From Oopsacas minuta (Eukaryota; Animalia; Porifera): a stretch of 64,000 bases of DNA. The stretch is taken from assembly GCA_024704765.1 (NCBI GenBank), contig JAKMXF010000210.1, forward strand, positions 1 to 64,000. Reading direction: 5' to 3'. The notes beneath the pieces were generated by a model. That model ran no database searches. It saw only the letters and a list, made by a program, of their open reading frames with translations, and had not been told where the DNA came from. Positions 1 to 64,000 of this stretch are shown here, one piece after another; position 1 is the first letter of the stretch; each line of letters starts with the position of its first letter. Position numbers and translations under genes: made by a program.

Positions 1-251
1 CAGATATTGACTCTTTGTGTAAACAAAAACAAAGTCAGATATCCCATTAGATATGTTCTTTATCATTAAAGTTTACTATAATTAAATAATACATTTAGTG
101 ATTTTTCAATTCTGAAATAATCCGTATTAACGCCATCCCCAAATAAATAACATCATGCTACCTTGATATATCCAATGTCGTGCGGCCCTCAAGTAGATAA
201 AGAAGCCCTCATTTGGCCCGCGAACAAAAAAGGTTGGACAAGCCTGATCTA

Positions 252-491
252 ATGTCTGCTAATAGCGATACTTCATTCCAAATAGTCAAATCTTCAAAGG
301 GGACTAACAAATTATCCCACGACGGATATTTGTATATTTTCCATCGGGGAGCTATCAAAAAGGAGTGGCGGTGTGACGTGCGAGGATGTAAAGCTAGAAT
401 ACACTCCGTTGATGAGACAATCATCAAAAAGTCGGGGGAATATTCTCACCCACAGGAATACGGAGTAATATCCATTGAAGTACGGTTGTAG
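252..491 (+). pseudogene. Degenerate FLYWCH zinc-finger fragment (probably a MULE/Mutator-type transposon relic)
   Basis: SKGTNKLSHDGYLY...EWRCDVRGCKARIHS...KSGEYSHP follows the FLYWCH pattern (GY.Y..W.C...C.A...H.H), but the first His of the HxH is Tyr. The frame stops after ~80 aa and no DDE domain follows. ATG at 252. Confidence 0.55.
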
Positions 492-924
492 GGACCTGAT
501 TATGTACGAATATTGTTCGTCATATCAGAAATTCGTATTAACGAGATATGGCCTAATCATTAAATATATATATATGAATTTGTTTGAATTCAACAAATAA
601 TGACATACTGTACGCAAATGTGCTAGACCCATTTTATCCGAATATAGCGTTAACCGTAAACAAAATATCTATTTCAAATGATTCTTTTAATGGGTTTATA
701 TAATTCATAATGATATTGAATAATATATCTGTGTCGCGAATTCTGAACCACATGGGGACTAGAGAAACTGTTCGTAATATGGAGAATTCATATTTATCAA
801 CTCGACTTAATACAAATCCTATTTATGCATTAAAATTGGGGCAAGAAGGTAATTAATATAAAATGAATTATTCAAAATGAATTATTCATTTTTAACCTAG
901 TGAATAATGAATTATGAATTATTC

Positions 925-1554
925 ATGAATTAGTCAACTTAGGTAATTGCGTGACACATGAATTTGTCTCGATTTGCAATAATTCGTTTGCCAAATGGAC
1001 AAAATTCCTATACTCAGTAATTTTGTATATCATTTGTGCAGTGTGCATCATGTATGAAGATGTTCTTACGACCCAAATCTACAAATTCATTTCTATATAT
1101 TATTTTGTAAAGCTACAGTAATATATGGTGTATACAGGGATGTCCTGCTCTAATTATAAGTATGGGAGCTGTATATCAAATTTCAAATTCAATTGAATAT
1201 ATTCTAATTTCTAATGCAAAATTCAAACAATACACCTGTAATTGAATTAATAAGATAAGTATGAATAATATCAAAGGGTTTAGTAGTAAATCTGAAAATA
1301 GAGTTCTAACGAGTGATTGAGTACCAAAAATTATTTAACCAATAATACTTCCAATTTTCTTCTTGTTTATGGGCTCAGAATATTATAATTAATAATTTAT
1401 ATATCCTACATTCCAGAACACGTTGCTTATAATATAATTATTACTTAATTAATCAACTCCTCAAAAAGAATGATGTATAAATTGCGAAAGAATTATTCAT
1501 GAATTATTCATTATTCTTGACGATATTTGAATGAATTAGTCAACTTAGGTAATT
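925..1554 (+). repeat. Two identical 24-bp direct repeats (925-948, 1531-1554), each preceded by tandem TGAATTATTCA quasi-palindromes
   Basis: ATGAATTAGTCAACTTAGGTAATT occurs exactly at both positions; ATGAATTATTC motifs are repeated at ~863-925 and ~1490-1510. Confidence 0.75.
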
Positions 1555-1602
1555 ACTGCATTGTATTTCCAGAAAGCACGATGACGTAAAGAGCATGACA
1601 AC

Positions 1603-1675
1603 GGAACAATATCATGGCCATCCTTTAAGAAGGATACTTTACACCTTCTTAAATGATGGTCATGATGTAAGTTCT
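1603..1675 (+). other. 73-nt stem-loop (pre-miRNA-like or MITE-derived hairpin)
   Basis: 1609-1633 pairs with 1644-1668 (25 positions: 22 Watson-Crick, 2 G-U, 1 mismatch) around a 10-nt loop; 1603-1607 GGAAC pairs with 1671-1675 GTTCT. Confidence 0.5.
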
Positions 1676-2301
1676 GATATACCGACAATACAGTAACAAA
1701 AATATGAAAGAAGAGTCCAGACAATGGTGCGCTCCATAAAACAAGGCCTAAGGAACCGTTAGTACACCAGAATGCAATTTCTACCACACAGCACCTGCCA
1801 ATAATACTTTCGAGACCGAAAATTTCTGTTTCTTGTCAGAGAACATACTAAGATAACAAATTTGTCCAGGGCCAAACTTGATCCTGCCTAGATTTCTATC
1901 AGAAATGGAGCTAATTCATACACAATCTTTCTGGAAATTCGTAGTAACCTGGTTCGAATTAAGAAGATTCCACTGTATTAACATCGGAATATGAATATCA
2001 GTATTCTCAATACAGTTCTCGAAAAGAGCCAATATAGTACACCGCAGTTCCTTACTTCCCTCAGGCGCTATAATTTCTTGTTGTGGCTCTGAATACCGAT
2101 CAATGGATTGTGTTCAGTCTGGCCTACTCGTAACACGGATTGCTATATTCCCCATAATATATGTACAGTGAACCTTCTCTAATCGGAACAAGGTATTATT
2201 CTGAATCAATCTTGGAAAATAATCCAAAATTGTCATAAATACTTATTTTGTCCAATTGTGTCAAGAAATATAATGACTAAGCTGTCGACAAGCGGCAAAG
2301 C

Positions 2302-2318
2302 GCGCGAAGCGCACTAGT
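2302..2318 (+). mobile_element. Possible non-autonomous Helitron 3' end
   Basis: GCGC-GAA-GCGC hairpin immediately followed by A-CTAG then T, as at Helitron 3' termini; the 5' end was not located. Confidence 0.35.
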
Positions 2319-2596
2319 ACGTATAAAGAAAGAAAATATGTTGATGAAACTTTCAAAGTAATTCACCATTTTGACTGACCATGTACAATATTAAATTTAG
2401 AAAATTCCATATGTTCCAAATTTATGTGTGAATTACTCTAATACCAGTTATTTGGACTTATGGATTTCGTAGGGGAGTTCTTAATTAAGTGCGTGGTATA
2501 TTTTCTCTGCCTTTATGGTAGGTATGTCCATATAGGGGCTGCAGGCTTGCAGTAATAAAATTATTAATGAGACTTGAGAAATAGAGGGAGTCTCAT

Positions 2597-3451
2597 ATGA
2601 CTCATAACGAGAAGAGGGCTGAATGGTGGAGAGAGGGTCTCATCGGTCTGGGGGTGGGTGTTCTCTACGGTACAACTAGCGTGTGTGTAGGTCATCCCTT
2701 TGATACCATCAAGACCAAGATGCAGGCACAACCTGGTTTTGAGAAACCAAATATGATTCAATCATTTGTTAAAACCGTTAAAACACAAGGTCTAAGAGGC
2801 TTGTATCGCGGTAGCTTACCTCCCCTCTTTGGATCAGGTATTTATAGATCAGCTCAGTTTGCAGTCTACGAAGGTATCTACACATACCTCGGCAGTAACC
2901 AGGCTTGGAGTACATACGAGTTTCCGTTAACAGGGGGATTACAGGTCAGAGTTCTAATAGCAGGTTCATTAGCTTCCACCGTACGAGCTTTGATAGAAAC
3001 TCCTTTGGAGTACGCTAAGGTCAGAGGTCAAACGGGACAGAAATGGCGGTTTATGGATCTTTATAAAGGCTTTGGGGTAACTTGGATTCGAACCATAGGA
3101 CTGATGACTACCTACTTTATACTTATAGATTGGGGCAGGAGAAACGCAAAAGGAACTTTTGAAACTCCAATTCTTGGTCCGTTTTTTGCTTCAGGGCTAG
3201 CTGCTACTGCTGGTTGGTGGCTTATTTGGCCGTTTGAAACCATGAAGTCTCAAGTACAATGTGGCTACGGGAAGAATGTATCTCTACTACAAAGGATAAG
3301 ACTTACAATGAGAGAGAGGGGAGGATTCTTTGCCCTCTATAGAGGAATAGGCCCAGGTACGATCAGAAGCTTCCTGGCTAATGGAACAAGTATGATTGTT
3401 ATGCAATTTGCTCAAAAGAAAGTTACTGATTGGGGAATCAGGAAAATGTGA
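2597..3451 (+). CDS. Mitochondrial carrier (SLC25 family), 284 aa, intronless
   Basis: Three Px[DE]xx[KR] signatures (HPFDTIK, TPLEYAK, WPFETMK) and [DE]G..GLYRG-type motifs (GLRGLYRG, MDLYKG, FFALYRG). Confidence 0.95.
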   Translation: MTHNEKRAEWWREGLIGLGVGVLYGTTSVCVGHPFDTIKTKMQAQPGFEKPNMIQSFVKTVKTQGLRGLYRGSLPPLFGSGIYRSAQFAVYEGIYTYLGSNQAWSTYEFPLTGGLQVRVLIAGSLASTVRALIETPLEYAKVRGQTGQKWRFMDLYKGFGVTWIRTIGLMTTYFILIDWGRRNAKGTFETPILGPFFASGLAATAGWWLIWPFETMKSQVQCGYGKNVSLLQRIRLTMRERGGFFALYRGIGPGTIRSFLANGTSMIVMQFAQKKVTDWGIRKM

Positions 3452-4056
3452 CGATTTTATCAAAAAATATTAATAAATTTCTTGTCTTTATTTTGATCAA
3501 ACGAAAATACCTTGAATTGAACCACACATTACGTAGTTTACGATCACGATTTAAGTTTGTCTTGAGTAACAAATCACTGTAAACCTACTCAAGCTTTGCT
3601 GTTGTTTTTTGCTTTTAATTCTAAATTACGCATGCGAGAATATGTCCACTCGACTACTAGAATTATATACATCTGCGGATATGTTCTCTTGAAAGGGAGG
3701 AGAGTCAATACAATCGAAATCAGTTTTTACCTCCTTGCATATGCTATTTTACTCAATAATACATACAAAACAAAAATGTTTGCCTATTTTCTCGTGCATA
3801 TTGCTGGGGAACAAATCCGATTGCGACTGTACTAATTATATTTTGCTGAATATTACATACTTACCAGTTATCAATCCCTTGTAAGTTGTTTCTGATCTGA
3901 AATAGCTTCCGACAATATATAAATTCTCCTGTGTTTGTATATGCAAACATTGTAATTAAATCTAGAATTCTAGTTGATCTATATATTATTCCCAGTCGTC
4001 TACCGGTCTATTATTTCTGTTTTTAGAATAATTACAATTTTTGAAAAATAATTTAC

Positions 4057-7000
4057 ATGTTGCAACCTGATCACCTATCAGGCGATCCTACAATATCTAT
4101 CCTACCCTCCCCTAAACATCCAACAACCCCAAAATCCATGAAACACCAATGCATCCAGGACCTTAGTACCAGGTCGTATCAAGCTGACGAGCTAGTCCTC
4201 TCTCAATGTGACTCACAAGTGTCAATACAGTCTGGAATCCTTAATATTACACTCACCCCTCTACCTGATGTAGGTCCATGCATTACTGATACAGAGGTAG
4301 AAAACTATGAACAGGTCAAACAGGTATCTAAAGTGTTACATTCCGAAGAAAGCTCGAAAGATCAAACACAGTGTATCAACCAAAAACCATTAGAAGCACC
4401 TCAATCTTTACCAGACTTAATCCAATGTCGCGAATCCCTTCAAGAGCATGAATCACAACAATTTCCTAAATCATCCGAAGACTACCAGTTACCTGAATAT
4501 CTTGGTTCTTCACAAGAATACGATATACAACAATCTGATAACACTGCTGAAGACCATGATCTACCTCAATCTCGTGAATCTTCCCTGCTCCACTCAGAAC
4601 CAGATGAGAATGAATCACTAGAATACCATACGCTGCTACAGGATAAAGAACCCCCTAAAGATATGAATATTATTGAAGATGAGAATCCATTTGAATCTGA
4701 TCTGATAGCATTACATCAAGATAACATACCAGCTGACGATTCTTATACACCAAAAATAGTATCTTTACTATCTAGCGAAATTACAAAGTATGACAATAAA
4801 ACAGGAAGTTGGGGAAGCGAGCAGGATGATGGATTATCAACAGAAGAGAGGTATGAACTACTTAACAAACTGTTGATTAGGTCTTCTACATTCACCGATG
4901 TTGTAGGAGGACAGGTTAGAAAGCAACAGGAAAAGAGGAAGAAGAAGAGAGAGGCAAAGGAGAGAAGTAAACCTCTCAAGAACTTAATTCTAACTGACAT
5001 ATCTCCTCATATGAATAACATTAAAGATAAGAGAATACCTCAGGAGTCTGTTGAGGAATTAGGTCTTGATGTCACGAGTGAAACAGCTGGTAAGAATCGA
5101 AAGAGACACTCTAAACATTCTGAAATCCTACAAAACCCTAAACGCTTCAAACCAGTCAATGTTAGATACTATAACAATGAAGTTATACCCTACATGCAGC
5201 CTAACCTGCTTACAGGAGCTGTTCTACGTAACTACCAGGTAGATGGTTATGATTGGTTACGTATCCTATATGAGAATGGTATTAATGGTATTCTAGCAGA
5301 TGAAATGGGTCTAGGTAAGACAATACAAACCATAGCTCTAATATGCTATCTCATAGAGAAAGAGATAGAAGGACCATTTCTTGTTGTAGCTCCTATGTCA
5401 ACACTCCATAATTGGCAGAGAGAATTCGCTAGATTTTCTCCTACCATCTACACACTGTTGTATCATGGCGATAGATTGAAACGTCATACTCTCCTTGATG
5501 TGATTAAAAGGAAACGTCGACCAGACCCTGAAGTGCAATATCAATCCAATAAGAGACCTGTCGTGATAACACACTATGATTTGATTAGACACGATTTCAA
5601 GAAACTAGTACCAGTACAATGGACATACATGGTTCTGGATGAAGGACATAAAATTAAAAACTCTATGTCACGAACAAGTCGCGATCTGAGTTCATTTCGG
5701 TGTGACAGTAGACTTATCCTCACAGGAACTCCTATTCAAAATAACTTGACAGAACTATGGAGTTTAATGAATTTCCTAATGCCAGCTATATTTGATGATA
5801 AACATACTTTTCAGCATTGGTTTGATGTTTTAGGCAACTTACGAGAAGAGGTTATTGATAGAGAAAGACAGAAGCCTATCATTGGTATTTTTCAGAAGAT
5901 AATTCGTCCTTTTATAATGAGGAGGTTGAAGTGTGATGTACAACTAAATCTCCCACCTAAAAAAGAGATATTGGTCTATTGTCCTCTTACTCGTGTGCAG
6001 AAGGACTTCTATAAAGCTCTGTTAGATAGAACTATTATGTCAGTGATCCGTAAGGAATACGAGATTTCAGAGGAGCTAGAACTCGAGGAAGAAAATGGAA
6101 AGAAAAGATTACGTCGATCTTGCAGACTTGTGGATTACAAAGAAATGCGTGATAGGGATTTTATGAAAGTTGTTAACGGAGTCGAGAATGTACCTCTCTC
6201 GTGGACGGGTGAATTAAATTACAAATATGAAGAACCTGATACCCTACCCGTATTTATAGAGGTGTCCTCCAGGATGACACATGTACATTTACGAAAAGTA
6301 GTCAATCACCCTTATCTTATTGCACATCCTTACGATCAGTTTGAGAAAGGTAAAGCTCTTATCATTTCAGAAGATGTCGTACAACTATCTGGGAAGATGC
6401 GTATTCTGGATACTATGCTTAAGAATTTAATCCAGAAGGGACATAAAATGCTTATATACTCACAATGGGTTCGTATCTTGGATTTGATTCAGGATCTGAT
6501 GGAATTGAGAGATATTAAGTTCGTTAGATTACAAGGAAGTCACCAGTTAGCAGCTCGAGAAGAATCCATAAATCAATTTCAAACTGATGAAGAGATAAAA
6601 TGTTTTCTGATAACAACAAGAGCAGGTGGATTAGGTATCAATCTTACTGCTGCTGACACTGTCATTATATTTGATTCAGATTGGAATCCACATGTTGATA
6701 CACAGGCTCAAGACAGGTGTCATCGTATAGGACAGACTCGACCTGTTATAGTATATAGACTTGTAGCCGCTCATACTATTGACCAGAAACTGGTGGAGCG
6801 TGCTTTCACGAAGAAAAAACTCGACAAGATACTGATAAATAATAAGGATTTCTGTAAGAATTCGTGGACACAGAATAAAATAACTACTATACCAATTGAG
6901 GAACTACAAGAACTCCTGACAGAGTTAGAGTATGATAAGCGTATTGGAGAGGGAGAGGATTTCACTGAAGAACAAATGAGAACACTCTTGGACCGACCTA

Positions 7001-7062
7001 ACCTGATTGAGGGAGTAGCTAACGAAGCATTCAGGGTTGTATCTGCAGAAACAATAACTTAG
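4057..7062 (+). CDS. HELLS: SNF2-family helicase HELLS/LSH/DDM1, 1001 aa, intronless
   Basis: QPNLLTGAVLRNYQVDGYDWLRILYENGINGILADEMGLGKTIQTI (HELLS-type), DEGH box, LTGTPIQNNLTELWSL, TRAGGLGINLTAADTVIIFDSDWNP, AQDRCHRIGQ. Confidence 0.9.
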   Translation: MLQPDHLSGDPTISILPSPKHPTTPKSMKHQCIQDLSTRSYQADELVLSQCDSQVSIQSGILNITLTPLPDVGPCITDTEVENYEQVKQVSKVLHSEESSKDQTQCINQKPLEAPQSLPDLIQCRESLQEHESQQFPKSSEDYQLPEYLGSSQEYDIQQSDNTAEDHDLPQSRESSLLHSEPDENESLEYHTLLQDKEPPKDMNIIEDENPFESDLIALHQDNIPADDSYTPKIVSLLSSEITKYDNKTGSWGSEQDDGLSTEERYELLNKLLIRSSTFTDVVGGQVRKQQEKRKKKREAKERSKPLKNLILTDISPHMNNIKDKRIPQESVEELGLDVTSETAGKNRKRHSKHSEILQNPKRFKPVNVRYYNNEVIPYMQPNLLTGAVLRNYQVDGYDWLRILYENGINGILADEMGLGKTIQTIALICYLIEKEIEGPFLVVAPMSTLHNWQREFARFSPTIYTLLYHGDRLKRHTLLDVIKRKRRPDPEVQYQSNKRPVVITHYDLIRHDFKKLVPVQWTYMVLDEGHKIKNSMSRTSRDLSSFRCDSRLILTGTPIQNNLTELWSLMNFLMPAIFDDKHTFQHWFDVLGNLREEVIDRERQKPIIGIFQKIIRPFIMRRLKCDVQLNLPPKKEILVYCPLTRVQKDFYKALLDRTIMSVIRKEYEISEELELEEENGKKRLRRSCRLVDYKEMRDRDFMKVVNGVENVPLSWTGELNYKYEEPDTLPVFIEVSSRMTHVHLRKVVNHPYLIAHPYDQFEKGKALIISEDVVQLSGKMRILDTMLKNLIQKGHKMLIYSQWVRILDLIQDLMELRDIKFVRLQGSHQLAAREESINQFQTDEEIKCFLITTRAGGLGINLTAADTVIIFDSDWNPHVDTQAQDRCHRIGQTRPVIVYRLVAAHTIDQKLVERAFTKKKLDKILINNKDFCKNSWTQNKITTIPIEELQELLTELEYDKRIGEGEDFTEEQMRTLLDRPNLIEGVANEAFRVVSAETIT

Positions 7063-7523
7063 ATTCGAATATCATTGCGAATTAAACATGTAATTCGAGC
7101 ATGTGTAGATTCATAGACAAATTTCAATGCTCTCTAGGTTTCACTTTTATTCACCCCTGGACATAGTAATTCTACACAATTAGCTATTAATACTATTTTA
7201 ATTGCTTAATTTTAATATTCACAATCAGTAATATTCACTGTATTTGTTTCCATCACTCATTTCCAATCCTCTTCTGTAATGGTACTGAATTAATATTATC
7301 TATTGACAATGCCTGCAGTTCTTACATTTATACAATTATTCAAAGAATATACGATTAATCATAGGCTATGAGATTAATTAAATATGCGATTTGGGTTACC
7401 AACTTAGGTTTAAGAAATTTTGAGTTTCGGACATTCTAGTGGTACGTATCGGAAACCGAAATTCGTTCACTTCAGAGCCATTACTTAATCCTTTTATTTT
7501 GCCAGAAATATATAAACTTCAAG

Positions 7524-8093
7524 ATGAAAACTATACACGTGAAACAATTAGTAAAAATCCCATCAGGCATATCTGTAAAGCTAAAAGGTCGCACAATAAT
7601 AGTGAAAGGAAAGAGAGGCACTTTGCGTAGAAACTTCAGTCATCTCTCTCTTGAGATGAAGAAGGAAGGGAAGAGAACTATCAAAGTAGAAGTTTGGTTT
7701 GCAGATCGCAAGCAACAAGCTCTAGTGAATACCGTATGTAGTCATATACAGAATCTATTCAAAGGTGTTACTTATGGATTCCGATACAAGATGCGTGGAG
7801 TATACGCACATTTCCCAATCAATATTATCATTGAAGATAACGCAGCAGATGTAGAGATTAGGAATTTCATCGGTGAGAAAGCTGTACGTCATGTCAAAAT
7901 GTTGGAGGGAGTTTCTTGTGTCGCATCAGCTGTGAAAGACGAAATATATGTGGAAGGGAATGATCTTGATGACGTGTCTAGATGTGCAGCTCGTATTCAC
8001 CAATCTGTGTTGGTGCACGGGAAAGATATTAGGAAATTCCTGGATGGCATATACGTATCTGAGAAGACAACAATAGAGTCTATGGAGAATTAA
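7524..8093 (+). CDS. RPL9: 60S ribosomal protein L9 (uL6), 189 aa, intronless
   Basis: VKGKRGTLRRNFSH, GFRYKMRGVYAHFPIN, EIRNFIGEK, KDIRKFLDGIYVSEK. Confidence 0.97.
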   Translation: MKTIHVKQLVKIPSGISVKLKGRTIIVKGKRGTLRRNFSHLSLEMKKEGKRTIKVEVWFADRKQQALVNTVCSHIQNLFKGVTYGFRYKMRGVYAHFPINIIIEDNAADVEIRNFIGEKAVRHVKMLEGVSCVASAVKDEIYVEGNDLDDVSRCAARIHQSVLVHGKDIRKFLDGIYVSEKTTIESMEN

Positions 8094-8766
8094 TTCAATT
8101 GATTGGTAGCTTGTCTTCGTATTTACGTATTAGTAGAATTATTATTAGTAGTTTAGGTAACTTTCATTGATAGAATATGAGTATCTGTTCTGATATTATT
8201 TAATAGATATTTATATTAGGATTATTCAGTGACCCAATCCTGATTCCATCGCCTAGATTTTAGTCTACATGGATGATCCTAACAAGTAGCTATACATTTA
8301 TAATTCAGTAAAAACTACTTTGATTTTAGAAAAAATGGGATATTGTTTAGTGGATATTTAACTGCCAATTTGTGATACAATTTTTTATATAAATAATTAT
8401 CTTTTTGTGTTTCGTTCAATTGATGAGGTCTGTATATGTATAGGCTATTTTACAACTGGTATTCGTTTGAAATCGAAATGTTTACATTTCTGAGTCCAAC
8501 TTTGCCGCCGATAAATCGGGATTGTAAAATTTTCAGTATTTCCGTTATTTTCCATGTTCCTCTACCACCATCTTATCGATATAGGAAATTTGAATGATAT
8601 CGATATTTTACCAAACATATGAGACAGTAATTTTGTCGCTTAAGAATGCTTACAATATATATGTATAACTATTTATACTTTTATCATAAAAGAAATTTAT
8701 AAATAATCTTCCATTTCGATCCTTCCATACAATATAATTTCTTATTTAATAAATTAGAATAGAGTA

Positions 8767-11031
8767 ATGTCAGTCAATAGATTGTTCGATCAAATCAACA
8801 ATGTTGTTATGAACTACAGTCCGATTGAGGTGAGAGTGAGAGACGCAACTAACGATGAGACATGGGGACCTCACGGTGCTATGTTAGCTGAGCTGTCTAA
8901 GTTCACTTATACCTACGAGTATTTCCCTGAAGTGATAGGCATGCTTTGGAGACGAATGTTTGAAGCTAAAAGGAACTGGAGACGAACCTACAAATCTCTA
9001 CTAGTGAGTTCACATATATTTAGACAATACATAAAGTTCTGTATGAATAATACTTCTATAATAATTACCTATTACTGTATATCATCGTTGCTTTCAGGTA
9101 TTACACTATCTGGTGCGTAATGGATCGGAGCGAGTAGTGAACAGTGTTCGGGAGCATTATTACGATCTGGAGCCACTGGAGACTTATGAACTTATTGACG
9201 AGAAAGGGAAGGACCAAGGGATCAATGTGAGACAGAAAAGCAAAGAAATTAGAGATCTTATAATGGATGATGACATGCTTAGAGAGGAGAGGAAGAAGGC
9301 TAGAGCAACCAAGGATAAGTTTGTTGGTATGTCAGGTGATGAGTTACAGACTCCACATCTATATAATGAAGATCCTAAGTGAGTATACATTTAGTATTAA
9401 TTTAATATGGATTATATGTAAGTGTTTCTGGGAGTTAATTGTATGAACTATAAGACCCACATATATCTTGTATAATCCAGAAGACCTCTACAAATTCACC
9501 TGCATAATCCGACACAATTTTCATGTCCCAATGAGGTTCGGATTATGCAGGTTCTCCTGTAATATTAACTTCTAATAACTAACATTATAATCATAACTGC
9601 ATTAATAGACGAATATTTATTTATAATTAATCCATCGATATCACTGCGCAATTGAAATCTCCACATTTCGTCATGAATGTCATTGCACTATGCACTTTGA
9701 CCTTATTCTCTGAGAGGAACTCTATTTCAAACTCAATAACATTATCTTCCACTTGCTTGTTAGAAATCAGTTTAATAGACACAGCACTTCCAATCTGTCC
9801 ATGTAATGACTTTACTGCACTGAATATTGCTGTATTAATTGTTAGGTCAGTCAAGTGAGGAGTTTGTTTATCTCCACACACTAGTCTAAACTTCATAATA
9901 CATTCCATTGTATTAACTGTGCTAGAAAGAAATCGAATTTATTATTTATCAGTGAGATTGCAACTTGCAAAAGTACGCATATATTTTAAGAAAATTTCAA
10001 ATTTCCCGATTAATAGCTATGTTTACCAATTGATAATGAATGGTTTAATAATATGTTCCTATATCTGAACCAGATTAACCGAAACTATTATAATTTCTCT
10101 CTGTGTTCTGGACACCTGGAATGATCCACTATATTACTATCAATCTAGATACAAATACAAGAAAGACACACAATCTAATCCTAAGCCTCAGTATCAAGAC
10201 AGAGACAAGAAGGAGAAGCCTTCCTTCCGTGTGTATCGAGATGATACTTCTAACACTTCTAATAATGACGTTGATGTTTCCTACCCATCAGATAATATTG
10301 AATCTACTGAAACAGATACAACAGCTGTTACAGAAGATAAACCTACTCTACTCGCTATTAGTCAGAAACCAGCTAATCAGGATACAGATGATAATAATAA
10401 TAATTTATTTGGAGAGTTCAAGTCTGCTACTAATGAGCCTGTGTTAGTCAAACCTCCTCCCTCATCTACTACTGTGTCCAAATCTGCTGAGAATAATTTG
10501 CTGGGAGATCTAACTGACCTCAATCTGACATCACCTGTCAGCACCATGTCAACCGGTGTTGATGACTTTGACATTTTCAAATCAGCTACTACTACAACTC
10601 AAGCTCCAATGAAACCTAATACAACTCATAATATCGATTTGAATTCTCTCCTTCAATCTTCTCCTTCAAATACTGTTCCTATCCAATCAGTACCTTATAC
10701 AGTACCTCCTGCTAATCAAAGTTACTACTACCCACCTGGTACTGTATACATTCCTAATCAACAAGTTAGTTACCCTGGTTACCAACCTCAATACATGCCA
10801 GTTGCTTCTAACCCCTACCAAGCTCAGAATACAAGATATATTCCTCCTCCCCAGCAACAAGCTAACACTGCATTTCTCCCTCCTCCTATGCAGCCAACTA
10901 AATTCCCTGCTAATACATTTCAATCTAACAATAGCCAGCAGACTGGTAGTTCTAAGATCAGCAACGGAAATGTACCAGTGAAGAAATCAAGAGACCCTCT
11001 GGGAGACTTAGATGTGTTTGGTCAGAAGTAG
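8767..11031 (+). CDS. CLINT1: Clathrin interactor 1 / epsinR (ENTH domain), 3 exons, 466 aa
   Basis: Exons 8767-9003, 9098-9378, 10149-11031 with GT-AG introns and consistent phases (0, 2); total 1401 nt. ENTH: VMNYSPIEVRVRDATNDETWGP...KSLL|VLHYLVRNGSERVV...KDQGINVRQK. The tail has gamma-ear/clathrin-type motifs LFGEF, DDFDIF and DLDVFG. Confidence 0.88.
9627..9908 (-). CDS. RPP14: RNase P/MRP subunit Rpp14/Pop8-like protein, 93 aa, nested antisense in CLINT1 intron 2
   Basis: FSAVKSLHGQIGSAVSIKLI and KVKVHSAMTFMTKCGDFNCAVI align by eye to human RPP14 (recalled ISAVKDLFGEVDAALPLDIL, VKLWSSLTLLGSYKGKKCAFRV). The ORF lies wholly within intron 9379-10148. Confidence 0.72.
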   Translation of the reverse strand: MECIMKFRLVCGDKQTPHLTDLTINTAIFSAVKSLHGQIGSAVSIKLISNKQVEDNVIEFEIEFLSENKVKVHSAMTFMTKCGDFNCAVISMD

Positions 11032-12257
11032 CTATTTATAGATATAGTACTCTCTCACTCATTTTATAATTGTCCCATAGAACCCATTCTCTCCTGTTGT
11101 TCTGCTGGTTGTTTGATTGAGTGATCAAAATATCCTTTTCTTATGTATTATATGCTTCTAGTATTGTCCTAGTAAATATGATATGGAATTTCTTGTTAAG
11201 TATTTTCCTGTAGTACATTTTGATATACTAGTATATGTTCAGTTAACTTCATGCTAAATATTAAAGTCGTGTGATTCTAATCATTTAAGTAAATTGGAAT
11301 AATCTTGTAATATAACGAATAGAGTGCTTCTCTATTCGGGCTAAAGACTCATTCTGTATTCCTATGGACCTCGAATAGATGCCCACTATTACTAATTAAT
11401 TAAAGTGGGCTAACTAGGGGACTGGGGCTTGACTTACCTTTAATGTCACATGCGAATGTAAAGGTACGGAACTTAATGAATCAATCAATGAGAGAATAAT
11501 AGAATTATATTATTCATGATATCTTTATGTAATGTCTATTATGTTCCTCTTTTAATAACAGTTCGAATAAACGCCCCAAATACTATTAGAGGAGATATAT
11601 GTTCGATCGTCTGCTTTGAAATAGATGGAACTAAGTATTTGCATTTATATCCGTTATGAGGATCTCCAAAGTCCCTATAGCCGATTAAGTCAAACGTTAG
11701 ATTAATCCCATTAAGCAAGGATTTGCTTCAACACCCAGAATAACATTTAAGAGGGTAAGGAAACATCTGGAAACATTGATGAGCATTTTTACACTAATCC
11801 AATATCAAATTCTTACCAACAGGTGGAAAATATCCACCAAGACTACAATTTGAAGCAAAATTATTGACTATTTCGATAACACATTCAGCAACTGGATATT
11901 AACACCCAGAGCAACATCTTGGAGGTGTTTGGCCTCTCTATTGTTTCAATCAAGATATCTTGTTTGTGGCCGTTTTGACCTGCATGCCCAGAGCCCCCGA
12001 GTTACCCTTAAGCTATAGTAATATAGTTTAAAGGAGATTGTGTAAGGGGCCTAGCTTAGGGATCCATGGTGGCATGATCTGTAATGGTTGACAAAGCTAC
12101 AGCAAGTGTACCATAACGTGCTTACACTGGATATATAAGAATATTGCCTGTGGTAAACTATTTAGGACAACTCCGCACTGGGCTGGGCTACTATAAATAC
12201 GGTAACTTGAGACAATATGCTTCATATTATAGTTCAAAATATTTCCAAACTCACTGA

Positions 12258-13521
12258 ATGGCTACTAGAGAGAAATGTAATTTTATTGAATAAATTAAAG
12301 AGAGTAGAAGGAAGATTCGAGTCTGCTTCAAAAGGTCACAAGAAGCCCTACAACTCAGGGAGAGTATCCTCCTCTCTCGCATTGATGAAATAGAGGAAAA
12401 ATATAATAAAATCAGGAAATAAATAAGTTAGTTGAGGCTTTGAATAAAGAATCGAGACAAGCTGAAGTGACTCTCTCTGCCAATTCACTCACTGATGTTC
12501 ACCAAATAATTCATTCAGCTATTGCCAAAAAGATAGGAGAACTGACAGCTGGGACTAACAGTAGCATTGAGTTTGAATGGAACAATCAATTCGAGACTGA
12601 CATAGAACAGCTAGGGAGCATACAGCTTAACAGTCAGACTAACATATCTCCCTCAAGCATTTTCCCTCCTCAAATGAAGCCTGTTATGCCAGACTACAAG
12701 GCTAAACAGCTGCCTACTGCTTACTGCTGCAAGCAATCTTCAGACAATAATGCTCCAGGAGAACTGAACTATTCCAGAGGTATTGCAATACATTACCAAA
12801 CTGGAAACATTTATATAGCGGATCGTGATTACCACCGTGTACAAGTATTTAGCAAAACGGAGACTATCTCTTCATGTTTAGTGAGAAGATGAGCCAACCA
12901 GTAGGTATCTCTATATCTCAGGATAAAGTGTTTGTTACACAATGGAGTGGTCATTGCATTAATAAATACGAGCTAGAAGGAAAACCTATCATGAGTGTTG
13001 GTAGTAAAGGGAATGAAGGAGGTCAGTTCAGCAGTCCACGCGGTATAGATGTCTCTGATAGAAATAGCAATGTGTACGTATGTGATTGGTATAATGACAG
13101 AGTTCAAATCTTAACTGAAGAACTCAAGTTCCATTCAATGCTAGGAAGAGGCTTGTTTAACTATCCACGTGACGTTAAGGTTACAAGAGACAGAGTTTTG
13201 GTGCTAAATTATAGTGATCCGTGTATGTTTGTGTCCAATTCAGATCACGTTCTAACCAACAGACTTATAACTAGAGGTGATGGTAAACAAATAAACAATC
13301 CATGGTGTTTCGACATAGACAGAGACTATAGCATTATTATGAGTGACTACAATAATCACTGTGTGTATGTATTCAATCAGGAGGGAGAACAGATACACAA
13401 ATTTGGGAAGCAAGGTCAGGGTATCGGAGAGTTCTATTGCCCATATGGAATAGTGCTAGACAACACAGGACACATTGTAGTTGTGTGTCAGAAGAAAAAA
13501 CATTATCTGCAATTCTTTTGA
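12258..13521 (+). pseudogene. Coiled-coil + NHL-repeat beta-propeller gene (TRIM-NHL C-terminus-like), disrupted
   Basis: ATG at 12258, TAA at 12291-12293, frameshift near 12408-12412, second frameshift near 12852-12857 joining ORFs 12440-12892 and 12874-13521. NHL repeats: PRGIDVSD..NVYVCDWYNDRVQI, PWCFDID, PYGIVLD. Confidence 0.85.
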
Positions 13522-13632
13522 CTATATCTTTATTCTTTCATTCCTAATGCTAGTTTGTTTTGTTTTGTATCTAATTAGTTCCAATACGTGCATGGCATTC
13601 ATATTAAAAATCAAAGTTGAAACGCTCTAACT

Positions 13633-13851
13633 GAATATCAGTATTCCGTAAGGGTTGACGAAAAGATGATGGCGGGGGAAATTCGTCGTTGTTCTAAAGT
13701 CATTTTCGGGACTCCTGGCTTGGTTGGAGTGGGGAGTTACCATAGATTTAGGGCCTGCTTGGATGTTCCAAGACGAATCTTCTGGCGACCATTCTCCCCA
13801 ACCAATTTACCAACTTTCCGCCATTCGCCTCACCGAATACTGAAAATATTC
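13633..13851. repeat. Degenerate long inverted repeat (old MITE/foldback)
   Basis: Left GAATATCAGTATTCCGTAAGG...ATGGCGG...TTGGTTGG vs reverse complement of the right end GAATATTTTCAGTATTCGGTGAGG...ATGGCGG...TTGGTTGGGG. Confidence 0.45.
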
Positions 13852-13968
13852 GTTTTACATAGCTGAATAATCTATTCGATTGCAACCTTGAATTATGTGT
13901 AAATATACGTAATTATATAAATATCGATTACCGCGTTTATTCGTATAGATTTATCAGTAATTGTCCTT

Positions 13969-15792
13969 ATGTGGACCCTACAAGACTTGTATGAGACAAT
14001 CCAACAATCTAAATCTAACAATTCTCCTCTTCAACATGGTGAGTTGTTACTGCAAACAAACGAATCTCTCACTTATTTAGGAAATGAAGAAGAAATCCCT
14101 CTTATAATGGGTCCTGATATTGAGGGTGTTACTTTATTCTCTTCTAAAAATGATTTGGGAAAGATGTCCTCCCCTCTTGAAGGGTTTAATATTCCAGATT
14201 CCAGGCTAGGGGGATCATTTTCTCAAGAAGCTACAATCTCATCCACTCAAAGTCCAAATATCCCGAATCTCCTTCCCAAATCTCAATCACATTTGATTCG
14301 TAAAAAAGTACTATTTATTGGAGATCACTTACCAGCAAAACTAACATCCTGTAGTTACCAGAATTATAACGTTATCCCAACACAATCTCTCTTCCCTATA
14401 TCCTTCTCTACTGCACAGAGTCTGTTGAATAATTACGTAATTGTAACGAAATCAATTTCCTTGTCTCCTCTCCTGGTTCATTGCTCTCCTCCGAATGTGG
14501 GTGAGTCCTTTAGCATGGTAGGGTCTCATTGCACCCCTCATCCAGACATGAAGCTAGATATTTACAGAACATTTGGACTCGTTTACAAGGGAATTAGAAG
14601 CAAAACTAATCTACTGAAGGAGCTTGATATAGCTAATTTCATTTCTAAAGAATGTCTAATTCCTATTGAAACTAATTGCAAATTTAAAGTTACTTCTAAA
14701 TATGACACTGTATACTTTTCAAATAATTACCGTGTTTATATAACCGCACAATGGAACAACCCTAAATCCCTACTCTCTGCCCCCCCTCTGGACTTTCTAC
14801 CTTCTATAAACTTTGAAATAACTCTCAATAATAAACATTCTCTTCAAACTCTACAGTCTAGAGAACTTAGTTTTTTGAAAAATCTAATTTTCTCTGATAA
14901 ATCCGTTTCCAATAATTCTGAAGAAATTTGTAATTTTTCAGTATCAGATGGTATTTCTAAATGCTTAGAAGATATAAACTCTGCTTCTCCAGATGCTACA
15001 TTTATTCAACAGAATTCTAATGACACTAGGCCATTACTTGACTGTACTGAAATTATATGGACTTTTGTCAGAGAGTATTGTACTCATGAATTTAGCGCAC
15101 TCGCGAATCTTCTCACTTCTCTCATTGAAGGTGTTGTTTCTTGCGAGATTACACCTTATATTCAGCCAGAAAATAATTCGTACTTAGCTACACTGATCCG
15201 TGAATGTTCTCAAAGCAAAGACGTAACCTTATTAACTCAAAACATTTCTGATACTGGTAAACTCACAGATATTGTGATTGAGATAGGAATCTTAAAATTA
15301 TTCGGAGATTATCTTGTTAAACTAAGTAGCAAATCTATACTGAGTATTGATAGTATGACCCAAAAGTTATATCAATTTGATGGTACGAAAAAATTGAAAT
15401 TTCTAACTCTCCTTCATACTCTATGTGAGATAGGAATAATATCAGAATCTCATCTCAAACTATCACGGAATGAAACACGAACTTTCTTATCTACTTTATA
15501 TGATCATTTTGTGAACAAATTTGATGATTTCGATATCAGTGCTACATCTAGGTTAACCTATCACTTGAAACAACGTAGTTCTTCTATTCAAACATTGAAA
15601 GATATTTGTTCTCGTGTTCCTTGTTCGCTATGGCATTTAGAAGCTAATCAAGAGAAGGAGAAATTCTCTGTTTCTTTTGTGAATCGAGAGCTTTTTCAGA
15701 CTACTTCTCCTATCTCAGAGGATCTACTCAATCCTTATTATTTTTATATGCAAAGAATTACATCTTGTGTAAACAGGAGATCAGCTACTTAA
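13969..15792 (+). CDS. ZWILCH: Kinetochore RZZ-complex subunit Zwilch, 607 aa, intronless
   Basis: Motifs match recalled human ZWILCH in order: SPLLVHC (PPLWVRC), WNNPKSLLSAPPL (WSPVDEILQIPPL), RELSFL (RELKFL), LDCTEIIW (LDFAEQLW), ITPYIQPENNSYLATLI (IQPWLHSGSNSLLSKLI), IEIGILKLFGDY (LEIGLDKLKKDY), LHTLCEI. Confidence 0.8.
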   Translation: MWTLQDLYETIQQSKSNNSPLQHGELLLQTNESLTYLGNEEEIPLIMGPDIEGVTLFSSKNDLGKMSSPLEGFNIPDSRLGGSFSQEATISSTQSPNIPNLLPKSQSHLIRKKVLFIGDHLPAKLTSCSYQNYNVIPTQSLFPISFSTAQSLLNNYVIVTKSISLSPLLVHCSPPNVGESFSMVGSHCTPHPDMKLDIYRTFGLVYKGIRSKTNLLKELDIANFISKECLIPIETNCKFKVTSKYDTVYFSNNYRVYITAQWNNPKSLLSAPPLDFLPSINFEITLNNKHSLQTLQSRELSFLKNLIFSDKSVSNNSEEICNFSVSDGISKCLEDINSASPDATFIQQNSNDTRPLLDCTEIIWTFVREYCTHEFSALANLLTSLIEGVVSCEITPYIQPENNSYLATLIRECSQSKDVTLLTQNISDTGKLTDIVIEIGILKLFGDYLVKLSSKSILSIDSMTQKLYQFDGTKKLKFLTLLHTLCEIGIISESHLKLSRNETRTFLSTLYDHFVNKFDDFDISATSRLTYHLKQRSSSIQTLKDICSRVPCSLWHLEANQEKEKFSVSFVNRELFQTTSPISEDLLNPYYFYMQRITSCVNRRSAT

Positions 15793-16005
15793 AATATTTG
15801 AAAAATTTATTCTATCATTTATTTCATACGATCGATTTATTCTGGAAAAATTCTAATATCTTGAACTCCTTGGCATGCAGATAATTATGTTATAACCTGG
15901 TTTGAAATTGTAGCAGTATTGTACTATTAGTGTTGGAATAGTAGTTAATTTACAGTTTGCAAATTCAATCATTTCCTATACATCCATTGTCAATTCTCTT
16001 ATGTA

Positions 16006-17393
16006 CAGTCTGTCAACTTGAAATTGGGAAGATCTTTTTCGATGTTAGAATGTTCCTAATTGCATTTTCAAATTGGTTATCGTAATAATATTGATAGTTT
16101 GTGTTTTTCAACTATTTCTAGTCATTTCTTAACCAACTGAACTTCTCTAGCTGACTGCGGTTACAAAATATTTCAATTTATACTTAGTTACTAATCAAAT
16201 ATTCTATATAAATATTTATCACTTGAATTTCTCGCAACACTTCTATTTCTTCGCTAATAATTCTTTACTTTCATCAATTCAAAACCTTAAAATGAACGAG
16301 CAAGAACAGCGTAACAATATCAAGATACTTTTCGACACAGGAATCACGAATTGTATGGAATTATCTCGAAGAACTGGAGTTCCAAAAAGTACAGTTTAAC
16401 GCACTGTTTACAAATTGAGGAATGCTGAATCCGTTGATAGAAAGATTGGTTCCGGGAAACAGCGTCAGATCAAAGCAAATAACGCTAGATCACTTGTTAG
16501 TTTGGCAATCAACAATCCTAGGTTATCTGTGAGGAAGTTGACTTGCAAATTTAACAAAAGGCGGGGTCTATTGTTCTCACACGAGGCTGTAAGGATTGAG
16601 ATGAAGCGGCGTGGCTTCACCCGCAAGGTTGCTAGAAAGATTCCGATGCTTACACAAATCCATAAGGCTTATCGTGTCGATTGGGCTAAGTCTAACAGAT
16701 GTAGAGATTGGGAGAAAGTGATATTTAGCGATGAGATGTCCATTTGGCTAGCTGGTGGCAGAGTATGTGTCTGGTGTAAAGGTGATTCGAAACCAGTAAA
16801 ACCCAGTACGAAACACTCTCCTAAATTGCATGTTTGGGGAGCGTTTTCAGCATGTGGAACGTTTCCTATCAAGGTTTTCAGAGAAAATCTCACCGGGAGA
16901 CTTTACTGCGACATTCTGCACGAATGTTTAGTAGAACAAGCAAGTGTCTTGTACCCTGATAGATGGGTTTTCCAGGAAGACAACGATCCCAAACACACGT
17001 GCAACCTTGCTAAAGGATACATGGAGGAGAAAGGGATACATAGGATGGATTGGCCTGCTTGTAGTCCGGATTTGAATCCGATCGAGAACCTCTGGCCGTG
17101 GATCAAGAGAGAAATCGATTTGAAGTCACCACGAAATTTAAATGAGCTGGAAAGGGAGCTAAATGAAGTATGGAATTCTTTAGAACATGAATTTTTACGT
17201 CCATTTTGGTCATCGATGCCAAAAAGAGTCAAATTAGTACGGAAAAGTAACGGAAATAAGATAAATTATTAGGCCTACTATATTATTATTGATTGTTTAA
17301 GGATTCTAATAACATATTTAGAATAGAAATACACTAAATGTACTTGTAGCTAGGGAAAAACAAAGATCTTCCCAATTTCAAGTTGACAGACTG
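16006..17393 (+). mobile_element. Complete Tc1/mariner (DD34E) DNA transposon, 1388 bp
   Basis: Perfect 32-bp TIRs CAGTCTGTCAACTTGAAATTGGGAAGATCTTT (16006-16037 and inverted 17362-17393), with TA duplication at 16004-16005 and 17394-17395. Confidence 0.97.
16292..17272 (+). pseudogene. Tc1 transposase (326 codons) with one premature stop in the HTH
   Basis: ATG 16292 MNEQEQRNN...SRRTGVPKSTV*RTVYKLRNAES, with TAA at 16397-16399 in frame with ORF 16415-17272. Catalytic IFSDE, FQEDNDPKH and SPDLNPIENLW, with 34 residues between the second D and the E. Confidence 0.92.
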
Positions 17394-17618
17394 TATATTT
17401 ATTGTTGTTACCATAGCAGCGAGCAATTAATTATACTAATTGTTATGTTTTATAATCTTTCATAGTTTTGACATTTCATTATTTAGAAACTTTTCTCATA
17501 AATTTATCTCGATTTTGTCAGAGTAACCGATTTAAAGTCCCTGATCTACTCGATTGAAATAATCTTTATTTGCGATTAGCATGTAATTTATTTCTATTAA
17601 CGAAACAAAAGAGAGAAA

Positions 17619-20600
17619 ATGCGTTTATTCTTACTGACCTGTGTAATTGTTTTCTGCTTCATTCAACTTGGTAAGTTATATTTTGAAATACAATACAAAT
17701 AAATAAAAAACTTCATATTATCTCTTCCCCAGTTGGATCTCAAGTTCAAACTCTATGTCGCTTCAATAAAGAAAGTCTACCCTCTTTTCTGCAGGAGGGA
17801 GATGAGGCTGTATATGCAGTCGATCTACAAACCCAGCCCCCTACTGGTGTGAATGTTAGTATAATCCTAACTCCAATGGATAGTAGAGTTACTTTTAGAA
17901 CTGATAGTGTCCTTTCATTCAACGCTAGCAACTGGGACCAGAAACAAAGGTTCATATTATTCGGCGTGAATGACGATGATATTCTTGACAGTCCCTATCC
18001 TTCTCAAGTTTTGGTTGAATCTTATTCTAACTCTCTCAACTTCTCCACGTTTGAGGGAGGGACGTTCCCTAATGCTAATATAACACTCCTATTGCAGGAC
18101 TCTGATAGAGGTAGAGATTTCTCGTTTGAAAACGAATTATTATTTATTCATATTTTCAAGATTCTAGGATGATTTTAATAAATGGGGGTGGAAGAAAATC
18201 TAGAAATTTATAAGAGGTCCCGTTTATCCGGACCCCTATGGTACCTTCTTAATCGTATCCAATTATCCATCCCTGGCAATGCAGGTGGCTTCAGTAAAAA
18301 ATTAGAGTGAAATGATTGAATATCATTTTTTACTTCAAAAATTTTTATTCATCATCAGCCAATTTTCTGCACTTGTGGAAAATTATGAAATTATTTCTTC
18401 AATACCCAATTTATGGTTCTTTTAAATCATAATCACTAACTAGTCAGCTGTTGCTGTCTGACCACCTGTGCTCTGATAATTTAATATACTCTCTTATAGC
18501 TGGAGCTGATGTTACAATTGAAGATGATTCGGGCTCTTCTGCTATCCCAGAAGGTAGATTCTCAATATATCAGATACAGATACCTAGTATTCCCAGAGCT
18601 AATGTTACTCTACAGCTGTCTCCAGTACAACCAACAATATACCTGTCAGAATACACTTTCATTTTCCATGCTGGCAACTGGAATATTTCACAAGTTTGTA
18701 ATATCTTTATTTATGAATATTCTTGTGAATTATTAGCTTATTCTATATATTTTCTCTATTAGGCTTTTGCTGTATTCTCTGTGGACGATGAGGTTAACCA
18801 GGGCTTGACATTCCAGTCTAATATAAGCTTTACATTCACATCAGCTGATCCTTACTACTCAGGTCTAGTAGTAGATGAATTTCCTGTCCTGATAGAAGAT
18901 AATGATGAAGATAGTGCAGTGCTGACAGGTGTCATTACCTGGATACAATCAGATGACAGGTATTATTTAACCGTGTTCTAGTAATATACGTATATACAAT
19001 ATACTCCGCTAAGTACAGCTACTAGTTGACTGCTAGATTTCTCACTACCCCGTTGACGGACAGACGGACGTAGCACCTCATCCATACCATTAGGGCATCT
19101 CCCTATAGGAGCTGCACTAAAAATATCCGGTTCTACCTGCTTAATCGGGTCAATTTCCGGTCTCGATGTGACCCTATTAACCCTAAATCTACTATATCTT
19201 ATTAGATATGGAACAGAAATAACCCTATCACTCAGTCTAGACAGATATTACTTCCCATCAGCAACACAGGGTGATATAGTGTTACTAGAAGGAGCTAAGC
19301 TAGACTTTGGAGATGGATCTAGTATTGGTCCTAACATAGAGCTAAATGTTACTAAACTCTACTCTACCAATCTTCTAGCTAGTTTGACTATTTCTCAACG
19401 TTACAGCTCAGCATGTAATCTGGATGGTACTCCTTGGAGTATTCAATTCTCTTATTGTTGTAGAAGTAAGGATTTGATTGTTAATGGATTTACTACGTAA
19501 GTTTATCTGCGTTTATTCAGACTGTCTGTGGTTTAATTTGCCTATGATTCCAATAGGATAATACTTGAATCAGAAGTTAATCTAGCAGAACACAGTTCCT
19601 CTATGATCCCTCTATTCTCTCCTCTCTACGTCAGAAGTAATTCATCAACACTTCAGTACATGTATCTACCTGTAATTTCATCTAACGGACATCCTATGCA
19701 ATTCTCTCTTCCATTCTCACAGGCTTATATCTCATCTCAGGCTGGAGCTCCATCTTGGATTAAGATAGATGAAAACACTGGGCTAATTACATTTAATACT
19801 GCATATCTACCGGTTTCTACTGGATCAACTTGTTTCCTTGTTGATGTATTAGATGTAGTAGCTGATTTAAAGGTAAAATGATTTAACTATGCTAGTTAGT
19901 GTTACACATTAATTTACTAATCTCAAATATTATAGACTACTTTTCAACTCTGTCAACATATGATTAATGAGTATATACCGTCTCCTGTTCTGTTGAATTA
20001 TAACTTTACGAATGCTATCACAACTCCTAGAGTGTATTATGGAGTAGGAGAGACAGTAGAATTGGAGTTTGTAGTTACATCTCAGCTATCTCTTACTATT
20101 GAGCCGATTAATCCTCCAACTAGTGCTAACTATGCTAGTATTAATTCTAATACTCTATATACAGGTTAGTTTGTGTTCATTTTGTGAGATTATGTACATG
20201 AAGATGATACATAACGCTACATAACGCTACATATAATGCTTGAGTGGGTATCGCACTAACACCGTATGTTTCCACTTATTTATGATAGACTTGGCCCGTC
20301 ACTAATGATGGTTACATGAGCTTAATTATGGCTGTATTCTATTTAATATTTGATAATTATCACATATCTATTCAATCGTACAGTTGATTAGCTATTCATA
20401 CGTCTAATTTAAAACAATGCGCTGGAAATTTATATTAGTAATGAGTATGTATATTCTTTTCATGATCCTCCTTCTTCTACTGTACACCCTCGCTAATCCA
20501 AACAGTACTGTACCAATTGCAAAATAAATCTTTCTGATTAGTGTATTGCATTGAAACAATACTATAGGATCTAAGAATACATTTTTCGATATTGTACAAC

Positions 20601-23600
20601 GATGGAAAGGCTGCCAATAGTACAGTACATAATGGATATAGTGATATTTCTGTTTGTTGATTCTTGTCCCGTTTACAGTATAGCCCGTGTAAAATTTATT
20701 GGATATACTGATATTTGGCCACAATTATCCTCGCCCCCAGCGTTATCACTATAACTATTATATACTGTATTATTTATTTGTCCACAGTAGAATTAGCTAC
20801 AATTAAGTCTTTTTGAAACATTTACGACATTTTCCAAAGGCCCTGTTCGGAATAGTGAGGTCTAGCGCTGGTCTACTCACTCCCAATTTATCTAATAACT
20901 AGGTACTAATCAGAGATTTGCAATATTAACAGCGCCTAATGATATATTATTACAATAAATAATTGATAAGTATGCATAACTAGTATATTTTAATTCCGAT
21001 TTATTTATTAACCTTATAAGTAATACAAATATACCATTTCATCAATCATCCATTTGATTCACTTATCTCTGAGATGAATATACCTGGAAAGTTTGGGTTT
21101 CCCCTGCTGGGAGATCAGTCTATAAGCTTTGTTCAGGATCCAATTGGGTTTGTTAATAATCAAGTTAAACTATATGGACCTATCTTCAAAACACGTATTA
21201 TCAACAAACCATTCGTATTTGTAACTTCACAGAGTGGAGTGAGAGAAATTCTTGAAGAGAAATCTGACTGTTTTGAGAGAAATTATGAAGCTTTCCTTGC
21301 TGGACTATTTGAAATGAATATAGCGTTTGTAGATGGTCCAGCCTATACTCGTATACATGAACTGGTTAAACCTGGATTCTCTTCTGATATGCTTAGAAAA
21401 TATCGTGAGGATATTTCTCGTATCACTTTGCAGTTTCTTTCTGAGTTAGATTCATCAGCTCCATTCGATCTCTACCAAACTATGAAACAAGTAATTACAG
21501 AGATTTGTATCTTCCTATTCATTGGTATTGAGAGGAATGATCCCGTGTATCTTAGAACTAAGGAGCTATTGATTGAGCACTGGCATGGTTTGATATCAAT
21601 ACCTCTCCCTATTCGTGTTCCTCTCTTATTCTCATCTGGATACGATAAAGCTATGCTGGCTAAAGAACAACTTATATCTCTATTACGTCATCGATTGGCA
21701 GAACCCTGTGAATTGAGACGTGGTGTATTATCAGCTGTTGATGTGAGTATGTTTGAATCAGTGGATGAAGCTGCTAACAATTTCTTACTCTTCGTGACAG
21801 CTGTCATTCCTAAAGCTATTACCAGTCTCTTAGTTTCATGTTGTTTACAAATGTATTCACCGGAGAACAAACACATACTGGATGCATCCGGAGATGAGCG
21901 TTATTTTGATGCAGTGCTTAAAGAAGTACAGCGGTTGTTCCCTCCTTTCCTGGGTGGGTGGAGGAATGTGCGGGCTAACGTTGTGATTAATGGTTTTGAG
22001 ATTCCTAAAGACTATGGGGTAGTTTACATGGCTTATCATGTGCATCGTGATCCATTGATTTTCCCAGAAGCTGACAAGTTTATTCCAGAGCGTTGGTTGT
22101 GTGAAGAGACGAGAGAAGCAAAACTCTGGACATTTGGAGGTGGAGAGAGAACTTGTCTTGGTAAACACTTGTCCCAGATGATTATCTCTGAGTGTGTGGT
22201 TGCATTGAGAAATAATTTTGTATGTGAGATTGTCCCTGGACAGAATTTGACTTACAAATGGTTACCTGTATCCCGGCCTGTTAATGGAGTAATGGTAGCA
22301 ATGAAAAGATATATTAATATAGTTGACAGACCATTGATAACTAGTGAAAAAGTTAACTCAGAAAAAGATTGATTCTCACTTTTTCAGATATACTTTGTGC
22401 ACTCTTTCTTTAGTTTGCTACAAGAATTTATCCATTGCAGATTTGTGTGTTTTTGTAAAGTATAGAGGAATATATTTTGTAAGATGTAATCTTCTCTATT
22501 GCTTGAGTGAATATGAATTGTTTCAATTAAGTGCAGCAACAAACTTGTACTCTTTGATTAGCCCAAAATTAACAATCCTGAATTGAGTAATAAGGAATTA
22601 TTGGATTTACTACAAATACCATAGTTTCGTAGCAGGTACAATTGAATTAGTCAGGTTGCCCTATACTGTCTATGTTTCCCTTGGGAAATTGGTCCGATTG
22701 AATTTGACCAACCGGACCATCTCCTACGGCCATGTAATATGGTCATCAATTATATTTCTTGCCTGATAGATCTCTTAGATTTGTTATGATAATTCTATTA
22801 CTTAAATTCATATATATTGCCATATATTATATGTCTTCACTTAGCGTAATAGTACTGCTGGCTACTTAGTATAGGCTCTTAACTGTTTGGTAGTGCGCTG
22901 TTGATTAGTATTGTATTACTTGTAAGCCTCCTCAATTATTATTAGAGTTAATTAATCAATTTATGTTGACTCCTTTATTGGCTAAGAATAATATTAAAAT
23001 ACAAATAGATTATTCACACAAAAGTGCTGTAATTTATTGTCAATACTGAGTAGATTAAAATGGCACAAAAGGGGATTGAGGCAGGAAAACGCTACCCAGA
23101 TCTAGATGTATTCTCAATGCTAATCTTGGTTAAGGGTCCGAAGGGAGAGTTAGGAGGATTCACACCTCGCTTCTTTATACAGAAAATAACTGAGCGGTGT
23201 ATGTGTTGCTATGGTGTACCTCGTTCCCCTTATAGTGCTTCTTGTGGTCACAGCGTGTGTCGTACTTGTCTATTCAACTTTGTTTTGACTTCTCATAACC
23301 CTTCCTGCTTCATTTGTCAAACGCCAATGCTGAAAGAAGAGTGCTACCCAGATCTCCCGCTATCGCGACGGGTGAACCAGCTTGAGATCCGTTGTCCCTT
23401 TGTCGCTACTTGTGAATGGATGGGACTTGTTGAACATCTGAGAACTCATTTCAGTATTTGTGCAGGTGTAAACGGATTGTTTCGATCTTGGATGGAATCT
23501 ATACAGGCATTCTTATCCAACCTTCAAAATCGTAGTTCTTTGTTAGAGCGTCGTGTAGATCAGCTAGAGATGCAGATTAGGAAGCATCAAGGAATCTGTC

Positions 23601-26600
23601 AGCAGAGATATATTGAGCAGGATGGACGTTCTAAACATCTCACTGGACAGCTGATACACCTGAGAGAACAATGTCAGGTGCAGCCTAAAAATGCTGAAAT
23701 AGATCCAGAACTGGAAGATGGAATTCTGAAATCTAAAATACTCCTAGAAATATTCGCGGCTTTAGCGCTTGATATTCAGGAAGAAGAACAAAAAGCTGCT
23801 GAGGTACCAGAAATTCCACCTAGCCCTCCCCAACCAGCACATATAATACCTCCACCACAGCCACGACTAATTAGACGAGAGTCACTAGACACATGGAGAT
23901 GTCTCCATTGCTGTCTAGACAATCCCGTTGCCAATAAGATATGTCAAGTATGCTATAGAACACATGATGCTCAAGTTGGTCTAGAAGTAAATCGAATTTG
24001 CAATAATTGTAGATCTCCCAATAATTCGACAGACGTTGCCTGTAACAACTGCAACATTCCTTTGTAGCGTTATTATTTTATTTTTTGTTTGTAGTATAAA
24101 CGCTTTGTTCTAAAATAACTATTTACGTATTAAAATTATTTTTATTTGTTCCAAAGTGAAATAAAGTATTCTAATTTTTTAAATTCAAGTATTGAGTCCA
24201 ATCATTTATTCTGCTTAATTAATCTGGTTAAAATGGCATGATCCCGAAGTGTCCCTATTAAGCAGAGTATATGGTATACATTTACTAATTTATAGTACAA
24301 TGTTTAGAATAATTAATCTAATTCAATATGGAATTCGAAAATCATTTTCAAAAACAAATTCTCCGCAGAAAATAGTACAGATGGATCCTCCTATCTCACT
24401 TTCAAAGTCCAAAGTTCCTAAAATCACACTCGAGGACACTCTACATAACATGGGTATCAGACCTAAGCCACAACCTAAGAATCACACGTTTAAATTGCTG
24501 ATTGTGTATTTTGTAGCATTTCTATCCATGGTTTATTATGTCAGGGATATGGCGCCTAGCACAGAGAATGCATCTCGCATTTACATGGAGTTGGAAGAGG
24601 AAGCTAGAAGGAAGGCAGAAAAAGAAGAAAAGGATAATTCTTAGTTATAAAAGTGTTGCTCTGTTTATTCACTTATTAAATGTTCATCGGCTAATTTGAC
24701 AGTTTTGCATTTTATGATTGGAGATTACTACACCAACTTCGTCTCTCAGTTTTGAAATCGTTACCCATGTTTGTATACATGTTTGTGTAAGTAATTTATC
24801 CATAAGTTATATTAAGATATCTATTCTTTAGATTTGCTACTATTCCAATGGACACTGACGTCACAAGAAAGTGGAGAGTATCCTATTTGTTTCCACACCC
24901 TCCTTTCTGATCTTTATTCTTCTCTCCCATACTGTGTTATTATATCAGTATTGGAGGTGCCAGGAAGAAAGGTGAATATATAAGGCCATAATATATTATA
25001 TATCGGCGGTATGATTCCTTATAAGGCACTAAATCAAAGAGTATATGATATCTATTTATCAATACATATCTACCTAGGTCCCAGCTGTCCAGTTGGTCCA
25101 ATCTCTCAACTACACAAGCGGTTATGACAGTGAAGTCACGTTACCCTCTCTCGCCCTCTCAGGAGAGCTAAGTACAGCGGAGCATGCGTTTGTAATGATT
25201 GGAGGGAAGATTGATGCAGGAGAGAGTTTATCTTTTACGAGTGGAGCTCTAAATACACTTGATGTAAAGTCAATTAGTTCTTCTCTCCTTCTTATTACTG
25301 GAGAAGATTCTCTATCTGTGTATTCTCAGGCGCTTGCTAGTGTTAGTTATAGGAACGAGGAGCAGAGATCAACTAGTGGCACAAGGTAACCATATTAGAT
25401 ATTTCGATATTGTACAAGTATTTTATGTATTATGTAGCTGTTTATTTGGCCATTTGAAGCTTACTTTTCGATACTTTACCCTTTTTGGCGAATCAGTTTA
25501 ACATTTTTAATCTAAGTCTTTGAATAAAGACGTATTACGTATAATACGTATTATACGTTCCATCTAGAATTTTGGGTGACGTAACTTCTATTAGGCTGAT
25601 TTCTGCAATAAATATTTTGCATCAAAACAGTAGTTATCGAATTATTAATGAGAAATCTCAGCATAGTTGACCAAATTATATAATACTTGATAATAATGGA
25701 CTATACAAGTCTAACAATGTTCAAATCTTGTATTTCTAGACGTATAATCGTTAAAATAGATCACGTATAACGTATTATTAGGGCCGTAGCCACTGGTCAG
25801 GTTGGTCAAGTTAGCATGGTCAATCAGTCAGGTTGGTTAGGTTAACCTGACCACTTTTATTTTGGTGGCTACGGCCCTGAATTATACGTTTAACACATAT
25901 TATACAACTTAGTTTTGAATATTTAAATTCTAAATAACACTTTTCTTTTAAATTTCTTTGATTCTTATAATTTTCTGAAAGTATCTAAAACTTCTTTGCT
26001 TTTTTGACCCATTATACGTGTTCTGAGCACGACTAAGACATATTTGTTCGTTCCGCTCCAGCTGATATATTATTGATTATATTCTAACATTTATATACTT
26101 CCTCACACATTCTTACTATTATTCTCAGATATCTGATATTTGGTATTTTTGATGGAACCTACTTGAACAACCTGGCTCTTCAATATTTCAGATTAACAGT
26201 GAGCATTCTTAACAAGCCTCCTACTATTTCTCTCAGTGGAGATACTCTCCCTTATGAACAAAGATTTGTAGCTAATCCTATTTATATTTCTCACAACACA
26301 CAATCTACTCTCTCTGATCCTGATTCAGTCGGCATACATAATGCTACGATAAGCATCTCTCCTCTGTTGGATTTTGGGGTTGAGACCCTGACGAGTAGCT
26401 TCACATCTCCGGGACTTGTTTCTATGCCAATAATAGTACAAGAGATCGCTATAGATATCCCATTTGGCTATTCTCAATCAGGAGAATTACATTCTCACAT
26501 AACACACAATTTGTACGTGAATGATTCAAGCAGTTTAACTGTTGGAGACTTAGATATTGTAGTGTATATAGACCATTCATGGATAGGAGACATCACACTT

Positions 26601-29600
26601 GAGTTAGAACATGATGGTTTAAGACGTACTCTTGTAACACAGCCTGGAGGAGCACTGTGTTCACAAGATAATTTGTTCCATGTAGTGTTTGATGAAGAGG
26701 CTGACGTCTCGTTAGGTAAGACCAGTTCTTCACCTGGGGTGTGTGCATTCAGGTCACAAGGAGTGTATCAGCCTGAAGAAAGTTTAACTGCCTTTTCAGG
26801 ATCTAATATCAACGGAGTATGGACACTCCATGTAATCGATGATGTACCAGCTACACACAATGGTAAGCTAGTAGGATGGGGTATTGTAATACAACCTGAG
26901 GAAAATGTATTCATATCTACTCCTCACTCAATTATTCCTCCACTCTTATTGACTCGTATTCTATCTCCTTACCAATCTGTATCACTCAATATCAACAGTC
27001 CTGGTCGTATCATAAACTTGATCCCTCGTATACAAATATCCCAGCCTTATGAGAGGGGTCTACTGTACCTCCCTCAATTGGTCCTGACACATCCAGACGG
27101 TACACAGGTACAGCTGAGTGATGAGACATATCTCCCATGTATTAACGGTAACTATACGTATATTGTATTCAGTGATACAGCAGCTTTCACTGTGTATAGT
27201 CAATGTGTTTCTACCAATACAACTAATAGCTCTATTACACCTGATATACCTGTATCAAATAGTAAAGATACAATGATAGATATGTTAAGACCTGTCACTA
27301 GTCTGTCAACACTGGTAGGTAGGCGATCAGGAGGGGAATGGTTACTCACTGCTTGGGTGTCACGTGACACTCGAATACACTTGTTAGGATGGTCAATGTA
27401 TATTTCCACAGAGCCAAATATTGATACTAATTATGATACGTTAACTGGTGTATTCACATTGGCAGGATTTGATTCTACAGAAAACTATCTAACCATTTTA
27501 CGTAGCATTCAATACAATAATACATCTCCTTCTCCTACTTTCTGGATAGGCAGAACAGTAGAAACTCTGTTATTTGATGGAGAGACAAATTCTTTAGCTA
27601 TTCCATCATCTCGTACGAATATTGTACTACATCATATTGTTATAGATCTAGACCCGTTTAATGTTACCACAGCACTGCATCCTGGTTATAGCACTAGTTT
27701 CATAGAGCATTCTGTTTCTACACCTATCGTAGATTCAGGCGTTCTGTTAAGAGACGGATATTTGTCTGTTGGATTATATCGCTTAGAGTTTGTAGTTGAT
27801 ATTCAGAATGATATGAATGAGTTTATATCTGTTCGAATATCAAACTCTACTAATATACTCACTACATCAAATTACGATTTATCTAGAAATGAGTATCTTC
27901 TCTCTGTGTATAATCAAGCAGTGCTATATCCCATCTCTGTATTTCAAACTATACTCAGGTCTGCTACGTATTCTAATACAGCTGATGAGTTGATTGGTAC
28001 AAACCGTACTGTTACTATTAGAATATATGAGACTAGTACTGGCATAGCTTATCCCAGTCTAGAGGCTAGCACATATATTGAACTCGTGCATACAAATGAT
28101 GCACCAGTTTTAATACTCAACTCTGAATTCGGAGCATTTGGAGATATCTCTAATTTCGTTAGTTACACAGAAGGTCAGGGTACTCTCCAGCTAGCTAAAG
28201 CAGATACTATAATACTCTATGATAATGATCATGGAAATTTACAACAGATTGTTATAATCATAACCAATCCGATTGATCTCTTACATGAGAGTCTGTTAAT
28301 CAACGAATCATTACCCAATGGTGTTAATTCTACGTATAATACAGATACATATACTCTGATTATTCACGGTAATGCTAGTATTGATAACTATATATTGGCT
28401 ATTAGCCTTATAAGGTATCAACATCTATTGCATCCAGGGCGACCTGATACTACACCTAGATTGATATCTTTCACACCCTTTGACGGACACAGATACGGCA
28501 TTACGACAAATGCATATGTCTCGTTTGCATCAGTTAATGATCCTCCGTTGATTATTGGAAATGTATACACAACATCGTTCAGAGAAGAGATGGATCCAGT
28601 TCCTATCATATTTGAGGGTACTAAACTATTTGATATTGATAACGATTCACTTCAATACATAGAGATTAGTATTATAAATCGTATAGACGGTGCTAATGAG
28701 TTTATCTATGTAAATCCAGCAACCACGACAGAGACAATATCCAATAATGAAATCCAATACATTACCTACACTCCAACACTAACTTACCCTTATAATGATA
28801 ATGCTACGGTGATTATAACTGGATTGAAAACTATAGCAGAATATGAGTTAGTATTACATACAGCTAGATACGATAATACAGCTGATGAGCCTCAGATTGA
28901 TACAAGGAATATTTCTATTGCTATATCAGATGGATTAGATATAACTTATGGGAATACTTTAGTAATGATTGTACTAGTTAATGATTCCCCGAGATTAGCT
29001 CAAGGTACCATACCTTTTGTCGCATATGGTAACGAGGATCAGATTGACCTAGGAATTTCAGTATTTGAAACTAGCTATCTATTTGAGGATGATGATCTTG
29101 GAGATGATAAAGGTATTGGCATCATATATGCAGATTGTGATCATGGGAGATGGCAGGTGAGAGGTAGTATGTTAAACTGTGATCATACTGTTACTAATAC
29201 CTCAGTGAATGGCTCTAGTAGCTGTGCATTGGATTGGCTGGATATACCTTGTAATCTCACTGTTGATAATTCATTCTTAATTAGATTTAAAGCAAATACA
29301 AGACTGAGATTTATTCCTGACCTTAATTTCTATGGTAATTCGTCTGTAACGGTAGTTGCATGGGATGGGACAGATGAGCAAGTTGATGTTCTGATTAAAA
29401 GCGCAGTATCAACTTCTGAAATTGACGCGTTTAGTCCTGAACAGACAACTTTAACATTTATAATTCTACCAATTAACGATGCACCAGTTCTTATACCAAT
29501 ACCTCTGGTTATGCCTTCTATGCAAGAAGATGATTTTTCATCAGTCGGTGTGTCAGTATCAACATTAGTTATTAACGCTTCTGACGTAGATAGTGATTCT

Positions 29601-32600
29601 ATCGGGATTGCTATCATATTTGTAGATAATACTAATGGAGTATGGCAGTATAAATTAAATACCAATAATATCTGGAATAATATCTCTATTGTTCATGAGG
29701 GAGAAGCTCTTTTGCTTGATCCAGATTCTCGTATTCGATTCAAACCTATCTTAAACTTCCATGGTAGCACTGTACTATCTTTCAAAGCTTGGGATTTGGA
29801 TCAAGGCTTAACCTCTGGTTCAATAGCATCTACTCTATCTACAGAGTTCTCTATAGATAATACTACTGTCTCGTTAACAATAGAACCTGTTAATGATTCT
29901 CCCATCTTATTATCAGCTGATTTCCAAATAGAGGCTCTGTATGAAGATATAGCTAATTCTCTTAACGATGGTTCTACAATTAGTGATATTATTAACGTCT
30001 ATTATAGTGATATTGACAGTGTACTTAATGTAAACAGTACAGATTTTGGATTAGCAGTGATTTGGGTAGACAACACGTTTGGAGTTTGGCAGTACTCCTG
30101 TAATACCAGTGGATTCAGTTGGAATAATTTCATTGGAGATTTTCAATATGGAAGTATATTTCCTGAACTTCCGTTGGCAGACAAATCAACTCTTCTTCTA
30201 TCTCACTGTAGAATTAGATTTATACCTGAATCTTACTTTAACACGGAACTTGACTTACAAGACCAAACACGTCCCATTTCAGATCGTCCCTCTATTCTTG
30301 TGAGAGGTTGGGACAATACTGGCCTCACTCAAGGGAGATCTGCTACTTATGGGAACGATGCTTCATATGCTACTTTATCCAATACTAATGAATATAGTAC
30401 GACGTCACTATACATATCCGTTAGTATTACATCTAGAAACAATATTCCTATACTACATCTAACTAATGCTACAACACAAACACACGTCACTACATTTATA
30501 GAGGATTTATCTGGAGTAAGGATAGTCAGCGATGACGTACATCTAGTGGATTATGACAATGATAAGCTAGAGTCTCTTACAGTAACTATAATATCAGGAA
30601 GTAGTAATGATTTCCTAAACAATAGCTCTTACTGTCAAGGAATTGATGTTAGAAGAGAATATATCCAATACAATCTTATTGATACTGATCTAGAAGTTGG
30701 TAGCATGTCTTTATGTCCTTATCAACTTGTATTCAAACCTAAATCCACACATCCTGATACTTCTGTACATATTGCACAATATACCAGAGTGTTAAAAACT
30801 CTAATATTCAATAACGATCTAGAAGAACCATCTCCAGGTGATCGGGTTATAGAGTTTATTGTAACAGACAGATATTCTACAAGTATTTCAAGCTATACTT
30901 TTGTGTCAGTTGAATTGGTTAATGATGCTCCCATACTCGATCTAAACAGACATTTATCTGATCTCCATAATAGAGTTTCTTTTGTAGAAGGAGAGGGACC
31001 TCTATTACTAACTAACATTTCTAATATAAATCTCTTTGATTATGATAGTCGTAATCTAACCTCAGCTATCATATCTCTCATCCCTAGTCCAAACATGCAG
31101 CACGAAGTTCTAAGCGCTACAACAACTGGTACAAACATATTAGCATACTATAACTATACTACAGCTATTCTAACACTAACAGGATCTGATTATATTGAGA
31201 AATACGAGATCGTCCTAGCATCTATTACGTATAACAATACTAACACTGATGACCCTAATCAGACAGAACGTCAGGTTATGTATACAGTCAGTGACGGAGA
31301 TAAGGACAGTATACTGGCTATTAGTTATGTGTCATTTAGAGGCATTAACAACCATCCATCTCTAGATGTGAATGGAGATAGCAAAGGTCTTGATTTTGCT
31401 ACTGTATTTAGAGAGGAAATGGGTCCGGTTAGTATCGTCGATTCGAATTTATCCTTACTTGACGTTGACAATGACACACTAGCATATGTCAGTGTTAGGA
31501 TCGTGAATCCGCTTGATGGTGATAGTGAATTCCTAACGGTTGATAACGTAACTATGGTGGAAGCTATTAGTAGCAATCAGTTGGGTATTCCTAAAATCCT
31601 AAAAACTACAGTATTAATAGCTAATACTACATTTAATACTAGCAACCATGAGTTGATTATTTCAGGACTTGATTCAGTTGAGGAATTTGGATTAATTCTA
31701 ACAACTCTACAGTACAATAACATTAAGAATGAAATTAATACTGAAGTGAGGGTTTTATACTTCTATGCTAGTGATGGTTTGTTGTCAAGTGCTTTGGCTC
31801 GGACTAATATAGCGTTAGAACGTGTTAATGATTCTCCTTATTTCATTTCATCTAGCGTATTGATATTCCCACAAATTGGAGAAGATGACATTAATTCTAG
31901 CGGGTTCTCAATAATACAACTAGTAACTGGACTTATCAACGATTCTGACGTCACAGATCCTAGAGGTATAGCTGTAATTGCTGCTGAGTTTGACTATGGT
32001 ATTTGGCAGTATCGTTTGGATAATTCCTCAAATTGGCTTAATATTAACTTTAACGTTAGTCTCTATGATGCTCTGTTGCTATCAGCTGATTCGGATAATT
32101 ACATTAGATTTGTGCCTGAGGATAATTTCAATGGAAATGTAACAATCTCGTTTGTAGCTTGGGATTCATCTGAAGGCGGATATGTTGACGGGAATAGGAG
32201 ATCAGCTCATCAAATTCCTAGATCTGATATTAATGCATTTAGTTTTGAATCAAGAACTCTAACACTTGAAGTTCTCCCAATAAACGATTCACCAGTAGTA
32301 CAATCTCTAACTGAAATACTGATGCCATCTATCCTTGAAGATGAGTATGCTTATGGAGTAACTATTCCATTTCTAACAACAGTGCTGGACTCAGATGTAG
32401 ATAATGTTATGTTTGGCATTGCTATTATTCAGACAGACAGTATAAATGGAGAATGGCAATACTCCATGAATAACGGTTCTAGCTGGGTAACTATCACAGG
32501 TGTCACTGAATCAACTGCACTTGTATTTAGAGGTAATTCCAATGAGAGAATCAGATTTATGCCTGAACTGAATTATAACGGTCCATCCGAATTCACTTAT

Positions 32601-35600
32601 AAGTTATGGGATCTAACCACCCCCGAATTAAGCGGTACTCCTAATATCAATACATTGACTGATCCTGTAATAGGACCCTATAGCATAAACACAGCTACAG
32701 CTACAGTCATAATAGAGGCAGTCAATGATTCACCATTGATAACACCTAGATTAATTTTATCTCCAATCAATGAAAATATAGATACGTCTATTAATGTCGG
32801 TATTCCAGTCAGTACTGTTATAGATCAGCATTTCTCTGACGTAGATAATAACTTTCAATCTGGACTTGCTGTTGTTGGGGTTGATCACAGGTATGGAGAA
32901 TTTGAGTATTCCTGTGTGACAACTGGTACATTTTGGCGCCCGTTTCTAGGAGATATAGCTTATGGTGAAATTGCCCCTAGACTGCCATTCCCGTCGAAAG
33001 CAACTCTACTATCTGACAGCTGTAGAATCAGGTTTAGACCTAATACAGATTTTAATACTCAATTTGACTTGGAGGGTGTTAGTTGGGCAGAAGATATAGT
33101 GCCCTATCTCTCTGTGAAGGCTTGGGATCAAACTAGTGGGATAGCAGGGGATTATGGGGTGGATACTACTTCTAATCCTGATGATATCACCAACTCATTC
33201 TCAGCTAACACTGTTAATATTACCATAACAGTGATTTCAGTTAATAGACCACCTGTTATATACTTACAAACAGCTGATAATTCATTTCAAACATTCTTTA
33301 CAGAACCTTCACCTCCACTCCGTACTGTTTATCCTTCTTATCTAGTCGATACAGATTCTGTTTCCATTACAGACTCAGATCACATACATCTACAATTACT
33401 TAGGGTTACGTTAACTAGACTTGATGGTTTCTCAGAAACTATTCTCTATGACTTGTCTATGACAAATCTAAATGCTTCAGTCTTAGCGGATGATGTAAAT
33501 ACTTTCACTATTGAATTTAGCTCTTCTGACACACAATATCCAGCACTACTGAGTTACTATGTAATGCTATTGAAATCTCTACGTTACCAGAATATTATTG
33601 AAGAACCGGAAGCCACAGACCGTACAATCTCATTTCTATTGGTAGACCCAGAATCTAGTTCAAGCTCAGCTCTTACAACTATTTTCATACAGCTTGTTAA
33701 TGATCCACCTGAATTGGATTTAGATAACACAACTGCGAATCTTAACTCTTATGTATCTTACACTGAAGGGCAAGGAGAGTTTTTCTTCCTCAATTCCAGT
33801 AGACTATCTCTTATAGACTATGATTCCAACTATCTTCAAAATGCTACGATCACTCTCTTGAACCCTATAGACGGTGTTTACGAGGTTCTACGAGCTACAA
33901 GCACACTGAATATTAACGTAACCTATTCTAATCATAGACTAGTGTTAACGGGCCCTGCCCCTGTAGCAGAGTTCATTAGTGTATTACTCACAACATCATA
34001 TGAGCATACTAACAGTAGTCCTGGCAACCCTAACACTAAGACTCGGCAGGTGTTATTCTCAGTGGCAGATGACAGTGACAGGAGTATATCAGCTGTCACT
34101 TACATATCATTTAGTTCAGAAAATGATGCGCCTATACTGGATCTCAATGGAAATCAACCCGGAGAGGATTATAGTACAGTATTCTATGAGCAACAAGGCT
34201 CTATCCGTATCCTATCAGCTGACAGATTGCTGCTTATGGATATTGATAATTCCACTCTTGAAAAGATTACTGTTAAACTGTTCAGCCCAACAGCTGATGA
34301 CTTTCTCTTTGTAGACAATGTTACTCTGTATAGTGATAACCCTAAAATAGCGAAAATTGTAATACTTACTAATCTACGTTCTAGACAGCAATTCAACGTA
34401 TCTACTGGGGAATTAGTTATAACAGGACTAGATTATGTACACGAATATGAAACAGTATTGAAAACACTACGTTATGATAATTCAGCTGACGAGACTGGTA
34501 GCTTTGTTAAGACATTGTCAGTTATTGCAAGTGATGGTCTTCTCGACTCAAACGAAGCCTTCATTTATATCAATGTTACTCCAGTCAACGACGCTCCTAC
34601 CATTAATCTGAATATTTCTGTGATCAGGACTGTGATAGAAGAAGACATACTAGATAGTATTAATATTGGTGTCTCCATTTCTAGCATAATAGACCCTATC
34701 TTCAGTGATGTGGATTCTGTCACACAACCTGGTTTAGCTATCGTAGCCGCTGATACCAGTATTGGGTATTGGGAGTATATAGTGATACCCAATAATATAT
34801 TAAGCAATTCTTCTAATTCATCGATTCCCTTTACTGTCCCTTCAAATTCTACTTGGATTCAATTCCCTACAGTAGTTAGTCCTGAGTATGTTCTTCTATT
34901 GAAAGCTGATGGTGAGTATACTCGAGTTAGATTCGTGCCAGGAAATGATTACAACGGAGGAACTAGTATTTCATTTGTTGCATGGGATGGTTCTGACTCG
35001 TTCTCTTCAGGGCAGATAGTGTCATTGACTAATTCTGATCCACAGACTGGTGCATTCAGTACTGAGGATACTCTAATGTTTATTGATATAACACCAGTTA
35101 ATGATGCCCCTGTTCTCGAAACTATTCCATCTCCAACATTTTCTATTAGAGAAGGTGAGTATAATTCATTCGGGATATCAGTGTTTGAGTTAGTGAGTCG
35201 TGTTACAGATGTAGATACTAATAGTCAACAGGAATTTGGTTTAGCTGTGGTTATGAATGATAACTCAAATGGAACATGGGAGTACACTACTACAGGAGGT
35301 ATAGACTGGGACATAGTTGAATCTACAACTCCATCCATTGCGCTATTACTAAGTTCTACTCATGATGGGTATAGGATAAGATTTGTTCCTGATTTGAATT
35401 TCTATGGTGAGAGGGAATTGAGTTATCTAGCCTGGGATCTAACTTCTGGTGGTGAGTCTGGTACTTATGCTTCCACCATCAGATCTGATCCAATAACTAG
35501 CCCATTCAGTTCTTCAGTTGCTACGCTAATTCTCACAATTGAGTCTGTCAATGATTCACCTTATTTTGATGGCAACAGCTTGCTAGATATCGTCATAGAA

Positions 35601-38600
35601 GATATGATAAATTTTGGTACTGCTGTTTCTGATATTGTGAGAGATTCATTTAGAGATATTGATGACGGATACCAAGTAGGCATAGCGGTAACTAACGTAG
35701 ACAATCGTTACGGTAAATGGGAGTGGCGATGTGATGATTTGCAGGATTGGCAGGATTTCATTGGAGACATTGTATTTGGAGTCCGTACACCATTCTATCC
35801 AATTCCTCTACGAGCTACTCTATTAGCTGGAGAGTGTACCATCCGATTCCTTCCTAACCTTAACTTTAATACAGAAAAGTACACCACTGGTCTACCACGT
35901 CCCTCAAATGACTTGCCATACATCTCAATACTAGCTTGGGATCTGACAACTGGAATATCCGGTACATACGGGGTAGACACTACATACCATAATTCTAGTG
36001 ACACGAATGAGTTCAGTCATTTCCCTTCTACTGCATACATCCATGTGATGTCAGTTAACGATCTTCCATCAGTACAGATATCTCAACAGGGAGTAACCTA
36101 TAGTACTATATTCAGAGAAGATGGTGGTATTGTAGCTATCGTAGAGCCAGCACAGGTATTTATAACTGATGCAGATCATAGCACGTTAGAATCAATAGAG
36201 ATTATTCTAGAACAAGTCTATGATGACGGCTATGAGAATATCTCATTGAGTCCAAACCCAGGAGTAGTTAAGATTGGAGATGAGGTATATGTTAATACAA
36301 CTGTCAATAATACGGAGAGATTAATTGTCACCTCAGGACAAATTGGTGATGTTTATCAATTTGTCCTCTCTAACCCAAATCCCTGGGAGAGAGGATCAGT
36401 TGCCGCCTACCAAACTGTAATACGTACTTTAGTTTATAATAATTATAATTCTGAACCGACTAATATGACAAGATTTATCAGATTCTATGTATCTGACGGG
36501 GAAGAAGTGAATAGCTATGCTTTAACTACCATATATGTAGAATTGATTGTTGAAAATATTCCAGTATTAAATTTGGGAATTTCTCAAATTACACTTACAG
36601 AAGATTTTATAGAATCTCGATCTATTGTATCCCAGAACCTGACTCTCACTGATATTGATCATAATGAATTCTTTTACATTATTTCCGCCAATATTTTCTT
36701 CGATCAAACACCAGAATCAATCCTTGAATATATTTCTATATCTTTGCCTTATACACCATGTAACATGAACAACAATACATTTTCTCCTAATATGAATCAG
36801 TCTAATTGTACTACATCTCCTCTAATATCTAGTTACGACCCAATACAAGGTAGGATTTCTATTAATGGACCTGCTTCCCTTGACGTGTACAGAGACACCT
36901 TGAAAACTGTTGTATACACGAACAGGATTGGTGAGCCGATTGATTTGGAGAAGATTATTATTTTCGAGGTTTTCGATACTAACAACTTAAAAAGCGATCC
37001 CGTATCTGTTCGTATTACAATTGAATTACGCAATGATCAGCCTCCTATCCTCACAGCTGGTGGCCTATATCAATACATTGAGCAGCAGCCTACTAATGCT
37101 TACTCCTTGTTTATTGGTGATAACATAACATACACAGATGCGGACAGTGGAAATGAACAACAGTACAGTGTAAGTATATCAATTACCAATCCTAGTGATG
37201 TCCCATATGAAATTCTATCTGCTAATCCTCCTTCAGCTAGCATAACAGTAGAGTATCATACACTAGATGTGATATACATGACAACTCAATTGGTGGAGAT
37301 ATGTACTAATGTTACTGACAATTCTACTACATCAACTGTGATAGATACTACTGGTAACACTACTACTCCTAGTAATATAACTACAAATATGATTGGGAAT
37401 AATACTAATACAACATCCTCTCCAACTACGCTACCTATTACCCCAGCACCTGTAGTGTTAAGATGTGAGAATGTGAGTGGGACTGTAAACATGACTAACA
37501 AAACAACAATATACACAGGACTTAATTTAGTAGGCCCTGCTTATATTTCAGAATTCTTAGAAGCTCTAACTACAGTAACGTATAGTAATGGAGCAGAAGA
37601 ACCTACTCCCACACCCAGAAGGGTGACCTTCCAGGCTAATGACATGAATCTGACTAGCAACCAAGCAGAGATTACTATCAGAATTTTGCTTACAAATGAT
37701 CTCCCTGTTGTTGATTTGAATGGGTTTATGATAGGAACACGTTTCATGGTTACGTTTGAAGAAGGTTCAGAACCTGTTCCTATTGTAGATTCATTGTCTA
37801 TGAGTATTTCTGATAACGATCATACAGGCTTAATTGGTGCTACAATTACTCTAAATACGATATATGATAAAGATATGGAAATATTATCTGTAAATACATT
37901 AGGGAGTAACTTGCTAGCTAACTACAACATGACTACTGGTATTCTATCTATTAGTGGTAATGCTAGTATTGAGACTTATCAGTCTGTTTTAAGAACTCTG
38001 ACTTATGTGAATCTAGATGCAGGACCTGGTGCTCCTAACCCACACATGAGAGAGATTACTGTCATTGTCTCAGACCCTGTAGACAGCTCAGTTCCTGCTT
38101 ACAGTGTCGTGACCTTCTTGTCTGTTAACGACCCTCCTTTCCTGGATCTGAATGGTAACTTGATAGGTGAGAATGCTACTGCTAATTTTATAGAGGAGGG
38201 AGAGAGAGTTAGAGTATTTTCTCCTGATGCTGTTATCATGGATGTAGACAATGGAACTCTTGCTAGTTTAGATATCTCAATTAACAATCCAGTTGATGGA
38301 GAATCAGAACGTATATTTATAAATCCAGATATTTACACATTGCTTAACCCCATGGGATCTATTCAGATTACAAACCATTCTATTGTATTGACAAACTTCC
38401 TTTCTACTAACAAATACATTATGGCTCTACAGAGCATATACTATGTGAATACATTGGATGAGCCTTCGTATGATACACGTTATGTCAGTGTAGTAGCTTC
38501 AGATGGTCTGTTGACTAATGCATTGAGTTATGTTGGTAGTATCACGATTCAACCTGTTAACGATCTTCCTCAATTCAGTTTCAATGCAGACCCAAATTCA

Positions 38601-41600
38601 TACGCTACATTCGAGGTTGTATACCAAGAGGATACAAACTCTATTCCTGTTGTTAATGTTGTGAGTACAGATTTCATTTTGATAGATGATGATGATCCTT
38701 TTCTGACAAGAATTATTATAGAGAGAAGTCCTGCGCCCGATGGAGATTATGAAAAGTTATTTTTCTTATCTTCAAATCCTATTCCTGGTCTCGGACACAC
38801 ATATCCACAGTGTCCTCTCCAATCGATTAGCAACCCACTCACTCTAGACATAACGGTATCTCTCACGTTAGAGGAATGGAGAACTGCACTCAGCACATTG
38901 AGTTATTGTAACATGGACCCCAACTCATTCGGTGGAGTACGTCAGGTTAAGATTGTGTTAGTAGACAGCAAGGGTGGTAGATCAGCTGTTCGCTACTCTA
39001 ATATAAACGTAATACCTATAAACGATCCCCCTCTGTTCACTGGTACTCCTCCTCTCGTTACGACAGATGAAGACAATTCTGTACAAATACAAGTATTGAG
39101 TAATTTCACTGATTATGAAGAAGTACTTACAGGTACTGCTATAGAAATAGTTACACAACCAGCTCGAGGTATTGTACAGGTTATCCAGCCTAGTGGGGTA
39201 ATACAGTATACTCCTGCATTGAATGATAATGGTATTGTAACGTTACAGTTTAGAGCATGTGATTCAGAAGCTAACTGTTCTCTGCCTATTACAGCTACTA
39301 TTATGATAACACCTATAAATGATCCTCCTACACCTGTTGGTAGTAATTTAATAGCAGTTGAAGAGGATGGAGAAGTACAAGTTAACCTACTGGACTATTT
39401 CACCGATGTTGAAGACACGCCAACTACTAATAACACTCGTGTTGTTGTGACACCTAGAGGGGGTAATTGGGAGTACAACATGGAGCAGGAAATATTTTTT
39501 TATTCTCCTAATCTGAACAGAATTGTAGATGATTCACTTGAATTTGAAGGTTGTGATAATGATGGATTGTGCATCAATATCACTCTCACTTTCAAAATTA
39601 CTCCGATTAATGATCTACCAATTATTACTATTAACTATCCAAACTTTATCTTTCCGGCAATGACAAATGAAGATACTCCTGTCAATATAAGTGTATCTAT
39701 TGAGGATGTAGAGGATAATGATGAGCTTGAAATACAAGTATTATCTGTAGAGAATGGAGGAGTTCGTGTATTCACATTATCTACAGTGATTCAACAAACT
39801 AACGTGTTTTTACAACTGATACACGTAGAGTATACACCTAATTCAAACTTCTATGGAGATGAAAGTATTGTGTTCTCTGCAACAGATAACGAGGGTGGAG
39901 TGAGTACACAAACTTTATTAATGAGGGTAATGTATATTAATGACCCTCCTACTATAGAGAATACTGTCATAACACTTGATGAGGATACAGCAATAGATTT
40001 GACTCTACCACAAGGACTCGGTATTTCTGATAGTGAATCTGTAATTACGTCACAGCAGATTGAGCTACTAACTGACCCAGACACTGTATTAGGAGATCTC
40101 TCATATAACAGTGATAATGGAATCCTATCTTACTCCCCATTGCCTAACTTCCATACAGATTCTATTGATTTTACTATTAGAGTTTGTGATACAGATACCG
40201 TAGATGAAATTCAGTGCTCAGAATTTGATATTACCATAATGATTAATTCAATTAATGATCCTCCTATTTTCATACCTTTCATCTTCTTCATTCGTGAAGA
40301 TTCATCAAACACTACTAATATACTTCCATACCTCAGAGATGTTGAAGATGTTACCTTGTCACCAGCTCGAATTAGCCTTACAGGACCTGCGCCATTCTTT
40401 GGAACAGCTGATTACAATACGGATACTGGTGATGTCATGTACACACCCGGTGATGATTTCTTTGGACAAGATTTCATCGATTTGAGGGTTTGTGACAGCA
40501 ACAATTTATGTAGCTCTATTCAACTAGAAGTATATGTTATTGGTGTGAATGACGCGCCTATGGCCGATGGACTTAGACATTTTAGTCCAGAGGATAGAAT
40601 AGATCTTGTTAATATTGCCACTATTGTAAGAGATGTTGATACGATACAGGACGTTCAGGCTATCCAATTGAGGATATCTATTGTAGAGATTGTTGATGGT
40701 AACATTACGCTAGTTGACGAGGGAGTTACAAATAAGAGTGGGGATATTCGAGTGTTCCAAGATGAAGGAGTTATATCTTACGAACCTCCGCCCAATTTCA
40801 TTGGTTATGACAAGTTTAAATTTGCAGTGTGTGATCACTGTGATGAGTCTAGAAATCCTGAATTAGGACGTACAACTCTAGAAGATATAGAGTGTCTTAA
40901 CCAAATAGAAGAGAATAATGGACAGAGTATTGATCCTCTTACAGGCTTGAGTATAGCCTGTTCTGTTGGTACTATTACTATTGTTGTTGTGAATAATAAT
41001 GATGTTCCTTTGTTGAGAGATATTTCTGCTGTCACAAACATAAACGAAGAAGTAGTTCTTGATCCTTTCGGGTCACAACTACTCTTCGATGATATGGATT
41101 TATTCGTATATGATGAAGACGATAGTCAAGCTGCGTATGCTCTATCTCAAGGATTTGATTTGAATGAACTTGTTCTATCCAATAGCAGCAATATCGATAC
41201 AGGAGTAATTGGAATACTGAGCTCGCCTATAGGAGGGAATGCAGTAATCTCAGGCACAGATAGAGTCTACATGACATACACCCCATTCAATAACTTTATA
41301 GGTTATGACGAATTCTTGTATGAAGTATGTGATATCTCTCCTATATCAGCATGTGGTAATGCTATCGCTAGGGTATTCGTGTCTAGTTCAGGGCCTCATA
41401 TCGATATGCTAGTTGTCTCTGGTTCTCAAGATCTCCCTGACTCTAAAGTATCAAGGGGAGACACGATAACAATTTCATTCTCTGAGCCTACTAATCAACC
41501 TCCTCAAGAAGGGAAAGATAGCATGGAAAAATTCTGCGGATCAGCTGTTGATCAAGTTATTACCTTCGACTCCCCCTTTATAGACTCTACAATATTCCCT

Positions 41601-44194
41601 AATGCATATTGTGCCAGATGGGATGACCCAACTACCCTTATAGTCTCGATAATAGACCGCGGGTACCCTGAACCTGATCCGAAAATCGGTCAATGGATAG
41701 TGAGTGTTACGCAAGATCCTTCTAGAATTTGTTCTGGGTTTGATTCGAACCATCAACGTTTCGATGAAAACGGAGTAAATACGAATTGTTTATTCAATGC
41801 TGATTCTACCTCAGCACACTCTATTTCCAGTTCCCCTCCAGCTACTGGAGATTGGGGCTTGATCTTACCTAGAGTTCTTAATGCGATTATTCAGAACATT
41901 AACATAAGGGGAGATGGGACTCTTGCCTCACTATCTCAGTCAATTCAACCAGGAACTTCAATTAAAATTCATTTAAGTGAACCATTCTCTTCCTCACAAT
42001 TATTACTATACTGTCAAATACCAATAAGCGATTTACTGAACTTTCAAATTTTATTCGCTGGAACTAGAATGACTCTACAAGCATGTTCCAATCTATTGGC
42101 TGATGGTAGTAACGCAGATCAAGTGTACAATGAAAGGGATCCTTCCTCTCTATCCTCGCTGGGTTTCCCAATGTTGTCTGAGCTTATCTTCGAGGTAATT
42201 TCATTGGACCCAAGATTAATAGAAGAAACTCAAAATTCTAATCAAATGCTGTCAAGGTTCCTGCAAGCAGTACGTCAGGCACCAATTGCAAAGGTAGTTG
42301 AAGAAACATTAAATGTCAAAATAGATGTTCCACCCGATGCAGTCGTAGGACAGATAGGAACTATCAATCCTATCACAGAAAATGTAGACGTTAACACACC
42401 AACTGTCATAAGCGCTGTAGCTTCAGATCCTGATAATTTCGATAATGTATATTCCAACTTTGACGTAATAAGGATTACATTTTCTGTTGCTACTAATGAA
42501 CCAGCTGTTGGGAGTAAGGATGACATGGATAAGATATTTATATTCACTCCAACTTTAGGTGTAAACTATTTGGGTGCTTGGGAGACCAGTAGTATTCTTC
42601 TAGTTATAATAATTGATTCATCTCGTCCTGAAGTGAATGGAACTGAACCGACTATAGCTAATCTAATGCTGGAGTTTTTACCGAATTATCTTAACAATGA
42701 GACTATAGTCCTTTCCTCTAGTATAACGTCAGACAAATTTCATTGTATCGGGGATAATGTGTGCTCTACCTCTTCAACAGCTATTACAATAGGTGTGTGT
42801 GATTCAACCAAGACTTCTTGTAGAGCAAATACTCCATTCACAGCATTTTCTGGGGATTTTGGTACTGCTACTGGAGTAGCTGATAACCCTATTGGAATAA
42901 TTGCTGGTACTTCTGTGGCAGTTATAATAGTGATTGTTGTCCTTGCTGTGATTATTCTTTTGCTTCTATTGTACTATTGCTACAAACGTGTACAGGAAAA
43001 GAGAGACAGAGACAAGGCTCTCGCTCTTGTTCGTAGTTGGAAGCAGAAACAGAAGGCACACAGTGAACAACAGAAGAAAACTTCTATGTTGGGAGTTGAT
43101 GAATCTTGGAAGAGTCCTTCTACCATGCCTCTTATGAGAGGAAACGTAGATCCCTTCTCTTCCACAGCTCCTAAACTCAGTATGGGGAGTGGAGCCTTTA
43201 TATCTCCTACTCCTTATGAACCTTTCCAACCCAGGGCGTATCCCTCTATCCTGGATTCTTCTCTTGGTTATCCTACTGTAGGCTCTGCTCTACCACCAAT
43301 TACACTCAGAACCGTAAGTTACTTTTTAGTTTACATTCAGTCAAATTCGGATAAGACACACTCCATTGGGAAACATAAATTTGTACGTACTCACTACCGT
43401 ATTATCCGAGTGTACGTCTTACTCATATAACAACATATTAGGGGTTCTACATACGAATGTCAACAAACTATTTCCAGTTTGATCACAATTTCTAATACGT
43501 ATTGAAATGAAATGAATATCGTTTGAGTCAGATTTTCAGGATTGACCACGTACATACTTACTTAATTTATTAAATGTAATTATGTTTTATTTACTTTTTA
43601 TATCTCCAGCCTCAACCAGATGGCTTCATGCTACCCGCGGTCTCTCCTGCTCCTCTCTCAATCCCACCTGTCATAGGCCCCATTCGTCCTGCCCCTGGCT
43701 TGCCTCCTATCAAACCACCAGCTACAATGCGATCCCAGTTCCCTATGGAGGGTTCCAAGCCCGGACCAATCCCAGGCATGTTAATTCCGTCCCGTCTTCC
43801 TACGATGGACCAAACTCCTACCTCTCTTCCACCACTGGTACAACCGAAATCCAAATTCCCCGACCTCGGGAAACGGCACATACGGAGCTCTGATGTCCTC
43901 ACCACTACAACAACAGAAGGTACCACTACTGAGACGACTGAGGGGTCTACAGAGAGTGTATCAGGATCAAGTGTTCCTCCCCCCAAAACTATTGGACTTG
44001 GAATGCCCTCTCGAAAGACTGGGGTAGACCCTTACTCATCTAAACCACTCAGTCCTATTCCAGGTTTGGGAATGAGAGCCTTTGATGTTACCCCAATCCT
44101 GGCTACTCCTCTGATACCTACCAGTCCTCAGAAGCCTCCGACTAAGCCAACTGATCAAGATGATGAGGGACCGACCTCAGAAACTACTGAATAG
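17619..44194 (+). CDS. Giant (~6,624 aa) type I transmembrane adhesion-like glycoprotein, 11 exons
   Basis: Exons 17619-17670, 17733-18110, 18500-18693, 18763-18959, 19206-19496, 19557-19872, 19936-20164, 24832-24971, 25078-25385, 26129-43313, 43610-44194. All introns are GT-AG, phases 1,1,0,2,2,0,1,0,2,0 match, total 19,875 nt. Signal peptide MRLFLLTCVIVFCFIQL; TM IIAGTSVAVIIVIVVLAVIILLLLLYYCY (~42897-42978). The exon 8 donor could alternatively be 24956/57. Confidence 0.8.
19055..19123 (+). mobile_element. Possible Helentron/HINE-like relic in intron 4 of the giant gene
   Basis: GACGGACAGACGGACG micro-repeat followed by the imperfect palindrome CTCCCTATAGGAG and CACTAAAAA, an arrangement resembling HINE 3' ends. 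Confidence 0.3.
21074..22372 (+). CDS. Cytochrome P450 (CYP26/CYP120-like), 432 aa, no N-terminal TM anchor, nested in intron 7 of the giant gene
   Basis: PGKFGFPLLGD start, GPIFKTRI, ExxR (EVQR), PERW, heme motif FGGGERTCLG. In-frame stop at 21017-21019 with no ATG between it and 21074. Confidence 0.92.
   Translation: MNIPGKFGFPLLGDQSISFVQDPIGFVNNQVKLYGPIFKTRIINKPFVFVTSQSGVREILEEKSDCFERNYEAFLAGLFEMNIAFVDGPAYTRIHELVKPGFSSDMLRKYREDISRITLQFLSELDSSAPFDLYQTMKQVITEICIFLFIGIERNDPVYLRTKELLIEHWHGLISIPLPIRVPLLFSSGYDKAMLAKEQLISLLRHRLAEPCELRRGVLSAVDVSMFESVDEAANNFLLFVTAVIPKAITSLLVSCCLQMYSPENKHILDASGDERYFDAVLKEVQRLFPPFLGGWRNVRANVVINGFEIPKDYGVVYMAYHVHRDPLIFPEADKFIPERWLCEETREAKLWTFGGGERTCLGKHLSQMIISECVVALRNNFVCEIVPGQNLTYKWLPVSRPVNGVMVAMKRYINIVDRPLITSEKVNSEKD
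22620..22734 (-). mobile_element. Short MITE relic related to the element at 25780-25878
   Basis: Reverse complement of 22700-22734 CATGGCCGTAGGAGATGGTCCGGTTGGTCAAATT resembles TAGGGCCGTAGCCACTGGTCAGGTTGGTCAAGTT. Confidence 0.4.
23060..24067 (+). CDS. RING + TRAF/Sina-type zinc finger + coiled coil + two RanBP2/NZF-like zinc fingers, 335 aa, nested in intron 7
   Basis: C3HC4 RING CMCC..SCGHSVCRTC..SCFIC; CPFVATCEWMG...HFSIC; C-terminal WRCLHCCLDNPVANKICQVC and CNNCRSPNNSTDVACNNC; no MATH domain. Confidence 0.85.
   Translation: MAQKGIEAGKRYPDLDVFSMLILVKGPKGELGGFTPRFFIQKITERCMCCYGVPRSPYSASCGHSVCRTCLFNFVLTSHNPSCFICQTPMLKEECYPDLPLSRRVNQLEIRCPFVATCEWMGLVEHLRTHFSICAGVNGLFRSWMESIQAFLSNLQNRSSLLERRVDQLEMQIRKHQGICQQRYIEQDGRSKHLTGQLIHLREQCQVQPKNAEIDPELEDGILKSKILLEIFAALALDIQEEEQKAAEVPEIPPSPPQPAHIIPPPQPRLIRRESLDTWRCLHCCLDNPVANKICQVCYRTHDAQVGLEVNRICNNCRSPNNSTDVACNNCNIPL
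24300..24644 (+). CDS. Small single-pass membrane protein (114 aa), possibly mitochondrial, nested in intron 7
   Basis: ATG 24300; basic, acid-free N-terminus MFRIINLIQYGIRKSFSK; hydrophobic LLIVYFVAFLSMVYYV; charged helical tail ELEEEARRKAEKEEK. Confidence 0.6.
   Translation: MFRIINLIQYGIRKSFSKTNSPQKIVQMDPPISLSKSKVPKITLEDTLHNMGIRPKPQPKNHTFKLLIVYFVAFLSMVYYVRDMAPSTENASRIYMELEEEARRKAEKEEKDNS
25537..25558. repeat. Perfect 22-bp palindrome ACGTATAATACGTATTATACGT in intron 9
   Basis: The sequence equals its own reverse complement; half-sites recur at ~25740, ~25763 and ~25882. Confidence 0.85.
25780..25878. mobile_element. ~100-bp MITE with 14-bp TIRs (hAT-like ends) in intron 9
   Basis: AGGGCCGTAGCCAC (25780-25793) and GTGGCTACGGCCCT (25865-25878) are perfect inverted repeats; internal GGTCAGGTTGG motifs; ATTAT occurs on both flanks. 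Confidence 0.7.
26129..43313 (+). CDS. Exon 10 of the giant gene (17,185 bp): P domains, ~32 xNDxP-linked repeats, RGD region, TM helix, start of cytoplasmic tail
   Basis: Uninterrupted ORF (track 26163-43430). Acceptor TTCTCAG at 26128 and donor ACC|GTAAGT at 43313/43314. P domain: IDHSWIGDITLEL...FSGSNINGVWTLHVID. Repeats end VNDAP/VNDSP/INDPP. Confidence 0.93.
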
Positions 44195-44284
44195 GCTCTA
44201 TCTATACTTTTATTTTATATTTTCGTATAAGTAACAATTTTCTAGGATTATACATATGCTCCTTGCTGACTTTCAGCTAACTTT
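44167..44284 (+). repeat. ~118-bp segment (last codons + 3' UTR of the giant gene) with a diverged copy at 47788-47903
   Basis: GGGACCGACC..CTACTGAATAGGCTCTATCTAT...GGATTATA...TTGCTGACTTTCAGCTAACTTT vs GGGATCGACC..CTACTAAATAGGCTCTATCTAT...GGATTATA...TTGCTGACTTTCAGGTAACTTT. Confidence 0.8.
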
Positions 44285-44859
44285 CGAGCTTTCCTTATGT
44301 TTTTACAACTTTTTATTATGTTTATCTATTTATTAAATTTATTTATACTTAATTGTAGATTTGTAGGTTGTAGTTGTGTAGCATTACAGCCGAACGTAAA
44401 TTCTATCCCTAACAGCTCTGTTGATAACACAGTATTTTTAGTAGATGGCTGTGTTTAGATTTGTGGACAATTTTCTCTTTAGATAAATAAAATTTATGAT
44501 TCATTACTCATGTCATCAGGAGGAGTTACTCTGATGCGATTATTCAGTATAAGCATTTCTCATATCCTTATTCATCTACGAACGTGACCAGTAATTTCTT
44601 TGCTTGTCATAAACACATAATATATTCACACAAGTGTTAGTTAATATATTCCATAGTGAACAGCTATAATTTGTATCAGTTTTATTCCAACAAATTATAT
44701 GTATTTGTAAACCACCTAATTTACCAAAACCTCTCCTAAAGCCCTGAGTGTCTAGCATAATTCTGTTCACCTTTGTAGTGTCATAGTAAACGCTATTCTC
44801 AGTAAAATTGTCTTTTTTCGTTGAAACTGAAGTAAGGAAGTTCCCCTAACCCAACAAGC

Positions 44860-45912
44860 ATGTCAACTAAAGCAGATGAGTTAAGTGATGTGGTTAGGAA
44901 TTGGATAATCCCTTACACTCCTGGACTATTAACAGAAGAAGAATTAGATCAGTTCTTCTTAGAAGGCTACGTAGTGAAGCATGATCTATTCACAAAAGAG
45001 GAGCTACAGCCTTCTATCACAGAAATTGAGAATTTAGTAGACAATCTAGCAAATTTGCTTTTCAGAGCAGGAAAGATAAAAAATGTTTGCAAAGATTCAG
45101 GTTTCTACGATCGGTTGATTCGGTTAGAAGAACAGTTTCCAGATGCCTCTGTTCTTCTCCACAAAACTGAAGTATTTCCTCCAGCATTTTGTGCTTTGAA
45201 TGGACATCCAAAGTTGTTATCAATCGCGAAACAAATCATAGGTCCTGAAGTAGGTGCACATCCCGTATGGAACTTGAGAACTAAAACGCCCCAAAAAGAA
45301 GAGACAGTAGTACCATGGCATCAAGACGCCGCGTACATGAGTAAGGACTGTTGGAAAGATCTCCAACTGACTGCTTGGATTCCTCTGATAGACGCAACAA
45401 CTAAAAACGGTTGTATGCAGATGGTCCCAGGCGGTCACAAATCTGGGAAGGTTATTACCCATACAGGATGTCCAGGGGAGACCTGGTACATTGAGATACC
45501 ACCTGGTGCAGCTGTCAAAGAGGTTGATATTGACATGGATAAGCATGCTGTAACATGTGAAATGAAGATGGGATCAGTGTTATTATTTAACAGTCTCCTG
45601 CCTCATCGTAGTGTACCAAATACGAGTACTGACACTAGATGGAGTCTAGATCTGCGTTTATGTAATCCGAAACTTCCTACTGGTGTTTTTGGTATGAAAG
45701 AGTCTCTCCCTCTCTGTACCGGAGGTAAGGACTTATCCCCTGACTGGGAGAAGTGGGCTAACTTAGGAAGAACTTCTTTACAAAATGAGTATGTTTCTTC
45801 TGGTGCTAGCAGCGAGAATGATGAGCTAGACCCCACTATATGTGGACCATGGATGTATCAGTGGGAAATCACACACCACAACAGACATACTGCCAAACTC
45901 TCGGTCAAATAA
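44860..45912 (+). CDS. PhyH-family Fe(II)/2-oxoglutarate dioxygenase (PHYHD1-like), copy 1, 350 aa
   Basis: HxD in VPWHQD, LTAWIPLIDATTKNGCMQMVPGGH, distal His in LLPHRS, RWSLDLR. Confidence 0.92.
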   Translation: MSTKADELSDVVRNWIIPYTPGLLTEEELDQFFLEGYVVKHDLFTKEELQPSITEIENLVDNLANLLFRAGKIKNVCKDSGFYDRLIRLEEQFPDASVLLHKTEVFPPAFCALNGHPKLLSIAKQIIGPEVGAHPVWNLRTKTPQKEETVVPWHQDAAYMSKDCWKDLQLTAWIPLIDATTKNGCMQMVPGGHKSGKVITHTGCPGETWYIEIPPGAAVKEVDIDMDKHAVTCEMKMGSVLLFNSLLPHRSVPNTSTDTRWSLDLRLCNPKLPTGVFGMKESLPLCTGGKDLSPDWEKWANLGRTSLQNEYVSSGASSENDELDPTICGPWMYQWEITHHNRHTAKLSVK

Positions 45913-46719
45913 GGTTGGAATAGTTACGGTAAATTATCGCTTTTCTATTATTTATTTTCTTCATAATAATTATATTTTAAATAGTTTTATTTATTCTAAA
46001 TGCTTAATTTCAGAATTATCATGAAACGGGTTCTAAGTTCTCTCGCTAAACTGACGAGAAAGTATAATAATGTTATCTCCTGTTATATCGAACACGGAGG
46101 GAGAGATTTATGTACAGAGACATTTGTGCCTTGTATGTTGTTCCAGGATTTTTAACTATTCGAGCAATTCATGTTAAGTTCCTATGATAATGAAGTGTAA
46201 ATTGACAAAATTGGTAGGTGTATGGAAATTTGGAGTAAATATGTGTGGTTGAAAAATCATGGATTATTCCTTGACCACAACAAGTTCTCGTTGGCCGTTA
46301 CCCTATTTTGGGTAATTTACCCCATGCTGTGAATTACTGCAATAGTGCATCTCCCAAATACCCCATTTTTATGAGGAAGATAATTGTAAGCAGTTGTAAA
46401 TAACAAAACATATAAATGTATAGCAGGTTGTGTTAGCTTGATTAGTTCTAAAATTAGTTCAACATTACAAATTAGAAAAGATAGAATATATTAAGAGAAA
46501 TATCTAATATAGTTCTTTCCATGTTTCATGTAGTAGTAGTACAAATTAATCAAGGATGTTTACTTGTAGCGTAACACGGTTGAAACCGATCACCTTTTCC
46601 ATGATGTGGCCCGCCTGTCTATCTGTCAATGACGTTCGCGAGTACTGATTGTAGAGAACTCTATTCCTACTAAATATTGTTTATTCAGGTAGTGATAATA
46701 TTCATACCATAACTACAGA

Positions 46720-47772
46720 ATGTCAGCTAAAGCAAATGAGTTAAGTGATGTGGTTAGGAATTGGATAACCCCTTACACTCCAGGACTATTGACAGAAGAA
46801 GAATTAGATCAGTTCTTCTTAGAAGGCTACGTAGTGAAGCATGATCTATTCACAAAAGAGGAGCTACAGCCTGCTATCACAGAATTAGAGAATTCAGTGG
46901 ACAATCTAGCAAATATGCTTTTCAAAGCAGGAAAGATAAAGGATAAATGTAAGGATTCAGGCTTCTACCATCGTTTGATTCGGTTAGAAAAACAGTTCCC
47001 TGATGCTCCTGTTCTGTTGCTCAAAACTGAAGTATTTCCCCCTGCATTCTGTGCTTTGAATGGACATCCAAAGTTGTTATCAATCGCGAAACAAATCATA
47101 GGTCCTGAAGTAGGTGCACATCCTGTCTGGAACCTAAGATCAAAAACACCCAAAAAAGAAGAGACAGTAGTACCATGGCATCAAGACGCCGCGTACATGA
47201 GTAAGGACTGTTGGAAAGATCTCCAACTGACTGCTTGGATTCCTCTGATAGACGCAACAACTAAAAACGGTTGTATGCAGATGGTCCCAGGCGGTCACAA
47301 ATCTGGGAAGGTTATTACCCATACAGGATGTCCAGGGGAGACCTGGTACATTGAGATACCACCTGGTGCAGCTGTCAAAGAGGTTGATATTGACATGGAT
47401 AAGCATGCTGTAACATGTGAAATGAAGATGGGATCAGTGTTATTATTTAACAGTCTCCTGCCTCATCGTAGTGTACCAAATACGAGTACTGACACTAGAT
47501 GGAGTCTAGATTTGCGTTTATGTAATCCGAAACTTCCTACTGGTGTTTTTGGTATGAAAGAGTCTCTCCCTCTCTGTACCGGAGGTAAGGACTTATCCCC
47601 TGACTGGGAGAAGTGGGCTAACTTAGGAAGAACTTCTTTACAAAATGAGTATGTTTCTTCTGGTGCTGTTAGCAAAGATGACGAGCTAGACGCTACAATA
47701 TGTGGACCATGGATGTATCAGTGGGAAATGACACACCATAACAAACATACTGCTAGATTATCTGTCAAATAA
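46720..47772 (+). CDS. PhyH-family Fe(II)/2-oxoglutarate dioxygenase, copy 2, 350 aa
   Basis: Colinear paralogue of 44860-45912 (offset 1860 bp) with the same catalytic motifs. Confidence 0.92.
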   Translation: MSAKANELSDVVRNWITPYTPGLLTEEELDQFFLEGYVVKHDLFTKEELQPAITELENSVDNLANMLFKAGKIKDKCKDSGFYHRLIRLEKQFPDAPVLLLKTEVFPPAFCALNGHPKLLSIAKQIIGPEVGAHPVWNLRSKTPKKEETVVPWHQDAAYMSKDCWKDLQLTAWIPLIDATTKNGCMQMVPGGHKSGKVITHTGCPGETWYIEIPPGAAVKEVDIDMDKHAVTCEMKMGSVLLFNSLLPHRSVPNTSTDTRWSLDLRLCNPKLPTGVFGMKESLPLCTGGKDLSPDWEKWANLGRTSLQNEYVSSGAVSKDDELDATICGPWMYQWEMTHHNKHTARLSVK

Positions 47773-47787
47773 GGTTTGAATAGCTAC

Positions 47788-47903
47788 GGGATCGACCCAT
47801 AGCTACTAAATAGGCTCTATCTATTCCTTTCCTTTTTATTTTCATAGAATTAATAATTTTATGGGATTATATTTAGGCTCATTGCTGACTTTCAGGTAAC
47901 TTT
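47788..47903 (+). repeat. Diverged copy of 44167-44284 joined directly to the 3' end of PhyH copy 2
   Basis: Begins 15 nt after the PhyH2 stop, where similarity to the PhyH1 3' flank ends (CTAC-GGG-ATCGACC). Confidence 0.8.
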
Positions 47904-48789
47904 AATGATGTAATTAGACATGATTGTCTATAGGCTGTCATTCACAGCCATTCAGTTATGTTTAAGAGAAATGTGGAAACGTGGATTAGTGTTTGTGTTC
48001 GTGTTTCGTGTACTAGACTAAATTAATGAATCAGACTGTAGACTGTACGAACTGTGTTCCACAATTCATACGCTTCCAACGGATATACATCTGAGATGCA
48101 ACCTGTTCAGCCGGTCGATAGGTCAATCTCAATGGCTAATAAACAATACTAAACCGTGCTAAATTTAGATTTCAATAAAATACTGTCAACTAATAGAGCC
48201 ATGCTTTGCAACCTGAATTGAAAGATAGCAAAATATCCGCAAAAGCTATTGTATTTATTTAAACTAATTCTATGTACAATAAACCCTCGCATATCCTAAA
48301 TTTGTGTAAATATAACATACGTATGATAAGTCATGAAGATACGAATTTATTATGTCAGAGTAGGTACTCAATTACCACTAAACAGCTGTTGAAACGATAT
48401 CTCTAGCATTATTTTGAATAATATGCAAAAAGGGTGTGAAAATATGATTAATCATATGATAAAACTGTGAATTTGTAACTTTCAGACGTTGAAAATCTCA
48501 AATTCGGACTTTACGTACCCAATTTTTTCATAGCATTCTAATATACTAAGTCAATGGCACAGGGCCTTTCCTTACTGTATTAGAATGGTATGCCGTTAGA
48601 TCGAATTCTGAAATTGTACAAACATGGTCCCAAACCCGTACAATATATCATCGGTTACATCAAACTCCACTTATATCGATTAAATTTATTGTCGCAGTCC
48701 ATTGAGCTCAGATATGACGCGAGTATACTGGTGTTATAGTTATGATTTTCCTGTGGCTATGTTCATCCGGGTGTGCTGCTAAGTAGTTA

Positions 48790-49212
48790 CAGTCAATGCC
48801 GGTTATAAGAACACCATCGGGAACTGTACATAGTGTTCTTATATCCGGTAAAAATTCAATGGAGTAAGATACAAAAGATTAGGTAAATCGAGTTTTGGTT
48901 CGTTTAACCGGTGTTCTTACATCCGGTGTTCTTATAACCGGTGTTCTTATAACCGGTGTTCTTATATCCGGTGTTCTTATAACCGGTGTTCGTATAACCG
49001 GTGTTCTTATATCCGGCATGGAATGTTCTTAGTAGTTACAGTCAATGCCGGTTATAAGAACACCATTGGGACTGGACATAGTGTTCTTATATCCGGTATG
49101 GAATGTTCTTATATCCGGTAAAAATTCAATGGAGTAAGATACAAAAGATTAGGTAAATCGAGTATTGGTTGGTATAACCGGTATTCTTATAACCTTATAT
49201 CCGGCATCACCG
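48790..49212. mobile_element. Tc1/pogo-type MITE with an internal duplication and a 15-bp tandem array
   Basis: TA|CAGTCAATGCCGGTTATAAG left end at 48790 and again at 49039; right end CCGGCATCACCG|TA at 49212; the 48782-48900 block is duplicated at 49031-49170. Confidence 0.7.
48908..49012 (+). repeat. Seven tandem 15-bp units CCGGTGTTCTTATA(A/T)
   Basis: Units start at 48908, 48923, 48938, 48953, 48968, 48983 and 48998; the unit is the reverse complement of the MITE subterminal motif TTATAAGAACACC. Confidence 0.9.
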
Positions 49213-49258
49213 TATTTTTAAATATAAAAATAATATTTGTACATAAATTATAGTGAAA

Positions 49259-51661
49259 ATGAGTGGTAACTCCATATCAGAAGGCTACGAGGTTATACGT
49301 ATACCTAATCAAGAGAACGACTACCCCTCAAACCCCTCTTTCCCAAGCAAACGCCTGAGTCGAGATCCTCTTCCTATGCCCCCAGTTGATCAAATAGATG
49401 ATCAATACATGCGAATGGATTCAATAGTAACCACAGAATATGCAAACGAGCATCCGCCACCTAACTCATTCATCAGGTATCCTCCTCAAGGTGCTAGCTA
49501 CCTCACTCAAAATAGGGACATGCCTTATCCTGGCAATCAGGGCTCTTATCCTAATGATCCATTGTGTCAGAGAGGACAGCAGCTAGGATATCCTAACCCC
49601 CCTAGACCTACAAGTAGTAGATACTCAGGAAATGATATTGATTCTTATTCACGAAATGATCCCCAATACGCTCAGGTAAGGAAGTCTCCTGCTGACATAC
49701 CTAACTGGAGCTATGGGAATACTGGTCCTAACGAGTTTAGCGGACATAATACCTACCAAGTTCTCCCTCTGCCTCTTAGAAACGAGGCTACATTCTCCAC
49801 TCCCCAATACGGAGGTACATACCAGGCACCTGTCCCTAACAACCCATTACCACTCCATAATAGAGATCCTAACAGCTTCAATGGTCCTGACCCCCACCGT
49901 AGTCTTCCATCAGGAATAGAGGTAGCTAGAACACAAATTGAAGTTGAATACAATCATGCAGACAAATATCTCCCTTCTCCATCCCGTCAGAATAATGACA
50001 TCATGAAACCATACCCACAACCTCGAACTGCTCTCCCACCTCCTCATAATTATAGAGGTGATCAGACCTATCGAGAACATAATCGGTATGTCGACAGAAA
50101 CAGTTCACAACCCATCTATGATCCACAACCTGATAGAAGTACGTTTCCACCTACTCACTCTATATCACCTAACGCTAGTATAAATATACCTCGTCCTGGA
50201 AGGCAGATGAATCAACATCTACCAGCTCCTTACATGGCTCCTAATAATAACCTACCTCCTCCTCGTTTTAACCCACCTCAGAACAGAGACGATAATCCAT
50301 GCCATGCACCTAAACCTTATCTTTACCCTTCTTATAACAATAATCCCTCAAATCCTCATAACTACAGATTACCTCCTTATAATCCTCCTCCCAATTCATA
50401 CCATGGACATGAAGCTTATGCTCATCAGTACCATGGACATAATCAGTATAGAGAGGAAATTCAACAAGATATGCATAAACCTATGACAAATCCTAACACA
50501 CAAGACTGGAGGATAAACCCTAATGTATCAGAACACTACCTAGAGGAGCGTAACCCAGCTGATTTACCAAAGCCTGTAATGGTACAACAGCCAAAAAAGC
50601 AGTCTACGATTAGGTCGCCACCTGTAGCAGTTATTGAGGAAGATTTTACTCATCTCACGTTGGAACAAGCTCCTCCTCCTCCTCCACGCCCACGTACCCC
50701 AGAGCCCCCCGGCTGGAAGTGTCCCCTCTGTACCTACCATAACAAGCCCTCTCGTCCAGGTTGTGAGATGTGTACTACTTCTAGACCTGATGACTACCAG
50801 ATGCCTGATGGCTATGAGTTGGATGAAGATGAGTTGATAAAGCAGCAACAAGCTGAAATACATGAAATTCAAGAGCACGAGAGATTACTGATAGAACGTG
50901 AGACTAACTACCAACAGCTTATGAATGCTGCTGATCAGGATCTGATAGAAGTTCCAAATGAGTTTGAGTGTTCCATCTGTTTAGTAGATGTAGATGTAGG
51001 AGATGGTGTTATGCTACGTGAGTGTCTACATTCGTTCTGTAAAGATTGTCTGTCTCAGCATATAACTCATGCAGATGATGCTGAGGTTAAATGTCCCTAC
51101 CAAGGCGAGACATACCAATGTCAGAGTGTTATCACTGAGCGGGAAATCAAACAGCTGCTATCTCCAGATGCATATAGACACTGGCACCAGATGGGACTTA
51201 ATCAAGCTGAAGGAACCATTGAGAATGCTTTTCATTGCAAATCAGCTGACTGTGCTGGCTGGTGTGTATATGAAGATGATATTAACTTCTTCAATTGTCC
51301 AGTTTGTAATGTGCAGAATTGTCTCACTTGTAAAGCCATACATGTTGGTAAGAATTGCAAACAGTACCAAGAAGAGATTAAACTAAATGCGCAGAATGAT
51401 GAAAACGCAAAGCGAACACAACAGATGCTAGAGGATATGATTAAAGAAGGTGAAGCGATGAAATGTCCCAAATGCCTCGTCATCATTCAAAAGAAATTGG
51501 GATGTGATTGGATTCGTTGTACTGTGTGTAAAACTGAAATATGTTGGGCTACCAAGGGACTGAGATGGGGGCCTAAAGGGAAGGGTGACACCTCTGGAGG
51601 GTGCAAGTGTAGAGTAGATGGTCGTACCCCATGTTGTCCTGACTGCAAAAACTGTCATTGA
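49259..51661 (+). CDS. RBCK1: RBR E3 ligase of the HOIL-1/RBCK1 type (NZF + RING1-IBR-RING2), ~800 aa, long Pro/Asn/Tyr-rich N-terminus
   Basis: NZF WKCPLCTYHNKPSRPGCEMC; RING1 FECSICL...LRECLHSFCKDCL; HOIL-1-specific C-terminus QKKLGCDWIRCTVCKTEICWATKGLRWGPKGKGDTSGGCKCRV...CKNCH. Confidence 0.9.
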   Translation: MSGNSISEGYEVIRIPNQENDYPSNPSFPSKRLSRDPLPMPPVDQIDDQYMRMDSIVTTEYANEHPPPNSFIRYPPQGASYLTQNRDMPYPGNQGSYPNDPLCQRGQQLGYPNPPRPTSSRYSGNDIDSYSRNDPQYAQVRKSPADIPNWSYGNTGPNEFSGHNTYQVLPLPLRNEATFSTPQYGGTYQAPVPNNPLPLHNRDPNSFNGPDPHRSLPSGIEVARTQIEVEYNHADKYLPSPSRQNNDIMKPYPQPRTALPPPHNYRGDQTYREHNRYVDRNSSQPIYDPQPDRSTFPPTHSISPNASINIPRPGRQMNQHLPAPYMAPNNNLPPPRFNPPQNRDDNPCHAPKPYLYPSYNNNPSNPHNYRLPPYNPPPNSYHGHEAYAHQYHGHNQYREEIQQDMHKPMTNPNTQDWRINPNVSEHYLEERNPADLPKPVMVQQPKKQSTIRSPPVAVIEEDFTHLTLEQAPPPPPRPRTPEPPGWKCPLCTYHNKPSRPGCEMCTTSRPDDYQMPDGYELDEDELIKQQQAEIHEIQEHERLLIERETNYQQLMNAADQDLIEVPNEFECSICLVDVDVGDGVMLRECLHSFCKDCLSQHITHADDAEVKCPYQGETYQCQSVITEREIKQLLSPDAYRHWHQMGLNQAEGTIENAFHCKSADCAGWCVYEDDINFFNCPVCNVQNCLTCKAIHVGKNCKQYQEEIKLNAQNDENAKRTQQMLEDMIKEGEAMKCPKCLVIIQKKLGCDWIRCTVCKTEICWATKGLRWGPKGKGDTSGGCKCRVDGRTPCCPDCKNCH

Positions 51662-52119
51662 GCCATTCTACTTTTTTACGTATTTCTGTTATTTACTAAT
51701 TCAACTTTGATTGTATTATTATTTGTTTATACCTAATTACAAGAGATGCTTAATTAGGTTATCATTGTTAAATGCTTTGTTACTTTTTAGCAATAGTTTA
51801 TATCTTGTCATTCTGAGATTTGTTCATTTCATATCATCTTACAATATTTCATTTATAATAGTGTAGCTTTTTACTGAATCTAAAGTCTGGTAAAATTGTA
51901 AGGAAATCTATGGTAAATTCTCATAAATCATTCAAATTCCGTAAAAGTATATTCCCCAAAGATTTCACTATGATATATATATATATATATACCATTGAAG
52001 TTGTTTGTGAGAAGATAATTATTTATGTATTTCATCTAAATTGAGTAGTATTGGGAACTATGCGGTAGTATTTATCTATTCATTCACCCAAACATTCGAA
52101 TATTCAAAGATTTAAAGTA

Positions 52120-52288
52120 CAGTAGAACTCGGATAAGACGTACCTCCTCGCGATCAATAAATTGTACGTATTAACCGCAGTACTTATCCGATTATTATTC
52201 CTATACGATTACGAAGTACAAGATTTGATAATCCGTTTTGAGGAAAGTGTGCCTTAAGCCTGGTACCGTAAAACGTACTAACCGACTG
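52120..52288. mobile_element. Short TA-flanked Tc1/pogo-type MITE
   Basis: TA|CAGTAGAACTCGGATAAGACGTAC ... GTACTAACCGACTG|TA; degenerate TIRs. Confidence 0.5.
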
Positions 52289-52685
52289 TAATTAAACTTA
52301 CCTTAGGGCTACCTGTACCTCATAAATATTCACTTCCCCATCATTACTCGTATCCCCAGTCTAGTACAATGCCGATAAATGAATAAACTATTCAAAGTAG
52401 CATAATAGCTGTAAATCTTTACATTCTATGAATGCTGTTGAATCAATAGAAATCGAATATATTGATAAATTAATGGTTTCCAATTGTGTCTCATTCTGTA
52501 TGAACTCGTAAGAAAAGAAGGCTTTAATATACACTTTAATTAGGCTGTCAATAATAATGTTAATAATTGCATCTTTAATACTTAAGTTATTAATAATGTT
52601 TATATTGGTCGCAAGAAAGGCTTCTATATCACCAAACCAACAATCTAGATTATGAACCTATAATATTCCATAAATAACCCAACCT

Positions 52686-54050
52686 ATGGAAATTGGTGAT
52701 ACTACAAAGCACAAAATAGATATTGCGAATCAAGGCAAAAAGCCAACTTTTCACACTCCAAACGATTGCCTCAGAAATACATCGTCGAGACCAAAAACTC
52801 CTCAATTTACAGAAGGAGATAGATTTATTCCCAATAGAAAGACAACAGATTTTGACTCAGCTCATCAACAATTGATTCAGAGTGCTAAAGACAATATGGA
52901 TTCATCTCTATCACAGGCTAATGAGCTAATTACTAAACAGTTAAATTCTAAAACACCAGAGAGGATTCTAAGTTACAACTGCAAAGTCCCAGAATGTGAT
53001 AACACTTTATCCATATACACTTCACAAAAGCTTAATCCTAAATATGTTAATAGATCAGCTCGCTATATTCCAAAGGAACCAACCCGTATCTTAGACGCCC
53101 CGGATGTAATAAACGATTATTACTTGAACTTATTAGATTGGAATTCAAACAATATGATCGCAGTTGGGTTAGGAACTGCAGTGTACATTTGGAATGCAAG
53201 TAACGGTATTATATCTAAGTTATGTGAATACCACAGTCCCGAGTATCCCAGTAGTTTGAGTTGGTCTGCTTCGCCAAAATACTTAGCTGTTGGTACTTCA
53301 AATCGTGAGGTACAAATCTGGGATACGGAAACCCTAAAATTGATTCGAACCATGCTAGGTCACACCTTTCGAATAGGGAGCTTAGCATGGAATACCCATC
53401 TGCTCACCAGCGGATCTCAGAATGGTTTCATCATACACCATGACCCAAGGGTGCCTGATCACATTGTTTGTTACCTCTCCAAACATTCGCAAGAGGTATG
53501 CGGACTCAAATGGTCTCCCGACATGACCTTTCTTGCTTCTGGGGGTAACGATAACCTCCTATGTATCTGGGACGTTAAAAAGCTAACCACCAATGAACCA
53601 CTTCACACTTCTAGTCTACATATCGCAGCTGTTAAAGCTTTGGCATGGTGTCCATGGAAAAATTGTCTCCTCGCTAGCGGGGGCGGAACAGCTGATCGAC
53701 ATCTTCGTATCTGGAATGCTCAAACTGGGAAATGTTTCTGTCAGGAGGACACGGGTTCACAGATAAGTGGGATCGTGTGGTCTGAGAGATACAAAGAAAT
53801 CGTAACCTCCCACGGATATAGCAAGAATCAGCTGAATATATGGAGATACCCTAGTATCCAGCTGGTGGGTGAATTAACCGGACATAGTCAGCGGATTCTC
53901 TCAACAGTACTCAGTCCTAATGAGAGAACTATAGCTACTCTGGGAGCTGATGAGAGTCTCAGATTCTGGGACTGTTTCCAGGAAGTTCAACCCAAACTTA
54001 CCAACAAAATATTTCCAGCAACCAAGTCACAAATTTCACACAGTTTATAG
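52686..54050 (+). CDS. CDC20: APC/C activator CDC20/Fizzy (WD40), 454 aa, intronless
   Basis: C-box DRFIPNR, RILDAP..NDYYLNLLDW, HSQEVCGLKWS, AAVKALAWCPW..LLASGGGTADR, SHGYSKNQL, GADESLRFW. Confidence 0.93.
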   Translation: MEIGDTTKHKIDIANQGKKPTFHTPNDCLRNTSSRPKTPQFTEGDRFIPNRKTTDFDSAHQQLIQSAKDNMDSSLSQANELITKQLNSKTPERILSYNCKVPECDNTLSIYTSQKLNPKYVNRSARYIPKEPTRILDAPDVINDYYLNLLDWNSNNMIAVGLGTAVYIWNASNGIISKLCEYHSPEYPSSLSWSASPKYLAVGTSNREVQIWDTETLKLIRTMLGHTFRIGSLAWNTHLLTSGSQNGFIIHHDPRVPDHIVCYLSKHSQEVCGLKWSPDMTFLASGGNDNLLCIWDVKKLTTNEPLHTSSLHIAAVKALAWCPWKNCLLASGGGTADRHLRIWNAQTGKCFCQEDTGSQISGIVWSERYKEIVTSHGYSKNQLNIWRYPSIQLVGELTGHSQRILSTVLSPNERTIATLGADESLRFWDCFQEVQPKLTNKIFPATKSQISHSL

Positions 54051-55995
54051 CAGTCAATTTGTATTTTCTTTGCTGCCACTTTTTCAAAGGTTCATAGTAC
54101 GGTCGTTCTTCACTTCAAATTTATGTTAGACTTTCAATTATTTCGCATATTTTTAAGAATCAATTTAAAATATTTCTGTTCTTATTTTTGATTCGCTAAT
54201 CGTGATTCTCTAAAGCAGCCCTATTGTAAACTTAGCCTGGAGGTACGTAATTATAAATGTTATAAAAGCATACTGACCAACCCCTTGTAACTGTTTTTAT
54301 ATGCTTATTAGTGAATTTTTTCATCTTTTACGAGAAACAAGCTAGATATGTCAAATATTTTCCCCTGAATTTAGTAATTTTCCCTGGATAACACAGATAG
54401 TTTGTAAAGTGTATTTATTATAATAATTCTCAAGTCTTTTATTCGATTTCGTTGTTAAGTGTTCACTCTTGTTATCTTAAATTCTTAACAATTTGTAATG
54501 TTGTAGCGTTGTAGCGCGCGGTCCATTATTCTAGCATTTGATTGTATTCTATGCTCTCAGTGCATGGTAAGCTGATCTCTAATACTTAATTTTAATGTTA
54601 TAGACATTTACAAGGCATGTTCGTGGTAGCTCTTGTCTTTACAATCTCGCGTATTTATGATTATTGACTCGTTTTATGAGTTATTAATTAACACTGACAA
54701 TTTTCTTACCCTCACATGAGGAATTAACCACATGGCTAGTTTAATTCAATATAGTTTAACATGATGTACATTTGTATTCACCTATTAGGAGTCATTAGAT
54801 AGGAATTCACTCATTGACAATAGCTCTTAGCTATTTCTGATCTTCATTAGAAGCCGGACATTGAATAACATTCTTATAAAATTAACCATGTGCTGCACTA
54901 CAACAATATCTTAATATATTTGAATGTTAGATTAGATTACTGTTTCTATAAATTCACTATATTTAAAGACAGTATTTGTGTTGGTTCTAGTATTGCAAAA
55001 TCTGGTGGATAATATTTTTCTTCATTTATAGGCGCTTAACTTATTTGTATTGTACTTGATTTCTCTTTAACTTTAGTAAGTTAAGTTATTTTCGGTTTAT
55101 GGCAGATTTTTATCAGAATCTGTGTAGATTGTCATAAATATATACTAATTGCTTAGGAAATTTTTCATCCAAATTACATTCCATTCAAGAGCTAAGTGTA
55201 TGTACTTGTCTGTATTTTATCCACGTTTATTTGAACTTTGAGCGAACCAATATTAAATTTCCAATCGGTTATAAGATGTGTAGTTCTCGTGATTAACTTA
55301 CCTAAGATCAGCGTAAGATTAAAGTGAAAGTGATTATTATCTCTTACAATAGGCGTTATTTTCTAAGATTTTCTCGCAAGCCTCAAGTTAATATATATAA
55401 TTAATAACCATTCTGTATGGGAGTATCCTTGCTGATCATAATTGCATCATTTTCTATATTTGTATTTCTTAGAATCTTCGAGGTCATATGGCAAATAAAT
55501 GTATTCCGCATGATCTTTGTATGCATTATCTTATTGATTCGATAATAGGATAATCTCAAAGAGGTCAATTAATATAGAAATATATATCTAATTAATAAAT
55601 GACTTAATTCTATGCTTTTATCTGTTCTTCAATCAAATATCTTTTATCGGTATTCCTATAATTCACAGTTATAATATAGTTTCTTATGATAGTCGCCATC
55701 TCATCAATTAGCCGCTATAGGTGTACAAAAATGTATGCTACAAATAGTGCTTCTGAGTCCATTATTTTTGTATACGTATTAATACGCAATTTATCATATG
55801 CACAAGTATTCAGGATAGTTATTAAATTTGCAGCGAGTCTGATGTAGCTTTGTAGATTTAGCTGATAAACAGACCGCAATTATATGTATTATTATAGTGC
55901 TCTGATTCCAAAGCTATAAATATCCTACTTTGACTCAAATTATTAACTGAATTTACTTCTTATACGGTAGATCTAATTATTAGTAATCTTCTAAA

Positions 55996-56739
55996 ATGAA
56001 AAATTTAATAAATCTCTCCTTACCCATACTCGCCTTTATCCTATATTTCGGATTCGCACCAACTTCTGAGGCAAAAACTCTAAGTTATAAGAATTCTACA
56101 CGCACTGTTGTATTGCTTAAAATGTCAGCTAAATTTGAAATTAATGATAATGGAAAAAGAAAAGGACTTACACTCGAAGATCAGGATTTAGATGTTACCG
56201 GTAACATCAGTCAAAGCAAAAACAATAATGTATCATACGAGATTATTACATTTATCGTTTCCTGGAATGGTACTAATTATCAATTCATTCTAACTTTCAA
56301 CTCATCTAAAGAAAGTTGGACTTGGGAGAATTCTACATTTGTAGTTAAGGAGACGATACTCCCTCTCAAGAAAATGATTAGTTCATTTGGTGATGGCATC
56401 ATAACTACAAAGGCTAACCATTCTTACGTTTGCATGAGCCCCTTAGACTATACAACAAAAAGCGTCAAAGGGATTACTGTATCTGTCACGTGGAGACAAT
56501 TACAGGTAGAAGTTTACCCCAGAAACAACACCAAATTTGATGAGGCCCCTAAACCATGCACAGTTGACGTTGACGATAAGATAGTGCCTATAGCTGTGGG
56601 TGGAGCTTTGGGTCTTCTCCTACTCCTGGTTGTCATAATATACGTAATTTCTTATATCCGCGATAGAAGACAGCAGAGCAAGGAGTTAAGAAGTGGATAC
56701 AATCGTATCGACCAGCCTGAACCAAATCACCATTCATAA
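55996..56739 (+). CDS. LAMP-family lysosomal membrane glycoprotein (single LAMP domain), 247 aa
   Basis: Signal peptide, many NxS/T sites, HSYVC...LQVEVY...KPCTVD, TM IVPIAVGGALGLLLLLVVIIYVI, GYNRI sorting motif. Confidence 0.85.
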   Translation: MKNLINLSLPILAFILYFGFAPTSEAKTLSYKNSTRTVVLLKMSAKFEINDNGKRKGLTLEDQDLDVTGNISQSKNNNVSYEIITFIVSWNGTNYQFILTFNSSKESWTWENSTFVVKETILPLKKMISSFGDGIITTKANHSYVCMSPLDYTTKSVKGITVSVTWRQLQVEVYPRNNTKFDEAPKPCTVDVDDKIVPIAVGGALGLLLLLVVIIYVISYIRDRRQQSKELRSGYNRIDQPEPNHHS

Positions 56740-58530
56740 CCATGGACAATAGCTCTCATGTGGTGACGCTTTGTATTTTACTTCCCCTCCTTCTACAAGC
56801 TAGATAATGTTGTGTACTTTGTTTGTGTATTAGTTAATTGTACTGTATCAGCGTATAAATATACTGCTATTACTTAATATGGACAAACTGCTATTATAAT
56901 GTTAGATCTAGTGAATTTCTTTCTTGTTGTCATAAACATACATTTGTTACTTGTCTTGTTGTATTTTACGTTATGCACGTATACAAATCATCTATTTGTT
57001 ATCACCTTCTTGCCAAAATTAGGTTAATATGTACAAAACCTTTTTCGACTAGTGCCTATTTACCTGGTACACCTTCCCGCATATTGATCAGCCTTTGTCC
57101 TGTCATGCCATTGATTATCCACGTCCTCACTAAATGATATATGATCAAATATTGAAATTGCTTGACAAGACAATGATGAAATAATTCAGTTAATGTATTT
57201 ACTAATTAAGAGAATCTTTGGTTTTCTTCATACGTAAATAAAGATATTCGATTTACTGACTGTATTCTCGCGTTATTAGTCTAACGCATATGCTATGGAT
57301 AATGCTATTCATATATTAGTCTCCTATTCTTGGTTGCCTTTAAAAAACTTTAATCTATATACAAGAGATCTACAAATTTCATACTTCTTTCTTATCCATA
57401 GTACATGTATATTACTTTTTCAAACAACTTTTTCATTCAGACAATCTAAAGTAATATCAGATAAGTACACACATTACATTAGTTAGGTAAACTGATGGTA
57501 CAGTTTTATCTCCAGAAGTATCAAGGATGTATCAACTAGATTATATGCAATTTATCGGCTTTAAATCCTCTATTGCACGTGTATCTATATATCATTATTT
57601 GTCCTTATGTATTTCCTGTGAGTATATACTAATGAATTAATCGACATACGCGAATATTTTGACTACAGTTCACTTCTATCCCGGACAATAAGGGGAAATT
57701 TAAATATGTAGAGATTGCTAAATTTGCAAGTTGTTACTCGTAATCCAGAATGTATGTACTGATAATTATTTAATGAGTACAGGTTTAATCGCAGTAGAAT
57801 GTGAACACAGATTATATTATGTATTGCATGATCTAGGATTCTAGGGATTATCACATTCTTACCGAACAGGTTTGAATACGAAATTCTGCTTTAATTATTC
57901 CATCAAATCTCAAATCAGTTACCATTTCCTCGACGATTTGAACTCTATTTAATTTCTTATTCTATTATATTGAGCAATGATTGAGAAATTGTGCTATGCT
58001 AATGAATAAAATAGGCGACAATAATTAATTGTAATTGTACTTAATAAAGGAATTATTTGAATACATCTACAGATCATTAATAGCTGATTAGATTTCCAAT
58101 TAGATCATGATTGTTTTGTTACCTTATTTAATACATTGCTATTTGATCATATGTACCATTTGTTGGGTATCAAACTATGGAATTGTATACACTATAGATT
58201 TGCACAATGTTAAGCACTGCTAAGATACAACAACAAAGTTAGCATACATCTATTGATAGCAATAATACTTAGACCTAATCTAGTGGGTAATTTATTTACC
58301 CACTATAAACTGATCTTAAGCGAGTTTATTTTAGAGTTCACTATTTCCTAATCATTCAGGATGCTGGAAATTAATTAATCTCTATTACCTTATATGTAGT
58401 TGTCCTGTTTCGCCAGTTGACTGACATGTACATTTTGAAATCAAAATCGTATTCTATTTATAAAATTTCCTGACAAAGTGTTGAAACAATAAATATTAAA
58501 ATATAAAAGCAATACTTCAGTAAATATTAG

Positions 58531-59571
58531 ATGTCAATTCGAGTAACAGACTTTCCAACAGCTCCTTTGTTACATGGCGCTATCCCATGTTCAGCTAACA
58601 GCATCAAGGAAGAGATCGCTACTTTAGAATTGTATATTCAACAATTAAAGACGTACCAACACGAAATTAAAGACAAACCAGTTTCTGAGGTGATTAAAAT
58701 TAAGGAAATTGACACTAGTTGTAATAAAGAGAATTTTGACAATTTCAATTCTTGCTTTTCCCTTATACAAAATGAAGTAGTAAATAAGAGAATATTTAGC
58801 CCTGCTCCAGCTCCTCCTGTAGATGATGTAATACTAGTTGATGACTTAACTGAATCACCTGAGAAAGTAATAGATAGTGAATCTGTGGAAAAAACATTTT
58901 TAATACCTCAAATTCACTCCAAGAGGATTTCTGGAAAATTAAGAAAACTCAAAACTCTTGTAATTCCAAGTAAAAAGATAATTATGTCCAAACACAACAT
59001 CCGTAAATTAGAGCTCTCTGTCAATCAAGCTCAAGTAGCAAGAGACCATAATTATTCATCTCCTAACAAGGCTAACGTTAGTATACGACACTTAGGTCAA
59101 TTCAGCTGGGGTAAACTCAATTCTGATGACAAACAATATCTCTGTAAGGTAGTCAATGCTTTTGTCAACCACTGTTACAGTCGACAGGCTAGGAGGCAGA
59201 TTCTACGAAAACTTGGACTATCACACACAACAGTGAATGGGATATTTAATCTAGCTACTGATAAGTTTAATTCTAATCGTTTAAATCAGATCGAAAGAAC
59301 TCTTGATCTTGGAAAAACTACTTGCTGTCATAAAGCTCATCTCTCTTCCTATTTTCTAGCTCCTGTTTCTAGACTTAAACTTCCAGAATATTCTAAACAG
59401 TGCTCTAGAATACTCCGTGATTGCATATTACCTCTTCCAGTTTCCAACACAAATCCCTCTCCTAGGATAAAGTCTACAAACTCAAATTCTTCTAAAGCAA
59501 AGAAAAAGACTCCTATAAACTACCAAAATGAGAGTTTTACAACTAGGTCCTTAAGGAGACGGAAATATTGA
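58531..59571 (+). CDS. Uncharacterised basic nuclear-like protein, 346 aa
   Basis: Long ATG-initiated ORF in AT-rich DNA; contains NKEN, DHNY and basic stretches (KAKKK, RRRKY); no domain recognised. Confidence 0.65.
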   Translation: MSIRVTDFPTAPLLHGAIPCSANSIKEEIATLELYIQQLKTYQHEIKDKPVSEVIKIKEIDTSCNKENFDNFNSCFSLIQNEVVNKRIFSPAPAPPVDDVILVDDLTESPEKVIDSESVEKTFLIPQIHSKRISGKLRKLKTLVIPSKKIIMSKHNIRKLELSVNQAQVARDHNYSSPNKANVSIRHLGQFSWGKLNSDDKQYLCKVVNAFVNHCYSRQARRQILRKLGLSHTTVNGIFNLATDKFNSNRLNQIERTLDLGKTTCCHKAHLSSYFLAPVSRLKLPEYSKQCSRILRDCILPLPVSNTNPSPRIKSTNSNSSKAKKKTPINYQNESFTTRSLRRRKY

Positions 59572-59770
59572 AAGAAACTCTCAAACACACTCTTTTAGTA
59601 TTATTTTCATACTCTATTTTGTTTTGTATTATATCACAAATAAATATATTTCTTCTCTGAATTTTTTTCAAACACACACAATTATCTTTCTGGGCAATTT
59701 ATCTCATTCCTCATTCAAATAATTAATATAGAAATACATTATTAAGATTGATTTAATAAGATTTCACATT

Positions 59771-59788
59771 ACACACACACACACACAC
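59771..59788 (+). repeat. (AC)9 microsatellite
   Basis: Read directly from the sequence. Confidence 0.9.
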
Positions 59789-59912
59789 TCTCTTAGTGCT
59801 GAGCAACATTCATGTAATAGACCATTTCTGACGTGTATTGTCGTTAAGTGATGAGGTTGGTTGGTAATTAATTATTTGTGATTCTTGAAGCTCACTTCTA
59901 CCTCTTTTCTTC

Positions 59913-60241
59913 TTAAAAACAATTCTGCCAACGATTTAGCTCTATTCCCATGATATACTGACTATCTTCAAAGCAAGAATTGATAAACCTTGGTATGCAA
60001 GGCTCGTATGAGTGTAAGCCATCGAATAGAATACTCAATTCATTCTTATCAAGATACCCTTTGAATTTATCTCTGTCTAAATATGTGAAAATATATCTAA
60101 GCACTTCATCCATTTTAGAAGTATCTCCTTGTGGTATTGGCATTGTCAAGTTATTGCTTATAATTTCAAAATCGTGAATAACCTGGAACCATGTGGCGAT
60201 TCGCTTTTTAAATACTTTTAAACTCAAATCAGGACATCTCT
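59913..60241 (-). CDS. Terminal exon encoding a SPARC/testican-type extracellular Ca-binding (EC) domain
   Basis: Acceptor CCTATAG at 60242 (phase 1). RCPDLSLKVFKKRIATWFQVIH resembles testican C..E.....RLRDWF..LH; IFTYLDRDK..GYLDKNEL...EPCIPRFINSC...RWQNCF fits the EF-hand pair. The first ~45 aa of track ORF 59913-60374 are intron. Confidence 0.7.
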
Positions 60242-60994
60242 CTATAGGAATTGAAAGTTTAAACAATTTGTAATTTTGGTAAGTAAAATTGAAAATAGTC
60301 AAAACAAAATTTTGAGTTAAGAGTTTGGCTATATTAATATAATATAATAAATTGAACTTTGTTTTATTATTCAACTTTGTTTGATGTAATTTCTACTTCT
60401 TTTATTAATTTGAACTAAATTAAATATTATAACAGGCTTGGTTTGAGAATTTAGTTTGCATGCATGGCCCCAGATGTCTGTAATTCCTATAGATTGCTGA
60501 CCTTTACAGTTTTCACAGGTTTAGCTTCATTGTTTACATGATATACAGTAATTATATTCCATATTTCCAAGAGGTAGATTAGATTATATCATTGCTCAAT
60601 TCTTATGCAAATTTCAATCAGTAATTCCTTACCAGCGTAATCACAAAACCCACATTCAGGTGACCTGTTTGAACAGCAAATGATTGTTTAGTGAATTCTG
60701 TATGGATCAAATTTATGTAATCTTAACAGAAGATAGACTTGTGACACTTTTAGAATGTATATGCATGTTCAAGTCAAATGTCTCTCATCATACAGAAATT
60801 TATCACACGGTCAAAAATGCGGTTAATATGATACAGCAATATATACGGATTTCGGTTTAAGTGTAGTTCGCTAAAAGTTAAGACATTTTGCATTTCAACC
60901 AAAATCTAGTGCTGTATTTTCATCATCAAACTTCAATAATTAAGTTTTCGATTTATTCGTTCTCAAGCAACGAGATTTATCTGGGAATAGTTAT

Positions 60995-62253
60995 TTAATT
61001 ATTACCTTTTAAATATGACTTGAAGTTTGCAAATTGTTTCGTACTCCCCATAGCAACGGGTAATCCATACGAATCATGTCTACCATATCCATACAACATT
61101 AGTCCGAATTTAATATCTGTGCTAGTAGGCTTTAGTGAGTGTCTTCCTTGTTGTGACCTGAAGTGTATGATAGTAGAAGAGTAGTTAGTGTTTGTTATAG
61201 TTGTCCATGGAGATATTAGCTTGACTCCATCAATCATTAGTTCATCTTTATGTGTAGAGTCTATAATTATATTTGCGTATGATTCGAAATCATAGGGTGG
61301 TGTTACGATACTAAGTTCATTTGTGAATTGCGTTACAGCTGGTATCAATAACATTATCGGGTCATAACGGAATGATTCTTTATAACTCCCCATGCTGAAA
61401 TAGCTAACAAGAATAGGTTCATTACTACCTACAGAGAAATAGTTGTTGTTGTAGAAATATATCTCAGCTGATTGGCCTTCATTCAATATGTATAATTCTC
61501 CATTTGCATGGACAAGCGTGCCATTCCTCGCTGCCAGTATTTTCACCAAATTTCCATACACACTGCCTACCATTGGAGCTATTATATACTCCTTCCCCCA
61601 GTACTCAACAGCTGGTATTTGTTTCATCATATTATTACACAAATGCCTGCTAATACATTCATGTCCTGAATAAACTGATACAGGAACATCTGACACGATC
61701 TTAGTGCCTGTGAGATCATCGATCTCTGAAGATATCTTAATGCTCTCCATTGGTTGGAGCTGTAATGTTACTGGGGAGTTTGCCTCGAATTTTCTACCCT
61801 CAATCGTAAGAGGTACTTTAGCTATAATAGTAACAACAGAATGACTAACAGCTGATCCAGCGATAGCAAACAAGCTCTTGAATCTACCGAAATATCTCTG
61901 CGGAATTGACACTACATAATATTCCTGCGGAACTGCGCTTAAAGGAAATGTCACTAGCATATCCGTGAAAATCAAACTATGATTTACTAAGTAAATTGTT
62001 ACCGGTGCAGATGATGTCACAGATAAACTCTTGTATCTATCCCATTCTCTCAGAGAAACATAACTTGGAATTAGTATAACCTTTTTCGAGCCAGCTTGTA
62101 TATCTATGTTGGTACGTGAGAATGCTATAGAAGGATGTGTCTTTATGTTGACTGTAGCGTTTACTCTGCTAAGTATCATGATGTATAGTCTCTGTGATAA
62201 AGCTTGATGGAGAAAGCAAACACTGAACTCTTCTCCTTCATTAATTAAGGACC
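60995..62253 (-). CDS. Exon encoding an IgGFc-binding protein (FCGBP) N-terminal domain
   Basis: Acceptor TTTACAG at 62254 (phase 1) gives SLINEGEEFSVCFL...; DLTGTKIVSDVPVSVYSGHEC, QIPAVEYWGKEYII, YDPIMLLIPAVTQF, FGLMLYGYG..DSYGLP. A possible donor at 61006/61005 and an upstream exon at 62602-62536. Confidence 0.85.
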
Positions 62254-63489
62254 CTGTAAATGTAAATTATTCTGGATAATTAGTATTGCCAAATCAGTGA
62301 TATTTACTCAATTTGCTATGTTGAAAATATGACTGCTGTGAGAAATATTTCCCGTATGGTTATTTCCTCTGAATTTCTAAATAATTAAATTTATTACTGA
62401 GGAAAGAATCCGAATAAGATGTTGAATTAGTTTTTTAGCACACTTAGTCGTATATATCTTCAATCTCTAGAAGTTTAATACATCCATTGATGTAGATTCT
62501 TCATGGATAAAGTACGTATTCGGCGATTTATTTACCATTTGATGTCATTATGCGTCTTAGAAAATTATGTTTTGGAGGACTTTGTTCACATGGCTTTGGT
62601 TCCTGATACAATACAGTAAAACTACTAATCCAACCCATAATTTACTTCCCATTCATCTTAATGCAATCCCTTATCGGATAAGACTTTACTGTATGGATAT
62701 CACAGGAGGTGTAGATTACGATAGCTATCATAGTAGGTAGTTATGTTCTAATTAAATTTCCCCATAAATAGAGCTTAGACTTTTTCCCAAAATTTAATTC
62801 AATATGTATGTAGGTGACTAGCTGAGATTGTATAATCAACAGGTTCGTATTACACATAAACATGTATATTGTATGAACAAGAGATTTCTTACAAATTCAT
62901 TATTAAATCACATTTTTATTAATGTATAGTTATTTAACATTTGAGCCGATTAATCTCTGGTTAGAATTTGTGTAATCTACACCTGCTTAATATTCTTCCT
63001 CCTACATTGATGGTATGATATTTCTCCTAAGTAGAAAATTCTTAATTTTACAATTAACCAGCTAAACAGTAATTCTGTTGGTTAACCACTAAATTATCAG
63101 TCTTGACTTTAACTTTGTATACACACAGAACGATCCTGAAATACATTATTGTACCCATATCATCTTAATAAAATTTTCGATGTATGGAATTGTTTATAAA
63201 TACATACTTCGGATCCCCAACCATTCTTGGTGGCATACAGAATATTTATTTTCTAATAACTTATTCAACTGGTTAAAAATTGATAATTATTCTGACTTAA
63301 TCTACGTATATTGATTACATCTCTTCTCAACTGAGTAAGATATTAAGTTAATAGTAACACAGACAATTAACATAATCAGTATTATATTACCATTGATGTT
63401 AATATGTAAGATTTGTAATCTCTCTAAGCATTTTCTTTAATTTCTAAGAAAACTTTATTTGTTCTATCATTCATATTTGAAATAATTAG

Positions 63490-64000
63490 ATGGAAATTAG
63501 TGATAAATACTCCCCGATCCAGGCTTATAAGGCTAAATTATTGTTCAGAAAATTCAAAAATTTGGTTGCCAATGACAATGAAGCAGAATTGGATATTCTC
63601 TCACTTGAATTTCCAGAAGCAAAATACACCCGTAATCGCAAAGCTAACATATTCTTGAATTCAAATCTTGTTATTTCTAAAGGTATAACAATGACTCTAT
63701 TACATTGGGCTTGCATTAACAACAGTTTCAAATGCGTGAACTGGTTGCTAATACACTCTGCTACTGCGGTATTACCTGACTCAGAAGTAGTATACCCGAT
63801 ACAAACTTGTGTACTATTAAATCACCACCAATGTCTCAGAAGTATCATAGCTTACTGTCCACGAAGTATCAGGTCTACTGGACAGATATCAGATAATCCA
63901 TTAGTTATTGCATGCTCACTCGGACATATAGAGTGTGTTAGATTGCTTATAAAGAATGATATAAATCCAAATGAGTTAGTATTCAATGACGATTCTAATT
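63490..64000 (+). CDS. Ankyrin-repeat protein, 5' part (runs off the window edge; absent from the ORF track)
   Basis: ATG 63490, open to 64000: TLLHWACINNSFKCVNWLL, YPIQTCVLLNHHQCLRSII, NPLVIACSLGHIECVRLLIK. Confidence 0.85.
   Translation, partial: MEISDKYSPIQAYKAKLLFRKFKNLVANDNEAELDILSLEFPEAKYTRNRKANIFLNSNLVISKGITMTLLHWACINNSFKCVNWLLIHSATAVLPDSEVVYPIQTCVLLNHHQCLRSIIAYCPRSIRSTGQISDNPLVIACSLGHIECVRLLIKNDINPNELVFNDDSN

Follow-up and report, generated by a model that had tools for sequence, protein, structure and literature searches.

An 11-exon glass-sponge gene encodes a 6,624-residue membrane glycoprotein of an apparently old family of giant surface receptors

The Sib proteins of Dictyostelium (SibA-E, 'similar to integrin beta') are adhesion and phagocytosis receptors (PMC2651865, PMC7982419, PMC9453864), and one account holds that, of all eukaryotes, only Dictyostelium has their repeats (PMC9453864). 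Here we describe a gene of the glass sponge Oopsacas minuta whose closest studied relative is a Dictyostelium Sib adhesion receptor. Like the Sib proteins, the sponge product is a type I protein with a putative N-terminal SIBA-E_N domain (assigned at domain level through Pfam profile PF24907 rather than through Sib sequences themselves, the sponge copy scoring below the cut-off of that profile), adhesin-type repeats, a Cys-rich stalk, one transmembrane helix, and a cytosolic tail. In addition, a predicted model of an A-A-B stretch of its repeats matched SibB 761-1108 and SibA 1222-1570 with E values of 1e-9 to 1e-8. The sponge protein differs in being ~3.5-fold longer, with ~30 repeats as opposed to 4, in having two P domains and another juxtamembrane module, and in lacking two defining Sib features, namely the VWA domain (none was detected by Pfam in any exon or in the N-termini of orthologues) and the NPxY talin-binding motifs (NP.[YF] is absent from the 306-residue tail).

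Other giant surface proteins share different parts of this plan. Bacterial tandem-95, VCBS, RTX (LapA-type), and DUF4347 adhesins have the Cadherin_4, Cadherin_5, and Big_9 families in common with the sponge protein, at 23-31% identity across its A/B and tandem-95 regions, but the sponge gene is interrupted by introns and encodes a signal peptide, a eukaryotic transmembrane anchor, and a cytoplasmic tail, its product lacks RTX, T1SS, Por, or retention modules, and residues 1-1100 and 5800-6624 had no match among the matched bacterial adhesins. Giant cadherins (FAT, CELSR, CDH23, PCDH15, and desmosomal cadherins) also have tandem β-sandwiches, NDxP/DxD/E linker positions, and a single-pass anchor; the sponge protein, by contrast, lacks PF00028 and a catenin-binding tail, and its units are 140-170 residues long. 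The A-A-B model found its closest predicted structures (E 5e-12 to 2e-9) in FRAS1/FREM, CSPG4 (NG2), and the C-terminal region of calsyntenin, and calsyntenin CLSTN_C shares a ...Y..vL..l.Y.N...eP... motif. Relative to FRAS1/FREM/CSPG4, however, the sponge protein has no Pfam match to Cadherin_3, Calx-beta, LamG, or classical cadherin, identity in the fold alignments is 9-17%, and the other domains differ. FMG1B, the Chlamydomonas flagellar membrane glycoprotein (PDB 9gos), is likewise a giant single-pass surface glycoprotein and gave the juxtamembrane module its best match among solved structures, but this match was very weak (TM 0.17, 8% identity) and denotes likeness of fold only. Sponge aggregation factors are secreted proteoglycans with Calx-beta and Wreath domains, whereas the protein described here is membrane-anchored and has no Calx-beta match.

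The window that we analyzed comprises the first 64,000 nucleotides of contig JAKMXF010000210.1, and positions 17619-44194 (+) of it are a single real glass-sponge gene. Rebuilding the exon chain from sequence joined 11 exons into one in-phase frame of 6,624 codons with no internal stops, in which all introns are GT..AG and every phase matches, including the 43313|43610 junction. A 5755-aa ORF lies at 26163-43430, inside a 5780-codon stop-to-stop frame (26088-43430). The parts of the gene are as follows.

17619..17670 (+), exon 1: start codon and start of a hydrophobic signal peptide (MRLFLLTCVIVFCFIQL), read from sequence; donor GTAAGT, phase 1
17733..18110 (+), exon 2: remainder of the signal peptide and N-terminal unit 1 (~110 aa)
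18500..18693 (+), exon 3: first part of N-terminal unit 2; phase-matched GT..AG
18763..18959 (+), exon 4: rest of N-terminal unit 2, after a 69-nt intron that separates exons 3 and 4
19206..19496 (+), exon 5: FSYCCR-containing, putative SIBA-E_N domain; Pfam PF24907, 19.6 bits, below cut-off
19557..19872 and 19936..20164 (+), exons 6 and 7: conserved extracellular region with no Pfam family assigned
20165..24831 (+), intron 7: 4,667 nt, containing same-strand nested genes; joint 20164|24832 in run X4
21074-22372 (+), in intron 7: nested P450-like gene (P450 by Pfam)
23060-24067 (+), in intron 7: nested RBCK1-like zinc-finger ORF
24249-24644 (+), in intron 7: nested small conserved ORF
24832..24971 (+), exon 8: X4 joints on either side
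25078..25385 (+), exon 9: bulk of the first A-type unit, whose remainder opens exon 10
26129..43313 (+), exon 10: single coding exon of 17,185 nt and 5,728 codons
43610..44194 (+), exon 11: Pro-rich distal tail, second DPY motif, and stop codon

Transcription and splicing of the gene were evident in run X4, the sole RNA-like run among four runs of unstated library type, with read evidence covering exons 7-10. A transcript-like X4 contig of 4,915 nt linked exons 7, 8, 9, and 10 across the 4.67-kb intron and its nested genes, with GT..AG joints at 20164|24832 and 24971|25078 and with position 25385 continuing directly into the first letters of exon 10. X4 depth fell from ~179 to ~37 at position 20164, where one contig stops exactly, and the k-mer depth at exon 7 (165.6) divided into a spliced path of 160.1 and an unspliced path of 13.9. 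At the 20164|24832 joint the contig holds only 28 nt of the 5' side, which is less than the 31-nt bridging rule and is the length expected of a k=31 unitig overlap. GenBank model LOD99_2290, which also uses the 43313|43610 junction, is chimeric: it joins the nested RING/RanBP zinc-finger ORF to the giant exon, lacks seven real 5' exons and with them the signal peptide, and removes 23 conserved residues. The 11-exon structure thus corrects the public gene model.

Orthologous loci were located through small exon-2 ORFs. In four related genomes (L003-L006), exons 2-9 were conserved in order at 62-85% aa identity (71-74% for exon 2 and 65-80% for exons 3-4), nesting inside intron 7 recurred, and in two of these loci (L005 and L006) a short hydrophobic counterpart of exon 1, with a GTAAGT donor, was present 53-61 nt ahead of exon 2. 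Exon 8 was 80-85% identical in relatives, exon 10 orthologues were 60-71% identical over their full length, and exon 11 was 74% identical in L002, with its GTAAGT donor conserved. Matches to the exons were weaker at an Aplysina aerophoba locus and fell in the same order, and in demosponge-type orthologues the first A-type unit runs unbroken into the giant ORF. Contamination or recent horizontal transfer was rejected because of the introns, synteny, composition (the GC content of the gene resembles that of the rest of the window), and family tree. The central claims of a preliminary description of this DNA were therefore sound as regards the gene: the exons splice into one canonical, phase-matched frame of 6,624 aa with GT..AG sites throughout, as the X4 joints and synteny also indicate; the giant exon and the upstream exons form one gene, spliced together over an intron in which other genes lie; and the product begins with a hydrophobic, signal-like N-terminus.

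Orthologues with the same architecture were found in Ptychodera, Saccoglossus, Branchiostoma, and Salpingoeca infusionum and in demosponges, and the family tree broadly follows the species tree. These sequence comparisons suggest an old family of giant surface receptors that spans a choanoflagellate, sponges, hemichordates, and amphioxus, so the protein is not peculiar to an early animal as had first been supposed. No family member has been characterized so far. The supposition that the product was previously uncharacterized stands, with no studied orthologue and no description of this gene in sponges found in the literature. The features encoded by exon 10 are listed below.

26550..26888 (+): P domain 1, of the proprotein-convertase type; Pfam P_proprotein, E 1.4e-7, 31.9 bits (cut-off 21)
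27000..27404 (+): P domain 2, a divergent second copy that includes a variable insert; hhalign to P domain 1
28092..39017 (+): ~23 A-/B-type cadherin-like units of 140-170 aa each
28092..36548 (+): three copies of a six-unit super-repeat (A-A-B-B-B'-A), period 926-951 aa (~940)
39018..41123 (+): ~7 'tandem-95' repeats of ~100 aa; Big_9/Cadherin_5
41370..42887 (+): family-specific juxtamembrane module of ~500 aa; AF2 model, pLDDT 79.8
42894..42974 (+): single transmembrane helix (GIIAGTSVAVIIVIVVLAVIILLLLLYY), read from sequence
42975..43313 (+): membrane-proximal cytoplasmic tail; conserved basic stretch and W..P....MR.N.DPF (12-orthologue alignment)

The head begins with two units of one type, the first with the pattern PEG...F..NW...Q....DD....D.D, and the exon 2 unit aligned with units of the Aplysina locus, P0261, and amphioxus. 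The preliminary description had called both units Calx-beta-like. The F..NW...Q...DD units are present, but the Calx-beta identity received no Pfam or PDB sequence support, as six N-terminal units had no Pfam match to PF03160 at E<=1 and a profile of nine units found no Calx-beta chain among PDB sequences; the likeness to Calx-beta/LapA is a language-model lead only. The FSYCCR-containing domain that had been noted is encoded by exon 5 and is a putative SIBA-E_N domain. Although the O. minuta copy scores 19.6 bits, below the 28.1-bit Pfam cut-off, the Aplysina locus (28.4 bits) amphioxus P0170 (32.0 bits), and protein P0261 (29.2 bits) score just over it, and the same profile positions were matched by all seven sequences tested. 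Two P domains had also been proposed; Pfam supports the first, a type found in P0261 and in amphioxus P0170 as well, whereas the second escaped Pfam and was recovered only by profile-profile alignment to the first (orthologue profiles, hhalign probability 92.7%, E 4.3e-7, 118 columns). The protein has no subtilisin catalytic domain and thus carries stand-alone P domains and is not a convertase. Both RGDs that had been noted are present; 7 of 12 orthologues retain the first, the second is not conserved, and we rejected them as integrin ligands because of this poor conservation. Weak matches to He_PIG (E 0.06, exons 6-7), RibLong, and FAM163 were dropped when they were not reproduced in orthologues, and atlas searches with the SIBA-E_N region and the juxtamembrane module returned nothing informative.

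The stalk is built from A-type units (NDxP...E..G...DxD...Y..vL..l.Y.N..eP...R....DG) and B-type units (NDxP...DxD..GiAv...G.WqY..W...lL....RiRF.P...F.G...AWD), followed by the tandem-95 repeats. Self-BLAST gave dominant offsets of 920-949 aa at 30-40% identity. We counted 27 strict xNDxP sites and ~32-33 units with variants included, in agreement with the ~32 linked repeats first reported, and positions N2, D3, P5, E24, D41, D43, and D126 were invariant or nearly so across A and B units. Pfam scores were well over cut-off for Big_9 (139 against 23.6 bits), Cadherin_5 (75 against 26.5), and Cadherin_4 (60.6 against 25.1). B units matched all three families, the tandem-95 region matched Big_9 in 5 stretches (E 8e-41) and is the part most widely matched by bacterial giant adhesins, and A units matched no Pfam family except for a weak CLSTN_C match on their Y..vL..Y.N motif. 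No piece matched the classical cadherin family PF00028, which is also absent from the precomputed Pfam list of P0001, and the best non-holozoan matches of the repeats were giant bacterial adhesins. Judged by these families, the repeats are of bacterial type.

Profiles of A units, of B units, and of the N-terminal units found no related solved structure by sequence. In the AF2 model, the A-A-B stretch forms tandem β-sandwiches, with an extra hairpin and helix in each 140-170-aa unit. Foldseek matched this model to cadherin EC arrays (E ~1e-7), to calsyntenin, FREM, CSPG4, and SibA/B (E 1e-12 to 1e-8), and to plant GEX2; VIA structure comparison gave generic β-sandwich matches only (Z 8-10). By predicted fold, then, the repeats are ordinary cadherin/CSPG-like β-sandwiches. 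The preliminary description had regarded them as bacterial-type and unlike classical cadherins, which holds for the sequence families but not for the fold: the structure search placed the units among ordinary metazoan cadherin, CSPG, and calsyntenin sandwiches, an outcome that the description itself had named beforehand as refuting it.

The juxtamembrane module consists of a Big_5-like Ig domain, a Cys-rich loop, an α/β domain, a second Ig-like domain, and a Cys-rich stalk. It had no Pfam match, its fold matched FMG1B and S-layer Ig-like domains, and the whole module occurred once each in ~34 protein clusters, including those of Ptychodera, Saccoglossus, Branchiostoma, and Salpingoeca. The transmembrane helix aligned with hydrophobic segments of all orthologues, and the ectodomain has many N-x-S/T sites. 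The product is a type I membrane glycoprotein of 6,624 aa, anchored by one helix as had been proposed. The cytoplasmic tail, described earlier as ~300 residues and Pro-rich, has 306 residues (17% Pro) with conserved DPF/DPY motifs; it matched no Pfam family and therefore no catenin-binding domain.

We assign a probability of roughly 0.6 to the reading that this one 11-exon gene belongs to an old giant-receptor family and acts in adhesion or capture through a head, stalk, and tail. The architecture makes a long, Ca2+-stiffened adhesion or particle-capture receptor the most likely function, and it is from this architecture that we infer Ca2+ binding, adhesion, a ligand, and partners of the tail. 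The Ca2+-dependent adhesion or symbiont interaction suggested in the preliminary description is likewise a prediction. In the shared plan, the distal head comprises two ~110-aa β-rich units, the putative SIBA-E_N domain, and two P (jelly-roll) domains; the stalk, ~30 cadherin-like β-sandwiches of bacterial sequence type; and the base, the Ig-like juxtamembrane module, one transmembrane helix, and the Pro-rich tail with DPF-type motifs. The conserved NDxP, DxD, E, and D positions at unit junctions may bind Ca2+, which would make the stalk a stiff rod; its length would be of the order of 100-150 nm at ~4.5 nm per cadherin-type domain. Such a rod would keep the head far off the membrane, where it could bind substrate, particles, bacteria, or another cell, and the tail could link this binding to endocytic or cytoskeletal adaptors. 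The whole scheme would in broad terms resemble that of SibA, the Dictyostelium receptor for adhesion and phagocytosis.

Several other readings deserve consideration. Instead of serving adhesion, the stalk could form a passive glycocalyx or act as a spacer, a mechanical tether, or part of a filter, in the manner of CDH23/PCDH15 tip links or FMG1B, for example in links of collar microvilli, flagellar vanes, or syncytial strands. The great length of the protein, its many N-x-S/T sites, the occurrence of the family in collar-cell and filter-feeding lineages, and the choice of FMG1B 9gos as best PDB fold match (E 2e-7) all fit this idea, which we consider unlikely but the most serious competitor: the FMG1B match has a TM of 0.17 and 8% identity, and the conserved SIBA-E_N and P domains of the head, together with the tail motif, suggest specific binding and signaling over a passive coat. 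It is very improbable that the protein belongs, in divergent form, to a named metazoan family, whether a FAT/protocadherin-type cadherin, FRAS1/FREM/CSPG4, or calsyntenin. Fold matches to cadherin arrays and to calsyntenin, FREM, and CSPG4 repeats, and the weak CLSTN_C match, point in that direction, but PF00028, Cadherin_C, Cadherin_3, Calx-beta, LamG, and VWC were not matched, identities in the fold alignments are 9-17%, and the head and juxtamembrane modules differ.

Two further alternatives concern the origin and integrity of the gene. We regard as improbable the acquisition of the repeat core from bacteria by horizontal transfer, with a protein serving symbiont or bacterial recognition specifically in sponges, even though residues ~1100-5800 found their best matches outside Holozoa in bacterial tandem-95, VCBS, RTX, and DUF4347 giants (23-31% identity) and the matching Pfam families carry 'bacterial' names. 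The same architecture in a choanoflagellate, hemichordates, and amphioxus, with a tree broadly congruent with the species tree, implies that any transfer is older than animals and not sponge-specific; the GC content is unexceptional for the window, A-type units adjoin classical EC repeats in P0021, and comparable folds are seen in calsyntenin, FREM, CSPG4, plant GEX2, and Dictyostelium Sib. Moreover, few bacterial symbionts have been reported in O. minuta (PMC10280926). The least credible alternative is that the exons at 17.6-20.2 kb and the giant exon are two genes, joined by an assembly artefact in the transcript contig. Three other genes do intervene, the GenBank model ignores the upstream exons, and the 5' side of the joint in the contig is only 28 nt, but the joint falls exactly on independently predicted, phase-matched GT..AG sites, the depths of both contigs agree, and the order of exons 2-7, nested genes, and exons 8-10 is kept in four genomes. 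Furthermore, P0261 and amphioxus P0170 each fuse the homologous N-terminal module to repeats in one protein, the giant exon without the upstream exons has no signal peptide of its own, and the GenBank alternative puts a cytosolic RING/RanBP zinc-finger ORF on an ectodomain.

Within the preferred reading of an adhesion or capture receptor, a bolder and rather doubtful proposal is that the family represents in Holozoa what the Sib receptors are in Amoebozoa, a pre-metazoan adhesion, capture, or phagocytosis receptor with a SIBA-E_N head and adhesin-type repeats, inherited vertically from before the choanoflagellate-animal split (perhaps from an amorphean ancestor) and kept in the suspension feeders sampled, namely a choanoflagellate, sponges, acorn worms, and amphioxus. 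If true, this proposal would overturn the published Dictyostelium-only view of Sib-type repeats among eukaryotes and provide a candidate bacterial-capture receptor of collar cells. The combination of SIBA-E_N and adhesin-type repeats offers a testable link to Sib receptors, which reviews have held to be amoebozoan-specific, and an unnamed giant-receptor family extending from choanoflagellates to cephalochordates would be raw material for work on adhesion and prey-capture molecules that predate animals.

The DPF motif of the tail is short, and its conservation could have other reasons. A GxxxG motif lies at the edge of the transmembrane helix in the hexactinellid group only.

The giant gene most likely codes for a type I surface receptor, in which a very long stalk of repeats bears a conserved head at its distal end and the tail is conserved as well. 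Its exon chain was rebuilt independently by reading window positions 17400-20220 and the remaining junctions.

Exons of the giant gene (window coordinates; all read from sequence)
17619-17670, +, exon 1
17733-18110, +, exon 2
18500-18693, +, exon 3
18763-18959, +, exon 4
19206-19496, +, exon 5
19557-19872, +, exon 6
19936-20164, +, exon 7
24832-24971, +, exon 8
25078-25385, +, exon 9
26129-43313, +, exon 10 (giant exon)
43610-44194, +, exon 11

All ten introns were GT..AG with matching phases, and the spliced product was 6,624 aa with no internal stops, bearing out the ~6,600 aa of the preliminary description. The giant ORF, listed as 5,755 aa (26163-43430), occupies a stop-to-stop frame of 5,780 codons (26088-43430), and GC content was even over the gene and its flanks (0.30-0.41). 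The GenBank model (P0001, 'hypothetical protein LOD99_2290 [Oopsacas minuta]', 6,399 aa) is 100% identical to the giant frame, which identifies the window as DNA of the glass sponge O. minuta, and is in error at two places: it begins within a nested zinc-finger ORF (23060-23974), so that exons 1-7 are absent, and it leaves out 23 residues (NASIDNYILAISLIRYQHLLHPG) that are present in all hexactinellid-type orthologues, gapped by one residue at most. Zwilch (13969-15792) and exon 1 are separated by a Tc1/mariner-type transposase ORF (DDE_3 and HTH_Tnp_Tc3_2; 16400-17272); for the related loci L003-L005, the gene tables list none in the interval from Zwilch to exon 2. Downstream are two tandem 350-aa PhyH (phytanoyl-CoA dioxygenase) ORFs (44860-45912 and 46720-47772), and related locus L002 has just one PhyH after the giant gene.

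Four sequencing runs of one sample (X1-X4) contain the stretch, and their reads were compared over 19950-25949. Coverage in X1-X3 was even, unbroken, and DNA-like; X4 behaves like a transcriptome, because its depth was very uneven (14 to 900) and its contigs contained exon-exon joints. A single 4,915-nt X4 contig carried the GT..AG joints 20164|24832 (4,667 nt skipped, with just 28 nt of the contig on the exon 7 side) and 24971|25078, and followed the genomic sequence as far as 25385; its next letters, ATATCTGATATTTGG..., are those with which exon 10 begins (26129). A second X4 contig stopped exactly at 20164 with matching depth (165.6 vs 160.1), and a low-depth contig (13.9) extended past 20164 into intron 7; we infer that k=31 unitigs would branch in this way at a splice donor that is mostly used. 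Within intron 9 (25550-25950), X1-X3 depth rose from ~90-210 to 1,900-3,400, accompanied by numerous loose ends and small joints, which suggests a high-copy repeat. X2 and X3 shared 18 single-base differences from the window and a 2-nt deletion (at 22810) within 20683-25628, all absent from X1, which suggests that the sample includes a second haplotype or individual.

Conservation of the exons extends to related genomes. An exon 2 search recovered three ORFs, 73-75% identical, in ENA assemblies, and the loci concerned (L003-L006) had the order Zwilch, exon 2, P450, zinc-finger ORF, small ORFs, giant ORF. By tblastn, exons 2-9 were collinear in these four loci at 62-85% identity (in L006 the locus end cuts off exon 9), and in every case the interval from exon 7 to exon 8 contained the P450 and zinc-finger genes. 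In L005 and L006, exon 1 was short and hydrophobic and had a GTAAGT donor, and exon 11 was 74% identical in L002, where PhyH comes next as in the window. Upstream of the giant ORF on a metagenome contig of the demosponge Aplysina aerophoba (MKWU01006653; PMC5099237), weaker matches to the two N-terminal units, exon 5, exon 6, and exon 9 kept the O. minuta order. Intron 7 (20165-24831) houses three ORFs on the host-gene strand.

ORFs nested in intron 7
21074-22372, +, P450-like (Pfam p450, E 1e-35)
23060-24067, +, RBCK1-like zinc finger
24249-24644, +, small ORF

Their X4 depth exceeded that of the host gene (about 340-900 vs ~160). Four related genomes have these genes nested in the same way; at the Aplysina locus, less than 1 kb separates the corresponding exon matches, too little room for them.

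A whole-protein search found five proteins at 60-71% identity and six at 36-40%, followed by bacterial tandem-95, VCBS, RTX, and DUF4347 giants at 23-31%, which match residues ~1100-5800 only and leave the head and C-terminal part unmatched. When the profile of the juxtamembrane module, the ~500 aa before the membrane helix, was searched exhaustively, it returned 1,024 proteins, and about 34 clusters had the whole module once.

Orthologues found with the juxtamembrane profile and identified by name
Ptychodera flava, XP_070566489.1
Saccoglossus kowalevskii, LOC100369441
Branchiostoma belcheri, 28.6-kb multi-exon gene, GCA_025402995.1 (PMC13350694)
Salpingoeca infusionum (choanoflagellate), 4,977-aa protein

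These four proteins have A/B stalk units and are collinear with the sponge protein over 1,900-2,200 residues; SIBA-E_N and P domains also occur in the amphioxus protein and in P0261. In a maximum-likelihood tree of the module, rooted at midpoint and with several long branches, a Salpingoeca-containing clade (100/98) stood apart from the rest, within which deuterostomes formed one clade (100/100) and Oopsacas with the Aplysina cluster another (95/97), as expected for vertical descent. Stretches ~30% identical to A-type units occur together with classical cadherin EC repeats (PF00028 and related families) in P0021, an ENA protein of 6,324 aa; the related cluster P0090 includes a protein of a Thermoanaerobaculia MAG.

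In Pfam scans, the giant exon matched P_proprotein, Cadherin_5, Cadherin_4, and Big_9 above cut-off. The second of the two proposed P domains had no Pfam match, and is supported by alignment of its orthologue profile to that of the first (probability 92.7%, E 4.3e-7). Exon 5, the 'FSYCCR' domain, matched SIBA-E_N (PF24907) at 17-20 bits in four hexactinellid-type sequences, under the 28.1 cut-off, and the orthologous domain scored 28.4 (Aplysina), 32.0 (amphioxus), and 29.2 bits (P0261). The two F..NW...Q...DD units at the N-terminus belong to a conserved family of ~110-aa units; they matched neither Pfam Calx-beta nor any solved structure, and their proposed likeness to Calx-beta is a lead only. 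Both RGDs noted previously are present, RGD1 within a conserved strand and retained in 7 of 12 orthologues, RGD2 not conserved. As predicted, a single membrane helix precedes a Pro-rich tail (306 aa, 17% Pro), which lacks NPxY and carries a conserved W..P....MR.N.DPF motif and a second DPY. DP[FW] motifs are AP-2 appendage ligands.

The stalk consists of A-type and B-type units of 140-170 aa, arranged as three copies of a ~940-aa super-repeat, and then about seven 100-aa tandem-95 repeats. For A units, neither a Pfam family nor, at the sequence level, a related solved structure was found. Three beta-sandwiches make up the AF2 model of an A-A-B stretch (pLDDT 77), with an extra hairpin and helix in A units. 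In Foldseek searches, this model matched tandem cadherin EC arrays in the PDB (E ~1e-7); its best matches among Swiss-Prot models (E 5e-12 to 2e-8) were calsyntenin C-terminal regions, the CSPG repeats of FREM1/3 and CSPG4, Arabidopsis GEX2, and Dictyostelium SibA/B, with classical cadherin-1 ranking below them. A further comparison with VIA gave generic matches (Z 8-10). Thus, the repeats, previously described as resembling bacterial adhesin repeats and not classical cadherins, are bacterial-type by sequence family (Cadherin_4, Cadherin_5, Big_9) yet ordinary cadherin/CSPG-like by predicted fold. N-D-x-P, D-x-D, E, and D linker positions were invariant or nearly so across units, which, by analogy with cadherins, suggests that unit junctions would be stiffened by Ca2+.

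The last 500 extracellular residues matched no Pfam family; their model (pLDDT 80) has an Ig-like domain, an alpha/beta domain, and a second Ig-like domain, with weak fold matches to Chlamydomonas FMG1B and S-layer Big_5-type domains. The last Ig-like unit of the juxtamembrane module (profile positions ~356-450) occurs in 28-42 tandem copies in P0146, P0147, and P0148, from a Planctomycetota bacterium, the jakobid Andalucia godoyi, and Mastigamoeba balamuthi; P0146, the one scanned, had no Pfam family.

Dictyostelium Sib receptors are the only characterised proteins uniting SIBA-E_N, adhesin-type repeats, and a single membrane helix. They mediate phagocytosis as well as adhesion to the substrate, and their NPxY motifs bind talin (PMC2651865, PMC7982419, PMC9453864). 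By analogy, we propose that the sponge protein may be a receptor for adhesion or capture that works in a similar manner, with a tail that would recruit adaptors; alternatively, it may serve passively as glycocalyx or tether, or be directed specifically at symbionts. Because the sponge protein lacks the VWA domain and NPxY motifs of Sib receptors, we do not file this putative adhesion or capture receptor as a Sib family member. Our literature search found no description of this gene or its orthologues. Cadherin-like surface proteins of giant size are, as a kind, already known. A 2022 review confined Sib repeats among eukaryotes to Dictyostelium (PMC9453864); at the level of domain family and modelled fold, the giant receptor family appears to be a counter-example.

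Follow-up and report, generated by a model that had tools for sequence, protein, structure and literature searches.

Several small genes lodged together in one intron of a large host gene have precedents elsewhere. Intron 27b of human NF1, a large host, contains three small protein-coding genes (EVI2A, EVI2B and OMG), but these lie on the opposite strand, whereas the guests that we describe in the sponge Oopsacas minuta (Hexactinellida) lie on the strand of their host. At the cholinergic locus, the gene for VAChT is an intronless, same-strand guest in the first intron of ChAT, and has been conserved there over long evolutionary distances. ChAT and VAChT are functionally linked, however, with common upstream exons and promoters, and the host and guests in O. 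minuta have neither an evident link nor a shared exon. The spliced-leader operons of nematodes and tunicates resemble the O. minuta nest in consisting of close, same-strand genes in a lineage that possesses a spliced leader, since spliced-leader trans-splicing is reported from glass sponges; they differ from it in that no conserved trans-splice acceptor was found at its guests, one guest has an apparent promoter motif, and the guests are intronic and not arranged in tandem.

The closest parallels come from glass sponges themselves. The genome of Aphrocallistes vastus (Francis et al. 2023) contains 2,432 nested genes, or 12.4% of all genes, many of them conserved (PMC10282587); among human nested genes, about 37% lie on the host strand and 63% opposite (PMC3192792). 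Like the locus considered here, nested genes in A. vastus are single-exon, intronic, conserved between glass sponges and mishandled by automatic annotation, and the O. minuta annotation is known to miss nested genes (PMC10282587). The present locus is apparently not described in that paper, which gives no strand breakdown (PMC10282587), and it differs from the A. vastus cases in having three guests in one intron, all on the host strand, within a host of about 6,600 codons. The earlier note on this DNA had presented the arrangement as unusual; for glass sponges, whose published genomes are rich in nested genes (PMC10282587), this is not supported, and the nest reveals no new kind of genome organisation. 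It instead adds a deeply conserved and well-documented example of an intron with three same-strand guests, and is for that reason a convenient place to study how a host is transcribed through sense-oriented genes in a compact genome.

Our window, the whole stretch of 64,000 nucleotides at the start of contig JAKMXF010000210.1 (assembly GCA_024704765.1), very probably contains an old and conserved nest, in which the seventh intron of an 11-exon host gene (17619-44194) houses a same-strand trio of unrelated genes that lack introns (Table 1). The host reading frame runs on the forward strand from an ATG at 17619 to a stop codon at 44194; GT-AG borders and compatible phases are found at all 11 coding exons, the summed length of which is divisible by three. 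The coding length of 19,875 nt, equal to 6,625 codons, was obtained by adding up the exons, and the searches were run with each exon separately and not with a joined sequence. The predicted product is a giant type I membrane protein. It would open with a signal peptide and a SibA-like N-terminal region that includes Ig-like domains, continue through a proprotein-convertase P-domain and dozens of cadherin-like repeats, and finish with a single transmembrane helix followed by a proline-rich tail. The signal peptide is encoded by exon 1 only, and a counterpart of this exon, short, hydrophobic and with identical donor and phase, is present in four of the five related assemblies (L001, L003, L004 and L005).

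Table 1. Predicted exons of the host gene, its seventh intron and the three guest genes (positions are those of the window; a slash marks a splice border; P0014 is an uninterrupted metagenome homologue)
Feature	Position	Strand	Description
Host exon 1	17619..17670	+	ATG and signal peptide MRLFLLTCVIVFCFIQL; donor G/GTAAGT, phase 1
Host exon 2	17733..18110	+	corresponds to P0014 residues 361-465; 61-73% identity in related loci
Host exon 3	18500..18693	+	corresponds to P0014 residues 483-532
Host exon 4	18763..18959	+	corresponds to P0014 residues 536-597
Host exon 5	19206..19496	+	SIBA-E_N-like (Pfam PF24907, E 9.5e-4, under the family cut-off); corresponds to P0014 residues 605-693
Host exon 6	19557..19872	+	He_PIG-like Ig domain, weak match; corresponds to P0014 residues 701-802
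Host exon 7	19936..20164	+	donor G/GTTAGT, phase 1; 76 residues; dN/dS 0.10-0.26
Host intron 7	20165..24831	+	4,667 bp, phase 1; contains the three guest genes
Guest 1	21074..22372	+	intronless CYP120-like cytochrome P450, 432 aa
Guest 2	23060..24067	+	intronless; RING, TRAF-like zinc finger, coiled coil, two RanBP2-type zinc fingers; 335 aa
Guest 3	24300..24644	+	intronless small single-pass membrane protein, CCSMST1 family, 114 aa
Host exon 8	24832..24971	+	acceptor TTCTTTAG/; enters in phase 1, leaves in phase 0
Host exon 9	25078..25385	+	corresponds to P0014 residues 1012-1045; also in public model P0001
Host exon 10	26129..43313	+	giant exon, 17,185 bp: P-domain, cadherin-like/Big_9 repeats, transmembrane helix; corresponds to P0014 from residue 1050
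Host exon 11	43610..44194	+	cytoplasmic tail and stop codon; agrees with the C-terminus of P0001

The borders of intron 7 are those that the earlier note had proposed. Exon 7 ends in ...TAT ACA G/GTTAGT, the acceptor of exon 8 reads TTCTTTAG as claimed, and, both sides being in phase 1, the split codon would be G/AT, encoding Asp. Our independent model also counts seven coding exons from the ATG up to this donor, in agreement with the original numbering, and the three complete forward-strand reading frames were found inside the interval as described. We infer a splice junction from 20164 to 24832, which would place the guest reading frames entirely between neighbouring coding exons of a single host gene. 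Exact-protein look-ups, a word search and a full profile search returned no transcript-derived sequence for the locus. The further suggestion of a single Ig-like domain, divided between exons 7 and 8 by the intron, is plausible, but a profile-profile comparison of the two exons with the He_PIG-like exon 6 gave no match.

That the exons on either side of the guests belong to one polypeptide is supported by homologues that are not interrupted, namely three metagenome reading frames (P0014, P0017 and P0024) and one Saccoglossus protein (P0027). Their matches to the upstream exons are followed by matches to exon 8, then to exon 9 and then to the giant exon; the exon 6 profile matches all four proteins, and exon 8 matches residues 888-919 of P0014, 886-919 of P0017, 1475-1509 of P0024 and 440-476 of P0027. 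At the place of exon 7 the homologues have a gap of 80-85 residues; in P0014 the distance between the matches to exons 6 and 8 is 85 residues, which fits the 76 residues of exon 7, and the spacing in the other three is as in P0014. For exon 7 itself no match was detectable in these homologues, and its placement there is by spacing only. A word search with exon 7 found no match, and when its alignment was used in a full profile search, the five proteins returned were all repetitive and scored through many weak repeats; we rejected them as unrelated, none of them having an exon 6 or exon 8 profile match. No paralogue of exon 6 was found in the sponge's own genome, nor any relative in a metagenome scan with the exon 6 profile.

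Synteny in related sponges, which the earlier note had proposed as a check, bears the arrangement out. In five related sponge assemblies (L001-L005), in which the loci were found via their P450 orthologues, exons 2 to 7, the P450, the RING gene, the small membrane gene and exons 8, 9 and 10 follow one another in this order, all on the forward strand. The corresponding introns range from 3,680 to 11,883 bp and contain the same trio of guests, and in six of six genomes the donor G/GTTWGY and the acceptor YTTTAG/ occupy one codon position and phase. In four relatives the P450 starts about 260-380 nt past the exon 7 donor, and the small gene stops about 120-190 nt ahead of the exon 8 acceptor. Synonymous divergence (dS) among the six genomes ranges from 0.85 up to saturation, and the intergenic DNA of the intron can no longer be aligned; dN/dS across all pieces is 0.06-0.48, indicating purifying selection. 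Borders, phase and guests shared with five other assemblies, together with this selection, amount to more than chance. In a 2.2-kb Logan contig (L006) carrying a more distant P450, no exon 7-like reading frame was present in the 880 nt upstream, and we draw nothing from this contig.

The guests themselves are intact genes under purifying selection and not pseudogenes, each reading frame being complete in all six genomes. The first scores 124 bits against Pfam p450 (PF00067; cut-off 22.8) and contains both the heme motif FGGGERTCLG (FxxGxRxCxG) and an ExxR motif, EVQR; its closest named relatives carry the label 'putative cytochrome P450 120', and its orthologues occupy the identical position with 69-78% identity and dN/dS of 0.06-0.14. 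The second scores 14.7 bits against the C3HC4 RING finger (PF00097), under the cut-off of 21, with Cys/His metal ligands that are invariant in six of six orthologues (dN/dS 0.18-0.25), and its two C-terminal CxxC...CxxC fingers were assigned to the RanBP2 pattern by visual inspection only. The window's copy of the third scores 12.5 bits against CCSMST1 (PF15013; cut-off 26.1); four of the six orthologues match this family, with a best E value of 7.6e-6, and dN/dS is 0.14-0.48. Exact-protein look-ups found no record for any of the three. No terminal repeats were found flanking the trio, which therefore carries no sign of recent insertion as a block. Poly(A) hexamers follow the guests at about the rate expected by chance in such AT-rich DNA, as estimated from base composition, and we draw nothing from them. 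A motif, TATAGGCTY, lies upstream of some guests and is not general in the window.

In proposing how such a nest is expressed, we suggest that transcription of the host pre-mRNA would continue across the three guests, that splicing from 20164 to 24832 would then allow a secreted, membrane-anchored product, and that the guests would be made as separate mRNAs. For the RING gene at least, this would probably be from its own promoter; a TATA-like block lies 60-90 nt upstream of its start codon and is kept in four to five genomes amid DNA that is otherwise scrambled, a conservation that suggests promoter function. This would be the ordinary way in which nested genes work, and is common in glass sponges. 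Given that trans-splicing occurs in this group, the exon 8 acceptor could also take a leader, producing 5'-truncated transcripts.

Three other histories of the interval have to be weighed against this. A misassembly that placed unrelated DNA between exons 7 and 8, named in the earlier note as a possible source of error, found no supporting evidence and is refuted by the occurrence of the same gene order in six independent assemblies. Alternatively, the insertion of the trio might have split an ancient gene, such that exons 1-7 now encode a short secreted protein and exons 8-11 are separate, being expressed, for example, from a leader trans-spliced onto the exon 8 acceptor. Trans-splicing has been reported in glass sponges, and read-through past exon 7 meets a stop after a single codon in the window, L002 and L003. 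We nonetheless consider such a fission highly improbable. The stop is not conserved, falling after 1, 23, 1, 1, 14 and 20 codons in the six genomes, and this variation implies that exon 7 is not a conserved terminal exon; its donor is maintained in all six, in the phase of the exon 8 acceptor, despite saturated synonymous sites. In none of the six does exon 8 have an in-frame ATG upstream, and it would therefore be unable to start a protein; a product started in exon 9 would lack a signal peptide and yet end in a transmembrane anchor. The earlier note had allowed for a separate signal-peptide exon serving the giant exon, but the only signal peptide is that of exon 1. The structural part of that note's reading is thus upheld by collinear homologues, by splice sites and phase in six genomes, by the missing start codon of exon 8 and by the position of the signal peptide.

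The earlier note had offered termination/splicing competition, mutually exclusive expression or polycistronic processing as candidate mechanisms. A third possibility, of the polycistronic kind, is that the guests have no promoters of their own and are released from the host's primary transcript through spliced-leader trans-splicing and polyadenylation, in which case a single transcription unit would yield host and guests as alternative products. The four genes share one strand and are tightly spaced, AG dinucleotides occur 0-40 nt ahead of the guest start codons, and a trans-spliced leader exists in glass sponges; still, we regard this as very improbable. The AG sites vary between the six genomes, both in where they lie and in their type, leaving no conserved acceptor ahead of the guest starts, and the TATA-like block points to a promoter at the RING gene, so that the available checks do not appear to favour it. 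Were the P450, RING and CCSMST1 genes nevertheless a conserved 'operon inside an intron', drawn in this manner from transcripts of the host promoter, which we doubt strongly, each transcript would yield either a giant adhesion-like protein or three small ones, a built-in switch older than the divergence of these glass sponges. Ordinary nesting is the reading that we retain.

Since nested genes were already known to be common in glass sponges, the main practical result concerns the public annotation, in which exon 7 is not joined to exon 8. Public model LOD99_2290 (6,399 aa; UniRef name 'RanBP-type and C3HC4-type zinc finger-containing protein') instead joins the RING reading frame to exon 8 onward via an intermediate exon. 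This link is what would favour the RING gene as the true first exon of the giant gene, but that structure is almost certainly wrong. What serves as the intermediate exon is a piece of the small gene translated out of frame, whereas all six genomes conserve the frame of the small gene itself; the RING reading frame is conserved beyond the donor used in the model, through its second RanBP2 finger to its own stop; and the model has no signal peptide and omits exons 1-7, which the homologues place on the same polypeptide. Frame, stop and homologues all contradict LOD99_2290 as a gene structure, and the model is a chimera, combining the RING gene with an out-of-frame stretch of the small gene and with exon 8 and those after it. 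The error is of the same kind as one illustrated at the glassin locus, where the O. minuta annotation treats a gene that is nested in A. vastus as the first exon of a different gene (PMC10282587). The value of the present analysis lies mainly in this correction: the RING protein and the small CCSMST1-like protein are products of separate genes, and the true giant protein would begin with the signal peptide and SibA-like N-terminal region whose coding sequence lies 5-7 kb upstream of exon 8.

The + strand genes of this AT-rich window (~36% G+C) are densely packed, and three complete intronless ones lie between exons 7 and 8 (e7 and e8) of a gene for a giant cell-surface protein, as an earlier note had proposed from the sequence alone. 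That e7 ends ACAG|GTTAGT at 20164 and that e8 begins at 24832, both in phase 1, can be read directly in the sequence; the codon split by this intron reads G|AT. From our reading of the flanks, the host gene consists of eleven coding exons. Every intron between them is bounded by GT-AG, and the phases agree from exon to exon. The summed exon lengths come to 19,875 nt, or exactly 6,625 codons, a figure that is arithmetic on exon lengths and not a joined sequence; homology searches for the host were likewise run exon by exon.

Coordinates of the host exons, the guest genes and associated features (window positions unless L002 is stated)
Feature	Position	Strand	Remarks
e1	17619-17670	+	ATG and signal peptide
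e2	17733-18110	+	
e3	18500-18693	+	
e4	18763-18959	+	
e5	19206-19496	+	
e6	19557-19872	+	
e7	19936-20164	+	3' end ...TAT ACA G|GTTAGT
P450 guest	21074-22372	+	complete ORF, Pfam 124 bits
Two conserved blocks 5' of RING gene	22870-23000		also in L001, L004, L005; surrounding DNA scrambled
RING/zinc-finger guest	23060-24067	+	complete ORF
Small membrane-protein guest	24300-24644	+	complete ORF
e8	24832-24971	+	preceded by acceptor TTCTTTAG|
e9	25078-25385	+	
Palindromic element, host intron 9	25780-25878		
e10	26129-43313	+	giant exon
e11	43610-44194	+	stop codon at end
Transposase ORF	16415-17272		
Zwilch homologue	13969-15792		
ENTH-domain gene	8767-9382		
MatE transporter gene	L002: 2777-4306	+	
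MatE transporter gene	L002: 5635-7170	-	

The earlier note held that e7 and e8 flank an intron of one gene, and four lines of evidence (collinearity, synteny, splice sites and translation logic) indicate that e1 to e7 and e8 to e11 do indeed belong together. In P0014, an uninterrupted homologue of 7,607 aa encoded by a metagenome ORF, the matches follow exon order: e2 at 361-465, e3 at 483-532, e4 at 536-597, e5 at 605-693, e6 at 701-802, e8 at 888-919, e9 at 1012-1045 and e10 from 1050. The order of the upstream exons, e8, e9 and the giant exon is preserved in two further metagenome ORFs (P0017 and P0024), and the e6 and e8 profiles match an annotated Saccoglossus protein (P0027) ~80 residues apart. 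e7 itself is too diverged to find a match in the uninterrupted homologues and only the spacing fits, the 80-85 residues between e6 and e8 being the size of e7 (76 residues). Five related sponge assemblies, located via their P450 orthologues, all carry e2-e7, the P450, the RING gene, the small gene, e8, e9 and e10 in this order on a single strand; since six independent assemblies thus agree, the misassembly that the earlier note had wanted checked is excluded. In all six genomes the donor of e7 (G|GTTAGT, G|GTTTGT or G|GTTAGC) and the acceptor of e8 (a pyrimidine tract and TTTAG|) keep identical codon positions and phases, at evolutionary distances where synonymous sites approach or exceed saturation (dS 0.85 to not computable) and the intergenic DNA inside the nest is unalignable among the related loci. 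No in-frame ATG lies upstream of e8 in any of the six genomes, and the host protein, whose C-terminal part comprises a transmembrane helix and a cytoplasmic tail, therefore needs a signal peptide; its only one is in e1, an exon conserved in the four relatives with loci extending that far. Read-through beyond the e7 donor meets a stop after 1, 23, 1, 1, 14 and 20 codons in the six genomes, so that e7 does not qualify as a conserved final exon.

The start of the giant ORF is 100% identical to the database entry 'hypothetical protein LOD99_2290 [Oopsacas minuta]' (P0001, 6,399 aa), which places the window in the glass sponge Oopsacas minuta. This public gene model is a chimera of four pieces: the RING ORF as far as '...THDAQ', a 45-codon exon (24517-24651) that is the small gene in the wrong frame, e8, entered via the acceptor at 24832, and e9 to e11. 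It lacks a signal peptide and leaves out e1-e7. Beyond its break the RING ORF stays conserved through the second finger to its own stop, and the conserved reading frame at the small gene is that gene's own, not that of P0001. The model also misses 23 residues of the giant exon ('HG' runs straight into 'RPDTT', against HGNASIDNY...HLLHPGRPDTT in the ORF); because these fit the repeat pattern of the protein, the small intron predicted there is probably spurious.

None of the three guests is disrupted in any of the six genomes, and purifying selection acts on each: dN/dS is 0.06-0.14 (P450), 0.18-0.25 (RING gene) and 0.14-0.48 (small gene). The P450 has no N-terminal membrane anchor, and its nearest named relatives, from corals, molluscs and fishes, are labelled 'putative cytochrome P450 120'. 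Its I-helix region reads FLLFVTAVIPKAITS, with no evident instance of the usual acid-threonine pair (A/G-G-x-D/E-T); taken together with the absent anchor, this may be a sign of atypical reaction chemistry. The RING protein, whose RING ligands are invariant, also carries a TRAF-like finger and a coiled coil, and at its C-terminus two fingers that by eye fit the RanBP2 type; its Pfam scores fall under the cut-offs. Judged by profile matches in four of the six orthologues (best E 7.6e-6; the window's own copy is under the cut-off), the small protein probably belongs to the CCSMST1 family.

The layout and age of the nest, and selection on every part of it, are established. As for expression, host transcription would pass through the three sense-oriented guests, the host pre-mRNA would be spliced from 20164 to 24832, and the guests would be produced as separate mRNAs. 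A TATA-like block (GAAGTATAATATTA) precedes the RING start codon by ~60-90 nt and persists in four to five genomes, which suggests that this gene has its own promoter; a second conserved non-coding block (TATAGGCTCTGT) lies ~190 nt upstream of the gene. A similar CTATAGGCTTGT occurs upstream of the P450 in L001, L004 and L005. Acceptor-like AGs are found 0-40 nt before the guest start codons, at positions not conserved across genomes, and the frequency of poly(A) hexamers is close to that expected by chance, as we estimate from base composition. The mechanisms that the earlier note put forward (termination/splicing competition, mutually exclusive expression or polycistronic processing) are hypotheses for this locus. 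A trans-spliced leader has been reported (PMC10282587).

We hold, from these comparisons, that the nested arrangement is old. The orthologous intron of one relative (L002) measures 11.9 kb and additionally houses two inversely oriented MatE transporter genes whose proteins are 90% identical, so the intron kept acquiring genes. A Zwilch homologue and an ENTH-domain gene neighbour the nest upstream, an order shared by L001, L004 and L005, and microsynteny therefore reaches well outside the nest; it is high among glass sponges (PMC10282587). The nest had been regarded as unusual, a view we do not share: it is a further instance of the gene nesting for which glass sponge genomes are already known from the literature and, as ~63% of human nested genes lie on the opposite strand, same-strand nests are a minority and not rare (PMC3192792). 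Only 83 nested genes are counted in the O. minuta annotation, which is attributed to the annotation method in the same study that shows a nested gene annotated in this species as the first exon of another (PMC10282587). The main value of the locus lies in its corrected gene models.

Some 350 bp upstream of the host start codon is a Tc1/mariner-type transposase ORF with DDE_3 and HTH_Tnp_Tc3_2 domains and without an ATG start; none of the five related loci has an equivalent. Host intron 9 holds a palindromic element of ~100 bp whose 14-nt terminal inverted repeats (AGGGCCGTAGCCAC / GTGGCTACGGCCCT) are perfect. Because at least 25 other places in the genome match it, the element looks like a MITE.
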